NCBI GenBank assembly: GCA_947624035.1 | Contig: CANQIH010000001.1 | Location: 1 to 40,980 of the forward strand | Direction: 5' to 3' | From: an uncultured Oscillospiraceae bacterium | GTDB lineage: Bacteria; Bacillota; Clostridia; Oscillospirales; Oscillospiraceae | DNA: 40,980 nt | Shown: positions 1 to 40,980 of the stretch, in pieces | Layout of the letters: each line of letters starts with the position of its first letter | How positions within the stretch are numbered: the first letter of the stretch is position 1 | Program-made: the position numbers and the translations under genes | The notes under the pieces: generated by a model | Seen by the model: only the letters and a program-made list of their open reading frames with translations | Databases searched by the model: none | Told to the model about the DNA's origin: nothing

Positions 1-1291
1 GTCTTGGCGGAGATGGGGCACACGATGGTGTCGCCGCCCCACTCGTCGGGCACCAGGTCGTACTCGGTGAGCTCCTGTTTTACCCGGTCGGCGTTGGCGC
101 CGGGCATATCCATCTTGTTGATGGCCACCACAATGGGGATGTTGGCGGCCTTGGCGTGGTTGATGGACTCCACGGTCTGGGGCTTGATGCCCTCGGTGGC
201 GGCCACCACGAGGATGGCCACGTCCGTCACCATGGCGCCCCGGGCGCGCATGGAGGTGAACGCCTCATGGCCCGGCGTATCCAGGAAGGTGACGGGGCTG
301 CCGTTGATGTCCACCACGTACGCGCCGATGGCCTGGGTGATGCCGCCGGCCTCTCCGGCGGCCACCTTCGTGTTGCGGATATAGTCAAGCAGGGACGTCT
401 TGCCATGGTCCACGTGGCCCATGACCACCACCACGGGGGCCCTGGGCACCAGCTCCTCCTCGGTGTCCACATGGTCGTCGATGAGCTTCTCCTCCACCGT
501 GACGACCACCTCGTGCTCCACCTTGCAGTTGAACTCCATGGCCACCAGGGCGGCGGTGTCGTAGTCGATCACGTCGGGCAGGCTCGCCATCACGCCCATG
601 CGCACCAGCTTGCGGACCACCTCGGCGCCGCTCTTCTTCATGCGCACGGCCAGCTCCTGCACGGAGATCTCGTCGGGGATCTGGACCCGGGTGGGGGCCT
701 TCTTGGCGATCTCGAACTGGAGGCGCTGCATCTTGTCGCGCTCCTCCTGGCGGCGCTTGGCGCTGGCGGCGGCGGAGTTCTGGCGCTGCTTGTTGCGGTT
801 GCCGATCTTCTCCTTGCCCCGCTTCATCTTGTCGGCCTTGTCGCCGGCCATGCGGTCGAACCGCTCGTCGTACTTGGAGAGGTTGGTGTTGGCGGAGCCG
901 CGGGTATCCACCACCTTCTTCTCCGGCATCTGCTTGGGCACGTGGGGCTTCTCCGGCTTGGGCTGCTTGGGCTGGGCAGGCGTCTGGCTGGGCGCAGCGG
1001 CAGCAGGCGCGGCGGCCTTCTGGCCGTCCTTGGCCTTGGGCTGGGCCTGCTTGGCGGCGGGCTTCGCCTCCGCCTTCTGGGGCGCGGCCGTATCAGCGTA
1101 TACCTCCGCGATGCTCTCTATCTGGTTGTGCTGGGTCATATACTCGAAGATGATGCTCAGCTCCTCGTCCTCCAGGACCTGCATGTGGTTCTTGGGGGTC
1201 GTGGCGTACTGGGTCAATATCTCCGTAATGACCTTGGAGGTGACGCCAAAGTCCTTGGCCACCTCATGCACGCGGTATTTGATCAGGCTCA
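1..1291 (-). CDS. infB: Translation initiation factor IF-2, N-terminal region and start of the G domain (3' end lies beyond the left window edge)
   Basis: Hand translation from the ATG at 1291-1289 (GGAGGA upstream) gives [17 protein letters not shown]..., a Lys/Ala/Pro-rich linker, then [34 protein letters not shown]...LDTPGHEAF...AINKMD, the IF-2 GTPase motifs. It is missing from the ORF track only because no stop codon lies inside the window. Operon position after nusA-ylxR-ylxQ is conserved. Confidence 0.95.
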
Positions 1292-1620
1292 TACGTTCGC
1301 TCCTCCTGTTCCTGAGTCCTTGCTGCGGCCCGGGCGAAAGCCCCGGCCAAACCCTTATCACATATGACAGCCCCGGCCACGGGCTTGCTGCGCCCGATGG
1401 CGTGGGCTATATCGTTTCTTGTATAGGCGCTCTCCGCCATGGGTACGCGGCGGCGCTCCGCCAGCTCCCGCACCCGGCGGACAGTGCCCTCCGCGGCGTC
1501 CGACGCCGTCAGCACCAGCCAGTCGCGGGACGGCTTTTGGCATGACGCCCACTCCTCGGCGCCCACCAGCAGCTTTCCCGCCTTGGCGGCCAGCGCCAGA
1601 TAGCGCAGTGCCTTATCCAT
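1264..1620 (-). CDS. ylxQ: L7Ae/YlxQ-family putative RNA-binding protein
   Basis: 118-aa [26 protein letters not shown]... of about the expected size, lying between ylxR and infB as in Bacillus. Its start overlaps the ylxR stop by 8 nt and its 3' end overlaps the infB start. Confidence 0.7.
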
Positions 1621-1876
1621 GCTCCTCCGTGACGGCAGCCTCCAGCGCGTCGTAGGTCTCCGGGCTGATGGAGGCCGCCAGCATCCGCTCCAGGGCCCGG
1701 TTCTTCCGGGCCTTCTGCAGGCATTCGGCCTTGCGGCAGATGTAGGCGCCGCGGCCCGGGGTCTTGCCCTTGGCGTCCGCCACGATCTGGCCGTCCGGTG
1801 TGCGCACGATGCGGATCAGTTCTTTTTTGGGCGCGTGTGCGCGGCATCCCACGCACATCCGCACGGGGTCGGCCAT
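1613..1876 (-). CDS. ylxR: YlxR/DUF448 (RnpM-like) RNA-binding protein
   Basis: 87-aa ORF with MCVGCR..KKELIRIV....GRGAYIC, the YlxR family signature. It starts 2 nt after the nusA stop. Confidence 0.85.
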   Translation of the reverse strand: MADPVRMCVGCRAHAPKKELIRIVRTPDGQIVADAKGKTPGRGAYICRKAECLQKARKNRALERMLAASISPETYDALEAAVTEEHG

Positions 1877-1878
1877 GG

Positions 1879-2931
1879 TCAGTCCTCGCTTTCGGGCTTG
1901 ATGTCGATCTTGATGCCGGTGAGCTTGGCGGCCAGGCGGGCGTTCTGGCCCTCCTTGCCGATGGCGAGAGACAGCTGGTTGTCGGGCACGATCACCCGGC
2001 AGGCCTTGCCCTCCTCGTCCATGTATACCTTGATGACGTCCGCCGGGGACAGGGCTGCGGCCACGTATTCCTCGGGGGTCTGGCTGTACTTGATGATGTC
2101 GATCTTCTCGCCGCAGAGTTCATCCACGATGCTGGCTACACGGCCGCCCCTGGGGCCCACGCAGGCGCCGATGGGGTCCACGTCCGGCGCGGTGCTCCAC
2201 ACGGCCATCTTGGTCCGGGAGCCGGCCTCACGGGCGATGCTCATGATCTCCACGGTGCCGTCGGCGATTTCGGGCACCTCCAGCTCAAACAGGCGCTTCA
2301 CGAGGCCGGGATGGGTCCGGCTGATGAGCACCTGGGGCCCGCGGGTGGACTTGCGGACCTCGATGACGTACACCTTCAGCCGCTTGCCCTCGGTCAGGAC
2401 CTCGTCCTTGATCTGCTCGTTGACGGACAGCAGCGCGTCGGTATACTCGGAGTTAGAGCTGATCTTCATGGAGACACTGCCGGTGCGCGGGTCGATGCGG
2501 GCCACCTCGCCGGTGAGGATCTCGTGCTCGTGGCTCGTGAACTCGTCATAGATGAGGCCGCGCTCGGCCTCGCGGATGCCCTGGATGATGACCTGCTTCG
2601 CGGCCTGGGCGGCGATACGGCCAAACTCCTTTGTGTTCACGGGGACCTTGATCTGGCCGCCCACCTTGGCGCGCTTGTTGATCTTGTGGGCCTGCTCCAG
2701 GGTCATCTGGACGGCGGGGTCCTCCACCTCGTCCACCACGTCGGTGACGATGTACATCTCCACCTTCTTCTTGTCCTCGTCCATCTCCACCACCACGTTG
2801 TCGGCGGCGTCGGGATTGTCCTTGCGGAAGGCGGCCAGCATAGCCTGGTTGATCTTGTCGTACATATATTCACGAGGGATGCCCTTTTCCTTTTCCAGGT
2901 CCTCGATAGCAGCGAAAAATTCGGCGTTCAT
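1879..2931 (-). CDS. nusA: Transcription termination/antitermination factor NusA
   Basis: 350 aa. N-terminal domain MNAEFFAAIEDLEKEKGI, an S1-like segment GEVARIDPRTGSVSMKI, and KH motifs GACVGPRGGRVASIVDEL.GEKIDII and LSLAIGKEGQNARLAAKLTGIKIDI. Confidence 0.95.
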   Translation of the reverse strand: MNAEFFAAIEDLEKEKGIPREYMYDKINQAMLAAFRKDNPDAADNVVVEMDEDKKKVEMYIVTDVVDEVEDPAVQMTLEQAHKINKRAKVGGQIKVPVNTKEFGRIAAQAAKQVIIQGIREAERGLIYDEFTSHEHEILTGEVARIDPRTGSVSMKISSNSEYTDALLSVNEQIKDEVLTEGKRLKVYVIEVRKSTRGPQVLISRTHPGLVKRLFELEVPEIADGTVEIMSIAREAGSRTKMAVWSTAPDVDPIGACVGPRGGRVASIVDELCGEKIDIIKYSQTPEEYVAAALSPADVIKVYMDEEGKACRVIVPDNQLSLAIGKEGQNARLAAKLTGIKIDIKPESED

Positions 2932-2947
2932 TTCTCTTCTCCTTTGA

Positions 2948-3400
2948 TCACATTTCCATGTGCAGCCGCACGCTGGCGATCTGCTTTTTGGCGAACCGGC
3001 GCTCGCCTCCGGCCTCGATGGTCACGTCGCCGTCCTCGTAGGCCGTGAGCTTTCCGATCCACTGGCGGGCCCCATCCACGGCGCTGTAGAGCTTCACCTC
3101 CACAGCCTCGCCCATGAAGCGCTCGAAATCCGAGGGCCGCTTCAGCGCCCGCTCACATCCGGCGGAGCTCACCTCAAAGATGTAGCTGTCCGGCACGGGG
3201 TCCTTCTCGTCCAGGATGGGGTCCATGGCCCGGGAGACAGTCTCGCAGTCGTCCAGGGTCACGCCCTCAGGGCTGTCCAGATAGAGGCGCAGATACTTCT
3301 GCCCCGCCTCCGTGACATATTCCACATCCCAGAGCTCGAATCCGGCGCCGTTCACCACCGGCAAAGCCAGGTCCCACACGGTCTTTTCTACACGGTTCAT
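2948..3400 (-). CDS. rimP: Ribosome maturation factor RimP
   Basis: The track ORF (2948..3424) begins with a TTG that has no RBS. The ATG at 3400 gives MNRVEKTVWDLALPVVNGAGFELWDVEY...YLRLYLD...FEVSSAGCERALK, which aligns with Bacillus RimP. Start choice is an inference. Confidence 0.88.
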   Translation of the reverse strand: MNRVEKTVWDLALPVVNGAGFELWDVEYVTEAGQKYLRLYLDSPEGVTLDDCETVSRAMDPILDEKDPVPDSYIFEVSSAGCERALKRPSDFERFMGEAVEVKLYSAVDGARQWIGKLTAYEDGDVTIEAGGERRFAKKQIASVRLHMEM

Positions 3401-3437
3401 CTTTTGATTTCCAATTTCTGACAATTTCTTTTAAATC

Positions 3438-3466
3438 AAGAAAAAGAGTGGGATGTGTCCCACTCC
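3438..3466 (-). terminator. Intrinsic terminator or attenuator in the rimP-nusA-infB leader
   Basis: Minus-strand reading is GGAGTGGGA-CACA-TCCCACTC followed by TTTTTCTTG. It lies between the predicted promoter (3490-3518) and the rimP start. Confidence 0.5.
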
Positions 3467-3489
3467 AGGAAACGGTCTGCGCTAGGGTG

Positions 3490-3518
3490 ACTATACCATA
3501 TCTTGTAGCGCAAATCAA
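3490..3518 (-). promoter_or_regulatory. Sigma-A type promoter for the rimP operon
   Basis: Minus strand reads TTGATT, a 17-nt spacer, then TATAGT with TG immediately upstream (extended -10). Confidence 0.5.
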
Positions 3519-3574
3519 GCCCTTTTTCATATTTTCACTTATAATATATGTAGTCCTATGGAGAACATGCTTAT

Positions 3575-4264
3575 CTACTTGTCCTCCATATAACAGCGCA
3601 GCTTTTCCAGGGCTTTTTTCTCTATGCGCGATACATAGGACCGGGATATGTGCAGCATATCGGCCACCTCCCGCTGGGGCATGGGCGCCCGGCCGTCCAG
3701 GCCGTAGCGGCTTCGGATGACCGTGGCCTCCCGGCCGTCCAGGGCCATGTCCACCGCCCGGCGCACCCGGACCACTGACTCCCGGCGGGCCAGCTCCTCC
3801 AGCATGTCCTGGTCCGCGGCGATGGTGTCCAGCAGGGCAAGGCCGTCCCCCTCCCCGTCGCCGTCCAGTGCGTCGGAGAGGGACACGTCCCCCGCCGACT
3901 TCTTCTGCCCGCGGAAGTGCATGAGTATCTCGTTTTCTATGCACTTGGAGGCGTAGGTGGCCAGGCGGACGCCTCGGTCCGGCCGGTAGGTGGACACGCC
4001 CTTGATGAGCCCGATGGTGCCAATGGACACCAGGTCCTCCGCGTCAGCGCCGGTGGTGTAGTATTTCTTGATGATGTGCATCACCAGCCGCAGGTTGTGT
4101 TCGATGAGCGTGTTGCGCGCCTCGATATCCCCCTCCATGGCCCGCTGGATGCACGCCTGTTCCTCCTGGGGCCGCAGGGGCCTGGGGAAGGTGGAGGCGT
4201 TGTCCCCCAGCCGCAGCATCATGAGCGCGCTGCTCACCAGCAGCATGAACGTGGCAGAAAGCAT
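3575..4264 (-). CDS. sigK: Sporulation sigma factor K precursor (pro-sigma-K), uninterrupted
   Basis: 229 aa. A hydrophobic pro-sequence ends ...NASTFPRPL (Bacillus pro-sigma-K has NNAFPQPL), followed by NTLIEHNLRLVMHIIKKY, DLVSIGTIGLIKG, ATYASKCIENEILMHFR and ISRSYVSRIEKKAL. RBS is GAGGGGTGA. Confidence 0.85.
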   Translation of the reverse strand: MLSATFMLLVSSALMMLRLGDNASTFPRPLRPQEEQACIQRAMEGDIEARNTLIEHNLRLVMHIIKKYYTTGADAEDLVSIGTIGLIKGVSTYRPDRGVRLATYASKCIENEILMHFRGQKKSAGDVSLSDALDGDGEGDGLALLDTIAADQDMLEELARRESVVRVRRAVDMALDGREATVIRSRYGLDGRAPMPQREVADMLHISRSYVSRIEKKALEKLRCYMEDK

Positions 4265-4341
4265 ATGAGCATCACCCCTCTTTCATGCTATGCTGCTTCA
4301 GTTTGTCCTGATTCGACAAAATGAGAGGACGCGCTCTATAG

Positions 4342-4382
4342 AAACAAAAGACCCATCCGGCTCCAAGGAGCACGGATGGGTC
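4342..4382 (-). terminator. Intrinsic terminator after the CBS gene
   Basis: Minus strand: GACCCATCCG, a 13-nt loop, CGGATGGGTC, then TTTTGTTT. Confidence 0.6.
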
Positions 4383-4402
4383 AGCTATGTTGTTGATGCG
4401 TC

Positions 4403-4810
4403 TCAGAGGGTGATGTCGCGGCCCGTCATATAGGCGATGAGGCGGCGGCGTGTGATGATGCCGCACAGGGCGTTGCGGCCGTCCACCACCGGGACGAAGT
4501 TCTGGGCCAGCACCGCGTCGATGACCGCCTTCTCCTCCGCGTCCATGTTGATGGACGGACAGAACTGCACACGGAGGATGTCCTTGATGCGGAACGACTC
4601 CAGCTCGTGGGGCTCCCGGGCCCCGGTCTTCAGGATGTGGCGCAGGAAGTCGCCCTCGGCGATGCTGCCCACGTAGCGGTCATTTTCATCCAGCACGGGC
4701 ACCGCCGTGAAGCCGTGCCGGGCGAAGCTCTCCATCCCCTGTCTCACCGTGTCGTCCTCATGGAGGAACACCGTGAAGGACTTGGGTATCATGATCTTGG
4801 CAATATTCAT
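4403..4810 (-). CDS. CBS-pair domain protein
   Basis: MNIAKIMIPKSFTVFLHEDDTV...AVPVLDENDRYVGSIAEGDF...FVPVVDGRNALCGIITRRRL matches two CBS motifs. Start moved to the ATG at 4810, which has AGGAG upstream; the track start at 4864 has no RBS. Confidence 0.8.
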   Translation of the reverse strand: MNIAKIMIPKSFTVFLHEDDTVRQGMESFARHGFTAVPVLDENDRYVGSIAEGDFLRHILKTGAREPHELESFRIKDILRVQFCPSINMDAEEKAVIDAVLAQNFVPVVDGRNALCGIITRRRLIAYMTGRDITL

Positions 4811-5061
4811 GGTCGACTCCTGTAACTGTGGCGGTTTGCCTGTTTCCACGGTACAGATTACCATGGAAATGTGAACAGACTATGAGCAAACGGCATCTTT
4901 TTTGTAACGATGCTGACACAAAACGTCTATAGCTGTCTTGCCGGATGATACCATACCGGCGGCGGAACCGCAACCAAGCCGCCTTGTGTTTTGTGTACGC
5001 CCATGGTATACTTTCCCCGCCTGGCGCCGCGGCGCCAGAACAACGGAAAGGGGGTGCCGGG

Positions 5062-7548
5062 ATGCTGTCAGAAGCACTGCGCGTCCGCGCCCGTGAGCTC
5101 TGGCGAAAACAAAAGGACGCATTGGGTCCCCTGGGGCCGGCGCTGGACGCTGAGATATCCTCCGTGCCGGGGGACGAGGGCGCTCTGCTGGCATTGGCCT
5201 ACGGCACCCTGCCCATATCGGACGCAGCCACGGTATCCGTCCCGGTCATCCACAGCTTCGTCCGTCACGCCCTGTTTCTGCGGGAGCACAGCCCCTTCTG
5301 CCGGGGTATCCCGGAGGACATGTTCCTGCACTTCGTCTGGTATCCCCGGGTCAATTCCGAGGACATCACCGATTGCCGCCCCTTCTTCTATGAGCATCTT
5401 GCCACCTTAACGGACGGACTGGACAGCGAGGACGCCGTGCTGGCTATCAACCGCTGGTGTGCCGAACACATGACCTATGAGCTCACGGACGGGCGGACCG
5501 AGAACCCCCTGACCGCCTACCGGTCCGGCACGGGCCGCTGCGGAGAGGAATCCGTGTTTCTGGTGACGGCCCTGCGCAGCGTGGGCATCCCGGCCAGGCA
5601 GGTGTACGTCCCCTGGTGGGCCCACTGCGACGACAACCACGCCTGGGTGGAGGCCTGGACCGGCGGGCGCTGGCGGTATCTGGGCGCCTGCGAGCCGGAA
5701 CCTGTGTTGGACCGGGGATGGTTCTGCGACGCCGCCGCCCGGGCGCCCCTGGTCCACTACCGTACCTTTTTCGACTGCCGCGAGGGGGACCAGCTGACGG
5801 AGCGCATGGGCTCCGTGCGGCTCTATAACGTGACAGGCCGGTACGCGGACACGTCCCGCCTGACGGTTTGTGTCACCGGCCCGGACGGCAGGACCGCCCC
5901 CGGCGCCATGGTGGAAATAGACGTTGTAAATATGACCGCTTTCCGCCCCATTTTGCGAAGCCGCACTGACAGCGAAGGCTGTTTCACGGTGGACCTGGGC
6001 CGGTCCGGCCTGCATGTCGAGGTGTTCTATGGTGAACTCACCGCGTCCGCAGACGTCCAGCTTGCCAGTGACACGGAAGTCACCCTGACCCTGGCCCCGC
6101 CCCGGGCGGATACCTTCATCTGTGAGCTTGCGCCTCCCGCGCCCTCCGCCCGGAACAGGACTTCCCTATCTCCTGCACAGCAGGAGGAAAACGCGGCAAT
6201 CTTGGCCGCCTGCGCCGCGGCCAGGATGGCGCGGGCTGAAACATGGCGCCGGCCGGAATACGACACTGCGGAGGGACCTTGGCCAAAGCTGTTCGCGCTG
6301 GCGGCGGGCAACGCGCCCGAGCTGTACCGGTTCTGCCTGGCCCATGAGGGCCGGGAGCGCTCCCTGGCCGCGCAGATGCTCCTGGCCATGGCGGAAAAGG
6401 ACTGCCGGGACGTGACCTTTGAGGTATTGGAGGGCCATTTTCAAGCCGCCCTCCCCTACGCCGCGTCGGAGCACTTCGTGGAGGAGATATTGGACCCACG
6501 CATCGGCTACGAGGTGCTGGAAAACTGGCGGCATGCCATCCTGGCCGCACTGCCGGAGCAAGACCGGCGGCGCTTCGCCGCCTGCCCGGAGACGCTGATG
6601 GCACGGCTGGCGGCGCTTCCCGAGCCGGAGGGGAACTATTATCCCACCCTCGCCATGACCCCCTCCGCCGTCCTGGCCGCCGGCCGCGCCGATGAAAGGG
6701 CCCGCCGGGCCCTATTCGTGGCGGTCATGCGGACCCTGGGCGTACCGGCCCGGCTGGACCCGGCGGACGGGGCGGCGGAATACTGGCGGGACGGGCGGTA
6801 TCACCGGGCAGACGACGCATCTGCGGATAGCTGCACGGTCAGGCTTCTCCCCCAGGCGGACGAGCGGTCCGTCTATGGGACCGACTGGACGCTCTCACGC
6901 CGGGAGGATGACGGCTGGACCGTCCTGGAGGACGGCGGCTGGACCGCCCCCTTCCGGCTGTCTCTCCGGCCCGGCCTGTACCGTCTGGTCACGGCCCACC
7001 GCCTGCCAAACGGGCGGCAGCTCTGCTGTGTCACCGGCTTTATGCTGGAGCGGGGCTGGACCGCGGCGCTGCCTCTGGTGCTGGAGAGCGCCGCCCCGGA
7101 GGACATGCTCAGCCGCATCCCCCTGGAGCCGGTGCGCCTGCGTGCTGAAAACGGCAGCGCGGTCTCCACCGGCAGTCTTTTCTCCGGCCCCGGCGTCATG
7201 ATGTGGCTCCGGCCCGGCACGGAGCCCACCGCCCACGTGCTGGGCGAGCTAATGGACGCCGCGCCCGCCCTGGCGGAACAGGGTCTCGGTCTCGCGGCGG
7301 TATTCCTCAACAGATCAGACACGGAGGACGCGGCGGTGCGACGGATGCTGGCGGCACTGCCCGGCACGGCCGTGCTCTTCGACGAGTCAGGCCGCGCCGG
7401 GGAGCACATGGCCCGGGAGCTCTTCCTGGAGCCAGGCGTGTGGCCGTTGCTGGCACTTGTGGACGGCGCCCACACAGGCCGCTTCGGATGCGCCGGATAT
7501 CAGGCAGGCGCGGTGGAGCTCATATCGCGGCTGGCCACATGCCTGTAA
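5062..7548 (+). CDS. Cytoplasmic transglutaminase-like (Cys-His-Asp core) multidomain protein
   Basis: TGRCGEESVFLVTALRSVGIPARQVYVPWWAHCDDNHAWVEAW matches the transglutaminase core (Cys...His...Asp). No signal peptide. Start placed at the ATG at 5062 (MLSEALRV), after a G-rich RBS-like tract. Confidence 0.8.
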   Translation: MLSEALRVRARELWRKQKDALGPLGPALDAEISSVPGDEGALLALAYGTLPISDAATVSVPVIHSFVRHALFLREHSPFCRGIPEDMFLHFVWYPRVNSEDITDCRPFFYEHLATLTDGLDSEDAVLAINRWCAEHMTYELTDGRTENPLTAYRSGTGRCGEESVFLVTALRSVGIPARQVYVPWWAHCDDNHAWVEAWTGGRWRYLGACEPEPVLDRGWFCDAAARAPLVHYRTFFDCREGDQLTERMGSVRLYNVTGRYADTSRLTVCVTGPDGRTAPGAMVEIDVVNMTAFRPILRSRTDSEGCFTVDLGRSGLHVEVFYGELTASADVQLASDTEVTLTLAPPRADTFICELAPPAPSARNRTSLSPAQQEENAAILAACAAARMARAETWRRPEYDTAEGPWPKLFALAAGNAPELYRFCLAHEGRERSLAAQMLLAMAEKDCRDVTFEVLEGHFQAALPYAASEHFVEEILDPRIGYEVLENWRHAILAALPEQDRRRFAACPETLMARLAALPEPEGNYYPTLAMTPSAVLAAGRADERARRALFVAVMRTLGVPARLDPADGAAEYWRDGRYHRADDASADSCTVRLLPQADERSVYGTDWTLSRREDDGWTVLEDGGWTAPFRLSLRPGLYRLVTAHRLPNGRQLCCVTGFMLERGWTAALPLVLESAAPEDMLSRIPLEPVRLRAENGSAVSTGSLFSGPGVMMWLRPGTEPTAHVLGELMDAAPALAEQGLGLAAVFLNRSDTEDAAVRRMLAALPGTAVLFDESGRAGEHMARELFLEPGVWPLLALVDGAHTGRFGCAGYQAGAVELISRLATCL

Positions 7549-7554
7549 GACAGT

Positions 7555-7600
7555 TTTAAAAGCGAGGACAGGACCCTAACGGGCCCTGTCCTCGCTTTAT
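7555..7600. terminator. Bidirectional terminator between convergent genes
   Basis: AGCGAGGACAGGACCC-TAAC-GGGCCCTGTCCTCGCT forms 16 bp with 1 mismatch. It is flanked by TTTTAAA on one side and TTTAT on the other. Confidence 0.65.
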
Positions 7601-7616
7601 GTACAAAACATCTCTC

Positions 7617-10600
7617 TTATAGCATCCCCTGGGCCGTACTGATCAGCGTGGAGATGGAGTCCGCGTCCGCCACACCGGATCCAAGCAGGGTGATGGCGCT
7701 GTTTACCACCGCTGCCGCGTCAGGATTTTCCGTGTCCAGGATGGTCTTGGCCTGCTGGAGCAGTACCAGCACGCTGTCCGTGTTGGCGTCAAAGTCCGCC
7801 TCCACCAGAGCAGCAGCGGAGGTGAGCAGTCCCGCGGCGGCGCTCTGCCCCTGGCCCTCACCGGCAGGGGCCTCCGTCTCATCCCCAACGCTGGTCTCCG
7901 GCGCGGGGGAGGTCTCCTGCTCAGGGGTGGGCTCCGGCGTGGGAGCTGCCGCCTGCTCCGGGGTGGTCTCAGGCGCCGCCTCAGGCTCTGCCTGCGATTC
8001 GCTCTCAGGAGCGGACGCCTCGGGCTCCTCGCCCTCCGGCAGTTCGATCGCTCCCACGGCGACGGCCTCCTCTACGGACGCGCCGTCCACTGCATAGAGC
8101 TTGTTGGCCCCGTCGCGCATCTGCGCCACGACGAATCGACAGTCATCGGACACACCCACATCGTAGGTACCTTCCAGCAACACATTCCCGTGCCAATCCA
8201 GCAGCGAAACACCGTCGCCGTCATGTGTCTTAAAGAGCTTTCCGTTCCCCTGAGCGTACAGGGTCTCGAAGCCCTTGGTCTCCGTCCCGTCAGCCGCCAC
8301 CAGTGTATAGGTCCCGTCAGCCTCCTTGTATATTCCTGCCATGCCGTAGTTGGAGAAATCATCGCTGGGATATCTCAGTTCGCAGGTCACCTGGCCCTGG
8401 CCGTTCACATAGCCGGTCATACCGCCTTTCTCCACGGCAAAGTAACCGTTGGCCCAAACGTGGTGTTCATTGGAGATGAAACGGATCAGCACGTCGTCAT
8501 ATTCCAAGGGAACGACGACATTGCCGTTCACATCCATGACGCCATTAAGCATTGTGTCGCCATCATAGATCCGCGTGTACCCGTCCGGGAATTCATCATC
8601 AAAGATGGTGTAGCCCGTGCTGTCCTTCAGACTCTCTCTCAGGACGTACATGGAGGAATAGGCGCTAAAGTCAGACAAGTTGCGGACTGTCCCCACGGCA
8701 GTGAACGTCCCATCATAGGTAGTGACCGTGCCCGTGGTGCGGTCCCTGATGTTCAGGTAATCCCCTTCCGCAGCCGCATCATCGAACTGGTCCCGGGTGA
8801 GCTTTACCGACGTGAGTTCCGCCCCGTCGATGTGGTAGATCACAGCCTCATCGATATAATAGTAGACCAAATCCCGAATGCTGCTGTCATAGCCAGAGAA
8901 ATCGTAATCGTCCTCCGTGGCCGTATTCTGAAACCTATAGGCGACGATCCAGTTCTCATCCAGCACTGTGATCTTATCGTATTCGCATGGAATGATCTCC
9001 AGGCCCCGCTGCGAGACAACGCCGCATTTCTCCTGGCCACCCACTTCGCGATTGGCGATCAGCCAGCCTTCATCGCAGGAAAAGTAATGCAGATACACCG
9101 GCTCAGTCAGCTGCTGGCCGCTCACGTCGATGAGGGCGTAGTTGTGACCGTCATTGGTCCCAAGGAGGAGGTCGGTGCCCGATACGAACTCCCTGCCCAC
9201 TGTATCGCCGATCAGCTCCAGCTGCGGATCGCCGGTATAGGCATCCAGGGACGCTGCCTCCAAAGAAGCAGCCTCCACCTCCACGGCGCCGCCCACACTG
9301 CCGGCCAGCGCCACCGGCGACGCGCCGTTGACCAGGTAGAGCGTGGAGGATGTATAGCCGTCCTGGGCGATCAGGTAGTTGCCGTTGGCGGACAGGGAGT
9401 AACCGTCGCTGCCGGACAGGAGCACATTGCCGTGCCAATCCAGCAGGTCGTAGCTGGAATCCGATCTGCCGACCCAGAACATACCTTTGGACCCGCTTAT
9501 AGAAGACAAGTACCCATACGTGGTGCCCAGGGACTTCTCTACGCCGTCGCCGGACAGGATAGTGTACGACCCGTCCTCCCCCTTGTACTGGGCGGACATG
9601 CCATAACAGTAGACATCGGACGACGAATGGGCGAAGGCGGCTGTCACCGTGCCGCCGGCCGTGATGTAGACGAACTGGCCGTCCTTCTCCCCAGAGAAAT
9701 AGCCGCCGTTTTCATACGCAAAATCATCCATGTCGTAGTCGATCCTGTCGAACTCCGCCGGAACGATGATATTGCCATAGCGGTCCATCACGCCGTATTT
9801 ACTGGTATTCCAGTCGTAGAACTCAGCATAATTCCCGCGGAAACTATATACGCCATATCCCGTGCTGTCGGACAGCAGTTCCGAGAGCACGTCGCTCTCC
9901 TCGTAGTCGCCGAAGTCCGACATATACTCTGCGGTCCGGAGCGGTGTGAACGACGGGTCATAGGTGGTGATGACGCCGGAGCGGTCCTGGATGTTCAGGT
10001 AGTCACCGGAGGCTCGTGTGTCCCCATAGGCGTCCCGGGTGAGCGTACTCACGAGGGCAGAGTTCTCACCGTCCAGATAGTAGACGTCCGCGCTGGCGAT
10101 CTGGAAGTGGTCGCCGTCCCAGTTGTAATAGTCGTAGTCCTCTTCTGTCCCCTCCGTGAGCGTGATACCGACCGCCCACTTCTCGCTGATGACCTGAAGC
10201 TCGTTATACTGGAACGGGATGAGGATATCTCCGTTGTCCGCCAGCAGGCCGGTGCCGCTCCCGTCCGCCATCCAGGTCTGGATGTTGCCGTATTTGCCGT
10301 CAAAGCTTCTGCCGTACACCGGCTCGGTCAGCAGGTTTCCGTTCAGGTCCATCAGCGCGTACAGGCCGCTGACGTCCTGATAGGCGATGTCGTTGGTCCC
10401 GCCGATGAAGCCAGTGACCTTGACGCTGCCGGACTTCTCCAGAGTCACGTCACCTGTGAACACGTCGATGGGCTCGGCGGGGTGGTCGCCCAGCGCCACC
10501 CTGTTGGTGGCGGTGATGACTGCGTCCGCGCCCAGAACGTTGTCCTCCGTGGACAGCAGGATGCTGTTGACGTCCAGGCCCGTGTCGTCGTCCAGGGTGG

Positions 10601-11483
10601 TGAAGGTGTCCTCGATGGGGTCCTTGATGCCGGTGCTCTCCGTCACGTTGTGGGTGACACGCTCCAGCGTCCGCTGCATGTCCTTGTACTCGTAGCCCAT
10701 CTGGCTGAACTTGTAGCTGAAGTCATACAGCTTCTGGTGCTCCACTTCGCCCAGCTTGACGGGAGGCGCCTTGCCCTGGGCCGTGGCGGCCTCAGCCGCC
10801 GCCTGGTCCGTGGTGGCGATGACTTCATCCACCACCTGGTTGACGGCCTGTTGGTCCGTGATGTTGTCGCGCACGATGTGGATCTTGATGTCGTTGACTA
10901 CCAGGGTCGCCTGATCCTGGCCCACAGTATCCGCGATCTCGCCCGTGAGCACCAGCTCCTGGTTGGCCAGTTCCTTCTTCGCCGGGTCCAGTGTCTGGCC
11001 GCTGCCGGCCTCATAGGCCATCATGACGCCCGTCAGGGCGCCGGTGCCGGACACCTCATAGGGCGCGGCCGTCAGCACCTCGCAGTTGAACACACCGGAG
11101 GTGGACAGGGTCGTGGCGATCATGTTGCAGTTGACGTAGTTCATGTTCGCCGTCTTGACCTGGATGCCGCCGCTGTCCGTAAGGCGCACCAGCGCACAGC
11201 TGAGCGTGACCGTACCGATCTGCTCGTCGGATATGAGGCCGCCCAGCTGCGCACGCTCGTCCGCGTTGGTGATGGTGATGGTCTTCACCTGCGACTCCGT
11301 GACGCCAAAATACTGCGTGATATACGCCCGCTGCTCCGCCGACAGATCCGCGCCCAGCGTCAGCACGATCGTCGACTGAGCGGGTGTCGCATCGGCAGCG
11401 GCGGACGGCGCCAGGCCTGCCAGAAGAGCGCACATCAGAAGCGCCGTCAGGCAGCGTTGGATCATCCTGTTTCTCCTTTGCAT
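7617..11483 (-). CDS. Large secreted protein: signal peptide, DUF1002-like domain, two ~400-aa WG-repeat (KWG-type) blocks, P/E-rich linker, C-terminal helical module
   Basis: Signal peptide ...LLAGLAPSAAADA. LGADLSAEQRAYITQYFGV...QIGT...VSGTGALTGVMMAYE resembles YpuA/DUF1002. Repeated YGVMDRYGNIIVPAEFD, NGVMDVNGNVVVPLEYD and LLDWHGNVLL motifs are WG-repeat like. The alternative start at 11465 also has a good RBS. Confidence 0.8.
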   Translation of the reverse strand: MQRRNRMIQRCLTALLMCALLAGLAPSAAADATPAQSTIVLTLGADLSAEQRAYITQYFGVTESQVKTITITNADERAQLGGLISDEQIGTVTLSCALVRLTDSGGIQVKTANMNYVNCNMIATTLSTSGVFNCEVLTAAPYEVSGTGALTGVMMAYEAGSGQTLDPAKKELANQELVLTGEIADTVGQDQATLVVNDIKIHIVRDNITDQQAVNQVVDEVIATTDQAAAEAATAQGKAPPVKLGEVEHQKLYDFSYKFSQMGYEYKDMQRTLERVTHNVTESTGIKDPIEDTFTTLDDDTGLDVNSILLSTEDNVLGADAVITATNRVALGDHPAEPIDVFTGDVTLEKSGSVKVTGFIGGTNDIAYQDVSGLYALMDLNGNLLTEPVYGRSFDGKYGNIQTWMADGSGTGLLADNGDILIPFQYNELQVISEKWAVGITLTEGTEEDYDYYNWDGDHFQIASADVYYLDGENSALVSTLTRDAYGDTRASGDYLNIQDRSGVITTYDPSFTPLRTAEYMSDFGDYEESDVLSELLSDSTGYGVYSFRGNYAEFYDWNTSKYGVMDRYGNIIVPAEFDRIDYDMDDFAYENGGYFSGEKDGQFVYITAGGTVTAAFAHSSSDVYCYGMSAQYKGEDGSYTILSGDGVEKSLGTTYGYLSSISGSKGMFWVGRSDSSYDLLDWHGNVLLSGSDGYSLSANGNYLIAQDGYTSSTLYLVNGASPVALAGSVGGAVEVEAASLEAASLDAYTGDPQLELIGDTVGREFVSGTDLLLGTNDGHNYALIDVSGQQLTEPVYLHYFSCDEGWLIANREVGGQEKCGVVSQRGLEIIPCEYDKITVLDENWIVAYRFQNTATEDDYDFSGYDSSIRDLVYYYIDEAVIYHIDGAELTSVKLTRDQFDDAAAEGDYLNIRDRTTGTVTTYDGTFTAVGTVRNLSDFSAYSSMYVLRESLKDSTGYTIFDDEFPDGYTRIYDGDTMLNGVMDVNGNVVVPLEYDDVLIRFISNEHHVWANGYFAVEKGGMTGYVNGQGQVTCELRYPSDDFSNYGMAGIYKEADGTYTLVAADGTETKGFETLYAQGNGKLFKTHDGDGVSLLDWHGNVLLEGTYDVGVSDDCRFVVAQMRDGANKLYAVDGASVEEAVAVGAIELPEGEEPEASAPESESQAEPEAAPETTPEQAAAPTPEPTPEQETSPAPETSVGDETEAPAGEGQGQSAAAGLLTSAAALVEADFDANTDSVLVLLQQAKTILDTENPDAAAVVNSAITLLGSGVADADSISTLISTAQGML
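7855..8045 (-). repeat. Low-complexity Pro/Glu/Ala/Thr linker-coding tract
   Basis: Encodes EGEEPEASAPESESQAEPEAAPETTPEQAAAPTPEPTPEQETSPAPET.... Confidence 0.7.
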
Positions 11484-11507
11484 CGTGTTTGCCTCCTGTA
11501 TGTAAAC

Positions 11508-13136
11508 TCACAAAAAGACTCCGTTTGCGCGCACAGAGCCAAGACACTCAAAGCTGATCTCCTTGATGACGCCATACTCGCAGATGATGGACACCGCGCT
11601 GTAGTAAGGCGCGTCGTTGCGGATGAGCACATAGCCGTTGCAGCCGTCGTCCCGGACGTTGCAGGCGTACAAAAGCTCGTTGCCCCGGAAGCCGGCCACG
11701 CCGTCCAGCGGCTTTCCGGCAAACTCCGGGAAGCCCTTGAGGATGTCGCTCTCCGCGCCTCCTACCCGCACGCCGCCCGGCAGGGTGACGTCCGCATATG
11801 TGCCCTGGGTGTCGATGAGCGCCGTCAGGATGCAGTCAGACGCCGCGGCGGGTTGGCCGGTCATGTTGGTGACGCCGATCATCTCTTTGTAGGGCAAATT
11901 CTCAAAATAGTAGTACTGCGTGTTGACGATCTCCGTCCACTGTCCGTCCGCCATATCCGCGCTGCTGTGGAAGTCATAGGGGATGACAGTCTGCCGGTCC
12001 AGCCGCAGGTCCGCCTCCGCCATGTCCCTCACGGCGGTGGGAAACTGATATGTGTGTCCGTTGATCTCATAGAGGAACGTGCCCATGTCGCCCTGGGGCG
12101 TGTCCTCCGCGGCCGGGGCGGGCGTCTCCACCAACTCCGGTGTGGGCTGGGCAGTTGGTTCTGCCAGTTCAGGTGTGGGCTGGGCCGCCGGCTCTGCTTG
12201 TTCCGGCTCGGGCGTGGGCTGGGCCGTCAGCACCTCCTGGACCATCTGCTCTGTGCCGACCTCCGTACTGCCCACCACCTGCTGGTACATCGGGAAATAG
12301 TCGTAGGCCGTTTGCTGCCCCTGCATGAGCTCGATGGCGAACACTGTCTGATCATAGGCGAAGCACACCGTCTCACAGGTGAACTGGTTGGCGCCCACCA
12401 TCATGGTGAAGTCCAACCGCCGGGCGGGCAGTTCCGCCGCGGTAGCGTCCTCGGAGGCGAACGCCGTGGTCACGCTCATGTTGGCGATGTTCTTCGCGTA
12501 GCTGTCCAGCGCCTCGGCCTCGCTGCTTCCCTCCATCGGGACATAGCTGATGGTCAGCGTCCCCGCCGCCGGACTGATGGCGCCGGAGTCGTTTACCGGC
12601 GAATAGGACGTCAGTGCCCGCCCGGAGGCGTTGTTGCCCCAGCCCCCCGGCACACTCACAAGGACCGGGTCCCGCAGGACCGTCCGCACGAAGGACGCGG
12701 CCTCATAGACCGGCAGGCCCAGCTCCGAGACAGCGGCCTCTACCGCGGCGCTCACAGATGGCTGCGCCGTTGCCTGCGCGGGTGTATCCGGCACCGGGGT
12801 CTCCTGCGCCGGCGCATCCTGGGCGGCCGGCTGGCTGTCCACCACCGACCGCAGCAAAGCGGCCACCGAGGCGGCGTCCGCTGCCCCCGTATCCAGAAGG
12901 GTGATGACGCTTCTCAGCGTCGCCGCTACCGGGTCGTCCTCCTCCAGCGCGTCCACGCACTGCTGCAGCAGCAGCCGCACCGTCTCGCTGTTTGCGTCCA
13001 GATCCAGTTCTGTCAGGGCCAGCGCCGTGTTGACCTGATCCGCTATAGCGCCGCTGGCGGCCTCCGCCCTGGCAGCCGGGCCAAGGCACATGGCCGCTGC
13101 CAGCAGCGCGGCGGCAAGCCGTCTCAGTCGATTCAT
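11508..13136 (-). CDS. Secreted protein of unknown function (N-terminal helical module, PE-rich linker)
   Basis: Signal peptide MNRLRRLAAALLAAAMCLGPAARAEA. The ATG at 13136 overlaps the upstream TGA (ATGA) and has GGGGGAG upstream; the track start at 13142 is GTG. No recognisable catalytic motif. Confidence 0.75.
   Translation of the reverse strand: MNRLRRLAAALLAAAMCLGPAARAEAASGAIADQVNTALALTELDLDANSETVRLLLQQCVDALEEDDPVAATLRSVITLLDTGAADAASVAALLRSVVDSQPAAQDAPAQETPVPDTPAQATAQPSVSAAVEAAVSELGLPVYEAASFVRTVLRDPVLVSVPGGWGNNASGRALTSYSPVNDSGAISPAAGTLTISYVPMEGSSEAEALDSYAKNIANMSVTTAFASEDATAAELPARRLDFTMMVGANQFTCETVCFAYDQTVFAIELMQGQQTAYDYFPMYQQVVGSTEVGTEQMVQEVLTAQPTPEPEQAEPAAQPTPELAEPTAQPTPELVETPAPAAEDTPQGDMGTFLYEINGHTYQFPTAVRDMAEADLRLDRQTVIPYDFHSSADMADGQWTEIVNTQYYYFENLPYKEMIGVTNMTGQPAAASDCILTALIDTQGTYADVTLPGGVRVGGAESDILKGFPEFAGKPLDGVAGFRGNELLYACNVRDDGCNGYVLIRNDAPYYSAVSIICEYGVIKEISFECLGSVRANGVFL
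12108..12232 (-). repeat. Tandem repeat of about 36 nt encoding AQPTPE(L/P).. units
   Basis: Encodes AQPTPEPEQAEPAAQPTPELAEPTAQPTPELVETPAPAAE. Confidence 0.7.
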
Positions 13137-14419
13137 TGCCACACTCCCCCATAGCTCTCAAGCGCCGTGGGCGCCAGGGCGAACACGGCCGGGTCGGGAT
13201 CGCCTGTGCCGTCCTCCTCCAGCCGGATATGCACGCTCTCGCCCACAAGCGAGAACTGATACATCCAGTCCTTCGTCTGGTAGGTATACTCGTCCCCCGG
13301 CACGAAGTGGCGGATCCGGTCGGTGGAAACCAGGAACAGGTAGTGGTCGATGAGGTCCCGGTAGACCGGGTCCTCCAGCGCCTCCATGAAGTAGCTGTAG
13401 CCGTTCATGGCCGGGTCCAGGCTGTTCTCCAGGCTGTCCTGATCGTCCCAGGTGGTGTCCACCTCATACCACGCCCCGTCCATCTTCACCAGGCTCCAGG
13501 CGTGGCGGCCCATATCCTCCGGCGAGGCCCCGGCCATGCCGCCGATGAAGGCGGTATCGATGCCGCACTGCTGCAAAAGATACTCGAAGGCCAGGGAGTA
13601 CCCGTCGCACACCGCGTAATTGGGGTTTCCGGCGGAGTCCGTCACCAGTGCGCCGTAGGCGGTGTGGGCCAGGTCCTGCCCAGTCCTGAAAATGCTCAGG
13701 TCCTCCGCCACCGGATCGTCGTAGTCCACGAGCCCGATGAGCTTGTCGTGGACCTGGCGAATGGTCTCGTATTCCGAGATGCTCGTGTCTATGTCCGCGA
13801 GAAAGGCGTCAGCCGCCGCGTTGAAGGCCGTCATCTGGGGCACGAAATTCTCGAATGGCTCCATCATCATGAAGTAGACGAAGTAAAAGCCGTTTTGAAC
13901 CACCGCCTCGGAGGAGAAGCACATATCGGCCTCCTCCCGGGAGTACAGCCAGAACAGCTCCGGGTGGTCAAAGCAGATCGACCGGTATGCCAGCTCGAAC
14001 TCGTAGTAGAATTCGTCGCCCTGCGGGTCCATATCCGTCATCATGAGGCCGATGTTACCGGGGCTCACCGGGTCCTTCGCCACGCCGTACATCACGTCGT
14101 ATATCTGTTTGGCGATGGGGTCCAGGTTGTTGTAATAGTAATAGTTCTCCGCCCGGTTGACCAGCAGGCTGTCCTCCTGGGGCGTGTAGGCGGCCATTTG
14201 GGCGTTCAGGTCCTGGGCCTCCGAGGCGGTCAGCATCTCCATGGGCTGAGAGGGCGTGCGGACGGCCATGTCGCCGGTGGGCATGACGATGCCGCCGGTC
14301 TCCAGCTCATTCGCCGCCTCCGCCGCCGCAGGCGGGAACATGAGCGCAGCCGTCAAAAGGCACAGGACGCACTGGACCGCCAGTCTCCTTCTCACATCCA
14401 TCCGCTCCTTCCTCTTCAT
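13133..14419 (-). CDS. Exported transglutaminase-like cysteine-protease-fold protein
   Basis: MKRKERMDVRRRLAVQCVLCLLTAALMFPPAAAEA is a signal peptide. AVCDGYSLAFEYLLQQCGIDTAF...GRHAWSLVKMDGAWYEVDTTWDD gives a Cys...His...Asp core. Start set to the ATG at 14419, 7 nt after the kinase stop; the track extension to 14527 would overlap the kinase gene. Confidence 0.8.
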   Translation of the reverse strand: MKRKERMDVRRRLAVQCVLCLLTAALMFPPAAAEAANELETGGIVMPTGDMAVRTPSQPMEMLTASEAQDLNAQMAAYTPQEDSLLVNRAENYYYYNNLDPIAKQIYDVMYGVAKDPVSPGNIGLMMTDMDPQGDEFYYEFELAYRSICFDHPELFWLYSREEADMCFSSEAVVQNGFYFVYFMMMEPFENFVPQMTAFNAAADAFLADIDTSISEYETIRQVHDKLIGLVDYDDPVAEDLSIFRTGQDLAHTAYGALVTDSAGNPNYAVCDGYSLAFEYLLQQCGIDTAFIGGMAGASPEDMGRHAWSLVKMDGAWYEVDTTWDDQDSLENSLDPAMNGYSYFMEALEDPVYRDLIDHYLFLVSTDRIRHFVPGDEYTYQTKDWMYQFSLVGESVHIRLEEDGTGDPDPAVFALAPTALESYGGVWQ

Positions 14420-14426
14420 CCCGCTG

Positions 14427-16277
14427 TCACTGCAGCGCCCACACGGCGGAGATGACCACGTCGTTGGCTGGCATGGTGAAGGTGAACTCGTCCTCCTCCA
14501 CGACGCCCTGCACACCGGGCAGACCAAACGCCGTCCAGCCCGAAAAGCTCTTGCCGGCGGTCACCGGCTCGTGGGTGACGGTGACGATATCGCCCGCCGC
14601 GAAATAGCCGCTGCTGCCGCCCGTGGCAAGTATGCCGCCGTTGACCTGCACGCTGTATCCCGTCACCGGCTCCGGCGTGGGCGTCGCGGGTTCAGGCGTG
14701 ACCACGGGCTCCGGCGTAGGCGCCGCGGGCTCCGGGGTGATCACAGGCTCCGGCGTTGCTGCCGCGGGCTCCTGTGTATCCGCCGCAGGCTCCGGTGTGG
14801 CATCCAAGGCTGCATAGACCGCCGCCATGACCACATCCTCAGCCGGCATGGTGAAGCGCACGGTCTGGGCTGTCAGCTCTGCCTCCTCCAGGCCCGGATC
14901 CCCGCTGACGATCATCCAATGCGTGAACTGCGCAGAGCCGTCGTCCTCAGACCCACGGTCCGCCGTCACCTCCACCGTCTGCCCCGCCGCGTAGCGCCCG
15001 TCCCCGGTGCCGTTGCTGACGGTCAGCATGTACTGCACGGCCGTACCGGCCGTATCATCCGCACCCTTCCCAGGGAGCAGCACTACCGCCAGAACGGCAC
15101 AGAGCAAGACAGCTGCGGCGATCAGGAGCAGCTTTTTCCCGCCGCCCTTTTTTGTCTTTCCGGCGGCAGGCGGCGCCCCGCGGTCCCCGGTCTCTTTGTC
15201 CGGCACAGACCCGTCCGCGGCCGGTCCCGGGTCCGGGACCTTCTCTTGCTGGTGTGCGGGCCGTCTCTCGTCCAGGACGGTCTTGTCCTCCGCCGCGCCC
15301 ATCTCCGGCTGTTTGGGTATGACCACGGTCTTGTCCGGGTCCTCGGCCCGGGGCAGCACTTCCGAAGCCGCGGGGCGGCAGCGCTCCAGGTCCCGGAGCA
15401 GCTCCGAGGCGTTCTGATACCGGTCCTCCGGGCGGAAGGCACACATCTTCAGTACGACCTGCCCCAGCTCCGGTGACACCAGCGCCGGCATTGGCAGCGG
15501 CGTCTCTCCCGAAAGCCGCTCTGTGAGGGCCCTCTCCCGGTCCGCGGCGGTATAGGCGTCCGTCGGGTAGAAGGGCAGCCGGTTGCGGTTGAGGGCCTTA
15601 TACAGCACCAGACCGAGGGAATAGATATCCGCCGTGCCGTCATACCGCACGCCCCGATGGACCTCCGGCGCCATATAGTTTTCCGTGCCCTTGATGGATA
15701 GCTCGCCGGAGCTGCTGTCATAGGCCCGCGCGATGCCAAAGTCGCCAAGCTTATAGCCGCCGAATTGATTGACGAAGATATTGCCCGGCTTGATATCCCG
15801 GTGGATGATGCTCTTCTCCTCAAAGAGCGCCAGGGCCTTCGCCAGCTCCACGCCCAGCCGGTGCACGTCCGCCTCCGTGGCGCCGTGTTCCCGCTGGTGC
15901 TCCAAGAGCGGCGTCAGCAGCTCCATGCGGATAAGCACGTACCACTGCATGGCGTCCGGCTCCTTGATGACCTTATAGTCCTCGCAGCTCACGATATAGG
16001 GAAAGCCCTTCATGGAGACCATGATCTTGATCTCGTCGATCAGGCTGTCGACCACGCTCTGGAAATAGGCCGTGACGGAGCGCTCGTCCATGCCCTCGGC
16101 CCGCAGCGTCGATACAGTCGATGGGTCCTGCGGCACACGCACCACCTTCAGCGCCGACGTGAGAGAGACGCTTTGGTCGTTTTTCCGTATCTCAAAGACC
16201 TCGCCGCTGGCGCCGCGGCCGAGCCGGCGGACGATCCGCCAGTCGTCAAATACTAAGCTGCCGTTCTGAAAATCCAT
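14427..16277 (-). CDS. Receptor Ser/Thr protein kinase with extracellular Listeria-Bacteroides-repeat-like domains (STK-3)
   Basis: Hanks motifs GRGASGEV, ALKVV, HRDIKPGNIF, GDFGIARA and GTENYMAPE. One TM (LLLIAAAVLLCAVLAVVLL). Two ~70-aa beta-rich repeats separated by a TPEP linker. RBS is AGGAGAAGG. Confidence 0.9.
   Translation of the reverse strand: MDFQNGSLVFDDWRIVRRLGRGASGEVFEIRKNDQSVSLTSALKVVRVPQDPSTVSTLRAEGMDERSVTAYFQSVVDSLIDEIKIMVSMKGFPYIVSCEDYKVIKEPDAMQWYVLIRMELLTPLLEHQREHGATEADVHRLGVELAKALALFEEKSIIHRDIKPGNIFVNQFGGYKLGDFGIARAYDSSSGELSIKGTENYMAPEVHRGVRYDGTADIYSLGLVLYKALNRNRLPFYPTDAYTAADRERALTERLSGETPLPMPALVSPELGQVVLKMCAFRPEDRYQNASELLRDLERCRPAASEVLPRAEDPDKTVVIPKQPEMGAAEDKTVLDERRPAHQQEKVPDPGPAADGSVPDKETGDRGAPPAAGKTKKGGGKKLLLIAAAVLLCAVLAVVLLPGKGADDTAGTAVQYMLTVSNGTGDGRYAAGQTVEVTADRGSEDDGSAQFTHWMIVSGDPGLEEAELTAQTVRFTMPAEDVVMAAVYAALDATPEPAADTQEPAAATPEPVITPEPAAPTPEPVVTPEPATPTPEPVTGYSVQVNGGILATGGSSGYFAAGDIVTVTHEPVTAGKSFSGWTAFGLPGVQGVVEEDEFTFTMPANDVVISAVWALQ
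14658..14800 (-). repeat. Tandem TPEP-type repeat-coding tract
   Basis: Encodes TPEPAADTQEPAAATPEPVITPEPAAPTPEPVVTPEPATPTPEPV. Confidence 0.7.
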
Positions 16278-16326
16278 AAAGTCCTTCTCCTGGTCGGAAG
16301 CGTGGCGGCGCTATGGCCGCCCGCCG

Positions 16327-18750
16327 TCACTTGCTGAGTACGCAGTCCACCACGCGCAGCATGAGTTTTCCGTACACGGCCACCCGCAGGCGGCTGACCC
16401 CGGTGAGGTCCACCGAGAACTCCTGGGGCTCGCAGCCCGCGCCGATGAGCGGGGACTGATACAGCAGCGCCCCGTCGCCGTATATCCACAGGTACACGTT
16501 GTCCACCGACTTATTGGCCGCCGCGCTGTCCAGGACCACCCGGCCCGTCAGCTTTGTATATTCACGGTCCAGCCAGTATTCCTGCCAGGACTCCCCTTCT
16601 GGATACTTGCCGCCGAAGCCGGTCTCGTAGTAGTTGCCCATGTTGTCCGTGACGCCGTCATAGACGATGAACGCGCCGTCGTACCGGGAACCGCTGAGCC
16701 AGTCCATATCGCTGAGGAGGATCTGCGGCTCCGTGCTCCGGGGCGCCTCTACGGCGGAGGACAAAGTGGGCGACGCCGCGCTCTCATAGAGCGCGCAGTC
16801 CACAAGGCGGATCATGTTCTTCCCCTGGATGACGATCCGCAGCGTGGTGACGCCGGACACGTCTATCACGAAGTCCATGGGCTCGCATCCGGCCACCACG
16901 GCCTGGGTGCGGTACAGCAGCGCCCCGTCGCCGTAGACCCAGAGAAAGATGTCATTGTTTACCTGGGCCCGGGCGCTGTATTCCAGCACCACCCTGCCCC
17001 GCAGCTCGGCGTAGGTCCCGTCCAGCGTATACTCCTGCCAGGACTGCCCCTCCACCGCCGGCATGTTCTTCTCGTCGGACCGGGAGGCGGTGCCGCCCAG
17101 GCCGTTGTCATAGGTGGTGCCAAAGTTGTCCTTGACTGAATCGTAGTACAAAAAGCCGTCCGGCGACGAATCCGAGCAGGGCAGGTCCTTCAGATACACA
17201 TACTTTGCCTCCGCCTGCGCCATCGCGGCCTCGTACTCTGCCTCCTTGCTCTGGAGCGAGGCAGAATCGGGATGGTCCTCCAGGCCGGCCCGGATGATGA
17301 TGAGCGCGCCCGCATAATCGCCGGCCGACGCCAGCGCTTCCGCCTGCACGATGATCCTGGCTGCCTGCTCCGCCTCGGAGAGCTCCGGCTCCGGCGTGGC
17401 CGCCGGCTCCGGTGTGGCCGCCGGTTCCGGCGTGATCTCCGGTTCCAGCGTGGCCGCCGGTTCCGGCGTGATCTCCGGTTCCGGCGTGGCCGCCGGTTCG
17501 GGCGTGGCCTCCGGTTCCTGCGCTGTCTCTGGCTCCTGCGTGGCCTCGGGCTCCGCGGCCGTCTGGGCGGACGGGCCGTCCGGCTCCCCGCCAAATAGCT
17601 TCGACCCGGCGAACGCGCCGCCCGCGAGCAGCAGGACCGCCGCCAGGACAGCGGCGATCACAACCGGCATCCGGTTCTTCCTGGCGGGGACCTGCTTTGG
17701 TTCCTCCGGCGCCGGTCTCAGGGTCCCCGAGACCTCCGGAGCCGCCGCGGGCGGCGGCGTTTCCACTCCGACCTCGGGCGGCGCAGCCCGCCTGCCCAGA
17801 GGCTCGGTCCTGCTCCCGCTGTCATACAGGAACACCGTCCGGTCGCCAATCATCTGCAGCGCTTGGCGCATCTCCGTGGCGGTGGCGTAGCGCTCGTTGG
17901 GGTCGTAGGCGCAGGCACGCAGGATGACCCCGGCCAAGTCACGGGAGGCGTTGCTCGGCGGCGGCAGCCGCTCACCGCGTATGCGCCGCTCCTGTGCCTC
18001 CTGTCTCGCGCTGGGACTGAGAAGCTGGGCCTCCGTTTCCAAAAACGGCAGCCGGTTCCCGTTCATGAGCCGGTACAGCATGATGCCCAGCGAGTAGATA
18101 TCGGCCCGGGCGTCATAGACTGTTCCGTTCATGACCTCCGGCGCCATGAAGGTCAGGGTTCCCTTCTGAGACATGGCCCCCGTCATATTCTCCAGACGGC
18201 GGGCGATGCCGAAGTCGCCCAGCTTGAAATCGCCGAAGTCATTGACGAAGATGTTCTCAGGCTTGATATCCCGGTGGATGATATTGCGCTTGCCGCAGAA
18301 CTCCAGAGCCGTGCAGATATCGCAGCCCAGCTTTATGACGTCCTCTTCCGTCAGCTCCCGGTCGCGCACATAGGTGTTGAAGGGCGTGAGAAGCTCCATG
18401 CGGATATAGATATCCCATCCGATCTCCCCGCTCTTCTCCACGACCTTGTAGTCTTCCACGCTGACGATGTTCTGGATGCCCTTCAGCGAATCCATCAGAT
18501 CGATCTCTTTGACGAAGTCGTCCACGACCCCGCGGAGATAGGTCCGGCTGGCACGCATATCCAGGCCCTCCGATCGCAGGGAATCGATCTCCGACTGGTC
18601 CGAGGGGATGGAGATGACCTTGATGGCGGCCCGGGTCTCCAGGTTGTGATCCCGGCGCACCGCCTGATAGACCACGCCGTAGGAGCCCCGGCCCAGCTGC
18701 TTTTCGATCTGCCACTCGGGCCAGATGCCGCTCAGCACGTTCTGCTCCAT
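16327..18750 (-). CDS. Receptor Ser/Thr protein kinase with tandem extracellular NPCBM-like domains (STK-2)
   Basis: GRGSYGVV, AIKVI, HRDIKPENIF, GDFGIARR and GTLTFMAPE. TM MPVVIAAVLAAVLLLAGGAFA, a PEP linker, a helical segment, then two ~140-aa paralogous domains. The ATG at 18750 lies 2 nt after the PP2C stop (TGAGGATG). Confidence 0.9.
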   Translation of the reverse strand: MEQNVLSGIWPEWQIEKQLGRGSYGVVYQAVRRDHNLETRAAIKVISIPSDQSEIDSLRSEGLDMRASRTYLRGVVDDFVKEIDLMDSLKGIQNIVSVEDYKVVEKSGEIGWDIYIRMELLTPFNTYVRDRELTEEDVIKLGCDICTALEFCGKRNIIHRDIKPENIFVNDFGDFKLGDFGIARRLENMTGAMSQKGTLTFMAPEVMNGTVYDARADIYSLGIMLYRLMNGNRLPFLETEAQLLSPSARQEAQERRIRGERLPPPSNASRDLAGVILRACAYDPNERYATATEMRQALQMIGDRTVFLYDSGSRTEPLGRRAAPPEVGVETPPPAAAPEVSGTLRPAPEEPKQVPARKNRMPVVIAAVLAAVLLLAGGAFAGSKLFGGEPDGPSAQTAAEPEATQEPETAQEPEATPEPAATPEPEITPEPAATLEPEITPEPAATPEPAATPEPELSEAEQAARIIVQAEALASAGDYAGALIIIRAGLEDHPDSASLQSKEAEYEAAMAQAEAKYVYLKDLPCSDSSPDGFLYYDSVKDNFGTTYDNGLGGTASRSDEKNMPAVEGQSWQEYTLDGTYAELRGRVVLEYSARAQVNNDIFLWVYGDGALLYRTQAVVAGCEPMDFVIDVSGVTTLRIVIQGKNMIRLVDCALYESAASPTLSSAVEAPRSTEPQILLSDMDWLSGSRYDGAFIVYDGVTDNMGNYYETGFGGKYPEGESWQEYWLDREYTKLTGRVVLDSAAANKSVDNVYLWIYGDGALLYQSPLIGAGCEPQEFSVDLTGVSRLRVAVYGKLMLRVVDCVLSK
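17384..17565 (-). repeat. 18-nt tandem repeat (about 10 copies) encoding (A/E)(A/I)TPEP units
   Basis: GGCTCCGGCGTGGCCGCC-like units. Encodes EPEATQEPETAQEPEATPEPAATPEPEITPEPAATLEPEITPEPAATPEPAATPEPE. Confidence 0.8.
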
Positions 18751-18752
18751 CC

Positions 18753-19541
18753 TCACGCTTCCCCTCTGTTCCGTCTCCAGAGCCGGCTCAGGGACCATCC
18801 GCCGCTGCGGCTGATACGGCAGGCCACGATGGTGGTGTTGTCATGTCCGCCGTTGGCCAGGGCCATCTCCAGAAGCCTCTCCGTGACGCCGTCAAAGGGG
18901 GTGCTGTCTATCACGCCGCGGATCTCATCCTGCGTGACCATATCCGTGAGGCCGTCCGAGCAGATGAGGTACACGTCGCCGTCCCTGTACCCGCCGCTGG
19001 CGATATACGGATCGATGATCATCTCGTCTGGCTCGATCCCCAGGCATTGGGACAGCGGGGCCTTTCTTCCGAAGGGCGCCAGGCCCAGGTGGTCCATCGA
19101 CAGCTGCTCCAGCTTTCCCTTGGAAAAGCGGAACACCTTGCTGTCCCCGATGTTGCACCACATGGCTCCCTTCTCCATGAAGGCGACCATCGCCACCGTG
19201 CTCCCGATGGAGCTGATGGCGTTGTCTCTGGCGTACTGGCAGACAGCCTCGTTGGCATCCTGGCAGAACTGGCGCAGGCTGGCGGCCGGGTCGTCCCCCA
19301 CCGTGATGGCCGCGGCCTTCTCCGCCGCGATGGCGGAGGCCACATCCCCGTCCACGCCGCCGCCCACGCCGTCGAACACGCCGAAGACGGAGGGTTCCTC
19401 TGTCGTGACGCTGCCGGACAGCGCGAAGGGAAGCGTGTCCTCCTTCGTGATATACCTGCCGCCGCAGAGGAGGTTATCCTGGTTCACCCTGCGCACAAGG
19501 CCCTTGTGGCTGACGCAGGAATAAAATATCTTACACTCCAT
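18753..19541 (-). CDS. PP2C-family Ser/Thr phosphatase (PP2C-2)
   Basis: FGVFDGVGGGVDGDVAS, ICSDGLTDMV and GGHDNTTIVA motifs. Start set at the ATG at 19541 (MECKIFYSCVSHKG). Confidence 0.88.
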   Translation of the reverse strand: MECKIFYSCVSHKGLVRRVNQDNLLCGGRYITKEDTLPFALSGSVTTEEPSVFGVFDGVGGGVDGDVASAIAAEKAAAITVGDDPAASLRQFCQDANEAVCQYARDNAISSIGSTVAMVAFMEKGAMWCNIGDSKVFRFSKGKLEQLSMDHLGLAPFGRKAPLSQCLGIEPDEMIIDPYIASGGYRDGDVYLICSDGLTDMVTQDEIRGVIDSTPFDGVTERLLEMALANGGHDNTTIVACRISRSGGWSLSRLWRRNRGEA

Positions 19542-19755
19542 AATGTTCCCATTCCGGCACGTGCCCGCCAAGAGGACTGTGCCCATGCGTTATAAAATGA
19601 GCTTGTCAAAAAACACGTATACGCTTGGATGATGCAGGGGGAGCTTGAGGGGGGCGGAGTCCCGCCTCAAATGGGATAAAAAGCCGGCAAATGCCATTTG
19701 CGCCGCGCAGCGGCAGTATTTCATGACGGCTTTGACGGCAGGAAATACTCGGCTT

Positions 19756-19823
19756 TCAGGCTGTCAAAGACCCTTCTTTGACAGCCTGATAAAATGCCGG
19801 GAGACCGCCTAAGTGTCTCCCGG
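19756..19823 (-). terminator. Tandem terminator after the vWA-FHA gene
   Basis: Minus strand reads CCGGGAGAC, a 9-nt loop, GTCTCCCGG, then CATTTTA, immediately followed by a perfect 15-bp hairpin TCAGGCTGTCAAAGA-AGGG-TCTTTGACAGCCTGA. Confidence 0.6.
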
Positions 19824-19830
19824 CGGGTGG

Positions 19831-21738
19831 TCAAATGTACTCCGGCGCGCTGAAATCGAATTCCAGCGTGGTCGTGCCTATCACGGCGCAGTCGCCGCAT
19901 ACCAGCTGGCGCGGCTCGTCCGCATTGAGGCGCTCGCCGTTCAGCCGTGTGCCGTTGGTGGAATTCATGTCGGCGATGAACAGTCCCTCGCCGTCGAAGA
20001 TCAGCTTCATGTGCTTTCTGGATATGGCCTTGTCGTCCACCACCACGTTCGCGACGGAATTGCGGCCGAAGGTCAGCTCCTCGCCGGGCTTCATGACCAG
20101 CCTGCGCGGCTCATGGGGCGTCCGGTCAGAGACGCGCTCCGTCACCACGACGGCCAGGACGCGCTGCTGCTTGAATGTGCCGTCCTCCTGCTGCCCCTCC
20201 CGGTCCAGAAGCACCGTTTTGTCATCGTCCACAGAGCCCAGGAAGGCGGTGCGGTCGTTGTCGTCCTCTATAGCGCCCGCAGCGCCCATGGCGCCCAGGA
20301 AAGCGGTCCTGTCGCTGTCACCGCCGCCCGCAGGGCTATCCGTGCGGAAGCCGGTGGTGCCCGGACGGTCGCGGAAACTGTAGGTCCTCTCAAGGCCGTC
20401 GTTGACGAAATCGTCGGACGCCGCGCCGTTCATGGCGCCGCCGGCGGCGTACTGGTTCACCCTGTTGGCGGGCCCGTCATACATCGTCGGCTCATCCGAG
20501 TACGGGTCCACATGGGAGATCGTGGGGTCGCCGCTCTCCTGGGGAGCGGTCTGGGCGCCCTTGTCCCCGGATCTCTTCTTCTTGCGTGTGACGGCAAAGA
20601 TCACCACGGCCACGACGACCAGCAGCGCGGCGCCTCCCGCGGCCAGCTGCCATACCGCGAACCCGGACGACTCCTCCTCTTCAGGCTCCGGCGCCTCTGT
20701 CACAGGGGGCGCCGTGGCGGCGGCTGGCGGCGGCGTCACCTTCGGACGGGCCGTCTGTTCCGGCGTAGGCGTCGCGGCCTCCTCGGGGCCGGGGATACTC
20801 GTCCAGTTGACGATCTGCATCAGCTCGTTGCTGGGGGGGATGAAACCCCGCTCCGACTGGAAGCCCACCTGGAACTTGCTGGGCTCATTGAAACCGGTCT
20901 TGCCCTCCGGGTTGGTCATGGTGGCGTGCAGCTCCACGGCGCCGCAGACGATGGCGTATATCGTGTCCAGGCTGCCGCCGATGGCGCTGGCGGGGCCGTT
21001 GAAATCCTTGCCGCCTGTGGCGTCGGCCAGCTCCCGGAGGCTGGCCTCGTTGACGCCGTCGTTGTCATTGAGGCCGATGCAGTACAGGGGCACCTGGGCC
21101 GACTGGATCTGGGCGAAGATATCCTCCTTCGTGGGGGAAGCGCTGTTATCCGGCAGGTCGTTTTTGCCGTCCGTGATGACGATGACAGCGCTCCGATCCC
21201 CGGTAGCCGCCTTGGCGCCGCGGATCACGCCCTCATAGAGGGCAGTATACCACTGGTCCGCCACGATGCCGTTGATCGTGTCCTGGATCTGCTGCTTGTT
21301 CCCGCTCTCCGGAAGAAGTTCCGTGACTGTCTCGCCGAAGGTGATGATGGTCACCGTGTCGTTGGGCCCCATCTGGTCCACGAAGGCGCACAGGGACGAG
21401 CGGACGCTCTGCATCATCGTATCGATCATCGTGCGGGACACGTCCACCACGAACACGTAGTGGATGCCCTGCGTCGCGGGGTCGTATGACTGCACGCTGT
21501 CCACATTGGCCCCCACGCCATCCACAGATACGGCGAACTGTTCAGCTGTGAAAGAACCCGTGACCGGAAATCCGCTGCTGTCGTACAGGTTCACATACAT
21601 TGTGAGGGCAGGACCGTTCTGCTGGACCTGATTGAGAATGACGTCGCTCACCTGCCGCCCCGAGGCATAGACGCCCTGGGTCAGCAGCAGGACCGCCAAA
21701 ATGCAGATCACGCCTGTCTTTACGATGCGTTTCATCAT
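19831..21738 (-). CDS. Bitopic protein: signal peptide, exported vWA domain, TM, cytoplasmic FHA domain
   Basis: MMKRIVKTGVICILAVLLLTQGVYA. vWA with a MIDAS-like motif VFVVDVSRTM...TALYEG...VIVITDGKND. TM FAVWQLAAGGAALLVVVAVVIFAV followed by KKKR. C-terminal FHA reads LTFGRNS...ISRKHMKL...STNGTRLNG. RBS GAAGGGGA precedes the ATGATG at 21738. Confidence 0.88.
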   Translation of the reverse strand: MMKRIVKTGVICILAVLLLTQGVYASGRQVSDVILNQVQQNGPALTMYVNLYDSSGFPVTGSFTAEQFAVSVDGVGANVDSVQSYDPATQGIHYVFVVDVSRTMIDTMMQSVRSSLCAFVDQMGPNDTVTIITFGETVTELLPESGNKQQIQDTINGIVADQWYTALYEGVIRGAKAATGDRSAVIVITDGKNDLPDNSASPTKEDIFAQIQSAQVPLYCIGLNDNDGVNEASLRELADATGGKDFNGPASAIGGSLDTIYAIVCGAVELHATMTNPEGKTGFNEPSKFQVGFQSERGFIPPSNELMQIVNWTSIPGPEEAATPTPEQTARPKVTPPPAAATAPPVTEAPEPEEEESSGFAVWQLAAGGAALLVVVAVVIFAVTRKKKRSGDKGAQTAPQESGDPTISHVDPYSDEPTMYDGPANRVNQYAAGGAMNGAASDDFVNDGLERTYSFRDRPGTTGFRTDSPAGGGDSDRTAFLGAMGAAGAIEDDNDRTAFLGSVDDDKTVLLDREGQQEDGTFKQQRVLAVVVTERVSDRTPHEPRRLVMKPGEELTFGRNSVANVVVDDKAISRKHMKLIFDGEGLFIADMNSTNGTRLNGERLNADEPRQLVCGDCAVIGTTTLEFDFSAPEYI

Positions 21739-21854
21739 ACCTATCCCCTTCTCATGGAAAAATCGGTGCAGCGCTCCGCGCCGCTCATTATCAAACGCCA
21801 AACAGGGAGACGCGATCGCCGCGCTCCCCTCTGTCTCTATGTACACGCCCTGCC

Positions 21855-21884
21855 GCTGAAAACAGCGGACGCAGCTCTGCGTCC
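21855..21884 (-). terminator. Probable terminator ending the T7SS/effector transcription unit
   Basis: Minus strand: GGACGCAG-AG-CTGCGTCC followed by GCTGTTTTC, 30 nt after the DUF4176 stop. Confidence 0.5.
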
Positions 21885-21914
21885 CGCGCGCTCACCAGCA
21901 AGGCCGTTTCAAGC

Positions 21915-22178
21915 TCACTCATCCAGATGGCTCAGCTGCTCCAGGTATGCCAGACCTTCGCCGTCCTGCATGCCGACGAAATACAGCCGCTCGATCTGCT
22001 CGGTGTCAAAGAGGAACAGACGGTCCGGGTCGATGATCCCCTCAGGATACAGGCACGCGCTGTAATCCCAGACCTTGTCGGAATCCACCTGCTTTTGCTT
22101 CACACCGACGATCATGATCCGCTTCTGGCTGTCCTTCAGCAGCACCACAGAGCCGATCGGCAGATACCTCTTCTTCAT
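21915..22178 (-). CDS. DUF4176-like protein (T7SSb-associated accessory family)
   Basis: MKKRYLPIGSVVLLKDSQKRIMIVG...WDYSACLYPEGIIDPDRLFLFDTEQIERLYFVGMQDGE matches the DUF4176 pattern (LPIGSVV.L......(M/I)I.G....DY....YPEG......F....I). Confidence 0.7.
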   Translation of the reverse strand: MKKRYLPIGSVVLLKDSQKRIMIVGVKQKQVDSDKVWDYSACLYPEGIIDPDRLFLFDTEQIERLYFVGMQDGEGLAYLEQLSHLDE

Positions 22179-22195
22179 ATGACGTCCATCCTTTC

Positions 22196-22447
22196 CTATT
22201 TGGCCAATTCTTCCAATGTATACTCCCGCCCGCAGCTCTGGCAGGTAAAAAAGTACAGGTAGTGCTTCACCTGGGCGTTTGGGATGAACAGGGCGTCGCT
22301 GCCCGTGTTGAGCTGCTCGCCCTTGACGCTCTCAAAGCCCTTCCGCTTCACCAGCTGGCCCCCGCAGCGGGGGCAGCGCTTTTTCCCGAACAGGAGGTAC
22401 CGCAGCTCACTTGGCGTAAAGTCATACTGAAATCCCTTATGCTCCAT
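22196..22447 (-). CDS. Small zinc-ribbon protein (CPRC...CQSC), candidate immunity or accessory factor
   Basis: MEHKGFQYDFTPSELRYLLFGKKRCPRCGG...FFTCQSCGREY. It lies directly downstream of the candidate toxin. Function is inferred only. Confidence 0.6.
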   Translation of the reverse strand: MEHKGFQYDFTPSELRYLLFGKKRCPRCGGQLVKRKGFESVKGEQLNTGSDALFIPNAQVKHYLYFFTCQSCGREYTLEELAK

Positions 22448-22460
22448 GGCCCACACCAGC

Positions 22461-23603
22461 TCAATCCCAGAAGGTCACGAAGTCGACGAATTTCCCGACC
22501 GCTTCCTTGCCCGCGTCATTCAGTCCGATCTCAATGCCGACGGAACCGCCGATGACGGCGGCCACACCGCCCTTCATCACGAACTTTCCGTCCCGGAAGC
22601 CGAACTCGCCTTCCACGCCTGCGCCGCCGGCGTAGCCGCTGGCCTCGCCCTTGATCTCAAGGCCCAGGAAGTTGATCGACTTGGAGGCCTTGCCCTCCAC
22701 CGCGGCGACTATGGCCTCGCCCTTTGCGTAGGCGTTGACGCCGTCCTCGCCGATGGAGAATTTCCCCTCGGCGCCGGCCCGGGCGCTGCCGACCTTTCCC
22801 TCGGCGGAGGTCTCCACGCCCAGCATATCGTCGCCGACGTTGCTGCTGTAGTCCAGTTCCAGGAACGAGACCGACGCACCGGCGGCGACCTCCGCGCCGA
22901 TGACCTGGAAGGTCTCCTTTTCGGTCCACTGGCCGTTCTCGTACTCCCGCTTGGTGACCTTCTGCATGAAGTACCCATCGGCGTCTATCTCCGCGCTGCC
23001 TTTTCCAAGGTAGGCCTTGACCTCGCGATGGTCCCACGCCGGCCCTGTGGCGGATTCCGCCTTGCCGATCCAGCCCGTGACGCCTGGATGGTCGCCGTCA
23101 AGCTCGTATCCCAGCCAGTCGCCCTTGATATTGGTCAGCAGCCCCAGGGGAGTATGGGGCAAAACGACGCCGGTGAACAGCGCCCAGGCGCCGTCCTTAA
23201 ATGCGTCCCACGGGTCCTTTCCGCCGCCGCCGTCATAGGCGCCGCCGGATACGCTGCCCATACCGGCGCCCCATTCATATCCGCGGCCCTTGGAGGCATC
23301 ATTGGCGGCCTGGAGGACCTTCTGATCCACCGCGTCAAAGGCGGCCTTCGTCCTGGCGATGCCGAGCCGGATGTCCGACAGCCGGTCCCGGGCACGCTCG
23401 ACGTCCGCGCGCAGCGAACGAACGGCGGAGCGGGCGTCGCGCGTCCCTTCGGAGAGGCGGACGTTGACCTTCCCCCACCACTCCTCCGAGGTGTTCACGC
23501 GCTGCAGGCCGCCAGCCACGTCGGACAGGGCCTCCATCAGCGCGTCCAGCTCCGACGAGGCGCCGTCCAGGCTCCTGCTGCTATATAGGATACGGTCGTT
23601 CAT
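22461..23603 (-). CDS. Candidate T7SS cargo/effector: helical N-terminal domain plus Gly/Ala-rich repetitive C-terminal domain
   Basis: 380 aa. The first ~110 aa look like a helical hairpin (MNDRILYSSRSLDGASSELDALMEALSDVAGGLQRV...). The C-terminus has repeated (A/G)EGK.S... strands and GGVAAVIGGSVGIEIG. RBS is AGGAGGA. It follows two small helical partner genes, as LXG toxins do. Confidence 0.6.
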   Translation of the reverse strand: MNDRILYSSRSLDGASSELDALMEALSDVAGGLQRVNTSEEWWGKVNVRLSEGTRDARSAVRSLRADVERARDRLSDIRLGIARTKAAFDAVDQKVLQAANDASKGRGYEWGAGMGSVSGGAYDGGGGKDPWDAFKDGAWALFTGVVLPHTPLGLLTNIKGDWLGYELDGDHPGVTGWIGKAESATGPAWDHREVKAYLGKGSAEIDADGYFMQKVTKREYENGQWTEKETFQVIGAEVAAGASVSFLELDYSSNVGDDMLGVETSAEGKVGSARAGAEGKFSIGEDGVNAYAKGEAIVAAVEGKASKSINFLGLEIKGEASGYAGGAGVEGEFGFRDGKFVMKGGVAAVIGGSVGIEIGLNDAGKEAVGKFVDFVTFWD

Positions 23604-23650
23604 CGTGTGTCCTCCTGTCGTCGCCCAGCCGCCGGCGCTTGGCCCGGCCG

Positions 23651-23950
23651 TCAGCCGTCCATCAGATCGGCAAGACGCCTGTCAGCCTCCTCCAGGGCAT
23701 TCGCGAAACGGTCCAGCGCGCCGCTCACGCAGGCGAGATCGTCCTGCAGCGTGCGGAGCTGACGGCGGGAATCCCCCAGGGTCTTCTCCAGCGCATCCGC
23801 GGTCCGGCCCATAAAGTTCCCGTCCAGGCGGGAACCGGCCCTGTCCAGACGCGGCAGGGCCGAGGATGCCAGCATATCGGCGCAGCGCCTGATCTTCTGC
23901 GCTTCCCGGCGGATCGCCGCGGTATCGTAGTCATAGCCGTTATTGCTCAT
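23651..23950 (-). CDS. Small helical-hairpin protein, WXG100-superfamily-like (Lap2-type partner, cassette 2)
   Basis: 99 aa, with FMGRTADALE at the hairpin turn. Paralogous by eye to the 92-aa ORF at 25373..25651. RBS is AAAGAGGGGA. Confidence 0.65.
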   Translation of the reverse strand: MSNNGYDYDTAAIRREAQKIRRCADMLASSALPRLDRAGSRLDGNFMGRTADALEKTLGDSRRQLRTLQDDLACVSGALDRFANALEEADRRLADLMDG

Positions 23951-23970
23951 GCCGGTCCCCTCTTTCCTGG

Positions 23971-24001
23971 CCCGGTATCAGGGGAAACCCCTGATACCGG
24001 G
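23971..24001 (-). promoter_or_regulatory. Perfect 14-bp intercistronic stem-loop
   Basis: CCCGGTATCAGGGG-AAA-CCCCTGATACCGGG lies between the 110-aa and 99-aa genes. No U-tract follows. Confidence 0.6.
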
Positions 24002-24010
24002 CGGTCATGT

Positions 24011-24343
24011 TTACAGGTTGGACTGGTAGGCGGTGCCCGTCTCCAGACCCTGGGCCATCTGCTCGGCAGCCGTCTCCTGTTCCTCGTAGACGGACAGGGC
24101 CTCCTTCAGCTTGGAGATGACGTTGCTCATAACGGTCTCGTTCTGCTGAAGATTCTTGTAGAGCTGATCGAACTGGCTCTTAAACTTCTCGCTGGCCTCG
24201 CCGTGCCAGGTGCCGTCCAGCACACGGACTTCGTTGGAGATCTTCAGGTAGGCATTCTCCAGAGACACCTTCCTGGTCTCATAGTTGGTAATGGCGGTCT
24301 CAAGCGCCTCTCTGCTGACTCTCAGGTTGTCAATCACTGCCAT
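24011..24343 (-). CDS. WXG100-superfamily protein (WHG motif), Lap1/TIGR04197-like partner, cassette 2
   Basis: 110 aa with ...LDGTWHGEASEKFKSQF... Paralogous by eye to the 109-aa ORF at 25683..26012. RBS is GAAGGAGGA. Confidence 0.75.
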   Translation of the reverse strand: MAVIDNLRVSREALETAITNYETRKVSLENAYLKISNEVRVLDGTWHGEASEKFKSQFDQLYKNLQQNETVMSNVISKLKEALSVYEEQETAAEQMAQGLETGTAYQSNL

Positions 24344-24566
24344 GTTCTGTTCCTCCTTCGGTTACATTCTCATCGGTCAAATGGAGCATCGCCTGGAGAT
24401 TGTTTTCCATGCGGTGCAGCTCGCCCATCAGCTGGGCCATTGTTGTTTGCAGCTGCGCGGCCGCTTCTTTTTCAGTCAGCCCGGCAAACCGGGCAGCGGC
24501 TCCACCGTCCATTTCTGAGGACTGTTCCGCCGTGCAGCCAGGCGTGCCGCGTGTATCCTCCGGCAT
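24330..24566 (-). CDS. Hypothetical 78-aa protein
   Basis: Its ATG overlaps the upstream stop (TGATG), and it fills an otherwise 220-nt gap in a tightly packed operon. No recognisable motif. Confidence 0.45.
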   Translation of the reverse strand: MPEDTRGTPGCTAEQSSEMDGGAAARFAGLTEKEAAAQLQTTMAQLMGELHRMENNLQAMLHLTDENVTEGGTEHGSD

Positions 24567-24856
24567 CAGTGCGGGAAGTTCTTGGAAGAGTTGACGTCGG
24601 CCTCCTCGTACTCCCCGCGCGCCGTGTTCAGCTCTGCGGAATACGTATCCAGCACAGCGGCCAGCTCATCCATCCACTGGTGAAGCTGCTCCATGTTCTC
24701 GACGAACGTCTGAGAGGCATCGCCCGTCCAAGCCTCGCTCAGGGTCTGGGCGGCGTTGTAAATGCCGTTCGCCTCTTCCTTAAAGCTCTCGGTATAGTTG
24801 CTGATATTCTGCGCGGCGCTCTCCATTGCCGACAGGGTCACATCAAATTCAGCCAT
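24566..24856 (-). CDS. WXG100 (ESAT-6-like) protein
   Basis: 96 aa with ...LSEAWTGDASQTFVENM... (W-x-G at mid-length). RBS is AAGGAGGAA. Confidence 0.85.
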   Translation of the reverse strand: MAEFDVTLSAMESAAQNISNYTESFKEEANGIYNAAQTLSEAWTGDASQTFVENMEQLHQWMDELAAVLDTYSAELNTARGEYEEADVNSSKNFPH

Positions 24857-24898
24857 GCTTGTTCCTCCTTCGGATTACTCCTGTTGTTCATTCTTCCT

Positions 24899-25360
24899 TT
24901 AACCAAGAAACTGGTCCGCATCCGCCTCCGCTGCCGCGTTTACGAGCCACAGCGGAAGGGGCACCGTGTTTATCCGCATATCCGGCATAACGGTGAACGC
25001 ACCGGGTCCCCAGTTGACAAAGCCTTCGCCGGAAACATAGATGGGAGCTTCATGCGTCCTTTCCAGGGCCTCTCCCCTGCGTAGGATCCCAGCCTCTGTC
25101 TCCCGGAACGACTCATCCGTACGCCTTACGGCGTTCTCGTAGGCGTTCACACTGTCCCGCAGCGCCTTCATTCGCAGGACACAGTCCTCGAAACGGGCTG
25201 ACAGCGTTTGCAGCGCCTTGTTCTCACCATCAGGATTCGCCTCCGACAGCGCCAGCCGAACTGACGCGGCCATCTGAAGGCAATCCTCCAGTCCATGATC
25301 CGCCCGTCTCAAGCGGTCCATCGTCTCCTGCGCTGCGTTGCTGCTCCATTGGATCCTCAT
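24899..25360 (-). CDS. Helical T7SS-associated protein, possible short cargo of cassette 1
   Basis: 153 aa. The first ~100 aa are predicted helical, followed by a Trp/Pro/hydrophobic tail GFVNWGPGAFTVMPDMRINTVPLPLWLV. It occupies the same slot as the 380-aa protein in cassette 2. RBS is GGAGG. Confidence 0.55.
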   Translation of the reverse strand: MRIQWSSNAAQETMDRLRRADHGLEDCLQMAASVRLALSEANPDGENKALQTLSARFEDCVLRMKALRDSVNAYENAVRRTDESFRETEAGILRRGEALERTHEAPIYVSGEGFVNWGPGAFTVMPDMRINTVPLPLWLVNAAAEADADQFLG

Positions 25361-25372
25361 ACGAACCTCCAG

Positions 25373-25651
25373 TCACAGCTTTTCAGCCAGTTCATTATCC
25401 GCCTGTTCAAGCAGATCGGCATATACCATGATCCGGTGAGCCAGTTCTTCCATCTCCCCCTGCAGGCCGGCGGCCGCTTTGAGAAGCTGGTCCATCTGCT
25501 CTTCCATCGCCTGCGCGGTCCGCCCCCGGAAGCTCTCCAGGCACCCGGACGCATCCCGGACCGCAGGCATCACGTTTCCGTCCATATCCGCTGCCAGCTG
25601 CTTTAGCAGTCTTCCGGCGCCGCGTGTTTTTGCTGAATCATATACAGCCAA
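25373..25651 (-). CDS. Small helical-hairpin protein (Lap2-type partner, cassette 1)
   Basis: 92 aa with a TTG start and FRGRTAQAME at the turn. Paralogous to 23651..23950. Confidence 0.6.
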   Translation of the reverse strand: MAVYDSAKTRGAGRLLKQLAADMDGNVMPAVRDASGCLESFRGRTAQAMEEQMDQLLKAAAGLQGEMEELAHRIMVYADLLEQADNELAEKL

Positions 25652-25682
25652 TGCCGATCTACCTCTTCCTTACAGGATCAGA

Positions 25683-26012
25683 TCAAAGATAAGTGGGGGC
25701 GTTGGAGCCGACCTCCAGGGAGGCGGACTGATTGCCCACATTGCCCTCGGTGGTCTCCATCGTGTTGATGGTGTTGCGCAGGCCGGTCACCGTCTCGTCG
25801 ATGGCCCGGTCAGCGGTGATGACGTTGGCCTTGATGTCAACGTACCGTGCGCTCAGCGCCAGATAAGCGGGGCCCTTGTAGCAGTTGTCCAGGTGCTCCT
25901 TCGCGGCGTCCAGCTTCTGATAGGCGTCCTGGAGCGTCTGGCGGGCGGACTCATAGCGCTGGATGGCAGCTTCCATCTCGGCGGTGCTGACAAGAATACG
26001 ATCGTTTGCCAT
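25683..26012 (-). CDS. WXG100-superfamily-like protein (YKG in place of WXG), Lap1/TIGR04197-like partner, cassette 1
   Basis: 109 aa: MANDRILVSTAEMEAAIQRYE...NCYKGPAYLAL...SLEVGSNAPTYL. RBS is AAAGGAGGAA. Confidence 0.7.
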   Translation of the reverse strand: MANDRILVSTAEMEAAIQRYESARQTLQDAYQKLDAAKEHLDNCYKGPAYLALSARYVDIKANVITADRAIDETVTGLRNTINTMETTEGNVGNQSASLEVGSNAPTYL

Positions 26013-26031
26013 GGTTGTTTCCTCCTTTCAA

Positions 26032-26325
26032 TTAACCCTCTACGATGCTCTTGACGGCGTCTTCCATCTCGTTGTAAAGATCAATGAACTTCCGGATCAC
26101 CTGAATCATCTCGCGGATGATCCGCAGCATCTGCTGGTACCAGGTGTAGGCGTTCTCCTGATGGGCGACGAACGCGTCCTTCGTGGCGCCTTCCCACTTG
26201 CTGGCGAGATCGTTGGCAGCGCTCTTTGACGCCTCAACGGCCTCCTCGTAGATCTCCGCAGCCTGGTTCATTTCGTTGGCGGCCTGAGCGAGCTCAGCAG
26301 CCTGAACGAGCAGTTCCAATACCAT
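26032..26325 (-). CDS. esxA: WXG100 (EsxA/ESAT-6-like) protein
   Basis: 97 aa with ...LASKWEGATKDAFVAHQ... Perfect RBS AAAGGAGGAACAGGAAATG. It is preceded by a 138-nt intergenic region. Confidence 0.88.
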   Translation of the reverse strand: MVLELLVQAAELAQAANEMNQAAEIYEEAVEASKSAANDLASKWEGATKDAFVAHQENAYTWYQQMLRIIREMIQVIRKFIDLYNEMEDAVKSIVEG

Positions 26326-26463
26326 TTCCTGTTCCTCCTTTCTAAATTTGTCATCGCCTTATCTCCGGCGGTGATTGTATGCTAGCACACCCCATACGCT
26401 TTACGCCACACTTTGCGACGAACGGCAGTATTTTGGGTGTGAATAGCCGGATTTACGTCTTTT

Positions 26464-26715
26464 TTACATCAAGATCAGCTGTGAACCGTCCCGCAGACCC
26501 GCCTCCGCCACGGTCAGCCGGGGGTCCAGGATCATCTCACGGTCCCGGTCGCAGAGGATAGCCTGCTCCCGGTCGAACTCCAGGTCCTGCTGCGTCGTCT
26601 CCAGGATGCGGATCACCTCGTCGGTGATATCCCCCACGCGGCCGATGGACGGCAGACGAAAATCGTAGCTGGCCGATGTGGCGGGGATGTATACCTCAAC
26701 TATTATAGATTCCAT
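26464..26715 (-). CDS. esaB: YukD/EsaB ubiquitin-like T7SS component
   Basis: 83 aa: MESIIVEVYIPATSASYDFRLPS...LTVAEAGLRDGSQLILM, compared with the B. subtilis YukD pattern (FDLRL...L...G..DGD.L.L). The ATG lies 1 nt after the upstream TGA. Confidence 0.8.
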   Translation of the reverse strand: MESIIVEVYIPATSASYDFRLPSIGRVGDITDEVIRILETTQQDLEFDREQAILCDRDREMILDPRLTVAEAGLRDGSQLILM

Positions 26716-26716
26716 T

Positions 26717-27223
26717 TCACCGAACCTCACTCTCTTTCATCTGCTGGAAGAGGGATTGGAGCGCCTGCTGGCCGTCCCCCTCCCCGGAGAGGCTGTCTTT
26801 TATCACCAGGGACACATGCACCGGTCCCTCCAGACGGGCCGCCGCATCCTGGCATGGCTCCCATGCGCCCGCCATATCCGGCAGCGGCTCCAGCGTCAAC
26901 ACGCCGTCCTTCTCCTCCGCCAGCACGCATATCCGCGCGCCGCGGTACAGCACCGCCGTCCCGTTCTGCCCTCGCAGCGCCAGGCGGCATTTGCTCCGCC
27001 CCGCCTCACGCATGGTGAGCGAGACAGCCCTGTCCACCAGGACCCGTTCCCCGCACACCATCACCGTACCGCCCGCGATGAGGTCCTGCACCGTTTTCTC
27101 CTCCGGCTGCAGCGCCTTCACAGACGTATCCGGCAGCGACGGCAGGTCCATCAGCTTCAAAAGCGCGGCCAGCTCCCGGCTCCCGAACCGGAAAGCGATC
27201 CGCTCCACCGCGTCGTGGCTCAT
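26717..27223 (-). CDS. Hypothetical 168-aa soluble protein in the T7SS core operon
   Basis: ATGA overlap with the LytTR gene stop, with AAGGAGGTGA upstream of the ATG at 27223. The longer track ORF (to 27373) would overlap the LytTR gene. No motif recognised. Confidence 0.7.
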   Translation of the reverse strand: MSHDAVERIAFRFGSRELAALLKLMDLPSLPDTSVKALQPEEKTVQDLIAGGTVMVCGERVLVDRAVSLTMREAGRSKCRLALRGQNGTAVLYRGARICVLAEEKDGVLTLEPLPDMAGAWEPCQDAAARLEGPVHVSLVIKDSLSGEGDGQQALQSLFQQMKESEVR

Positions 27224-27969
27224 CCGCGGCTCACCTCCTTCAAGCGCTCCCGAAGGGCGTCCTTGTATGACCGCGACACAGGGAGCCGCTCGTTGGTCGT
27301 AAGGCAGACCGTCATCTCCGGCGATATAAAGCTCTCCACATAGTCCCTGTTCACGATATAGGAGCGGTGGCACCGGATAAAGCTCTCCGGCAGCTCCTCC
27401 GCCAGCGTGTTGAGGCTGGCGCGGATGGTGATGGCGTGGTGGGCCGTGCAGACACGCAGAAGCTTGTTCTGCGCCTCCAGATACAGGATATCCTTGTAGG
27501 CGATGCGCTGCACGGTGCCCCCTGTGCTCACGACCATGTACGCGCCCTCGTTCCCCTGCTCATACAGGGCCTCATAGTCGTTCAGGATGCGCCGCAGGCT
27601 CACCCGCGCCAGCTCATCCCGCAGAGGGAGCATCAGCACGCCCGCAGGCCGCATGCACCGGCTGAGGACGGCGTCCAGCAGGTTTCCGTCGTGGACGCAC
27701 AGCAGCGCATAGTTGTCCCGGTTGCGGCCCATCACACCGGCAAAGCGGCGGATGCAGCCCTCCGCACCTTCGGGCCCGGCGTCCGTCACGCCCAGGATCA
27801 CCAGCATGATGCCGGTCTCCGTCTCCACCATGCGGTCCAGCTCCGGGAGCGAGCCCGTCAGAAGCTCGATGCGCAGAGACGGGTATTCCCGGCGGACCAG
27901 CTCACCCAAAAGCTCCGCCCAGCGGGCACGGACCCGTTCATCCGGCTCGCAAATGACCACCGGAAGCAT
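27220..27969 (-). CDS. LytTR-family DNA-binding regulator with a degenerate (pseudo-)receiver domain
   Basis: C-terminal LytTR signature: IAYKDILYLEAQNKLLRV...FIRCHRSYIVNRDYV. The N-terminus is AgrA-like (VVICEPDE...; ALLCVHDG), but the phospho-acceptor position reads LVILGVTD against AgrA YFLDIQL. The ATG lies 6 nt after the essC stop, and its RBS GAGGAGGAG sits inside the essC 3' end. Confidence 0.8.
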   Translation of the reverse strand: MLPVVICEPDERVRARWAELLGELVRREYPSLRIELLTGSLPELDRMVETETGIMLVILGVTDAGPEGAEGCIRRFAGVMGRNRDNYALLCVHDGNLLDAVLSRCMRPAGVLMLPLRDELARVSLRRILNDYEALYEQGNEGAYMVVSTGGTVQRIAYKDILYLEAQNKLLRVCTAHHAITIRASLNTLAEELPESFIRCHRSYIVNRDYVESFISPEMTVCLTTNERLPVSRSYKDALRERLKEVSRG

Positions 27970-27975
27970 ACACGT

Positions 27976-30900
27976 TTACTCCTCCTCTTCCTTCTCCGCC
28001 AGGGGAACGACGATCTGGAGCGTGTTGCCGTTGTCCCCGGCGAATCCCTGGCCTATAGGCAGCGCTGCGCCCCGGACCTTGGAAGTGAGGGCCGCGCCCA
28101 CGTTGCAGGGGTCGAACTCCGTGAGCTTGCCGCCCAGCGCGATAGCCCGCCCCTGGGCGATGAGCTTCTTGAGCGGATCGTACATGACGGCTGTCTTCTC
28201 CGCCGAAGAGACGCCCATAAACACGGTGAAGTTGTAGTAGGGCTTCTCCACGATCTCCCCCAGCAGGCCCTGCACCATGGGAAGATGCTGCTTGTTGGGC
28301 TCCTTGTTGAACTCGCCGTAGAGCCGCTCCGCGTTGTCGATCAGCACGCAGCATGGCTTGAACTCCGCCGCCTGCCGGATCGCCGCCGCCTTGCCCTTGG
28401 CCACCGCCGCGTCATGCAGCGGCTTGCGGGCCTTGGCATAGCTGACGATGAACGACTGCAAAAACTGTGCGATCTCCTCCGGCGTGCTGTACAGCTTGGC
28501 GCCCAGCGTGCCGGCCAAATCGGTCCAGTTGTCGTCGGCGATGATGTGTACGTCCGCGCCGCGCTCTGTCATCACACGGGCCATCAGCTTCAGGAAGTTG
28601 GTGATGCCGCTTCGCTTCGGGCCGTAGACCGCCCAGGACGGCGCCTTCTCCGTATGGAGCGCAGCCATGGTGCCGCGGACCATGTCGTAGCCGATGGGCA
28701 GCGTGAAGGGCTCGGTCTTTGTCTGCCCGAACTCCTTCGCGGCGAACAGGGTCTCCCAGGTGGGGTCCTGGGGCAGACGGGGTATCCCGTCGGGACGGGC
28801 GCCATGCCAGGCGCTGTCCAGACCCTTCGCGTATCCAGCGATGAGCTCTGCCCTGTCCACATCGGTGAGCGGCTCGGTCATCTCCATCGCGTGGGTGACG
28901 GTATACTTCTCCCCCTGGGTCAAGGACTCGAAGCCCTCTTCCGTGTGGGCAGGCGCGGCGCCGCCCATGGCGAACTGTACCTCGTAGATCTTCCCCGCAA
29001 TGATGCCCATGCCGCGTCCGGTCAGAGCCGCGATGGGCGGCATATCGTAGGGGACCGTCTTGCCGATGCACTCGGTGTAGTCGCCCCGCTCCTTCAGCCG
29101 CAGGGCCACGCCGCCGAAGCTGGGACGGACCTTCATCGGCACCTCGTTGTTGGCCATGGCCGTCACCACGAAGTGGATGCCGCGGCCGCTGCCCTCCTGG
29201 AGCAGGGACTGGATGCGGGCCGTATAGAAGTCCTCGTTCGCGAACATCTCCCGCAGCTGGGCGTAGCGGTCCACGAACACCACGATGGCCGGCTCGGGCT
29301 TTTCGCCCCGCTTGACGCGGGCGGTGTTGTACTCCACGAAGCTGTCTGTGGAGGCGGCGGCGAACAGGTTCGCCCGGCGGCCCATCTCCGCGAAGAGCAT
29401 GTTGATGAACCGCTTGATCTCCAGTATCTCCCCGTCGAAGGCGATATCGCCCACCTGAGGGAACGCCAACAGGTTCCGAAGGGTCTGGCTGGTGAGGCTC
29501 AGGATATAGATGTTCAGATGCTCTGGATCGTAGAGGCTGCACAGGGAGTAGACCATGCTCTGGACCAGGGTCGTCTTGCCGGTGCCGGCCAGGCCCGTGA
29601 TCATCAGGTTGCGGTTCTGGGTCAGGTCCAGGGTGAAGGGCACGTAGCGCTGGTTGGCCACGTCGTCCGCCATGCCGGCCGGGATGATGATGTTCCCCGC
29701 CGGGTTGGGGTAGGCGCTGCCGTCCCACATGGCCCGCCGGAACATCTCGATATCCCGCAGGTAGATGTGCTGGGGCAGCTCCGGCAGCCAGAGCTGCCGG
29801 TTGGTGGACATGCCGTGCTCCGCGGCCACCTCCATGATGCGGTCCAGCACCGCCTCCATCTGGGACGGCGGCTTCTGGCCGGAGGACCCGCCCTTTTTGC
29901 CCGCCGGGACCACATGGCCGATGCTGCTGAGCAGCTGGGGCATCTCCTCCGGGCGGGGCTCATCCGGCTTGTAGGCCAGGCCGGAGTAGCTGGTCTGGAC
30001 CTGGTGGAACTCCTCGTCGTTGCCGATCTGGATGAAGCAGCGGCCCATGCCCTTGATGTAGGCGGCGTCTGGGCGCTTGAGCATCTCCATGGAGTCCTGG
30101 CGGGTCTGCACACGCAGGCACAGGTGGAACCGGGAGTTGGCCCAGATCTCGTCGCTGACCGAGTTGGACGGCTTCTGGGTGGCCAGGATGAGGTGGATGC
30201 CCAGGGAACGGCCCACGCGGGACGCGCTCACCAGCTCGCCCATGAACTCCGGCTGTTCGCTCTTCAGCTCGGCGAACTCGTCCACGATGATGATGAGGTG
30301 CGGCATCTCCCGGCCGGGGATGTCGCCGTACTGCCGGGTGTAGTCGTTGATGTTGTTGATCTGGACCTCTTTGAAGATGCGCTCGCGGCGGTGGATCTCG
30401 CCGTTGAGGGACGCCAGGGCCCGGTCGATCACCCGGGGACCCTGGAGGTTGTCGATGATGCCGGCCACATGGGGCAGTTCCCGGAAGGAGTCGGCCATGC
30501 CGCCGCCCTTGTAGTCGATGAGGATGAACTGCACCTGACGGGGGCTGTAGTTCAGGGCCAGCGAGAGGATGTATGTCTCCAGCATGACGGACTTGCCGGA
30601 GCCGGTGGTGCCGGCGATCAGGCCGTGGGGACCGTGGAAGCGGTCGGATATATCCAGCACGAAGGGCTGGGAGCCGGCCCGGTAGCCGATGACGGACTTG
30701 AGCCCCTCGTAGGTGTGGTTCTCCGTCCACATCCGCCAGACTTCCAGGTCCTCCGTCCGGCGCACGCCGTAGATATCCAGGAACGACACCAGCGTGGGGA
30801 TGGCGGCGTTCTCCGCCACGTCCCGCACCCGAATGGGCGCCATCGTGCGGGAGAAGGACCGGACCAGGCCCTTGTCCGGGTACTCGAAATCCACCTCGCG

Positions 30901-32733
30901 GGTGGTGCCCTCGCTGGAGTGTATGTGGCCCTTTCCGCCCTCCACGTTGAGCACCAGACGGCACTCCTTGGGCAGGTGGGTCATATCCTCTCCCAGCATC
31001 ACCAGCGTCATGCCCTGCCGGTTGGTCAGCAGCTGGCGCATGATGATCTCATCCTCCAGGATGCGGTAGTTGGTGCAGAAGATCACATAGTGGGGCAGCG
31101 GCGGCGCGTCCTTCGCGCCCTCCTCGCCATTGTCCCGGCCCGCCGACTCGGCGGCGTTGTTCTTTCGGATGGTCAGCACCTCTTCCAGGTGGCTCACCAC
31201 GTCGTGGACGTCGTCCGGGTTGGAGGCGACCATCCGCAGCTGCCGGTCCTCACTGGCGAACACATGGGGCAGCCAGCGGGCCCAGGACCACTGGGACAGG
31301 CTCCCCTCCTCCGTCAGTACGGCGATGCGCACGTCGTGGTAGCTGTGCAGCGCGGCGATCTGCATCAAAAGGCCCTGGGCGAACAGGGTCGCCCGTACGC
31401 CGCCCAGGATGCCGATCACGGCCTCGTCCCGCAGGGGCAGCGTCACCGGGGCGTTGTGCACGACGGAATAGGTCTGCCGCAGCCGCTCGGGCTCCTGGCG
31501 GAGATCGTCGTCGATCAGGGACAGCTTCTCCTTGGGGACGGATATCTCGCAGGGCATGTCCACCGTGCCGGTGCCCACGCGCACATGGAGGAAGTCCCCG
31601 TGCAGGGGCATCCGGTCCCACATCTGGTGGGTATTGGCCGCCGGCAGCGCGGCGCACTGGGCCACATTGGGGAACGTATCCATCAGACGGCGGTGCTCCC
31701 GCTCGTTCATGGTCCTCAGGATGCTCTCCATCTCCGTGATGTACCGCTGGTACATCCCGATGCGGCGGTTCTCCATTATGATCTCAGTTTTCTTTCGGTG
31801 GGTGCGGTTGATGAGGCCCCACATCACAGCCAGCACGGAGGACGTGCCGATCATCACGACGCCGCTGGAGAGCAGCCCGTTGCGGTTGCTGGCCACCAGC
31901 GTGCCCATCAGCATGGGCAGGATCATGGTCATGGACGGACCCAGCTGAAGGAGCAGCGGCTGCTGGTTGGGGTCGGGCTTGGGCAGCGGCGCCTCGATGT
32001 CCACATCCTCCGCCTCGCAGGGCGTGAGCATGCGGGGGATGCGCTGATACTCCCGGTAAACGCTTGGCAGCTCCTGGTCCTCACCGTCCGGGAGGGCCTT
32101 GACATAGTCCACGCGCCACTTCTCCAGGCGGCACTCCTGGCTGGTGGCCGTCCGGCTGACAGCGATGCACTTGTCGAGATAGATGACCTTCAGGCCCGTG
32201 GGGAACGCCAGCACGTCGCCGAACTTCAGCTTGACCTTGCTGCCGATCATCTTCAGCCCGTTCAGATATGTACCGTTGGTGGACTTATCCTGATACCGGA
32301 CATACCCGTCCTGGGTCAGGCCCAGGTATCCGTGCTCCGTGCTCATGAGCGCGCCCGTATCCCGGATATCCGCGTTCTCCCCGCGGCCGATGACCAGCAT
32401 CCGCTGCTTGGGCATGGCATATTTGGAAAAGCGCAGCCAGTGCTTGTCGCAGGGCTTCACGACCATCATGATCTCCCGGCCGCTTTGGGGCTCACACATG
32501 GTGAACACCGAGTCGCCCTTGACCTCGCGCTCCCGGCGCCCGCCGCCCTTCCAGCTCAGCGGCGTCTGGGGAGAGACCCAGACGCGGCCGTCCAGAGAGC
32601 GGACGGAGATATACATATCATAGTCCAGACCGGCCTCATCCTGGCGGAGGACGATCTTTCTGTTCCAGCTTTTCAGGTCCGGGAAATACACATCCTTGAA
32701 CCAGTCGCCGTACATCAGCCATGCGGTGTACAT
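27976..32733 (-). CDS. essC: EssC/YukB-type FtsK-SpoIIIE ATPase (T7SSb motor): two N-terminal FHA domains, 2 TM, three P-loop domains
   Basis: 1585 aa. FHA-2 reads LVIGRGEN...MSTEHG...STNGTYLNG. TMs are LGPSMTMILPMLMGTLVA and VVMIGTSSVLAVMWGLI. Walker A motifs are GTTGSGKS (D1), GLAGTGKT (D2) and a degenerate GPKRSGIT (D3). RBS is GGAGG. Confidence 0.93.
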   Translation of the reverse strand: MYTAWLMYGDWFKDVYFPDLKSWNRKIVLRQDEAGLDYDMYISVRSLDGRVWVSPQTPLSWKGGGRREREVKGDSVFTMCEPQSGREIMMVVKPCDKHWLRFSKYAMPKQRMLVIGRGENADIRDTGALMSTEHGYLGLTQDGYVRYQDKSTNGTYLNGLKMIGSKVKLKFGDVLAFPTGLKVIYLDKCIAVSRTATSQECRLEKWRVDYVKALPDGEDQELPSVYREYQRIPRMLTPCEAEDVDIEAPLPKPDPNQQPLLLQLGPSMTMILPMLMGTLVASNRNGLLSSGVVMIGTSSVLAVMWGLINRTHRKKTEIIMENRRIGMYQRYITEMESILRTMNEREHRRLMDTFPNVAQCAALPAANTHQMWDRMPLHGDFLHVRVGTGTVDMPCEISVPKEKLSLIDDDLRQEPERLRQTYSVVHNAPVTLPLRDEAVIGILGGVRATLFAQGLLMQIAALHSYHDVRIAVLTEEGSLSQWSWARWLPHVFASEDRQLRMVASNPDDVHDVVSHLEEVLTIRKNNAAESAGRDNGEEGAKDAPPLPHYVIFCTNYRILEDEIIMRQLLTNRQGMTLVMLGEDMTHLPKECRLVLNVEGGKGHIHSSEGTTREVDFEYPDKGLVRSFSRTMAPIRVRDVAENAAIPTLVSFLDIYGVRRTEDLEVWRMWTENHTYEGLKSVIGYRAGSQPFVLDISDRFHGPHGLIAGTTGSGKSVMLETYILSLALNYSPRQVQFILIDYKGGGMADSFRELPHVAGIIDNLQGPRVIDRALASLNGEIHRRERIFKEVQINNINDYTRQYGDIPGREMPHLIIIVDEFAELKSEQPEFMGELVSASRVGRSLGIHLILATQKPSNSVSDEIWANSRFHLCLRVQTRQDSMEMLKRPDAAYIKGMGRCFIQIGNDEEFHQVQTSYSGLAYKPDEPRPEEMPQLLSSIGHVVPAGKKGGSSGQKPPSQMEAVLDRIMEVAAEHGMSTNRQLWLPELPQHIYLRDIEMFRRAMWDGSAYPNPAGNIIIPAGMADDVANQRYVPFTLDLTQNRNLMITGLAGTGKTTLVQSMVYSLCSLYDPEHLNIYILSLTSQTLRNLLAFPQVGDIAFDGEILEIKRFINMLFAEMGRRANLFAAASTDSFVEYNTARVKRGEKPEPAIVVFVDRYAQLREMFANEDFYTARIQSLLQEGSGRGIHFVVTAMANNEVPMKVRPSFGGVALRLKERGDYTECIGKTVPYDMPPIAALTGRGMGIIAGKIYEVQFAMGGAAPAHTEEGFESLTQGEKYTVTHAMEMTEPLTDVDRAELIAGYAKGLDSAWHGARPDGIPRLPQDPTWETLFAAKEFGQTKTEPFTLPIGYDMVRGTMAALHTEKAPSWAVYGPKRSGITNFLKLMARVMTERGADVHIIADDNWTDLAGTLGAKLYSTPEEIAQFLQSFIVSYAKARKPLHDAAVAKGKAAAIRQAAEFKPCCVLIDNAERLYGEFNKEPNKQHLPMVQGLLGEIVEKPYYNFTVFMGVSSAEKTAVMYDPLKKLIAQGRAIALGGKLTEFDPCNVGAALTSKVRGAALPIGQGFAGDNGNTLQIVVPLAEKEEEE

Positions 32734-32753
32734 ATCATATATCCTCCCGCCGA

Positions 32754-34091
32754 TCAGTAATAAGCGTACTCCACCTCAAAGGGCCGGTCGTTGATGGTGA
32801 GCCGGTCGCCCTGGACCAGCCGGTACGGCTGTTCCGCCGTCATGCGCGTGCTGTTGAGATACGTCCCGTTCACCGAGCCCAGGTCAACCGCGTAGCAGGC
32901 GTCCTCATCCTGATGGTATTCGATGCGCAGATGGCGGCGGCCGATACGGGGATCGTTCAGCTTGAAGTCGTTGTGCACTTCGCGTCCGATGGTGTACACC
33001 GGCCTGTCCACCATGATCCTCTGCCCCTCCACAGCGCCCTGCTCCGCCAGGATGAGGTATGTCCTCTTGGCGGGCTGCACCGGGGGAGGCACCGGCTTGC
33101 CGGAGGTATCCAGCAGGACGTTCTTTTTCTTTCTGGCAAAGAGCTCGGGCTTTTGACGCTTCAGGATCACCAGACTGACGAGGAGGATGGCGATCCCCAG
33201 AAGCAGATAGAGCAGGCTCGCCAGCGCCAGCAGGAGCAGGATGGCCGCCACCGGGATCAGGATGATGATGAGATACAGAGAGCGGTTCTCCACCGTCCCC
33301 TCCGGCGTGCTCTTGGCCGTCAGCTTGATGATCAGCACCACGATGACGCAGATGAGGGCGAAGGCGATGAGCAGCACCAGCGCGTTCGGCAGGCTGACGC
33401 CTGATATCTCGCTGCTCCCCTTCACATAGGACAGCACGCGCCCGCTGAAGCTCAGGGCGGAGGAATACGCCGCCGCATCGTCGCCGAACAGCACCGACTG
33501 CAGCTCCGCCGTGATGCCCTCGCCGTCCTCATAGACCAGCTTATTGCAGCGCACGAACTCGTCGATCACATCCTGCAGCGCGCCGTCGTATACGCCGGGC
33601 GTCAGGCCGTCCGACACGGCGTCGTAGCCCAGCTGATTGAGCCGGTTCTGCACCCGCGTGACCGCCTCGCCCTCAGCGCCGGGGAGGAGGTCGGCATACT
33701 CGCCGCCCTCGGGCGTGACCAGCGGTCCCTCCGTCTCGCCCATGACCCGCCAGTACAGGGAATAGGTCACGCCGTCCTCATAATAGGTGAACTCCGGGTT
33801 GAGGCGGCACACCTGCATCACCGCAGCCATGGTCAGGTCGTCCAGCTCCTTGGACTGGAGAACGGCATCGCTGGCGCCTGCAGTGTAGAACCCGAGTTCA
33901 TTGAGCCGCGCCTTGAAATTGATGACGTCGACACTCACGACGTTGGGATCGTCGTCGACCTTAAATATAAATTCGGCATCGAAGTCGAACTCGTCCCCCT
34001 CGGCGGCGTACGCCGCGGCCGTGAAGGACAGGACGGCTGCCACCGCCAGGACGGCTGCCAGTATCCGCATCATCTTATTTCTCAGTGCCAT
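32754..34091 (-). CDS. Membrane protein: signal peptide, two PG_binding_1-like repeats (exported), ~3 TM, cytoplasmic FHA domain
   Basis: Signal peptide ILAAVLAVAAVLSFTAAAYAAE. Repeats ARLNELGFYTAG...TMAAVMQV and VQNRLNQLGYDAVSDGLTPGVYDGALQDVIDEFV. Hydrophobic stretches LVLLIAFALICVIVVLII and LYLIIILIPVAAILLLLALASLLYLLLGIAILLVSLVIL. FHA reads YTIGREV...IGRRHLRI...SVNGTYLN. Confidence 0.82.
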   Translation of the reverse strand: MALRNKMMRILAAVLAVAAVLSFTAAAYAAEGDEFDFDAEFIFKVDDDPNVVSVDVINFKARLNELGFYTAGASDAVLQSKELDDLTMAAVMQVCRLNPEFTYYEDGVTYSLYWRVMGETEGPLVTPEGGEYADLLPGAEGEAVTRVQNRLNQLGYDAVSDGLTPGVYDGALQDVIDEFVRCNKLVYEDGEGITAELQSVLFGDDAAAYSSALSFSGRVLSYVKGSSEISGVSLPNALVLLIAFALICVIVVLIIKLTAKSTPEGTVENRSLYLIIILIPVAAILLLLALASLLYLLLGIAILLVSLVILKRQKPELFARKKKNVLLDTSGKPVPPPVQPAKRTYLILAEQGAVEGQRIMVDRPVYTIGREVHNDFKLNDPRIGRRHLRIEYHQDEDACYAVDLGSVNGTYLNSTRMTAEQPYRLVQGDRLTINDRPFEVEYAYY

Positions 34092-34145
34092 CGCCTTTAT
34101 CCCTCCTGCCGGCGGCCGGCATCACGGCCCGTCCGCCGGTCACTC

Positions 34146-35102
34146 TTATACACGTTCGTCCGTCTCGGATATGAGTATTTTTATCTCCGGGCAGAACATC
34201 AGCTTGCGCCGCGCCGCCTCTGCGGGCGATTCTATATGGCGCACCTCTCCGTCCAGCGGGGCGGTCTCTTCCAGATCTGCCGACGTCTGCTCCCTGGCGT
34301 CCGCGGCCGCCGCCTCAGGGATCCCGGATGCGAGACACCCCTCCAGATCGGTCCGTACCTCCGCGCAGCTGCCGTACCGGTCCTCCACGGCCTCCGCCGT
34401 ACACCGGCGGATGACCTCCGCCAATTCTCCGGGCGGCATCCCGGTCCACTGCGGGGCCGGAGACGGCTGCCCCCCGTCCGGTAGGACACGGCCCGTCACC
34501 AGCGTATAGAGCGTGGCGCCCAGGCCATATATATCCGTTCGGACGTCCGCGGGACTGCCCTTTTTAAACTGCTCCGGCGCCGCAAAGCCCCGGGTCCCAA
34601 GCGGCTGTCCCCCGGCCGTCTCCTGTTCGCCCGGCGCACGGGCGATGCCCAGGTCAAAAAGCCGGATCGACAGCGGCTCTTCAGCCAGGAGCATGATGTT
34701 GGCCGGCTTCACGTCCCTGCAGACCACCGGCGACGGAAGATCGTGCAGATAGCCCAGCACATCGCACAGCTGGATGCCGATCCGAACGGCCAGCTCCGCC
34801 GGCAGCGGTCCCCGCTCCCGGACCACGGCGTCCAGCGTCTTTCCGGCCAGATAGTCCATGACGATATAGACGGCGTCCCCATCCTCCAAGACCTCCTCCA
34901 CCCGGGGGAGCATGGGATGGTCAAGCCGCCGCGCAAGCTCCGCCTCCGCCAGCGCGCCGCCGGACGGCTGCCGCAGCTCCTTTACCGCCCATTGGCGGCC
35001 GGTGCTCCTGTCCACAGCAAGATAGACGGCCGCCATGCCGCCGCGTCCTATCTCGCCCAGAAGCTCATATTTTCCATTCAGCACTTTACCGGTATCCGGC
35101 AC
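34146..35102 (-). CDS. Soluble Hanks-type Ser/Thr kinase (STK-1), no TM segment
   Basis: GRGGMAAVY, WAVKEL, CRDVKPANIM (C in place of the H of HRD), DLGIARA and GTRGFAAPE. GTG start with AGGGGTGA upstream. Confidence 0.85.
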   Translation of the reverse strand: MPDTGKVLNGKYELLGEIGRGGMAAVYLAVDRSTGRQWAVKELRQPSGGALAEAELARRLDHPMLPRVEEVLEDGDAVYIVMDYLAGKTLDAVVRERGPLPAELAVRIGIQLCDVLGYLHDLPSPVVCRDVKPANIMLLAEEPLSIRLFDLGIARAPGEQETAGGQPLGTRGFAAPEQFKKGSPADVRTDIYGLGATLYTLVTGRVLPDGGQPSPAPQWTGMPPGELAEVIRRCTAEAVEDRYGSCAEVRTDLEGCLASGIPEAAAADAREQTSADLEETAPLDGEVRHIESPAEAARRKLMFCPEIKILISETDERV

Positions 35103-35121
35103 TGCGAATCACCCCTGCCGT

Positions 35122-35892
35122 TCAGATCATCCTGACGGCGACCGCCGTGATATTGTCGGTCTCGCCGCGATCCATAGCGCGCCTTGCCAGCGTGGAGAGC
35201 GCATGCTCCATCCCGCCCCGGCGCTTTCCCGCCGCCTTCCAGAGCGCCTCGCGCATCTCCCGCGGGGGCAGCTGGTGACGGAAGCCGTCTGAGCACAGCA
35301 AAAACACCGAGTCCGGACGGACGTCCTGCTCCAGGATATCCGGCGCGAGGCCCAGCGTCTCGCCCAGGCACTGGTACAGGATGTTGCGCCTCCTGTCCGT
35401 CTCGGCCTGCTCGGGCGTCAAAAGACCGCTGTCCGCCTCCCGCTGCACCAGCGTGTGGTCCTTGGTCAGCTGTCTGATATCCGCCCGGCTTATCTCGTAT
35501 ATCCTCGAATCCCCCACGTTCGCCGTGACACAGTGTCCGTCGTAGAGCAGGAGCATGGTGAGCGTGGTCCCCATATCCTGCCTGTGCCGCGCCGCGTGAT
35601 TCTCCAGCAGGGTGCTGATGCGGCGGAGGACCAGCTCTATGCCCCTCCGGAGCACGGAGAGATCATAGCCGTCCTGCAGCAGGATGGGCAGCCTCTCGTC
35701 AAACCAGTCCGAGAGCTCATGGACCGCGGTCGAGCTGGCGAGGTCGCCGTGGGCCCGCCCTCCCATGCCGTCGCAGACGGCGGCCATGACCAGCGGGCCG
35801 TTCACCGTCCTGGCTGTGCGGATCACCAGGGAGTCCTCGTCCACCGGCCTCCTCGTGCCCTTATCCGTATAGTGCGCCACCTGTACATCCAT
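35122..35892 (-). CDS. PP2C-family Ser/Thr phosphatase (PP2C-1), first gene of the T7SS operon
   Basis: AAVCDGMGGRAHGDLAS, LLCSDGF and TDNITAVAV. The ATG at 35892 has AGGTGA upstream. Confidence 0.88.
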   Translation of the reverse strand: MDVQVAHYTDKGTRRPVDEDSLVIRTARTVNGPLVMAAVCDGMGGRAHGDLASSTAVHELSDWFDERLPILLQDGYDLSVLRRGIELVLRRISTLLENHAARHRQDMGTTLTMLLLYDGHCVTANVGDSRIYEISRADIRQLTKDHTLVQREADSGLLTPEQAETDRRRNILYQCLGETLGLAPDILEQDVRPDSVFLLCSDGFRHQLPPREMREALWKAAGKRRGGMEHALSTLARRAMDRGETDNITAVAVRMI

Positions 35893-35928
35893 GCAGATCA
35901 CCTGCCGAAGCTATCACATAATAAGAGA

Positions 35929-35960
35929 CAGCCCGTAAAACTATTCCATTTTACGGGCTG
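35929..35960 (-). promoter_or_regulatory. 12-bp stem-loop in the T7SS operon leader (attenuator-like)
   Basis: CAGCCCGTAAAA, an 8-nt loop, TTTTACGGGCTG, followed on the minus strand by TCTCTTATTATG. It ends 36 nt upstream of the PP2C-1 ATG. Confidence 0.5.
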
Positions 35961-36025
35961 CTTTGCTGCGCGCGAGATCAGAGATCGTAATTTACTCCAG
36001 TGTATTATATTGTTTTTACTGCTTT

Positions 36026-36054
36026 ATTATAGCAAAGCAATCCAGCGTGCACAA
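36026..36054 (-). promoter_or_regulatory. Candidate sigma-A promoter of the T7SS operon (extended -10)
   Basis: Minus strand reads TTGTGC, a 17-nt spacer, then TGCTATAAT. A second TATAAT lies at 36004-36009. The region is AT-rich. Confidence 0.45.
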
Positions 36055-36116
36055 TACTTCTATTGGTTACAAATTTCTACATTTTGATATTCTGCGTACG
36101 TCCGGCGGGCATACGT

Positions 36117-36147
36117 ACCGGGCCAGCCGCATCGCGGCAGGCCCGGT
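36117..36147. promoter_or_regulatory. GC-rich palindrome with core AGCCGCATCGCGGC
   Basis: ACCGGGCC-A-GCCGC-ATC-GCGGC-A-GGCCCGGT. The same 14-nt core recurs at 38629-38642. Confidence 0.5.
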
Positions 36148-36155
36148 CTCTATCC

Positions 36156-36173
36156 ATATATATATATATATAT
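36156..36173. repeat. (AT)9 dinucleotide microsatellite
   Basis: ATATATATATATATATAT ends 2 nt upstream (on the plus strand) of the MATE stop codon at 36176-36178. Confidence 0.95.
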
Positions 36174-36175
36174 TC

Positions 36176-37564
36176 TCAGGTCCCCATGGCCTTGTCGAAG
36201 CCGTGGACCCAATCGGAGCGCAGATAGTAAATGAGGTATATGACGGAGCTGATGGACCAGGTCAGCGGGTATGCCCAATAGATGAGGCCGATGTCGTCGG
36301 TGAAATAGGTCACCAGGGCGATATAGGTGATGCGCAGCACGCACCATATGGACAGCATCACGAACATGGGCACGAAGGCCTTGCCCGCGCCCCGGCACAC
36401 GGCGGCGATGGAGTGGGAGAAGGCCAGCAGGAAGTAGAAAAGCGCCACGGTCCTGGCCTGCTTCACGCCCAGCTCGATGACGCCCGGCGTCTGGTCGAAA
36501 AGGCCAATGAGCTTCGGCGCGAAAACATAGCAGCACACGCCGATGCACTCCGCCAGCAGCACCGCCGCCCAGATGCTGAACCGGGCGCCCTTCCTGGCCC
36601 GGTCGTACTGCTTAGCGCCCAGGTTCTGGCTGATGAAGGTGGTGCTGGCCATGTTGAAGCTGGTGATGGGCAGAAAGCCGAAGCCCTCGATCTTGGCGTG
36701 GGTGCCGTAGGCCGCCATGGCCAGCTTGCCGAAGGTGTTGATCTGGGACTGGACGATGACGTTGGCCAGAGCGATGACGGAGTTCTGGATGCCGGAGGGC
36801 AGGCCGTAGCGGATGATCTGGCTCAGCATGTCCCGGTGAAAGCGGAGCTTCCCCCACTCCACCGTGAACACATGGCCCTTCTGCAAAAGGTACCCCATGC
36901 ACAGCACCACGCTGGCCGCCTGGGAGATGACAGTTGCCACAGCGGCGGACCACACGCCCCAATGAAACAGGGCCAGGAACACCGTGTCCAGCACGATGTT
37001 CAATATGGATGAGAATATGAGGTAGTAGAGCGGCCGGCGGCTGTCGCCCAATGCGTTCATGACGCTGCGGCATATGTTGTACATCACCAGGGCCAGGCCG
37101 CCCAGGAAGTAGTAGCGGAAATACTCCACCGCCTGGGGCATGACCTCCGGGTCCGTCTGCATCCAGCGCAGCATCGTGGGCGTGAAGAACACGCCCACCA
37201 CCGTCAGGACCACGCCGCTGACGATGCCGAAGGCGATGAGGGTGTGGATGGCCCGGGAGACGTTCTCCCCCTCATCCGCGCCGAAGTAACGGGATATCAC
37301 CACGCCGCCGCCCATGGCCGCGCCGGTGAAAAAGCTCACCAGCAGGAAGATCAGCGTGCCGGAACTGGTCACCGCCGCCAGAGCCTCCGTGCCCAGAAAG
37401 CGCCCCACGATGAAGGCGTCCGCGGTGTTATAGAGCTGCTGGAAAAGCTGGCTCAGGAAGATGGGCATGGCAAAACCGATCATGAGCCGGGATATGCTGC
37501 CCTGGGTCATGTTCACCGTGTGACGGGGCGGATCGATATGGGCTTGGGAATGGGCGTGGGGCAT
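36176..37564 (-). CDS. MATE-family efflux transporter
   Basis: GSISRLMIGFAMPIFLSQLFQQLYNTADAFIVGRFLG is the typical MATE N-terminus, and the protein has ~12 hydrophobic segments. The start may instead be the ATG at 37510. Confidence 0.85.
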   Translation of the reverse strand: MPHAHSQAHIDPPRHTVNMTQGSISRLMIGFAMPIFLSQLFQQLYNTADAFIVGRFLGTEALAAVTSSGTLIFLLVSFFTGAAMGGGVVISRYFGADEGENVSRAIHTLIAFGIVSGVVLTVVGVFFTPTMLRWMQTDPEVMPQAVEYFRYYFLGGLALVMYNICRSVMNALGDSRRPLYYLIFSSILNIVLDTVFLALFHWGVWSAAVATVISQAASVVLCMGYLLQKGHVFTVEWGKLRFHRDMLSQIIRYGLPSGIQNSVIALANVIVQSQINTFGKLAMAAYGTHAKIEGFGFLPITSFNMASTTFISQNLGAKQYDRARKGARFSIWAAVLLAECIGVCCYVFAPKLIGLFDQTPGVIELGVKQARTVALFYFLLAFSHSIAAVCRGAGKAFVPMFVMLSIWCVLRITYIALVTYFTDDIGLIYWAYPLTWSISSVIYLIYYLRSDWVHGFDKAMGT

Positions 37565-37699
37565 CGGGGCGCATAGTCTCGCTTTCTGTGGGATCTTGCA
37601 TATTCAGCAGATATGGATTATACTACTGCCCCCGGAAAAAAGAAATACTTATTTCTCACAAAAATCCACCACCGGCGGACATTTTTGCAAAATGCGTCC

Positions 37700-38479
37700 T
37701 CACCGGCCCTTGATGTGCCTGCCCCGGCGGGCGAACACCAGGTCCCGGTCCTCCTTCAGCTCCGCCTTCACCTCGTCCAGCCGCTCGCGCAGGTGCTCCG
37801 TAACGGTCCTGGAGGAGCGGAAGGGCTGGAAGAAGTGATACTTCTGGGCGTTCCGGTCCTGGATGCTGCGGATGTGGGCCTTGAGGTTCTCGTATTTGAT
37901 GATGACGTCGTTCTCATCGGCGAACTTTTTCAGCTTCACCACGATCTGGGCGGAGTGGGCCAGGTCGATGATGAACACACCGTAGAACATGCCGATGAAG
38001 AAGGAGAACGCCAGGTTCTGGGCCAGCCAGCTGAGGGCGCCCAGGATGTGCGGGTGGATGAGGAAGTAGTAGGCCGCGCCCATGACCGCCCAGAAGAAGG
38101 AGAATTTGGGGCAGATGATGCCCTGGATGTTGCCCCACTCGTCGGTGTAGTCCCAGAGGCGGACCTTGGCGATCTTGATGCTGAGGATGCCGGCTATGTA
38201 CTCGATGCCGGTCATGCAGACGGCCATCCAGACGAACAGCACGACCTTCTCCATTATCGGGTCATCGATGGCCGTGGCGTTTTCCAGGCTGGCGATGAGA
38301 AACAGGATGCACAGCCCCGCGCCGTACAGCGGCAGATAGGGTCCCGTGCAGAAGCCGGGGTTTATCCACTTCCGCTCCGGGTTGGCCGCGGAGATGAACC
38401 GCCGGAAGAAAAGCTCCAGCACCCAGCCGAACACGGACCCGATGAAAAAGAGGAATGCCAATGTGAGAAACAGATTCAT
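37700..38479 (-). CDS. Polytopic membrane protein, CmpB/DUF1113-like (putative ABC-transporter type IV family)
   Basis: FLFFIGSVFGWVLELFFRRF...NPGFCTGPYLPLYGAG resembles the family N-terminus. RBS is GAGGTGA. Confidence 0.65.
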   Translation of the reverse strand: MNLFLTLAFLFFIGSVFGWVLELFFRRFISAANPERKWINPGFCTGPYLPLYGAGLCILFLIASLENATAIDDPIMEKVVLFVWMAVCMTGIEYIAGILSIKIAKVRLWDYTDEWGNIQGIICPKFSFFWAVMGAAYYFLIHPHILGALSWLAQNLAFSFFIGMFYGVFIIDLAHSAQIVVKLKKFADENDVIIKYENLKAHIRSIQDRNAQKYHFFQPFRSSRTVTEHLRERLDEVKAELKEDRDLVFARRGRHIKGR

Positions 38480-38533
38480 ACCTTCACCTCATATCACGCC
38501 GGCAGCCGCGCCGGTTGACATTTTCAAATAAGA

Positions 38534-38542
38534 ATTATAGCA
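38534..38542 (-). promoter_or_regulatory. Extended -10 (TGCTATAAT) for the membrane-protein gene
   Basis: The minus strand reads TGCTATAAT about 55 nt upstream of the ATG at 38479. Confidence 0.4.
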
Positions 38543-38559
38543 TAACGCCGGAAGCGTGA

Positions 38560-38568
38560 TGCTATAAT
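38560..38568 (+). promoter_or_regulatory. Extended -10 (TGCTATAAT) for the TetR-family gene
   Basis: The plus strand reads TGCTATAAT, back-to-back with the divergent promoter. Confidence 0.4.
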
Positions 38569-38621
38569 GGGGCATGTTTTGCGGTTCCAGCAAAGCCGGG
38601 AGCAAAACCGCCTGAAATTAA

Positions 38622-38650
38622 TTATAATAGCCGCATCGCGGCTATTATAA
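38622..38650. promoter_or_regulatory. Perfect 13-bp inverted repeat (candidate TetR operator or leader hairpin)
   Basis: TTATAATAGCCGC-ATC-GCGGCTATTATAA lies between the predicted -10 and the TetR ATG. Confidence 0.55.
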
Positions 38651-38682
38651 CACATACGCGCGAGGCCATCAAGGCGGCCCTG

Positions 38683-39207
38683 ATGGCCCTTCTGGAGGAG
38701 CGGCCTCTCTCCCAGATCACCGTCAGGGACATCGTGGACCGCTGCGGCATCAACCGCAACACGTTTTATTACCACTACCAGGGCATCCCTGAGCTCATCG
38801 CAGAGATCGTGAACGACGGCGCGGAGGCCATCATAAAAAGCTACCCCGCCCTGGAGAGCCTGGAGGACTGCCTGGAGGCCATCGTCAAAACGGCCATGGT
38901 CAGAAAGCGGGCCATCCTGCACATCTACAACTCCGCCAGCCGGCATATCTACGAGCAGTACCTCTGGTCCACCTGCGGCCACGTGGTGGACGTGTACCTG
39001 GACACGGTGCTGAACGGACGCCAGCTTCCCGGCGGCGACCGGGAGCTCATCCGCCGGTACTACACCTGCGTGGCCTACGGCTGCATCTCCCACTGGCTGG
39101 CCTCCGGCATGCGGGACGAGGTCCTGCCCGATCTGCGCCGGATCACAGAGCTGCGGCAGGGTACGCTGGAGGAAATGATAACACGAAGTCTTGCCGGGAA
39201 TAAATAG
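38683..39207 (+). CDS. TetR/AcrR-family transcriptional regulator (N-terminus uncertain)
   Basis: ITVRDIVDRCGINRNTFYYHYQGIPELI is the TetR HTH (helices 2-3). The first ATG leaves only ~10 residues before it. Confidence 0.75.
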   Translation: MALLEERPLSQITVRDIVDRCGINRNTFYYHYQGIPELIAEIVNDGAEAIIKSYPALESLEDCLEAIVKTAMVRKRAILHIYNSASRHIYEQYLWSTCGHVVDVYLDTVLNGRQLPGGDRELIRRYYTCVAYGCISHWLASGMRDEVLPDLRRITELRQGTLEEMITRSLAGNK

Positions 39208-39246
39208 ACATTCGCGCCGGTCTGTCTGGATTTTGGTCATATGTCC

Positions 39247-39282
39247 GTCTCCTGTCCGATTCCTGGGCAGGAGACTTTCTTT
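39247..39282 (+). terminator. Intrinsic terminator after the TetR gene
   Basis: GTCTCCTG, a 13-nt loop, CAGGAGAC, then TTTCTTT. Confidence 0.65.
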
Positions 39283-39306
39283 GCCCATTTCAAGCGGTGA
39301 TGACAC

Positions 39307-39675
39307 GTGCTATCATGGCAGCAAAATAGAGTGCTCCGAAACATCATCGAGGACCCGGCTGATCCCTACCACGGTTACCTTATGCACATGATAAAGGACG
39401 TGGACCGGGAAGTGCTCACCGCGCTGGCCGTGAATTTTTTCATCAACGCCAACCTGACCGGCTGGCCCAGACAGAAGGAGCTTCGCAAGAAGTATAACTG
39501 CAACATCCCCTGGGCCATATTGCTGGACCCCGCCTCCGCCTGCAACCTGCACTGTACCGGCTGCTGGGCCGCAGAGTACGGCAACCGGCTGAATCTGACC
39601 TACGACGAGATCGACGGCATCATCCGCCAGGCAAGGACATGGGCGAAGAAGATTGAAAAATGCGTCTCATGGTGA
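39307..39675 (+). pseudogene. 5' fragment of a radical-SAM enzyme gene (truncated after ~109 codons)
   Basis: CNIPWAILLDPASACNLHCTGCWAAEYG contains the CxxxCxxC cluster motif. After ...EIDGIIRQA the frame runs straight into a terminator hairpin and stops. A radical-SAM core needs more than 200 aa. Confidence 0.7.
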
Positions 39676-39686
39676 GACGCATTTTT
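39656..39686. terminator. Bidirectional terminator at the truncation junction
   Basis: AAAAATGCGTCTCA-TGG-TGAGACGCATTTTT. Confidence 0.7.
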
Positions 39687-39775
39687 GTATTCCTTGAGCA
39701 CTACACTTGAAACGCAATGTCGCGGAAAATGGGACTTTTGATTTCAAAAATATCCCCAAAGGAAATAACTTTATA

Positions 39776-39973
39776 TTACGTTCTCTTTTCTACAGCTTGG
39801 ATTGGGCACACCGCAAAGCAGTTGCCGCAGTGCAGGCAGTTCTCCTGCCGGATGGCGTAGGGCGTCCCAGGCTCAATGCACCGCTGGGGGCAGTTTTTCA
39901 GACACTTGCCGCAGCCGACGCACGCACATGAAGCAGCAAAAACGGCAGGAAGTCCATTTCCTACCGCTTTTTC
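39776..39973 (-). pseudogene. 2x[4Fe-4S] ferredoxin-domain remnant with no start codon
   Basis: Hand translation gives ...SCACVGCGKCLKNCPQRCIEPGTPYAIRQENCLHCGNCFAVCPIQAVEKRT*, with two CxxCxxCxxxCP motifs. There is no in-frame ATG, GTG or TTG between the upstream TGA (39974-39976) and the first cluster motif. Confidence 0.45.
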
Positions 39974-40192
39974 TCAGCTTCTCGGTGTGGGGTCGTCGGT
40001 GAGGCCGACCAAGTAATCCAGGCTCGTTTTGTAGAAGAGCGCCAATCTTACCGCCATCTCCAGGGGGAGTGGCCGCTCGTTGCGCTCGTACTTGGAGTAC
40101 AAAGACTGATCGCACATCAATTCTTTCGCCACCTGGCGTTGTGTCAGATCCGCATCCTCTCGCAAGTCGCGTATCCGTAGACGCATACTCAT
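39974..40192 (-). CDS. XRE-family helix-turn-helix regulator
   Basis: MSMRLRIRDLREDADLTQRQVAKELMCDQSLYSKYERNERPLPLEMAVRLALFYKTSLDYLVGLTDD. Start set at the internal ATG at 40192. Confidence 0.8.
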   Translation of the reverse strand: MSMRLRIRDLREDADLTQRQVAKELMCDQSLYSKYERNERPLPLEMAVRLALFYKTSLDYLVGLTDDPTPRS

Positions 40193-40276
40193 CACCAACG
40201 CCAATATACAACAGCGGAAAGGGTCATATTGATGGATTGGACAATATGTCCTATAATCTGCGTTGGAGGTGAGGAT

Positions 40277-40444
40277 ATGCCTGACTATAAAGAAATGTAT
40301 TTGAAAATGTTTCGTGCCACGGAAAAGGCTATCGATATTCTTATAGCGGCGCAGCGGGATTGTGAAGAAATGTATACCAGTGACCAAGAACCAGTCATAT
40401 GTATAGTACCGCCCAATAAACCCGACATAGACCAGCCCGAATAG
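40277..40444 (+). CDS. Small 55-aa protein divergent from the XRE gene
   Basis: GGAGGTGAGGAT precedes the ATG. The product begins MPDYKEMYLKMFRATEKAIDILIAAQRDCEEMY. Confidence 0.6.
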   Translation: MPDYKEMYLKMFRATEKAIDILIAAQRDCEEMYTSDQEPVICIVPPNKPDIDQPE

Positions 40445-40615
40445 AGATCATAGCTCCGTTTCCTCAAAACCGTAGTACATGCCCATCTTTTCTTAGCTTA
40501 GGCGTGGGGTGGGCGTCGCCCTCTTTCGGATAACCCAGAAGCAGCTGCATCACCGCGTAATAGTCCGGCGGATGGCCCACTTTTTCAATACCTCCCGGCC
40601 GTAGGGGTCCGCGAA

Positions 40616-40672
40616 GGGTCCCCAAAAGGCTCGCCAGCCTTTTGGGGAGAAGGAGAAAGACCTCTGACCGAC
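40616..40672. repeat. Structured repeat, copy A
   Basis: GGGTCCCCAAAAGGCT-CGCC-AGCCTTTTGGGGAGAAGGAGAAAGACCTCTGACCG. The 12-bp hairpin spans 40620-40647. Confidence 0.85.
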
Positions 40673-40690
40673 GAACAAGGAGCTGATTTC

Positions 40691-40750
40691 GGGGTCCCCA
40701 AAGGGCACGCCTGCCCTTTGGGGAAAAGAAGAAAGACCCTTGACCACAGG
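40691..40750. repeat. Structured repeat, copy B (with compensatory stem changes)
   Basis: GGGGTCCCCAAAGGGCA-CGCC-TGCCCTTTGGGGAAAAGAAGAAAGACCCTTGACC. The hairpin spans 40696-40723. Confidence 0.85.
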
Positions 40751-40826
40751 GCTCCCATCGCAAACCAGCGGAGCGTTTGCGATGGGAAAAAGGAAGGAAA
40801 GCCTTGACGTCTTCACAGGTCTTTAC

Positions 40827-40885
40827 GGGGTCCCCAAAAGGCTCGCCAGCCTTTTGGGGAAAAGGAGAAAGACCTCTGACCGATG
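40827..40885. repeat. Structured repeat, copy C
   Basis: GGGGTCCCCAAAAGGCT-CGCC-AGCCTTTTGGGGAAAAGGAGAAAGACCTCTGACCG. The hairpin spans 40832-40859. Confidence 0.85.
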
Positions 40886-40929
40886 GAGGAGCCTCGCTTG
40901 CGAGGATCTGACATCTTCAGAGGTCTTTC
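40867..40929 (-). terminator. Long stem-loop immediately downstream of tRNA-Gln (probable terminator)
   Basis: Perfect 13-bp stem GAAAGACCTCTGA/TCAGAGGTCTTTC enclosing an inner hairpin CCTCGC-TT-GCGAGG. On the minus strand it begins 4 nt after the tRNA CCA and is followed by TCCTTTT. Confidence 0.5.
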
Positions 40930-40933
40930 GACG

Positions 40934-40980
40934 TGGCAGCGGGAGAAGGATTCGAACCCTCACATACGGAGTCAGAGTCC
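40934..40980 (-). tRNA. tRNA-Gln (anticodon CUG), 3' half only (5' half beyond the window)
   Basis: The reverse complement reads GGA-CTCTGAC-TCCGT-ATGT-GAGGG-TTCGAAT-CCTTC-TCCCGCT-G-CCA: anticodon loop with CUG, T-arm, acceptor 3' strand and an encoded CCA. Compare Bacillus tRNA-Gln GGACTTTGACTCCGT. Confidence 0.8.

Follow-up and report, generated by a model that had tools for sequence, protein, structure and literature searches.

A vWA-FHA, PP2C and receptor kinase cluster as a candidate sensory arm of a clostridial type VII secretion system

Gene content and organization of the cluster

The window analysed here is a 40,980-nt stretch of DNA from an uncultured Oscillospiraceae bacterium. Pfam searches and translations revealed that all seven genes described in an earlier note are present on the minus strand between 7617 and 21738, coding for one exported-vWA/TM/FHA protein, one PP2C phosphatase, two receptor Ser/Thr kinases and three Sec-exported proteins:

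19831..21738, minus strand: vWA-TM-FHA bitopic adaptor, hereafter vWA-FHA (Pfam VWA_2 1.9e-12, FHA 1.1e-14; signal peptide, TM)
19742..19830, minus strand: two tandem hairpins directly 3′ of the vWA-FHA stop codon, predicted terminator between vWA-FHA and PP2C-2
18753..19586, minus strand: PP2C-2, PPM-family Ser/Thr phosphatase (Pfam PP2C_2 1.8e-9)
16327..18798, minus strand: STK-2, receptor Hanks kinase (Pkinase 5e-45, TM, two NPCBM 4e-19)
14427..16277, minus strand: STK-3, receptor Hanks kinase (Pkinase 7e-36, TM, two Flg_new_2 1e-14)
13133..14419, minus strand: Sec-exported transglutaminase-like protein of the Cys-His-Asp fold family (Sec signal, Transglut_core)
11508..13136, minus strand: Sec-exported 542-aa protein (syntenic homologues 46-72% identical)
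7617..11483, minus strand: Sec-exported 1288-aa giant (DUF1002 1e-54, WG_beta_rep; syntenic homologues 49-57% identical)
7556..7600, minus strand: strong hairpin with U-tract at the operon end after the giant (–36.9 kcal/mol, z –9.7)

The positions, domains and spacing that the earlier note gave for these genes were borne out by the Pfam matches, translations and measured gaps. PP2C-2 and STK-2 are separated by 2 nt or overlap, depending on the start codon chosen (the true starts are probably 19541 and 18750, respectively). STK-2 and STK-3 are 49 nt apart, STK-3 and the transglutaminase-like gene 7 nt, the latter and the 542-aa gene overlap by 4 nt, and a gap of 24 nt precedes the giant. Of the tandem hairpins that follow vWA-FHA, the first (–21.8 kcal/mol, z –5.1) precedes UUUUAU and the second reaches –25.5 kcal/mol (z –6.1); two weak hairpins with U-tracts lie upstream of vWA-FHA (z –1.5 and –1.3), and the one at the operon end also serves the convergent gene at 4945-7548. 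Since the number of terminators across the region does not differ significantly from expectation (11 versus 7.0 ± 2.7), the description of vWA-FHA as monocistronic is a prediction that is reasonable for this genome alone; the spacing from vWA-FHA to the next gene is 30-100 nt in relatives.

The adaptor, the phosphatase and the kinases

The vWA-FHA protein comprises, in order, a signal peptide, an ectodomain formed by a beta-sandwich and a vWA domain with a MIDAS, a TM helix, a disordered cytoplasmic linker of ~130 aa with three D[RK]T[AV][FL]L motifs, and a canonical FHA domain. The alignment of 30 homologues revealed that the MIDAS residues D99, S101, T165 and D190 are invariant, as are R559 and N595 of the FHA pocket, while S573 and H576 are kept in at least 90%. 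The AF2 model presented pLDDT >90 for the ectodomain and the FHA domain and <40 for residues 390-520, and Foldseek placed ArnB and the ArnAB complex (8s05, 5a8j) among the best matches of the ectodomain. The exported vWA, the cytoplasmic FHA and the receptor-type kinases previously proposed are all real, as judged by Pfam domains, topology and the AF2 model.

The PP2C-2 translation shows the motifs NQD, DGVGG, GDS, DG and DN. PP2C genes at the equivalent position adjoin a kinase in eight related loci; their products share only 24-27% identity with PP2C-2 over 75-88% of its length and resemble PP2C-1, a second phosphatase in the window, about as much. In both STK-2 and STK-3, the catalytic Lys, the HRD Asp, the Asn, DFG and APE are all kept, and both share a private insert with the kinases of related loci. 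In STK-2, the kinase domain is followed by a juxtamembrane DRTVFL, a TM helix, a Pro/Glu/Thr-rich linker, a helical region and two NPCBM domains, which are of carbohydrate-binding type, and in STK-3 by juxtamembrane DKTVVI and DKTVLD, a TM helix and two Flg_new_2 domains (InlB B-repeat-like). The ectodomains of orthologous kinases differ, comprising NPCBM, Flg_new_2, LRR, Big_2, Big_6, PG_binding or DUF285, and PASTA domains are absent from the kinases of the cluster.

Across the window proteins, some 13,000 residues together, the pattern D[RK]T[AV][FVL][LID] occurs six times, always in the juxtamembrane regions of STK-2 and STK-3 and in the vWA-FHA linker. The vWA-FHA homologues all have two to four aligned GT[VM]R[LI] or T[AV][FY]L repeats, which fall in the region modelled as disordered. 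T..[LIVMF] was counted 107 times against 50.6 expected from shuffles, a statistic that is inflated because the T-x-x-L motif was defined after inspection, the related sequences also being non-independent. In long-form relatives, the kinase juxtamembrane segments lack the T-x-x-L motif.

Linkage of the cluster to the T7SS locus

Upstream of vWA-FHA lie the T7SS genes and a second set of phospho-signalling genes:

21915..27223, minus strand: T7SS substrate/accessory block (Pfam matches; synteny in related loci), with YukD, six WXG100-type proteins, small helical proteins, a 380-aa effector-like protein, a Zn-ribbon protein, a DUF4176 protein and a conserved ~168-aa protein
27220..27969, minus strand: LytTR DNA-binding protein whose N-terminal half is atypical (Pfam; synteny)
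27976..32733, minus strand: EssC ATPase with an N-terminal FHA (Pfam; NCBIfam T7_EssCb_Firm, 919.7 bits, cutoff 778.4)
32754..35901, minus strand: second phospho-set upstream of EssC (Pfam matches), made up of the next three genes
32754-34091, minus strand: PG-binding/TM/FHA protein, with a peptidoglycan-binding domain, three TM helices and an FHA (Pfam)
34146-35102, minus strand: STK-1, soluble kinase (Pfam)
35122-35901, minus strand: PP2C-1 (Pfam)

The LytTR gene follows EssC throughout the clade, and three related loci (L035, L036 and L037) likewise carry FHA proteins upstream of EssC. The phosphothreonine pocket of the EssC FHA (GR, S.NG and N) is at least 90% conserved among 114 clade members. 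The FHA domains of the cluster and of EssC thus appear able to read a phospho-output, as had been suggested, judging from the phosphothreonine-binding residues kept in the alignments.

Whether vWA-TM-FHA homologues are linked to essC and PP2C/STK genes was a check proposed in the earlier note, and such linkage was found in every assessable related locus. In a survey anchored on vWA, which is skewed to linked loci, vWA-FHA was directly downstream of T7SS genes in all nine independent loci with enough upstream DNA (L001, L003, L004, L008, L009, L011, L012, L014 and L044), and a PP2C and an STK-2/3-type kinase followed it in eight loci. Anchoring on EssC (56-42% identity), a vWA+FHA protein was found in four of a sample of only five loci, despite gene-order rearrangements. 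The adjacency previously reported stands and was understated: the cluster belongs to the conserved T7SS locus of the clade and is not a mere neighbour. The module of kinase, phosphatase and phosphothreonine reader, apparently surface-sensing, looks to have stayed attached to the T7SS across gut Clostridia.

Such conservation, comparable to that of a core gene, would also be expected if these proteins were mainly structural parts of the T7SS replacing EssA, EssB and EsaA, with little or no regulatory phosphorylation; vWA-FHA and the PG-binding/TM/FHA protein would then be scaffolds constitutively bound to the EssC FHA and the kinases, by analogy with the EssB pseudokinase of T7SSb. No match to EssB/YukC, EssA or EsaA was found by Pfam among the scanned window proteins, so other membrane partners are needed, and relatives encode a TsxI-like protein that combines Ig/MBG repeats with a Sec signal and a C-terminal TM, a type that has been likened to EsaA (PMC11217815). 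However, every catalytic residue is kept in the kinases, which is unexpected for pseudokinase scaffolds, a seemingly active PP2C is always close to them, the phosphothreonine pockets of the FHA domains are conserved, and the kinase ectodomains have been exchanged among lineages in a sensor-like manner. We consider this structural role unlikely.

A separate cassette within the cluster

The spacing of the "tightly coupled series" of the earlier note holds, but the synteny in four other loci (L040-L043) revealed two evolutionarily separate modules. Module A (vWA-FHA, PP2C-2 and STK-2) is that of the LytTR-bearing T7SS clade, and module B, of which STK-3 is the first gene, is a separate conserved cassette that also comprises the transglutaminase-like protein, the 542-aa protein and the DUF1002/WG giant.

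The transglutaminase-like gene is syntenic across L040-L043. Its product matches Pfam Transglut_core weakly (23.4 bits), an NCBIfam transglutaminase-related family at 5.6e-19 and PDB 9crn at E 2.4e-13, and has 344 homologues, the best at 58-71% identity. Pfam, NCBIfam and PDB searches returned no match for the 542-aa protein, whose N-terminal helical module of ~65 aa corresponds to the C-terminus of the giant (E 2e-9). The giant is composed of DUF1002, two all-beta WG-repeat modules of ~400 aa, an acidic Pro-rich linker and the C-terminal helical module, with an internal duplication (36% identity, E 1e-63). Its WG repeats may form beta-propellers, which were the Foldseek matches throughout, at TM-scores of only 0.2-0.3 and from an AF2 model of moderate confidence (pLDDT 68).

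In L042/L043, the trio of exported proteins and a Flg_new_2 kinase (39% identical to STK-3 over the full length) bracket a different, unrelated EssC/YukD cluster. In L040/L041, the trio adjoins genes for sugar transport and Mur ligase, and neither a T7SS nor a kinase lies within 10 kb; the tie of module B to secretion is therefore not obligatory. This location is what would be expected if the cluster were devoted to general cell-envelope Ser/Thr signalling (growth, adhesion or wall homeostasis) and had no control over the neighbouring T7SS, the trio being ordinary surface proteins. The strong hairpins between vWA-FHA and PP2C-2 in this genome point the same way, as does the inclusion in DUF1002 of B. 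subtilis YpuA, a protein induced by cell-envelope stress. Against it, the linkage of vWA-FHA, PP2C and kinase to essC outlasts extensive rearrangement, down to 42% EssC identity, the trio and kinase bracket an unrelated EssC/YukD cluster in L042/L043, and PASTA domains are missing from the kinases, making this explanation rather improbable.

Comparison with known systems

The closest known systems are the kinase-, phosphatase- and FHA-bearing T7SS variants (Garrett, Higginson & Palmer 2024, PMC11217815) and Esr (Wang et al. 2026 preprint, PMC13622651), better comparators than the TerY-P triad and not named in the earlier note. For the FHA-bearing variants, as here, assembly controlled by phosphothreonine has been proposed (PMC11217815). 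Like T7SSc-j, especially T7SSe/j and the LytR-bearing T7SSi, the present locus has an EssC N-terminal FHA keeping the phosphothreonine motif, YukD-like and WXG100 proteins, a TsxD-like membrane kinase with an extracellular C-terminus, a TsxF-like PPM phosphatase, separate FHA proteins and, in relatives, the large TsxI-like protein; the LytTR regulator recalls T7SSi. In contrast, the FHA components here are the exported-vWA/TM/FHA and PG-binding/3TM/FHA proteins and not DUF6382-FHA (TsxJ), and the only vWA protein in that paper is TscE, a cytoplasmic component of T7SSc, which lacks FHA. Two kinase/phosphatase sets in one locus and a transglutaminase/DUF1002-WG cassette also set the present locus apart. 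The accessible portions of the text and supplement of PMC11217815 name no Oscillospiraceae, Lawsonibacter, Flavonifractor, Oscillibacter or Intestinimonas, which is weak evidence because Vallitalea, covered by the paper, is also unmatched in the supplement.

Esr (epibiont sensing and response), a threat-sensing pathway effectively confined to Actinomycetes as reported, was experimentally shown to control Esx secretion post-translationally through a kinase, phosphatase, FHA and transglutaminase sensor pathway (PMC13622651). The resemblance, by description, covers a Sec-exported surface sensor and an exported transglutaminase, a Ser/Thr kinase, a phosphatase, a vWA domain, an FHA output protein with a phospho-threonine in a disordered region (a candidate site here), diversified sensor domains and frequent adjacency to esx/T7SS genes. 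Unlike Esr, the present cluster lacks a MoxR ATPase, fuses vWA and FHA in one bitopic protein with the vWA outside the cell, has WG-repeat/DUF1002, NPCBM and Flg_new_2 sensor candidates instead of an Ig-filament and WD40, and lies in a Bacillota host.

The TerY-P system (Anantharaman 2012; Gao 2020; via PMC11090510) combines the same three domain types, vWA, PP2C and Ser/Thr kinase, and has been reported near WXG100/FtsK operons (PMC11090510), but a TerY-P-like anti-phage or stress triad is highly improbable here: TerY has a cytoplasmic vWA, a kinase ending in a Zn-ribbon or OB fold and a compact three-gene unit in a defence or tellurite-resistance context (PMC11090510), all absent from this cluster, whose vWA has a signal peptide, is exported and is joined to FHA in one protein, whose kinases carry TM helices and ectodomains, and whose genes do not form a three-gene operon. 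No PADLOC model matched vWA-FHA or PP2C-2, and the kinases matched generic kinase models only.

In the T6SS threonine phosphorylation pathway (PpkA-PppA-Fha1), too, a membrane Hanks kinase that has an extracytoplasmic domain is opposed by a PP2C, and an FHA protein recognizes the phosphothreonine and triggers assembly of the secretion machine, as is proposed here. In P. aeruginosa, PpkA has an extracytoplasmic vWA domain; the vWA is thus on the kinase in that pathway and on the FHA protein here. The secretion system and the cell envelope differ, and no T6SS genes were found; the resemblance is one of analogy and not of membership. FHA and vWA also come together in archaeal ArnA and ArnB, a kinase/phosphatase-controlled switch for a surface machine, the ArnB fold being among the best Foldseek matches of the ectodomain; the archaeal switch regulates archaellum expression and consists of two separate proteins, both cytoplasmic, whereas here an extracellular vWA is fused to FHA across the membrane.

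Proposed mechanism

Our preferred reading, held with somewhat better than even confidence, is that the cluster provides a clostridial (Oscillospirales) T7SS with its sensory and regulatory arm, a threonine-phosphorylation switch comparable to PpkA/PppA/Fha1 and Esr, which probably sets when the secretion machine fires. From the genes observed here and their conserved linkage, together with the membrane topology and conserved residues of their products, we infer an outside-in mechanism with its kinase-substrate pairs, cue and effect on secretion. STK-2 and STK-3 would sense an extracellular cue through their interchangeable glycan- or protein-binding ectodomains, and would phosphorylate the threonines of the conserved T-x-x-L motifs, both in the juxtamembrane regions of the kinases themselves and in the disordered linker of the vWA(out)-TM-FHA(in) protein. 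The phosphothreonines would be bound by canonical FHA domains, with the adaptor, the PG-binding/TM/FHA protein and EssC as candidates, and this binding would assemble or activate the secretion machine, PP2C resetting the switch. The exported vWA/MIDAS may provide a second extracellular contact, with a ligand or surface partners. Module B would act as a portable surface-sensor cassette, and the role of its transglutaminase-like enzyme may be to anchor or process the beta-rich giant, in the way that EsrD acts on EsrA.

Organization of the locus

The G+C content of the window was about 63%, and most genes were carried on the minus strand. In transcription order, from high to low coordinates, the features discussed here were the following:

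35122-35901 (-): PP2C-1, first in transcription order
34146-35102 (-): STK-1, soluble kinase
32754-34091 (-): protein with a peptidoglycan-binding domain, three TM helices and an FHA domain
27976-32733 (-): EssC with N-terminal FHA domain
27220-27969 (-): LytTR protein
After LytTR (-), in order: conserved protein of about 168 aa, YukD, and six WXG100-type proteins interleaved with small helical proteins
22461-23603 (-): 380-aa effector-like protein
After the effector-like protein (-): Zn-ribbon protein
21915-22178 (-): DUF4176 protein
19831-21738 (-): vWA-TM-FHA protein (vWA-FHA)
19742-19830 (-): predicted terminator hairpins between vWA-FHA and PP2C-2
18753-19586 (-): PP2C-2
16327-18798 (-): STK-2
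14427-16277 (-): STK-3
13133-14419 (-): TGase-like protein
After the TGase-like gene (-): 542-aa protein
7617-11483 (-): DUF1002/WG giant (1288 aa)
7620-7830 and about 12850-13050 (-): helical module of about 65 aa

The EssC of the window scored above the NCBI equivalog cutoff for Firmicute EssC (919.7 versus 778.4 bits), and its FHA domain preserved the GR, S..H and S.NG..N motifs across 114 clade members. No match to EssA, EssB/YukC or EsaA was found among the scanned window proteins, and the Rfam and tRNA scans of the window were both empty. The LytTR protein, with no Response_reg match in its N-terminal half and no histidine kinase nearby, was encoded 3′ of EssC in 9 of the 11 related loci covering this position and was absent in the Lawsonibacter-type locus L037; it may provide the transcriptional output of the Ser/Thr kinases. 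In most related loci, the 380-aa protein was conserved only in its N-terminal ~100-150 residues, the remainder being variable, and it was matched over nearly its full length in two (L009 and L012). Together with the Zn-ribbon and DUF4176 proteins, this variable protein fits what would be expected of a polymorphic T7SS effector accompanied by accessory or immunity genes.

The domain search bore out all seven domain assignments that the earlier note had proposed for 7617-21738, as well as the membrane topologies (an exported vWA domain and receptor kinases) and the short intergenic distances along the series. The close spacing did not, however, define the single coupled unit that had been described, and the genes fell instead into two modules: module A, composed of vWA-FHA, PP2C-2 and STK-2, and module B, composed of STK-3 and the three exported proteins (TGase-like, 542-aa and giant). 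vWA-FHA had also been considered monocistronic and bounded by terminators. Two strong hairpins were indeed placed right after its stop codon (–21.8 and –25.5 kcal/mol; z –5.1 and –6.1), and that at the operon end was still stronger (–36.9 kcal/mol; z –9.7), but those 5′ of the gene were weak (z –1.5 and –1.3) and the terminator count over the whole region showed no excess above chance. Therefore, monocistronic transcription of vWA-FHA is only plausible, and for the source genome; it is not a general trait, since the next gene follows close behind in relatives.

Linkage to T7SS genes

The linkage of vWA-TM-FHA genes to essC and to PP2C/STK genes was positive in a survey of relatives anchored on vWA-FHA, in which nine independent loci extended 5 kb or more upstream (L001, L003, L004, L008, L009, L011, L012, L014, and L044). 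T7SS genes were found immediately upstream of vWA-FHA in all nine, including those for EssC (53-80% identity), LytTR, YukD, WXG100 and DUF4176 proteins, while PP2C and a STK-2/3-type kinase were found downstream in eight vWA-anchored loci and the kinase alone in L001. The hosts, where named, were MAGs of Oscillospiraceae, Christensenellales-like bacteria or other Clostridia, and their record names point mostly to the gut of rabbits and chickens. The loci bearing longer forms of vWA-FHA additionally encoded a protein resembling TsxI, a component of T7SS variants, with Sec signal, MBG/Ig repeats and a C-terminal TM, together with secreted giants of 1,400-2,000 aa and, in some cases, RCC1/WD40 propellers. 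These giants (L008:5634-9833, L009:3527-9568, L011:4568-9475, L012:2911-8364, and L036:1862-7897) were placed just upstream of the long-form vWA-FHA genes and shared a conserved C-terminal YY.LY..F motif; they were often beside RCC1/WD40 membrane propellers (L006, L012, and L036), and a propeller was also present in L037, which has no giant.

A less biased survey was anchored on EssC and comprised five loci, L035 to L039, with EssC identities of 56, 51, 44, 42, and 39%. A vWA+FHA protein was present in four of them, in some with LRR or Big_6 inserts in the ectodomain; PP2C was within range in four and a STK-2/3-type kinase in three, L036 being cut off at the relevant end. The most distant EssC-anchored locus, L038, carried FHA proteins and no vWA. 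Gene order varied: L035 and L036 had divergent operons, and in L037 the kinase gene was placed upstream of EssC. This variation indicated that the linkage survives rearrangement. The cluster had been described as lying beside a T7SS; the linkage stood, but the cluster proved to be part of the T7SS locus and not merely its neighbour.

Composite nature of the cluster

The vWA-anchored loci lacked any counterpart of the three exported proteins of module B (E <= 1e-5), and the sole match in the EssC-anchored loci was a partial one of the TGase-like protein to a Transglut_core+LRR_5 protein of L035 (40% identity over residues 240-326, E 3e-11). Their absence from the vWA-anchored loci first suggested that they were passengers, but look-ups anchored on the TGase-like protein revealed a conserved cassette. 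This protein (Sec signal; PDB 9crn, E 2.4e-13; match to an NCBIfam transglutaminase-related family) had 344 homologues, the best 58-71% identical, and both downstream neighbours were kept with its gene, in the same order, in two distinct settings. In L040 and L041, the trio was found with no T7SS or kinase within 10 kb. In L042 and L043, it was placed directly after a Pkinase+Flg_new_2 kinase, EssC, four small proteins and YukD; this kinase aligned full-length with STK-3 at 39% identity, and the EssC was only 30% identical to that of the window. The L042/L043 cluster counted 386 member sequences and was common in metagenomes. Module B is therefore a portable cassette associated with two unrelated EssC systems, and module A belongs to the LytTR-bearing clade. 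The complete layout of L042:1059-16891, the same in L043, consisted of the Flg_new_2 kinase, FHA-EssC, four small helical proteins, YukD, and the TGase, 583-aa and DUF1002-WG proteins, and may represent an undescribed T7SS arrangement.

The giant comprised DUF1002 and a duplicated pair of all-beta WG modules (36% identical, E 1e-63). Foldseek comparison of its AF2 model (pLDDT 68) with the PDB returned only beta-propellers, such as BamB, WD40 and LRP6 (E ~1e-8, TM-scores 0.2-0.3), and the blades look propeller-like on this moderate-confidence model with low TM-scores. PDB sequence searches gave no match for the giant or the 542-aa protein, and no relevant literature was found on DUF1002/WG repeats. 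The helical module of about 65 aa was common to the C-terminus of the giant and the N-terminus of the 542-aa protein (E 2e-9), with a conserved LLQ[QG] motif, and was kept by both proteins in other lineages (L041 and L042); it may be a module for pairing, or else a substrate site of a transglutaminase.

The vWA-TM-FHA protein

The signal peptide and TM helix of vWA-FHA place its vWA domain outside the cell. In the AF2 model, the ectodomain was formed by a beta-sandwich and the vWA domain (residues 30-315, pLDDT >90), followed by a TM helix (362-389), a disordered linker (390-520, pLDDT 30-40) and a confidently modelled FHA domain (526-632). The Foldseek matches included extracellular vWA receptors and adhesins (ITIH1 and anthrax-toxin receptors) and the archaeal ArnB/ArnAB complex, and the FHA domain matched M. 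tuberculosis FhaA (3po8) with a TM-score of 0.80. In an alignment of 30 homologues, the MIDAS residues D99, S101, T165 and D190 and the FHA residues R559 and N595 were invariant, while S573 and H576 were preserved in at least 90%. The window protein is a short form: most homologues reach 900-1000 aa and have three additional beta-repeats, inserted after the vWA domain and before the TM helix.

The vWA-FHA profile gave 1,231 matches at E <= 1e-30 among 1.84 billion representative proteins. Both domains were found in 112 of the 134 new top matches, with a TM helix between them in 101, and the few named matches were recorded as 'FHA domain-containing protein [Clostridia bacterium]' or 'Mg-chelatase subunit ChlD'. 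Such a number of matches, few of them named, revealed a large, uncharacterised and unannotated exported-vWA/TM/FHA family. A metagenome scan with the same profile added one true relative only (L044), the remaining matches, from soil and water samples, being vWA or FHA proteins with no relation to the family; the genome-scan loci L015-L034 were single-domain matches (Paraburkholderia, Nitrosospira, and Actinomycetota) and were left out.

Kinases, phosphatase and candidate phospho-acceptor sites

STK-2 (kinase-TM-NPCBM x2) and STK-3 (kinase-TM-Flg_new_2 x2) retained the glycine loop, catalytic Lys, HRD, Asn, DFG and APE motifs, and several long-form orthologues were non-RD kinases. An insert of ~25 residues between the beta3 Lys and helix alphaC was found in both and in all vWA-FHA-adjacent kinases elsewhere. 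STK-1 lacked this insert and had CRD and DLG instead of HRD and DFG; upstream of EssC, it is part of a second phospho-set, whose other members are PP2C-1 and the PG-binding/3TM/FHA protein. The PPM metal-binding motifs were present in the translation of PP2C-2; in L006, L008, L009, L012 and L014, all long-form loci, the PP2C carried a C-terminal TM. At the level of conserved residues, the phospho-reader logic proposed earlier, with FHA pockets, kinases and a phosphatase, was sustained.

The motif D[RK]T[AV][FVL][LID] occurred six times in the ~13,000 residues of window proteins: once in the juxtamembrane segment of STK-2, twice in that of STK-3 and three times in the vWA-FHA linker. The linker of every aligned homologue carried two to four aligned repeats. 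The long forms have GT[VM]R[LI][DE] and the short forms [DE][KA]T[AV][FY]L, always with a Thr followed by a hydrophobic residue at +3, which is the usual FHA preference. T..[LIVMF] was counted 107 times in linkers against 50.6 expected from composition-preserving shuffles, the motif having been set after inspection of the sequences, which are related to each other. The juxtamembrane D[RK]T..L is not universal among the kinases, since it was missing from the segments, all short, of the long-form kinases looked at. The TsxI-like proteins (L003:12927-17285, L006:7733-12235, L009:12845-16513, and L012:12907-17007) had a conserved C-terminal cytoplasmic tail, KLLD..SR.SNRTIR, with another invariant Thr that could be a candidate kinase target.

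Comparison with described systems

Wang et al. (2026; PMC13622651) demonstrated experimentally that Esx expression is under the control of the Esr pathway, as is the secretion of a substrate subset in the case of Esr2. The pathway was reported as effectively confined to Actinomycetes. Its sensor is exported and tipped by a propeller, with a transglutaminase as anchor, and its other members are a MoxR-vWA pair, a kinase and phosphatase, and an FHA protein whose disordered region is phosphorylated. The window resembled this pathway in architecture by its kinase, phosphatase and FHA protein with candidate acceptor Thr in a disordered region, and, from domain-level evidence only, by the Sec-signal TGase-like protein, comparable to the exported transglutaminase EsrD. 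The terminal beta-propeller of EsrA might find its equivalent in the all-beta giant, with its propeller-only matches at low TM-scores, and RCC1/WD40 proteins occurred in relatives. Unlike the Esr MoxR AAA+ ATPase/vWA pair, the vWA domain of the window is fused to FHA across the membrane, and no MoxR/AAA_3-type protein was present among the scanned window proteins or the related-locus gene lists. By analogy, the window would reproduce most of the Esr logic in Bacillota.

Garrett et al. (2024; PMC11217815) defined T7SSc-j from RefSeq and proposed a T6SS-like phosphothreonine control. Several of their variants have kinases, PPM phosphatases and FHA proteins, and T7SSc has a vWA protein that is cytoplasmic; the exported vWA-TM-FHA protein was not described in that work. 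Oscillospiraceae or related genera were not found in the text and supplement of the paper, which is weak evidence of their absence, as Vallitalea, covered by the paper, was likewise missed in the supplement. The window shared with the T7SSe/j-like systems TsxC with N-terminal FHA (phosphothreonine residues kept), TsxA (WXG100) and TsxB (YukD), and matched the membrane kinase TsxD and PPM phosphatase TsxF with STK-2/3 and PP2C-2, plus STK-1 and PP2C-1, the TsxD/TsxF counterparts being conserved in related loci. In place of TsxJ (DUF6382 and FHA), the FHA proteins of the window were vWA-TM-FHA and PG_binding-3TM-FHA, and DUF6382 had no match in any scanned window protein. The large TsxI-type protein, with Sec signal, Ig-like repeats and C-terminal TM, was absent from the window and placed between vWA-FHA and PP2C in L003 (with an MBG_2 match), L005, L006, L008, L009, L011 and L012.

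The T6SS threonine phosphorylation pathway has in common with the window a membrane Hanks kinase, PP2C and an FHA domain with phosphothreonine pocket, but the neighbourhood was that of a T7SS (EssC, YukD, WXG100), with no match to T6SS families. The analogy with the TerY-P triad did not hold: its vWA protein is cytoplasmic and its kinase is fused C-terminally to a Zn-ribbon or OB fold (PMC11090510), whereas the window vWA is extracellular and fused to FHA, with no PADLOC model matched, and STK-2 and STK-3 carry a TM and ectodomains instead; PP2C was present without a PADLOC match, and strong hairpins part it from the vWA gene. A defence role for the kinases was likewise dismissed, since only generic PADLOC kinase models were matched (PD-T4-6 and mad6), which is uninformative.

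Proposed function and implications

To our knowledge, the switching-on of Gram-positive T7SSs is largely unknown, and their post-translational control was shown only recently, in Actinobacteria. The most likely function of the locus, and on balance a probable one, is that of a threonine-phosphorylation switch gating this T7SS upon an extracellular cue; we infer all the mechanistic steps beyond sequence, topology and synteny. More tentatively, and with the odds somewhat against it, gut Clostridia might own a contact- or threat-sensing T7SS pathway that is the Bacillota counterpart of Esr. In such a pathway, one bitopic protein (exported vWA/MIDAS, TM, T-x-x-L array, FHA) would replace the MoxR-vWA pair and EsrG, extracellular binding would be coupled directly to phosphothreonine-dependent EssC assembly, and the swappable kinase ectodomains and the transglutaminase-anchored WG-repeat sensor would set the target, be it a competitor, an epibiont or a host glycan. 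If the model is right, commensal Firmicutes would join T6SS and actinobacterial Esx as cases of threat- or contact-gated secretion.

A compact hypothesis, defined by sequence, can be drawn from the locus for the abundant gut Clostridia, with named kinases, a phosphatase, three phosphothreonine readers and candidate threonines. Moreover, the locus brought to light the large unannotated exported-vWA/TM/FHA family and the portable transglutaminase/WG-repeat cassette, found next to two EssC systems that are unrelated. A further transglutaminase-core protein of 867 aa, unrelated to the first and with no signal peptide (Transglut_core, 2.8e-22), was encoded at 4945-7548 (+), convergent with the operon end, and the terminator hairpin was common to both.

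Follow-up and report, generated by a model that had tools for sequence, protein, structure and literature searches.

A type VII secretion locus with FHA membrane proteins, kinase and phosphatase genes and no EssA, EssB or EsaA in an uncultured Oscillospiraceae bacterium

Results

Organization of the locus

The window, that is the whole stretch of DNA analysed, comprises 40,980 nt of an uncultured Oscillospiraceae bacterium (GCA_947624035.1, contig CANQIH010000001.1, positions 1-40,980, forward strand). Between 21915 and 35892 lies a minus-strand run of genes for a PP2C phosphatase, a soluble Ser/Thr kinase, a PG-binding/TM/FHA protein, EssC, a LytTR regulator, a 168-aa protein, YukD, about six WXG100 proteins, a putative effector and a DUF4176 protein. 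Order and spacing are as an earlier, sequence-only reading of this DNA had given them: successive genes are separated by -14 to +60 nt, with the 138-nt gap between YukD and esxA (26326-26463) as the sole exception. All gaps in 21.9-35.9 kb were inspected and none is long enough for an additional gene, and a TM scan of this interval found TM-like segments only in EssC and in the 445-aa FHA protein. The features of the run are as follows.

35122..35892, minus strand: PP2C-1, PPM-type Ser/Thr phosphatase, 256 aa, ATG at 35892 (PF13672, E=1e-13; PF00481)
34146..35102, minus strand: STK-1, soluble Hanks-type Ser/Thr kinase, 318 aa (Pkinase, E=5e-35)
32754..34091, minus strand: membrane FHA protein, 445 aa (FHA, E=1e-17; PG_binding_1, 32.6 bits, cutoff 23; Yop-YscD_cpl, 36.0 bits, cutoff 33.2)
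27976..32733, minus strand: EssC-type FtsK/SpoIIIE ATPase, 1585 aa, N-terminal FHA region, 2 TM (TIGR03928, 919.7 bits, cutoff 778.4; FtsK_SpoIIIE, E=2e-54)
27220..27969, minus strand: LytTR DNA-binding regulator, degenerate receiver-like N-terminal domain (LytTR, E=2e-24; matches AgrA and 3d6w LytTR domains)
26717..27223, minus strand: 168-aa EspG-like protein, putative T7 chaperone, TsxG-like, ATG at 27223 (fold comparison)
26464..26730, minus strand: YukD/EsaB ubiquitin-like protein (PF08817, 36.9 bits, cutoff 27; kept in related loci)
26379..26443, minus strand: candidate LytTR operator and extended -10-like element, 5' of esxA (conserved block in a 6-locus alignment)
23651..26325, minus strand: array of WXG100 genes and small helical partner genes (Pfam WXG100)
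26032-26325, minus strand: esxA-like WXG100 (above Pfam cutoff)
25683-26012, minus strand: WXG100 (above Pfam cutoff)
25373-25651, minus strand: weak WXG100 (match below threshold)
24899-25360, minus strand: 153-aa array gene
24566-24856, minus strand: WXG100 (above Pfam cutoff)
24330-24566, minus strand: 78-aa array gene
24011-24343, minus strand: WXG100 (above Pfam cutoff)
23651-23950, minus strand: WXG100 (above Pfam cutoff)
21915..23603, minus strand: putative effector module (position and DUF4176)
22461-23603, minus strand: 380-aa protein, helical N-terminus, Gly-rich C-terminus
22196-22456, minus strand: 86-aa Zn-ribbon protein
21915-22178, minus strand: DUF4176 (E=1e-27)

Kinase, phosphatase and FHA proteins

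PP2C-1 contains the metal-binding motifs DGMGG, SDG and DN, with AGGTGA 5 nt 5' of its ATG, and STK-1 has the G-loop, K41, CRD(130)xKPxN, D150-L-G and APE; the catalytic motifs of both enzymes are intact. The TM scan gave no TM-like segment in STK-1. In the window and in the related locus L001 the kinase and phosphatase genes are translationally coupled to those of the FHA protein and EssC, with gaps of 19-54 nt.

The 445-aa protein is laid out as a signal peptide, a PG-binding ectodomain, a TM, a 2-TM hairpin and a cytoplasmic FHA domain. TM-like segments lie at residues 5-32, 228-264 and 267-314, and the domain call counts three TM-like segments past the signal peptide. Relatives have two proteins instead, one of 367-405 aa (SP-PGB-TM-FHA) and one of about 183 aa (2TM-FHA), and the window protein is a lineage-specific fusion of these two, which are separate in most relatives. 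In its FHA domain the Ser of SxxH is replaced by Gly (IGRRH), a change that may weaken pThr binding and that the 2TM-FHA family shows in the window, L001, L003, L006 and L008. TagH/VI_FHA profiles match the FHA domains of the locus weakly.

The FHA domain of EssC (residues 114-177) is alignable to Rad53 FHA1 and carries G116-R117, S131xxH134 and N153-G; across the EssC clade GR is present in 14 of 16 members and NG in all 16. By its residues this domain retains the canonical GR/SxxH/NG phosphothreonine-binding set, which is lacking in T7SSb EssC (Table S1, PMC11217815), and it is predicted to be competent for pThr binding. No conserved phospho-acceptor Thr was identified. The EssC tree places the protein in a clade separate from T7SSb (bootstrap 100; broader gut-Clostridia clade 92). 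The best published match is TsiC of T7SSi (36% identity and a score of 472 bits across the N-terminal 840 residues), which hints that T7SSi is nearest, with TsiC as sister of the clade in the NJ tree at 52% bootstrap and an identity no closer than the typical between-subtype distance.

Regulator, operator, EspG-like protein and cargo genes

In 15 of the roughly 18 related loci the LytTR gene comes directly 3' of EssC. The N-terminal half of the regulator has Gly at the would-be phospho-acceptor Asp position and a (beta-alpha)5-like secondary structure in a low-confidence model. The candidate operator consists of two TTC-N5/6-AAA repeats at a spacing of 21 nt (26412-26443), and an extended -10-like TGnTAGCAT lies at 26379-26387, 5' of esxA. 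In eight loci the operator occurs as a single copy, each time 5' of the first WXG100 gene; this holds even for L009, where the WXG array is relocated and inverted, and no further copies were found in the approximately 0.95 Mb searched. Geometry and co-occurrence make it a candidate target of the LytTR protein.

The 168-aa ORF matched no sequence family in Pfam or NCBIfam. Its AF2 model (pLDDT 64.6) has EspG1/3/5 as all of its top 17 Foldseek PDB matches (best E=4e-5, prob 1.0, TMq 0.44), and it shows remote homology to proteins of 229-242 aa that hold the syntenic place in loci of the Lachnospiraceae type (hhalign 86%, E=5e-6). From this model of medium confidence (TM about 0.44) the protein is putatively EspG-like. 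The same WXG array, gene order included, is present in L001, L003-L008 and L093. The 380-aa protein matched no family; a like-sized protein followed by DUF4176 takes its position in L007, L008, L011, L012 and L093.

Search for EssA, EssB and EsaA and survey of related loci

The sequence-only reading had described a type VII locus without EssA, EssB and EsaA, and both our domain calls and our searches bear this out. The HMM scan that it had proposed was run, and no ORF tested matched EssA, EssB or EsaA in Pfam or NCBIfam; the TM scan of 21.9-35.9 kb agreed. Queries with Listeria kieliensis EsaA, EssA and EssB (phmmer --max; all six-frame ORFs of at least 30 aa, taken from the window plus 12 related loci) reached a best E of about 0.75.

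The survey set about 18 related loci, drawn from Clostridia MAGs, against five canonical T7SSb loci. The core of EssC, LytTR, small protein, YukD and WXG is common to the related loci, and the synteny, preceded by the FHA protein(s), holds across EssC identities of 77% to about 36%. About 16 of the 18 encode a separate FHA protein, about 13 a PP2C, at least 8 a kinase and about 10 a vWA-FHA protein; none of these genes is present in any of the five canonical loci. In line with the linkage that the sequence-only reading suggested, PP2C, kinase and vWA-FHA genes recur around the EssC clade, and the suggested partnership of EssC with FHA membrane proteins is kept down to 39-46% EssC identity. The idea of an operon led by a PP2C/kinase module did not generalize: outside the window, the arrangement of PP2C and a soluble kinase directly upstream, with an STK-1 ortholog at the same position, is confined to its closest relative (L001/L002), and the rest of the clade either lacks a kinase next to these genes or encodes membrane kinases at other places in the locus.

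Adjacent signalling cluster

The domain set STK, PP2C, FHA and vWA had been assigned to both the run and its neighbour. The first three are indeed in the run; vWA is found only in the adjacent cluster.

14427..21846, minus strand: associated signalling cluster, outside the 21915-35892 run (Pfam and TM scan)
19831-21846, minus strand: vWA(ecto)-TM-FHA protein
18753-19586, minus strand: PP2C-2
16327-18798, minus strand: membrane kinase, NPCBM ectodomains
14427-16277, minus strand: membrane kinase, Flg_new_2 ectodomains
4945..14527, both strands: possible sensory/surface part of the cluster (Pfam)
13133-14527, minus strand: transglutaminase-like protein (Pfam)
11508-13142, minus strand: secreted 544-aa protein
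7617-11483, minus strand: DUF1002/WG-repeat 1288-aa protein (Pfam)
4945-7548, plus strand: transglutaminase-like protein (Pfam)

The vWA-FHA/PP2C/kinase/transglutaminase cluster recurs with the secretion system, the vWA-FHA proteins standing on either side of the T7 genes. The genes at 4945-14527 possibly belong to it; in relatives the equivalent place is taken by RCC1/WD40, Big_6/Big_13, LRR or transglutaminase proteins.

Discussion

Under the present nomenclature, which goes by components, the locus is not T7SSb as first labelled. With canonical T7SSb (S. aureus Ess, B. subtilis Yuk) it shares the EssC family with an FHA N-terminus, YukD/EsaB, WXG100 EsxA, DUF4176 and small helical partner proteins near the cargo, but EssA, EssB/YukC and EsaA/YueB are missing, the EssC FHA has pThr-binding residues, and LytTR, the EspG-like protein, the FHA membrane proteins, PP2C and kinase are extras. 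Nor is such a regulatory module without precedent, as had been supposed: Garrett, Higginson and Palmer first described such variants in 2024, defining T7SSc-j, in which kinases, stand-alone FHA proteins and PPM phosphatases occur (PMC11217815).

T7SSi (Vallitalea; PMC11217815) resembles the locus in its EssC with N-terminal FHA (TsiC), YukD-like TsiB, EspG-like TsiG, LytTR-family TsiN, which carries a CheY-like domain, and WXG100 genes sitting with cargo. However, TsiM, a ParA/MinD-like P-loop protein that carries a TM at its C-terminus, is missing from the locus. T7SSi in turn lacks a kinase, a phosphatase and a separate FHA protein, whereas here kinases, PP2C, vWA-FHA and FHA membrane proteins are recurrent, and the pThr motifs of TsiC are poorly conserved (20/30/90%) while GR/SxxH/NG is largely retained here. 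T7SSf, T7SSj and T7SSe (Clostridia, Clostridium, Bacillota; PMC11217815) likewise lack EssA, EssB and EsaA and have the PPM phosphatase TsxF and a separate FHA protein TsxJ, of which TsfJ also has 2 TM and then a C-terminal FHA; T7SSe and T7SSj possess a kinase and keep the pThr motifs in TseC and TsjC, and phospho-regulation was put forward by the authors. In contrast, the FHA proteins here have a PG-binding ectodomain instead of DUF6382, the TsfV AAA+ protein of T7SSf is absent, those three subtypes have neither LytTR nor the EspG-like protein, the TsxD kinases are membrane-bound whereas the in-operon kinase is soluble, and the window EssC falls outside their clades.

The logic of a Hanks kinase, PP2C and FHA protein encoded with a secretion machine is also that of T6SS threonine phosphorylation (PpkA/PppA/Fha1 of the P. 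aeruginosa H1-T6SS; TssL-Fha of A. tumefaciens), although the machine is unrelated and the likeness is purely one of functional analogy. This analogy has already been drawn explicitly for T7SS variants (PMC11217815). The Esx-linked Esr threat-sensing pathway of Actinomycetales similarly has a vWA protein, Ser/Thr kinase(s), a phosphatase and an FHA output protein, as well as transglutaminase and large repeat/beta-propeller surface proteins, beside T7SS genes; kinase/FHA control of Esx there has experimental support, and FHA-mediated modulation of EccC was proposed (2026 bioRxiv preprint, PMC13622651). Its authors report Esr as effectively confined to Actinomycetes; the likeness is one of gene content, there is no MoxR ATPase here, and our vWA is predicted to be extracytoplasmic and joined via a TM to FHA. 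The T3SS inner-membrane ring protein YscD/EscD is likewise bitopic, with a cytoplasmic FHA, and scaffolds a secretion machine, but its domain order is opposite and the ectodomain here is a PG-binding module rather than ring-building motifs. YscD orthology of the 445-aa protein was rejected, its Yop-YscD_cpl match reflecting the FHA fold.

We favor, at a probability of about 0.6, a T7SS of a non-b subtype with proposed phospho-control and LytTR-driven transcription. Its conserved machine, as sequence and gene order show, consists of EssC with an N-terminal FHA domain, YukD, the EspG-like protein, LytTR, one or two membrane FHA proteins, WXG100 proteins, a variable effector and DUF4176, and the membrane FHA proteins appear to take the place of EssA, EssB and EsaA. 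The PG-binding/TM/FHA protein would be envelope anchor and scaffold for the EssC complex. Phosphothreonine marks would be laid by STK-1 and by the membrane kinases with sensor ectodomains of the neighbouring cluster, erased by the PP2C phosphatases and read by the FHA domains of EssC, its membrane partner and the vWA-TM-FHA protein, thereby controlling assembly or activity; such post-translational gating of secretion is plausible. The LytTR protein, its phospho-acceptor Asp lost, would drive the esxA/WXG/effector operon from the conserved tandem-repeat operator.

An alternative reading takes the FHA membrane proteins for phosphorylation-independent structural stand-ins for EssB/EsaA and assigns the kinases, phosphatases and vWA-FHA to a pathway of their own that senses the envelope or threats. 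Its output would be mainly transcriptional, e.g., via the LytTR protein or another factor, and not a gating of the assembled machine. FHA domains can be purely structural, since those of T7SSb EssC bind EssB without phosphorylation (PMC11217815), and phosphorylation may be unnecessary or provided in trans, because the close relatives L003-L006 and L008 have FHA proteins and no kinase or phosphatase within the DNA covered. The Ser-to-Gly change of the 2TM-FHA family, the transcriptional action of Esr1 of Schaalia (PMC13622651) and the conserved operator with an Asp-less LytTR, suggestive of non-canonical transcriptional control, point the same way. However, the EssC FHA has all the pThr-binding residues, the translational coupling in the window and L001 links kinase and phosphatase to the FHA protein and EssC, and pThr motif conservation tracks kinase presence in the published subtypes (Table S1, PMC11217815). 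We consider this explanation rather unlikely.

It is very improbable that the locus is an ordinary T7SSb with its EssA, EssB and EsaA genes elsewhere in the genome, even though EssC scores above the NCBIfam EssC (Firmicutes) equivalog cutoff and the evidence covers one contig and a 41-kb window: these genes adjoin essC in the canonical loci L021, L023, L025 and L036, none was found within about 10 kb in the approximately 18 related loci, EssC branches outside the T7SSb group with pThr motifs missing there, and no b-type components were reported elsewhere in genomes with T7SSc (PMC11217815). That the kinase, phosphatase and FHA genes serve general cell-envelope or cell-division signalling and are chance neighbours is scarcely credible. 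Such genes are common in Bacillota, and where they stand with respect to essC differs from locus to locus; but they recur despite unrelated outer flanks over a range of 36-77% EssC identity, the T7SSb loci have none of them, and 5.8e9 proteins yielded only about 12 homologs of the 445-aa FHA protein, with five of five examined contexts adjoining EssC.

The component set matches none of T7SSc-j, and the locus looks like a further, undescribed T7SS subtype. New here are the EspG-like 168-aa protein, the canonical pThr-binding residues of the EssC FHA domain, the 445-aa fusion, the candidate LytTR-type operator and the recurring vWA-FHA cluster. Judging from Oscillospiraceae-, Lachnospiraceae- and Ruminococcus-type MAGs, this non-b subtype is apparently common in gut Clostridia. 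The LytTR protein with its operator and the kinase/phosphatase/FHA scheme therefore suggest a transcriptional and a likely post-translational layer of control, by which these bacteria would respond to a cue that is most plausibly the envelope or a competitor and export WXG100-chaperoned toxins.

Results

A gene run with the core of a type VII secretion system

Between 21.9 and 35.9 kb all credible genes lie on the minus strand, and the intergenic distances range from -14 to +60 nt, with the sole exception of a 138-nt gap between the YukD gene and the first WXG100 gene. The genes are the following:

35122-35892 (-): PP2C phosphatase, PP2C-1 (PF13672)
34146-35102 (-): 318-aa Hanks kinase without a transmembrane (TM) segment, STK-1 (Pkinase)
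[quoted passage not shown]
27976-32733 (-): EssC with an FHA match at residues 114-177 (TIGR03928, 919.7 bits against a cutoff of 778.4; FtsK_SpoIIIE, E=2e-54)
27220-27969 (-): LytTR protein, directly downstream of essC (PF04397, E=2e-24)
26717-27223 (-): 168-aa ORF, no family
26464-26730 (-): YukD (PF08817, 36.9 bits against a cutoff of 27)
23651-26325 (-): WXG100 array with small helical ORFs in between; five members exceed the PF06013 cutoff and one is weak
22461-23603 (-): 380-aa protein of no family, Gly-rich at its C-terminus
22196-22456 (-): 86-aa Zn-ribbon protein (weak zinc-ribbon matches, best E=0.0027)
21915-22178 (-): DUF4176 (E=1e-27)

The gene order and the spacing are as given in the sequence-only reading, and Pfam and NCBIfam bear out every one of its domain calls. 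Three components expected of a type VII secretion system (T7SS) of any subtype are present: a membrane FtsK/SpoIIIE ATPase of the EssC/EccC family, WXG100 proteins and YukD/EsaB. The same reading had seen one domain set both in this run and in the adjacent cluster, which is correct for kinase, PP2C and FHA domains, but vWA occurs in the adjacent cluster only. Long opposite-strand ORFs at 27367-32760 (+), 8190-13154 (+) and 23639-25084 (+), of 1797, 1654 and 481 aa, are shadow ORFs of high-G+C DNA (the window has ~63% G+C) and not genes. The flank at 1879-4264 carries housekeeping nusA and rimP together with a sigma-70-family factor, thus the cluster is chromosomal in the source organism. Rfam gave no match anywhere in the window.

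EssA, EssB and EsaA are absent from the window

No window ORF matches EssB/YukC, EsaA/YueB or EssA in Pfam or NCBIfam. We also searched all six-frame ORFs of at least 30 aa from the window and twelve related loci by phmmer --max, using the Listeria kieliensis EssA, EssB and EsaA of the canonical locus L021 as queries; the best E value was ~0.75 across this set, and for EssB in the window it was 5. The TM scan of the window revealed neither a polytopic ORF of EsaA/YueB size (about 1000 aa) nor a small TM-bearing EssA-like ORF, and the longest gap, 138 nt, leaves no room for a further gene. Within 21.9-35.9 kb only EssC and the membrane FHA protein have TM segments. The absence of the three components, which had been noticed from the sequence alone, therefore withstood the HMM scan, the phmmer search and the TM scan of the window. 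It is unlikely that b-type EssA, EssB and EsaA genes sit elsewhere in the genome; none of the ~18 non-redundant related loci contains any of them.

Conserved neighborhood of EssC in gut Clostridia

Only about a dozen homologs of the 445-aa membrane FHA protein were found in 5.8 billion proteins, and all five whose genomic context was examined adjoin essC. Relatives of the window EssC number in the hundreds and are labelled Clostridia, Oscillospiraceae, Lawsonibacter or Candidatus Ornithocaccomicrobium; one EssC cluster by itself has 75 members on dozens of contigs. This EssC clade is abundant in uncultured gut Clostridia. A profile search of genome contigs with the EssC alignment gave a broad sample of matches; identities were at most 37% among the matches listed, and there was no close named relative among them.

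Neighborhoods were inspected at EssC identities of 77, 75, 72, 66, 64, 56, 51, 46, 44, 42 and 39%, and further ones at ~36% (Ruminococcus, Blautia, Lachnospiraceae, Oscillospiraceae and Hungatella MAG loci among the genome-scan matches listed). The conserved block runs from one or more membrane FHA proteins through EssC, LytTR, a protein of 165-240 aa, YukD, the WXG100 array and cargo to DUF4176. A separate FHA protein is encoded in about 16 of about 18 non-redundant related loci, PP2C in about 13, the vWA-TM-FHA protein in about 10 and a Ser/Thr kinase in at least 8, the last being a lower bound because contigs end. Five canonical T7SSb loci among the listed matches of the same scan (Listeria, two Streptococcus and two Bacillota/Clostridiales MAGs) carry EssB and EsaA, and PP2C, kinase or FHA genes are found in none of the five. 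Within reach of EssC in the related loci L003-L006 and L008 there is no kinase or phosphatase, though FHA proteins are present. The proposed linkage of kinase, phosphatase and FHA genes to EssC is thus real, since it recurs across many related loci and is absent from the T7SSb loci, but it is not obligatory.

The T7 locus copies in L003-L006 (1-2400) and L011 (20700-23300) have flanks with serine resolvase, HTH and AbiEi genes, or with relaxase, NikA and DnaB-like genes, and may ride on mobile elements.

Membrane FHA protein, kinase and phosphatase

Most relatives encode two FHA proteins. One, of 367-405 aa, has a signal peptide, PG-binding domain, TM segment and FHA domain; the other is a 2TM-FHA protein of about 183 aa. 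In the window and its closest relative, L001, the ectodomain and TM segment of the former are joined to the entire 2TM-FHA protein, and one FHA domain has been lost, as seen when window 32754-34091 is set against L003 2540-4204, L007 8260-9973 and L009 8176-9973. DUF6382 has no match at E<=0.1 in the window FHA protein, which has a PG_binding ectodomain in its place. In the 2TM-FHA family Gly stands in place of the SxxH serine.

The fused protein co-occurs with the soluble kinase and PP2C inserted directly upstream, and this placement is seen only in the window and L001/L002. The PP2C/kinase lead accordingly marks a single sublineage and is not the general trait of the operon for which it had been taken. 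In STK-1 the G-loop, the catalytic Lys, DLG and APE are intact, as is the CRDxKPxN loop, where Cys takes the place of the HRD His; PP2C-1 retains its metal-binding motifs. By these motifs both look like active enzymes. A soluble kinase standing in for EssB as the FHA-binding partner was considered and not retained as the main model, the kinase being confined to the window/L001 lineage.

Upstream of PP2C-1, at 35928-36034 (-), we read by eye TTGTGC-17 nt-TGcTATAAT, the latter box at 36026-36034. The leader contains a hairpin with a 14-bp stem and a weak T tract (35961-35928, -), perhaps an attenuator or what is left of a terminator, and a (TA)9 run lies at about 36150-36170, just past the MatE stop codon. 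The alignment of this region with L001 is uninformative because it is coding there.

EssC FHA domain and subtype placement

Aligned to the Rad53 FHA1 domain, the FHA domain of the window EssC keeps G116-R117, S131-x-x-H134 and N153-G; in the alignment of the EssC clade (16 sequences) 14 members retain GR and all retain NG. Judged from these residues, the domain looks able to bind phosphothreonine (pThr). GR and SxxH are found in 0% of T7SSb EssC proteins (TsbC) and in 98-100% of those of the kinase-associated subtypes d, e and j (Table S1, PMC11217815). The window EssC has both motifs, in contrast to T7SSb, and EssB, EsaA and EssA were not found in the window; the T7SSb label initially given to the locus is accordingly abandoned.

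For subtype placement the representative TsxC sequences (EssC of the published subtypes) were retyped from Fig. S2 of PMC11217815 and cover only the N-terminal 700-970 aa with some OCR noise. With the N-terminal 918 aa of the window EssC as query, BLASTP gave 472 bits and 36% identity with TsiC (a reference of the N-terminal 900 aa with some OCR noise), 438 bits with TseC, 430 with TsfC, 427 with Listeria EssC, 382 with TsjC and 353 with S. aureus EssC. In a neighbor-joining tree of these N-terminal references and EssC ORFs picked by their Walker A motif (100 bootstraps), the window clade has 100% bootstrap support and joins a Ruminococcus/Blautia/Lachnospiraceae/Oscillospiraceae group at 92%; TsiC is sister to the combined gut-Clostridia group at a bootstrap of only 52%. 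T7SSb and subtypes c, d/e, f, g, h and j are placed elsewhere, and the TseC, TsdC and TsjC branches do not include the window EssC.

The component set of the locus matches none of the eight published subtypes; with the low tree support given above, we place the locus nearest to T7SSi. With T7SSi it has in common the B, C, G and N components (YukD, EssC, an EspG-like protein and LytTR); however, TsiM (P-loop ParA/MinD-like with a C-terminal TM segment) was not found in the window or related loci, whereas the FHA membrane proteins, PP2C, kinases and vWA-FHA protein are additions of the window locus. Component F (PPM) and, loosely, J (FHA protein) are shared with T7SSe, T7SSf and T7SSj. TsfJ consists of an N-terminal DUF6382, two TM segments and FHA, an architecture which the 2TM-FHA half of the window protein resembles without DUF6382, but TsfV (an AAA+ ATPase with a TadZ-like receiver domain) is not present among the window ORFs scanned. 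T7SSe and T7SSj possess a membrane-bound kinase TsxD, PPM TsxF, DUF6382-FHA TsxJ and a large Ig-like TsxI, whereas the in-operon kinase of the window is soluble and membrane kinases occur only in the adjacent cluster. There is no giant Ig-like protein of the TsxI type in the window.

EspG-like protein, LytTR regulator and candidate operator

A homolog search with the 168-aa protein returned 3 relatives only, so the alignment behind its AF2 model (pLDDT 64.6, medium confidence) is shallow. Foldseek against the PDB placed mycobacterial T7SS EspG chaperones in all 17 best matches (best E=4e-5, probability 1.0), and the 229-242-aa proteins in the same position of Lachnospiraceae-type loci are its remote homologs (hhalign 86%). 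On this medium-confidence model the protein is EspG-like, a predicted counterpart of TsiG.

The N-terminal half of the LytTR protein shows a (beta-alpha)5-like pattern (single-sequence AF2, pLDDT 43, read for secondary structure only). Where a receiver would carry its phospho-acceptor Asp, members of the window clade have Gly or Ala and three of four distant, Lachnospiraceae-type orthologs have Asp; the window protein itself has Gly ('ILGV') and also misses the conserved Lys. The domain is thus a degenerate receiver-like one, and no histidine kinase gene lies near the LytTR gene.

The 138-nt gap contains two TTC-N5/6-AAA repeats 21 nt apart, followed ~28 nt downstream by a TGnTAGCAT -10-like box. 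LytTR operators, as those of AgrA-type regulators, are known for repeats with a spacing of 21-22 nt; for that reason we take the repeats as the predicted site of the co-encoded regulator. The elements are located as follows:

26412-26443 (-): tandem repeats in the window
26379-26443 (-): repeats plus -10-like box, candidate LytTR operator and esxA promoter
Related loci: L001 17654-17685; L003 10522-10553; L004 8929-8960; L006 10583-10614; L007 16302-16333; L008 16448-16479; L009 22688-22719 (-)

Each of eight loci has a single copy of the element, in every case upstream of its first WXG100 gene, and about 0.95 Mb of sequence contains no further copy. In L009, whose WXG array is relocated and inverted, the element has moved along with the array. 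A sigma-70 consensus scan of 21.5-36.3 kb returned no promoter; the promoter-like elements given here were read by eye and from conservation.

Adjacent signalling cluster and putative effector set

The adjacent cluster (4945-21846) encodes a protein with an extracytoplasmic vWA domain, TM segment and FHA domain, PP2C-2 and two membrane kinases, whose ectodomains are of the NPCBM or Flg_new_2 type. It also encodes two proteins resembling transglutaminases and a surface protein with DUF1002 and WG repeats. In relatives its equivalents stand on either side of the T7 genes, together with RCC1/WD40, Big_6/Big_13 or LRR proteins, and the cluster probably belongs to the T7 system. In total the window contains three Pkinase, two PP2C, three FHA and two Transglut_core domains as well as WG repeats. 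The Esr pathway (PMC13622651) has a kinase, phosphatase, FHA protein, transglutaminase and beta-propeller sensor beside esx, and the window has the same domain classes, the likeness being one of domains alone. However, Esr pairs a MoxR AAA+ protein with its vWA protein, whereas no window ORF scanned matches MoxR/AAA_3 and the vWA domain of the window is extracytoplasmic and fused to FHA; membership in the Esr pathway was rejected on these two grounds.

Very large proteins are encoded beside T7 genes in two related loci, namely a 2834-aa kinase carrying Big_13/Big_6/MG4 repeats in L094 (21979-24617 and beyond) and a 2011-aa protein of no family in L010 (1862-7897); they are possible surface sensors.

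At the other end of the run, 21915-23603 resembles a group of effector, immunity and chaperone genes. The 380-aa protein is coiled-coil at the N-terminus and both Gly-rich and mildly hydrophobic at the C-terminus, and its gene is followed by those of the 86-aa four-Cys Zn-ribbon protein and DUF4176. The first two are likely a toxin/immunity pair. In relatives the slot of the 380-aa protein holds a protein of similar length with no homology detected.

Discussion

The architecture of the locus and its linkage to kinase, phosphatase and FHA genes stand, but the claim that such a regulatory module was new does not. Garrett, Higginson and Palmer (Microlife 2024, PMC11217815) defined T7SSc-T7SSj from RefSeq neighborhoods; all of them are without EssA, EssB and EsaA, and many include kinases (TsxD), PPM phosphatases (TsxF), FHA proteins (TsxJ), vWA TscE, EspG-like TsxG or LytTR TsiN. 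The authors suggested, citing the T6SS precedent, that threonine phosphorylation may control the assembly or activity of T7SS variants. Furthermore, the Esr pathway of Schaalia, a vWA/MoxR/kinase/phosphatase/FHA system genetically linked to Esx, modifies its own FHA output protein by Thr phosphorylation and, in one instance, governs the export of some substrates post-translationally (2026 preprint, PMC13622651). In view of these two papers the novelty statement is out of date.

The locus displays conserved synteny, intact catalytic and pThr-binding motifs and a conserved cis element, and its parts list is shared with the T6SS threonine phosphorylation pathway (kinase, PP2C and FHA with pThr residues, as read from sequence). 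A mechanism can be proposed in which the PG-binding FHA protein and the 2TM-FHA protein would scaffold EssC, replacing EssB, EsaA and EssA. Kinases would write pThr marks, PP2Cs would erase them, and the FHA domains of EssC and its partners would read them and so control assembly or activity. The receiver-dead LytTR protein would activate the esxA/WXG/effector operon, the adjacent sensor kinases and the vWA-FHA protein would relay envelope or competitor signals into the system, and the EspG-like protein together with DUF4176 would chaperone WXG-paired cargo.

The main rival explanation keeps the same machine, but its FHA proteins are phospho-independent scaffolds and the kinase pathway is purely transcriptional. 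The existence of kinase-free loci and the Ser to Gly change in the SxxH motif of the 2TM-FHA family argue for it; the FHA domain of EssC itself retains its pThr-binding residues. A bolder reading, to which we give a probability of about 0.3, is that gut Clostridia possess an undescribed T7SSi-related subtype in which FHA proteins, one of them PG-anchored, are the only membrane partners of EssC. The machine would be wired to a MoxR-less Esr-like module (ecto-vWA-TM-FHA protein, sensor kinases, PP2C, transglutaminases and repeat or beta-propeller surface proteins) and controlled at two levels, by pThr-dependent docking on the EssC FHA domain and by a receiver-dead LytTR activator at the esxA operator. 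It would thereby be a Firmicute counterpart of the Esx threat-sensing of Actinomycetales, whether by convergence or by distant relationship.

Type VII systems of Bacillota are known mostly from Staphylococcus, Bacillus and streptococci. The 2024 survey may have missed uncultured gut Clostridia, as it was based on RefSeq and the part of its supplements available to us (PMC11217815) contains no Oscillospiraceae or Ruminococcaceae genus names, which by itself is not proof that the clade was omitted. The gain is incremental and changes no paradigm, since control of T7SS by kinase, phosphatase and FHA proteins is already a published concept: it amounts to a further T7SS subtype of abundant uncultured gut Clostridia with some new testable features and no new principle. 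Should this subtype be confirmed, it would add to the known T7SS architectures and would offer a minimal membrane complex of EssC and FHA proteins for structural work. Abundant gut commensals would then provide a testable case of a Gram-positive secretion machine under pThr-dependent control, and T7-mediated antagonism in the gut would be tied to dedicated surface-sensing kinases.

Follow-up and report, generated by a model that had tools for sequence, protein, structure and literature searches.

The locus described here raises the question of whether the motor ATPase of a type VII secretion system (T7SS) can itself read a phosphorylation signal. The window, a stretch of 40,980 nucleotides analysed as a whole, holds a non-canonical T7SS of an uncultured high-GC Clostridia/Oscillospiraceae bacterium, and a preliminary description had proposed that the second FHA domain of its motor, EssC, retains the complete phosphothreonine (pThr) signature and may read a mark written by the operon's own kinase. 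The features of the locus are compiled in Table 1. The essC product combines what defines an EssC/TsxC ATPase, namely a match to the equivalog model, the N-terminal domain, two TM helices and multiple FtsK/SpoIIIE domains, and the gene context agrees, with six WXG100 genes and a YukD gene downstream. Its layout comprises tandem FHA domains, two TM helices (~258-279 and ~286-307, as read from the sequence), a DUF/stalk region and the ATPase domains; Pfam FtsK_SpoIIIE (185 bits) covers two stretches, and there is a third P-loop, with further P-loop matches at 1035-1180. A ribosome-binding site, GGGAGG, is located 9 nt 5' of the ATG. An open reading frame of 1797 aa on the plus strand (27367-32760) was dismissed as an antisense artefact because the GC3 of the essC gene is high (91 %), and the plus-strand reading of 32179-32421 is an artefact of the same kind.

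Table 1. Features of the T7SS locus in the window, with coordinates, strand and the evidence for each assignment.
Feature	Coordinates	Strand	Evidence
essC/tsxC, T7SS FtsK-like ATPase, 1585 aa	27976..32733	-	TIGR03928 919.7 bits (cut-off 778.4)
FHA-1, residues 1-104, degenerate beta-sandwich without GR/SxxH/NG	32422..32733	-	Foldseek to 5fwh and 1wv3, ~220 columns
FHA-2, residues 105-195, canonical FHA	32149..32421	-	Pfam FHA, HMMER alignment, Foldseek
Gly116-Arg117, GR motif, beta3-beta4 loop	32383..32388	-	Sequence
Ser131-Thr-Glu-His134, SxxH motif	32332..32343	-	Sequence
Asn153-Gly154, NG motif	32272..32277	-	Sequence
Membrane FHA protein, 445 aa	32754..34091	-	Pfam FHA 64.5 bits, PG_binding_1 32.6 bits
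STK1, Hanks-type Ser/Thr kinase, 318 aa	34146..35102	-	Pfam Pkinase 121.6 bits
PP2C1, PPM-family Ser/Thr phosphatase, 259 aa	35122..35901	-	Pfam PP2C_2 51.4 bits, PP2C 37.2 bits
LytTR-family DNA-binding protein, 249 aa	27220..27969	-	Pfam LytTR 86.2 bits
Conserved 168-aa ORF between LytTR and YukD genes	26717..27223	-	Sequence
YukD/EsaB-like ubiquitin-fold protein	26464..26730	-	Pfam YukD 36.9 bits
Six WXG100-family genes and one 153-aa ORF	23651..26325	-	Pfam WXG100
vWA(extracellular)-TM-linker-FHA protein, 671 aa	19831..21846	-	Pfam VWA, FHA 55 bits
PP2C2 phosphatase	18753..19586	-	Pfam PP2C_2 37.9 bits
STK2, TM Hanks kinase, extracellular NPCBM	16327..18798	-	Pfam Pkinase 154 bits, NPCBM 69 bits; TM 379-397
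STK3, TM Hanks kinase, extracellular Flg_new_2 (InlB B-repeat-like)	14427..16277	-	Pkinase 124 bits, Flg_new_2 54.6 bits; TM 383-401

The minus-strand translation of 32179-32421, which corresponds to EssC residues 105-185, reads YAMPKQRMLVIGRGENADIRDTGALMSTEHGYLGLTQDGYVRYQDKSTNGTYLNGLKMIGSKVKLKFGDVLAFPTGLKVIY; it contains the peptide quoted in the preliminary description, and G116-R117, S131-x-x-H134 and N153-G154 are present as had been claimed. The label FHA-2 is likewise correct, as residues 1-104 form a first beta-sandwich without the triad and the tandem-FHA structures of EssC-N match; a Pfam scan of the protein gave no match to residues 1-104, and the AF2 model places strands at 2-106 with pLDDT > 90. 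The extreme N-terminus, MYxAWLxFGDxFKDVYFPD in the alignment consensus, is strongly kept across the clade. FHA-2 itself scores 34.3 bits against Pfam PF00498 in the whole protein and 39.1 bits as an isolated domain (gathering cut-off 20.7), so that its family assignment is well beyond chance. In the comparison with canonical FHA and EssC proteins suggested earlier, the best phmmer matches among PDB sequences are the FHA domains of Rad53 (FHA1), Ki-67, Dun1, CHFR and Rv1747, with GR, SxxH and S-T-N-G-T-x-L-N-G lining up residue for residue with Rad53 FHA1, and the AF2 model of EssC residues 1-232 (pLDDT 91.8) retrieved in Foldseek the EssC-N structures 5fwh (TMt 0.71), 1wv3 and 9qks_H, the tandem-FHA crystal structures aligning over ~220 columns, followed by the pThr-peptide-bound FHA domains of Rad53 (1g6g), Rv1747 (FHA-2, 28 % identity, rmsd 2.6), GarA and FhaA. 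The beta-sandwich of FHA-2 reaches a Foldseek probability of 1.00 to many FHA structures, peptide complexes included. The existence of the domain is established, as are its fold and signature residues, and FHA-2 carries every residue normally required to grip phosphothreonine. Rad53 FHA1, Ki-67, Rv1747 and GarA share its aligned signature residues and its fold; these, however, act as signalling modules in their own right and their pThr binding has been measured, whereas the competence of FHA-2 is predicted from sequence and model.

The genes around essC provide the context in which such a domain could operate. PP2C1, STK1 and the membrane FHA protein form one gene string directly upstream of essC with short intergenic gaps. 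STK1 has the catalytic Lys, CRD (for HRD), DLG (for DFG) and GT..APE, and hydropathy indicates no TM helix; this soluble type of kinase is not a core component, since besides the window it was seen only in the closest relative (P0002). In the 445-aa FHA protein, hydropathy and sequence show a signal/TM segment, a PG_binding_1 domain outside the cell, two TM helices and, in the cytoplasm, a C-terminal FHA domain in which Gly replaces the serine of SxxH (IGRRH); most related loci have an orthologue of this protein right upstream of essC. The LytTR gene, immediately 3' of essC, is kept in 11 of 12 related loci, and ORFs of 166-190 aa occupy the place of the 168-aa ORF, for which a Pfam scan gave no match, in nine of the 12. 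Downstream of essC lies a module of vWA-FHA protein, PP2C and two kinases, and a vWA-FHA/PP2C/STK module recurs at variable positions in related loci. The FHA domain of the vWA-FHA protein has the full triad (GR/SRKH/NG), and the motif D[KR]T[AV]x[LI] is present three times in its linker. The pattern D[KR]T[AV][FVL][LID] occurs six times against 0.03 expected, and every copy sits in a linker of STK2, STK3 or the vWA-FHA protein; the strict pattern was not found in the 12 related loci, where looser T-V-x-L/D repeats fill the same linker. An 86-aa zinc-ribbon ORF in the window has no TM helix. In total, the locus encodes three Hanks kinases as writers, two PP2C phosphatases as erasers and further FHA readers, and it is this inventory that makes phospho-reading by the motor, as first put forward, a reasonable inference.

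The preliminary description had further stated that characterised EssC proteins lack key pThr-contacting residues. This is confirmed by Zoltner 2016 (PMC4925161), where the recognition residues are absent from EssC-N, by Table S1 of Garrett 2024 (PMC11217815), in which 100 EssC proteins of T7SSb show GR at 0 %, SxxH at 0 % and NG at 21 %, and by our own T7SSb controls (Listeria, S. oralis and two others), none of which has the triad; its absence from T7SSb EssC is established. Within the clade of the window, the residues are kept to different degrees. Among 114 full-length homologues, position 116 is G in 113 and position 117 is R in 106 (93 %); position 131 is S in 97 and T in 14, the hydroxyl being kept in 111 (97 %); position 134 is H in 87 and Q in 27 (24 %); N occupies position 153 in 102 (89 %) and G position 154 in 112. 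The three phosphate-contacting positions (S/T131, R117 and N153) thereby stand well above the mean column identity of 44 %. S and T switch at position 131 among relatives that are 70-77 % identical, which looks like constraint on the hydroxyl. The strict GR/SxxH/NG triad is found in 53 of the 114 close homologues (46 %) and in 19 of 55 representatives at 50 % identity (35 %), and the residue lost most often is the phosphate-binding Arg, replaced by K, S, T and others. A sister clade (Ruminococcus, Blautia and Lachnospiraceae MAGs) is without this Arg, and kinases or PP2C are still close by in several of its loci (Ruminococcus L004, Lachnospiraceae L009). Both this and the loss of the strict triad in many clade members were counted against phospho-reading.

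It had also been proposed to survey whether the triad tracks with neighbouring STK and PP2C genes. This was examined within the clade in 13 loci with 10-kb flanks, seven with the full and six with a variant triad, and no relation emerged: an STK lies within 10 kb in three of seven full-triad loci and two of six variant-triad loci, and a PP2C in four of seven and three of six, respectively (Fisher p = 1 for triad status against kinase proximity in the 13 loci), although with 10-kb flanks and fragmented MAG contigs kinases may lie farther off. Full-triad loci P0010, P0013 and P0052 have no kinase or PP2C within 10 kb, and kinases sit beside the degenerate triads of P0093 (SxxQ) and P0102 (TxxH). 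A contig search with the full-length alignment returned, among the matches listed, distant EssC/EccC loci at ≤ 37 % identity; these served as controls and tree members only, as the phmmer screen of distant loci for kinases and PP2C is insensitive (T7SSc kinases were missed) and too heterogeneous for a 2x2 comparison. A metagenome search with the clade-specific alignment gave 10 loci, mostly short. Phospho-reading by EssC is rated plausible and, because the triad is unrelated to adjacent kinases within the clade, the link of FHA-2 to "the operon's own kinase" is weak; of the original proposal, the reading of a phospho-signal stands as reasonable, and the tie to that particular kinase finds no support in the 13 loci.

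A comparison with published systems places the window close to several of them and inside none. Garrett, Higginson & Palmer 2024 (PMC11217815) set the occurrence of GR/SxxH/NG in the T7SS subtypes beside the presence of a kinase, found the motifs at ~100 % in TsxC of kinase-bearing subtypes, and proposed phospho-regulation. Their TsxC, TsxD, TsxF and TsxJ correspond to an ATPase with pThr-competent FHA, a kinase, a PPM phosphatase and an FHA protein, respectively. T7SSe, T7SSj and T7SSd share with the window the FHA domain with GR/SxxH/NG in an EssC-type ATPase, co-encoded Hanks kinase, PP2C and separate FHA protein, a YukD-like protein, several WXG100 genes, and the same idea of phospho-regulation. 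On the other hand, the N-terminal 680 aa of the window EssC share only 25-26 % identity with the representatives of TseC, TsjC and TsdC and fall outside their branches in an NJ tree, which is without bootstrap and uses a TseC sequence taken from an OCR'd figure; the window FHA protein is equipped not with DUF6382 but with a PG-binding ectodomain and TM helices, the adjacent kinase is soluble rather than single-pass membrane, and a LytTR regulator and the conserved 168-aa ORF follow essC. A large Ig-like TsxI was not detected among the window ORFs. T7SSe was rejected: its set of kinase, PPM phosphatase, FHA protein, YukD and at least two WXG100 proteins is present, but the ATPase does not belong to the TseC clade (26 % identity; the NJ tree sets the window clade apart from TseC and Bacillus sp. 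REN16), and the features of TseJ (DUF6382 plus FHA, cytoplasmic), TseI (large Ig-like, with signal peptide and C-terminal TM), the membrane kinase TseD and TseK (zinc ribbon plus TM) were not found.

T7SSi from Vallitalea provides the best BLAST match among published representatives (TsiC, 28 %, 190 bits), as well as a LytTR-family regulator, TsiN, in its cluster, comparable to the LytTR gene right after essC, and WXG100 genes scattered beside candidate substrates. TsiC, however, has poorly conserved motifs (GR 20 %, SxxH 30 %) and no associated kinase (Garrett 2024, PMC11217815), and T7SSi was rejected, as no TsiM P-loop NTPase with C-terminal TM occurs among the window ORFs and TsiC groups with another locus (L002). 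T7SSb (S. aureus 1WV3, G. thermodenitrificans 5FWH, B. subtilis 9QKS) agrees in the two-FHA fold, the arrangement and the position in the protein, and FHA-2 is the partner-binding domain there; a cryo-EM study of T7SSb reports binding of the YukC pseudokinase dimer to the tip of YukB FHA2 (PMC12637312). In contrast to the window, GR and SxxH are found in none of its 100 sequences and the pseudokinase is bound phospho-independently. Since the N-terminal profile of the window clade against S. aureus EssC-N gave an hhalign probability of 0.3 %, no detectable sequence similarity and no usable alignment, this comparison draws on Foldseek and the published Fig. S2 and Table S1. With EssB/YukC, EssA and EsaA lacking a Pfam match in any called window ORF and the FHA-2 triad complete, T7SSb was rejected too. 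Beyond T7SS, the threonine-phosphorylation pathway of T6SS (PpkA/PppA/Fha1; Agrobacterium Fha-pThr-TssL) also uses Hanks kinase, PP2C and FHA reader to gate assembly, with an extracellular sensor on the kinase; the machine is unrelated, and the reader is a separate protein there but fused to the motor ATPase here. In the Esr threat-sensing system linked to Esx in Actinomycetales (bioRxiv 2026, PMC13622651), T7SS operons contain or adjoin genes for a vWA protein, a kinase with its phosphatase and an FHA protein as output; threonine phosphorylation of the FHA protein was demonstrated and modulation of EccC by an FHA domain proposed. Esr is an actinobacterial system that uses a MoxR ATPase and beta-propeller sensors, and its EccC has no FHA, whereas in the window a single membrane-spanning protein joins vWA to FHA and no MoxR turned up.

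From these observations a mechanism can be proposed to which we assign a probability of about one half. As in canonical FHA domains, Arg117 and Ser131 would contact the phosphate and Asn153 the peptide backbone, with Gly116, His134 and Gly154 shaping the loop architecture. The apical loops ("tip") of FHA-2 would dock a partner protein through a segment with pThr, a mark placed by a Hanks kinase and removed by a PP2C phosphatase, and assembly or activation of the EssC complex would thereby be gated post-translationally. The T6SS threonine-phosphorylation pathway follows the same logic. We infer that the pocket is functional and accessible, the one indirect support for access being that YukC binds the FHA2 tip in T7SSb, and that a kinase of the locus is the writer; candidate phospho-targets are the cytoplasmic linkers of the vWA-FHA protein, STK2 and STK3, through their T-V/A-x-L/I repeats, or else a kinase that has phosphorylated itself. 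Binding or phosphorylation of any EssC-type FHA has not been reported in the searchable literature.

It can be argued instead that FHA-2 is a phospho-independent scaffold to which membrane partners attach, for instance the PG-binding FHA protein, YukD or the 168-aa protein, with the triad kept by ancestry or loop stability. The T7SSb precedent, where FHA2 binds the EssB/YukC pseudokinase unphosphorylated, speaks for this, as do the modest share of strict triads with frequent replacement of Arg117, their indifference to kinases, and a conserved core of neighbours made up of FHA proteins, LytTR and YukD rather than kinases. Yet the phosphate-contacting positions are conserved far above the average column, T7SSb illustrates that a phospho-independent FHA-2 drifts until GR and SxxH are gone, and STK, PP2C and FHA genes crowd the locus; a pure scaffold is rated less likely than the preferred mechanism. 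If FHA-2 does read pThr, the writer could be a housekeeping PASTA/PrkC-type kinase elsewhere, or STK2/STK3, with STK1 and PP2C1 as a lineage-specific add-on. The full-triad relatives devoid of nearby STK or PP2C, the restriction of STK1-type kinases to two loci, the variable position of the vWA-FHA/PP2C/STK module and the enrichment of D[KR]T motifs in STK2, STK3 and vWA-FHA but not STK1 are in line with such a division; the shared gene string of STK1 and PP2C1 right upstream of the FHA protein and essC, and the room that short flanks and fragmented contigs leave for kinases farther off, weigh against it, and we regard it as quite unlikely. Rv1747 and Rad53 are known to be regulated by FHA-pThr contacts within one molecule, and the FHA-to-TM linker of EssC (~195-235, SRTATSQE...) offers several Thr/Ser through which FHA-2 could autoinhibit or activate its own motor; this linker, however, is poorly conserved (consensus all 'x'), modelled at low confidence (pLDDT 41-60) and free of any enriched motif, which leaves such a switch very improbable.

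Phospho-gating of EssC by FHA-2, as preferred here, is not a new idea: the same triad and the same inference were presented for TsdC, TseC and TsjC by Garrett 2024 (PMC11217815), where the survey of triad against kinases called for in the preliminary description had already been carried out. The window is a further example and brings no new principle. The EssC clade was seen only in Oscillospiraceae/Clostridia metagenome assemblies and groups with no published representative, and as every named homologue comes from a MAG and has no RefSeq WP_ accession, the RefSeq-based 2024 survey probably did not sample it. What the window adds is an apparently unclassified clade, concrete candidate phospho-sites and the caution that the motif ignores adjacent kinases. 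A bolder reading, which we consider unlikely, would make it a distinct T7SS subtype, so far known from metagenomes only, with a core of PG-binding FHA protein, EssC, LytTR, the 168-aa protein and YukD, in which the FHA-2 tip docks phosphorylated T-V/A-x-L/I repeats written by TM sensor kinases with glycan-binding ectodomains. If true, T7 secretion would have a post-translational threat-sensing trigger analogous to the threonine-phosphorylation pathway of T6SS, and the phospho-independent FHA-pseudokinase pair of T7SSb would have degenerated from a genuine kinase-FHA switch. More generally, if a motor ATPase read Ser/Thr phosphorylation itself, variant T7SSs would have a direct regulatory mechanism open to testing, and the odd FHA-pseudokinase contact in the well-studied T7SSb would be explained in evolutionary terms.

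In reverse-complement translation, the segment encoding FHA-2, the second N-terminal FHA domain of the T7SS motor ATPase EssC, reads YAMPKQRMLVIGRGENADIRDTGALMSTEHGYLGLTQDGYVRYQDKSTNGTYLNG... and corresponds to residues 105-185 of the protein. The essC ATG is preceded by a GGGAGG ribosome-binding site, third codon positions of the real frame are 91 % GC, and a 1797-aa plus-strand ORF over the gene was discarded as an antisense artefact. EssC scores 919.7 bits against TIGR03928 (cut-off 778.4) and comprises two FtsK/SpoIIIE stretches, a third P-loop, and a single Pfam FHA match at residues 114-177. The complete phosphothreonine (pThr)-binding triad GR/SxxH/NG, ascribed to FHA-2 in the preliminary description, was confirmed by the minus-strand translation and by phmmer, with Rad53 FHA1, Ki-67, Dun1, CHFR and Rv1747 as matching PDB sequences; in the Rad53 FHA1 alignment, GR is matched by GR, S-x-x-H by S-N-K-H and STNGTYLNG by STNGTWLNG. 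FHA-1 (residues 1-104) showed neither the triad nor a Pfam match.

Features of the essC locus and the remainder of the window
Feature	Position	Strand	Remark
PP2C phosphatase (PP2C1)	35122-35901	-	upstream of essC
STK1, soluble Hanks kinase	34146-35102	-	upstream of essC; no TM helix; catalytic Lys, CRD, DLG present
Membrane protein, PG-binding ectodomain and C-terminal FHA	32754-34091	-	upstream of essC
essC	27976-32733	-	1585-aa ORF
FHA-2 segment	32179-32421	-	EssC residues 105-185
GR motif, G116-R117	32383-32388	-	EssC FHA-2
SxxH motif, S131-T-E-H134	32332-32343	-	EssC FHA-2
NG motif, N153-G154	32272-32277	-	EssC FHA-2
LytTR regulator	27220-27969	-	downstream of essC
Conserved 168-aa ORF	26717-27223	-	between LytTR and YukD genes
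YukD		-	downstream of essC
WXG100 genes (six)		-	downstream of essC
380-aa helical/Gly-rich protein, then zinc-ribbon ORF, DUF4176	21915-23603	-	downstream of essC
Second signalling module	14427-21846	-	vWA-FHA, PP2C, two kinases
vWA(extracellular)-TM-FHA protein		-	full triad in its FHA
Second PP2C		-	second signalling module
Transmembrane kinases (two)		-	one with NPCBM, the other with Flg_new_2 ectodomains
Secreted transglutaminase-core-like protein	13133-14400	-
Secreted transglutaminase-core-like protein	4945-7548	+
DUF1002/WG-repeat protein	7617-11483		1288 aa; flanks kinase module
rimP-nusA-ylxR-infB	3-3424	-	housekeeping operon, left end of window

An AlphaFold2 model of EssC residues 1-232, computed from an alignment with 38 homologous N-termini (mean pLDDT 91.8, pTM 0.83), consists of two beta-sandwiches, roughly residues 2-106 and 113-193. 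Its top Foldseek match in the PDB was Geobacillus EssC-N (5fwh; E 3.5e-8, target TM 0.71, 220 columns), accompanied by S. aureus EssC-N (1wv3) and chain H of 9qks, the 2025 cryo-EM structure of the B. subtilis T7SSb core unit; the name FHA-2 is therefore the right one. Ranked after these came the classical pThr-binding FHA domains of Rad53 (1g6g), Rv1747 (FHA-2; 28 % identity, rmsd 2.6 Å), GarA and FhaA, several of them solved with phosphopeptides. At the sequence level, the clade profile gave no alignment with S. aureus EssC-N (hhalign probability 0.3 %).

Zoltner et al. (2016, PMC4925161) reported that pThr-recognition motifs and residues are missing from EssC-N and found no partner for the FHA domains; together with Table S1 of PMC11217815, this bears out the earlier statement that characterised EssC FHA domains lack these residues. 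Garrett, Higginson & Palmer (2024, PMC11217815) described subtypes T7SSc to T7SSj and noted that TsdC, TseC and TsjC retain the pThr consensus in their FHA domains and that the systems concerned encode the kinase TsxD, the PPM phosphatase TsxF and the FHA protein TsxJ; with the T6SS as analogy, they proposed that threonine phosphorylation controls T7SS assembly or activity. The survey of the triad across subtypes suggested in the preliminary description exists, exactly, as their Table S1: GR, SxxH and NG are found in 0, 0 and 21 % of TsbC (the T7SSb EssC), 0, 0 and 88 % of TsfC and 20, 30 and 90 % of TsiC, all without a kinase component, vs 100, 98 and 90 % of TsdC, 98, 99 and 90 % of TseC and 100, 100 and 100 % of TsjC, all with one (PMC11217815). 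Our own controls agree, in that T7SSb-type EssC proteins (Listeria, S. oralis and two others) lack the triad, and those of Bacillus sp. REN16 (T7SSe-like) and an Eggerthellaceae member (T7SSd-like) combine it with a nearby kinase.

While the triad tracks kinases between subtypes, it does not do so within the clade formed by the window EssC and its close relatives. Thirteen loci were surveyed over 10 kb on each side, with kinases and PP2C re-screened by HMMs. Among the loci with a full triad, the window holds three STK and two PP2C genes, P0002 an STK and two PP2C, P0036 one of each, and P0021 a PP2C at the edge of the interval; P0010, P0013 and P0052 have neither. Both enzymes likewise occur beside the variants TxxH in P0102 and SxxQ in P0093, PP2C alone beside GS in P0116, and neither in P0006 (TxxH), P0073 (SxxQ) or P0114 (no triad). 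STK genes are accordingly present in 3/7 full-triad vs 2/6 variant loci, and PP2C genes in 4/7 vs 3/6 (Fisher p = 1). In the sister clade the Arg is missing from all six proteins, and kinases and phosphatases nevertheless lie near the Ruminococcus locus L004 (one kinase) and the Lachnospiraceae locus L009 (two kinases, three PP2C). Motif retention within the clade is independent of an adjacent kinase, which calls for caution. A further FHA-domain protein is encoded in 13/13 loci, directly 5' of essC in 11.

The strict triad occurs in 53/114 full-length homologues, the others having SxxQ (26), TxxH (14) or no Arg or Asn; in a library of 1.84 billion it was found in 19 of 55 tandem-FHA N-termini (50 %-identity representatives), with Arg replaced more often than any other residue (by K in 9, by S in 9). 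Position 131 is nevertheless Ser or Thr in 111 of the 114 homologues, R117 is kept in 106 and N153 in 102, vs a mean column identity of 44 % for the domain. Conservation of the phosphate-contacting positions far above the domain average, and Ser-to-Thr switches among close relatives that keep the hydroxyl, both favour a functional FHA-2, and a working pThr reader is the best-supported reading. The apical loops of FHA-2 would then couple the motor to a phosphorylated partner, whose phosphorylation state would be set by the Hanks kinases and PP2C phosphatases. Candidate docking sites may be offered by the motif D[KR]T[AV][FVL][LID], whose pT+3 position is hydrophobic or acidic and which plausibly marks FHA-binding phosphothreonines. 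The window proteins, 11,664 aa in all, contain it six times (0.03 expected), only in cytoplasmic linkers of the downstream kinases STK2 (residue 319) and STK3 (315, 331) and of the vWA-FHA protein (512, 531, 542). The same linker carries looser T-V-x-L/D repeats in relatives, in which the strict motif was not found.

A rival reading takes FHA-2 for a phospho-independent scaffold, as in T7SSb, where a 2025 cryo-EM structure places a YukC pseudokinase dimer on the tip of YukB FHA2 (PMC12637312); the phosphate-contacting positions conserved in the present clade speak for the reader. The pThr writer might also be encoded elsewhere; the soluble adjacent STK1 was found only in the window and its 77 % relative and so is no core part of the machine. 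Alternatively, FHA-2 could act in an intramolecular switch. In full-text literature searches, no EssC-type FHA domain turned up for which pThr binding had been tested by experiment.

All T7SS genes on either side of essC, including the second signalling module, lie on the minus strand. In the FHA domain of the adjoining membrane protein (residues 366-433) Gly replaces the SxxH serine (IGRRH), so that, of these two neighbours, EssC FHA-2 would on paper be better suited to read pThr. An extra FHA-only protein of ~180 aa lies between this gene and essC in L082, L083, L084, L097, L098, L099 and L102, the relatives without an immediately adjacent kinase/PP2C pair; it is absent from three loci that do have the pair: the window, P0002 and P0093. 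The LytTR gene follows essC in 11/12 related loci and is otherwise described for T7SSi only; its N-terminal region (~150 aa), with no Pfam receiver-domain match, is possibly a degenerate receiver. The place of the 168-aa ORF (4-nt overlap with the LytTR stop codon, no Pfam match) is taken by ORFs of 166-190 aa in 9/12 related loci. With its helical N-terminus and Gly-rich C-terminal half, the 380-aa protein resembles LXG-type or pore-forming T7SS effectors and is probably an effector; the zinc-ribbon ORF has 86 aa (CxxC...CxxC), and most related loci likewise have a similar unannotated gene (~350-500 aa) with DUF4176 after it. vWA-FHA proteins recur in 6/12. The second module resembles the Actinomycetales 'Esr' threat-sensing pathways, in which vWA, kinase, phosphatase and FHA proteins control Esx (2026 preprint, PMC13622651), but lacks MoxR and belongs to a Bacillota genome. 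A plus-strand ORF (13136-14455) over a transglutaminase-core-like gene is spurious. The housekeeping operon at the left end of the window shows the T7SS island to be chromosomal.

EssB/YukC, EssA and EsaA have no Pfam match among the called ORFs of the window, and the system is no T7SSb. The best 120 EssC homologues (37-77 % identity) are metagenome-derived, the few named ones being MAG proteins (Clostridia, Oscillospiraceae, Lawsonibacter sp., Candidatus Ornithocaccomicrobium) with no RefSeq WP_ accession among them; the RefSeq-based 2024 survey therefore probably overlooked the clade. Against imperfect references read from the OCR text of Fig. S2 of PMC11217815, the first 680 residues scored highest with TsiC (28 %, 190 bits) and TseC (26 %, 181 bits), followed by TsjC (162 bits), TsfC (149), TsdC (123) and T7SSb EssC (82). 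In a crude neighbour-joining tree of the TM/DUF region, the clade forms its own branch, sister to Ruminococcus, Blautia and Lachnospiraceae MAG proteins and apart from TsiC, TsdC (with Coriobacteriia), TseC (with Bacillus sp. REN16), TsjC, TsfC and T7SSb. In its genes the system is a mosaic of published subtypes: the LytTR gene is shared with T7SSi, but TsiM NTPase is absent, and kinase, phosphatase and FHA genes are shared with T7SSe/j, but DUF6382, the Ig-like TsxI and a membrane-bound TsxD are not. Given the separate branch and this mosaic, the system is apparently an unclassified variant, as far as a crude tree and imperfect references allow.

That the motor itself may read a phospho-signal, as the preliminary description had it, is sensible and matches the class-level hypothesis already published in 2024 (PMC11217815); the tie to an adjacent kinase does not hold for motif retention. 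What the locus adds is an apparently unclassified clade, candidate phospho-sites, and caution in linking the motif to an adjacent kinase.
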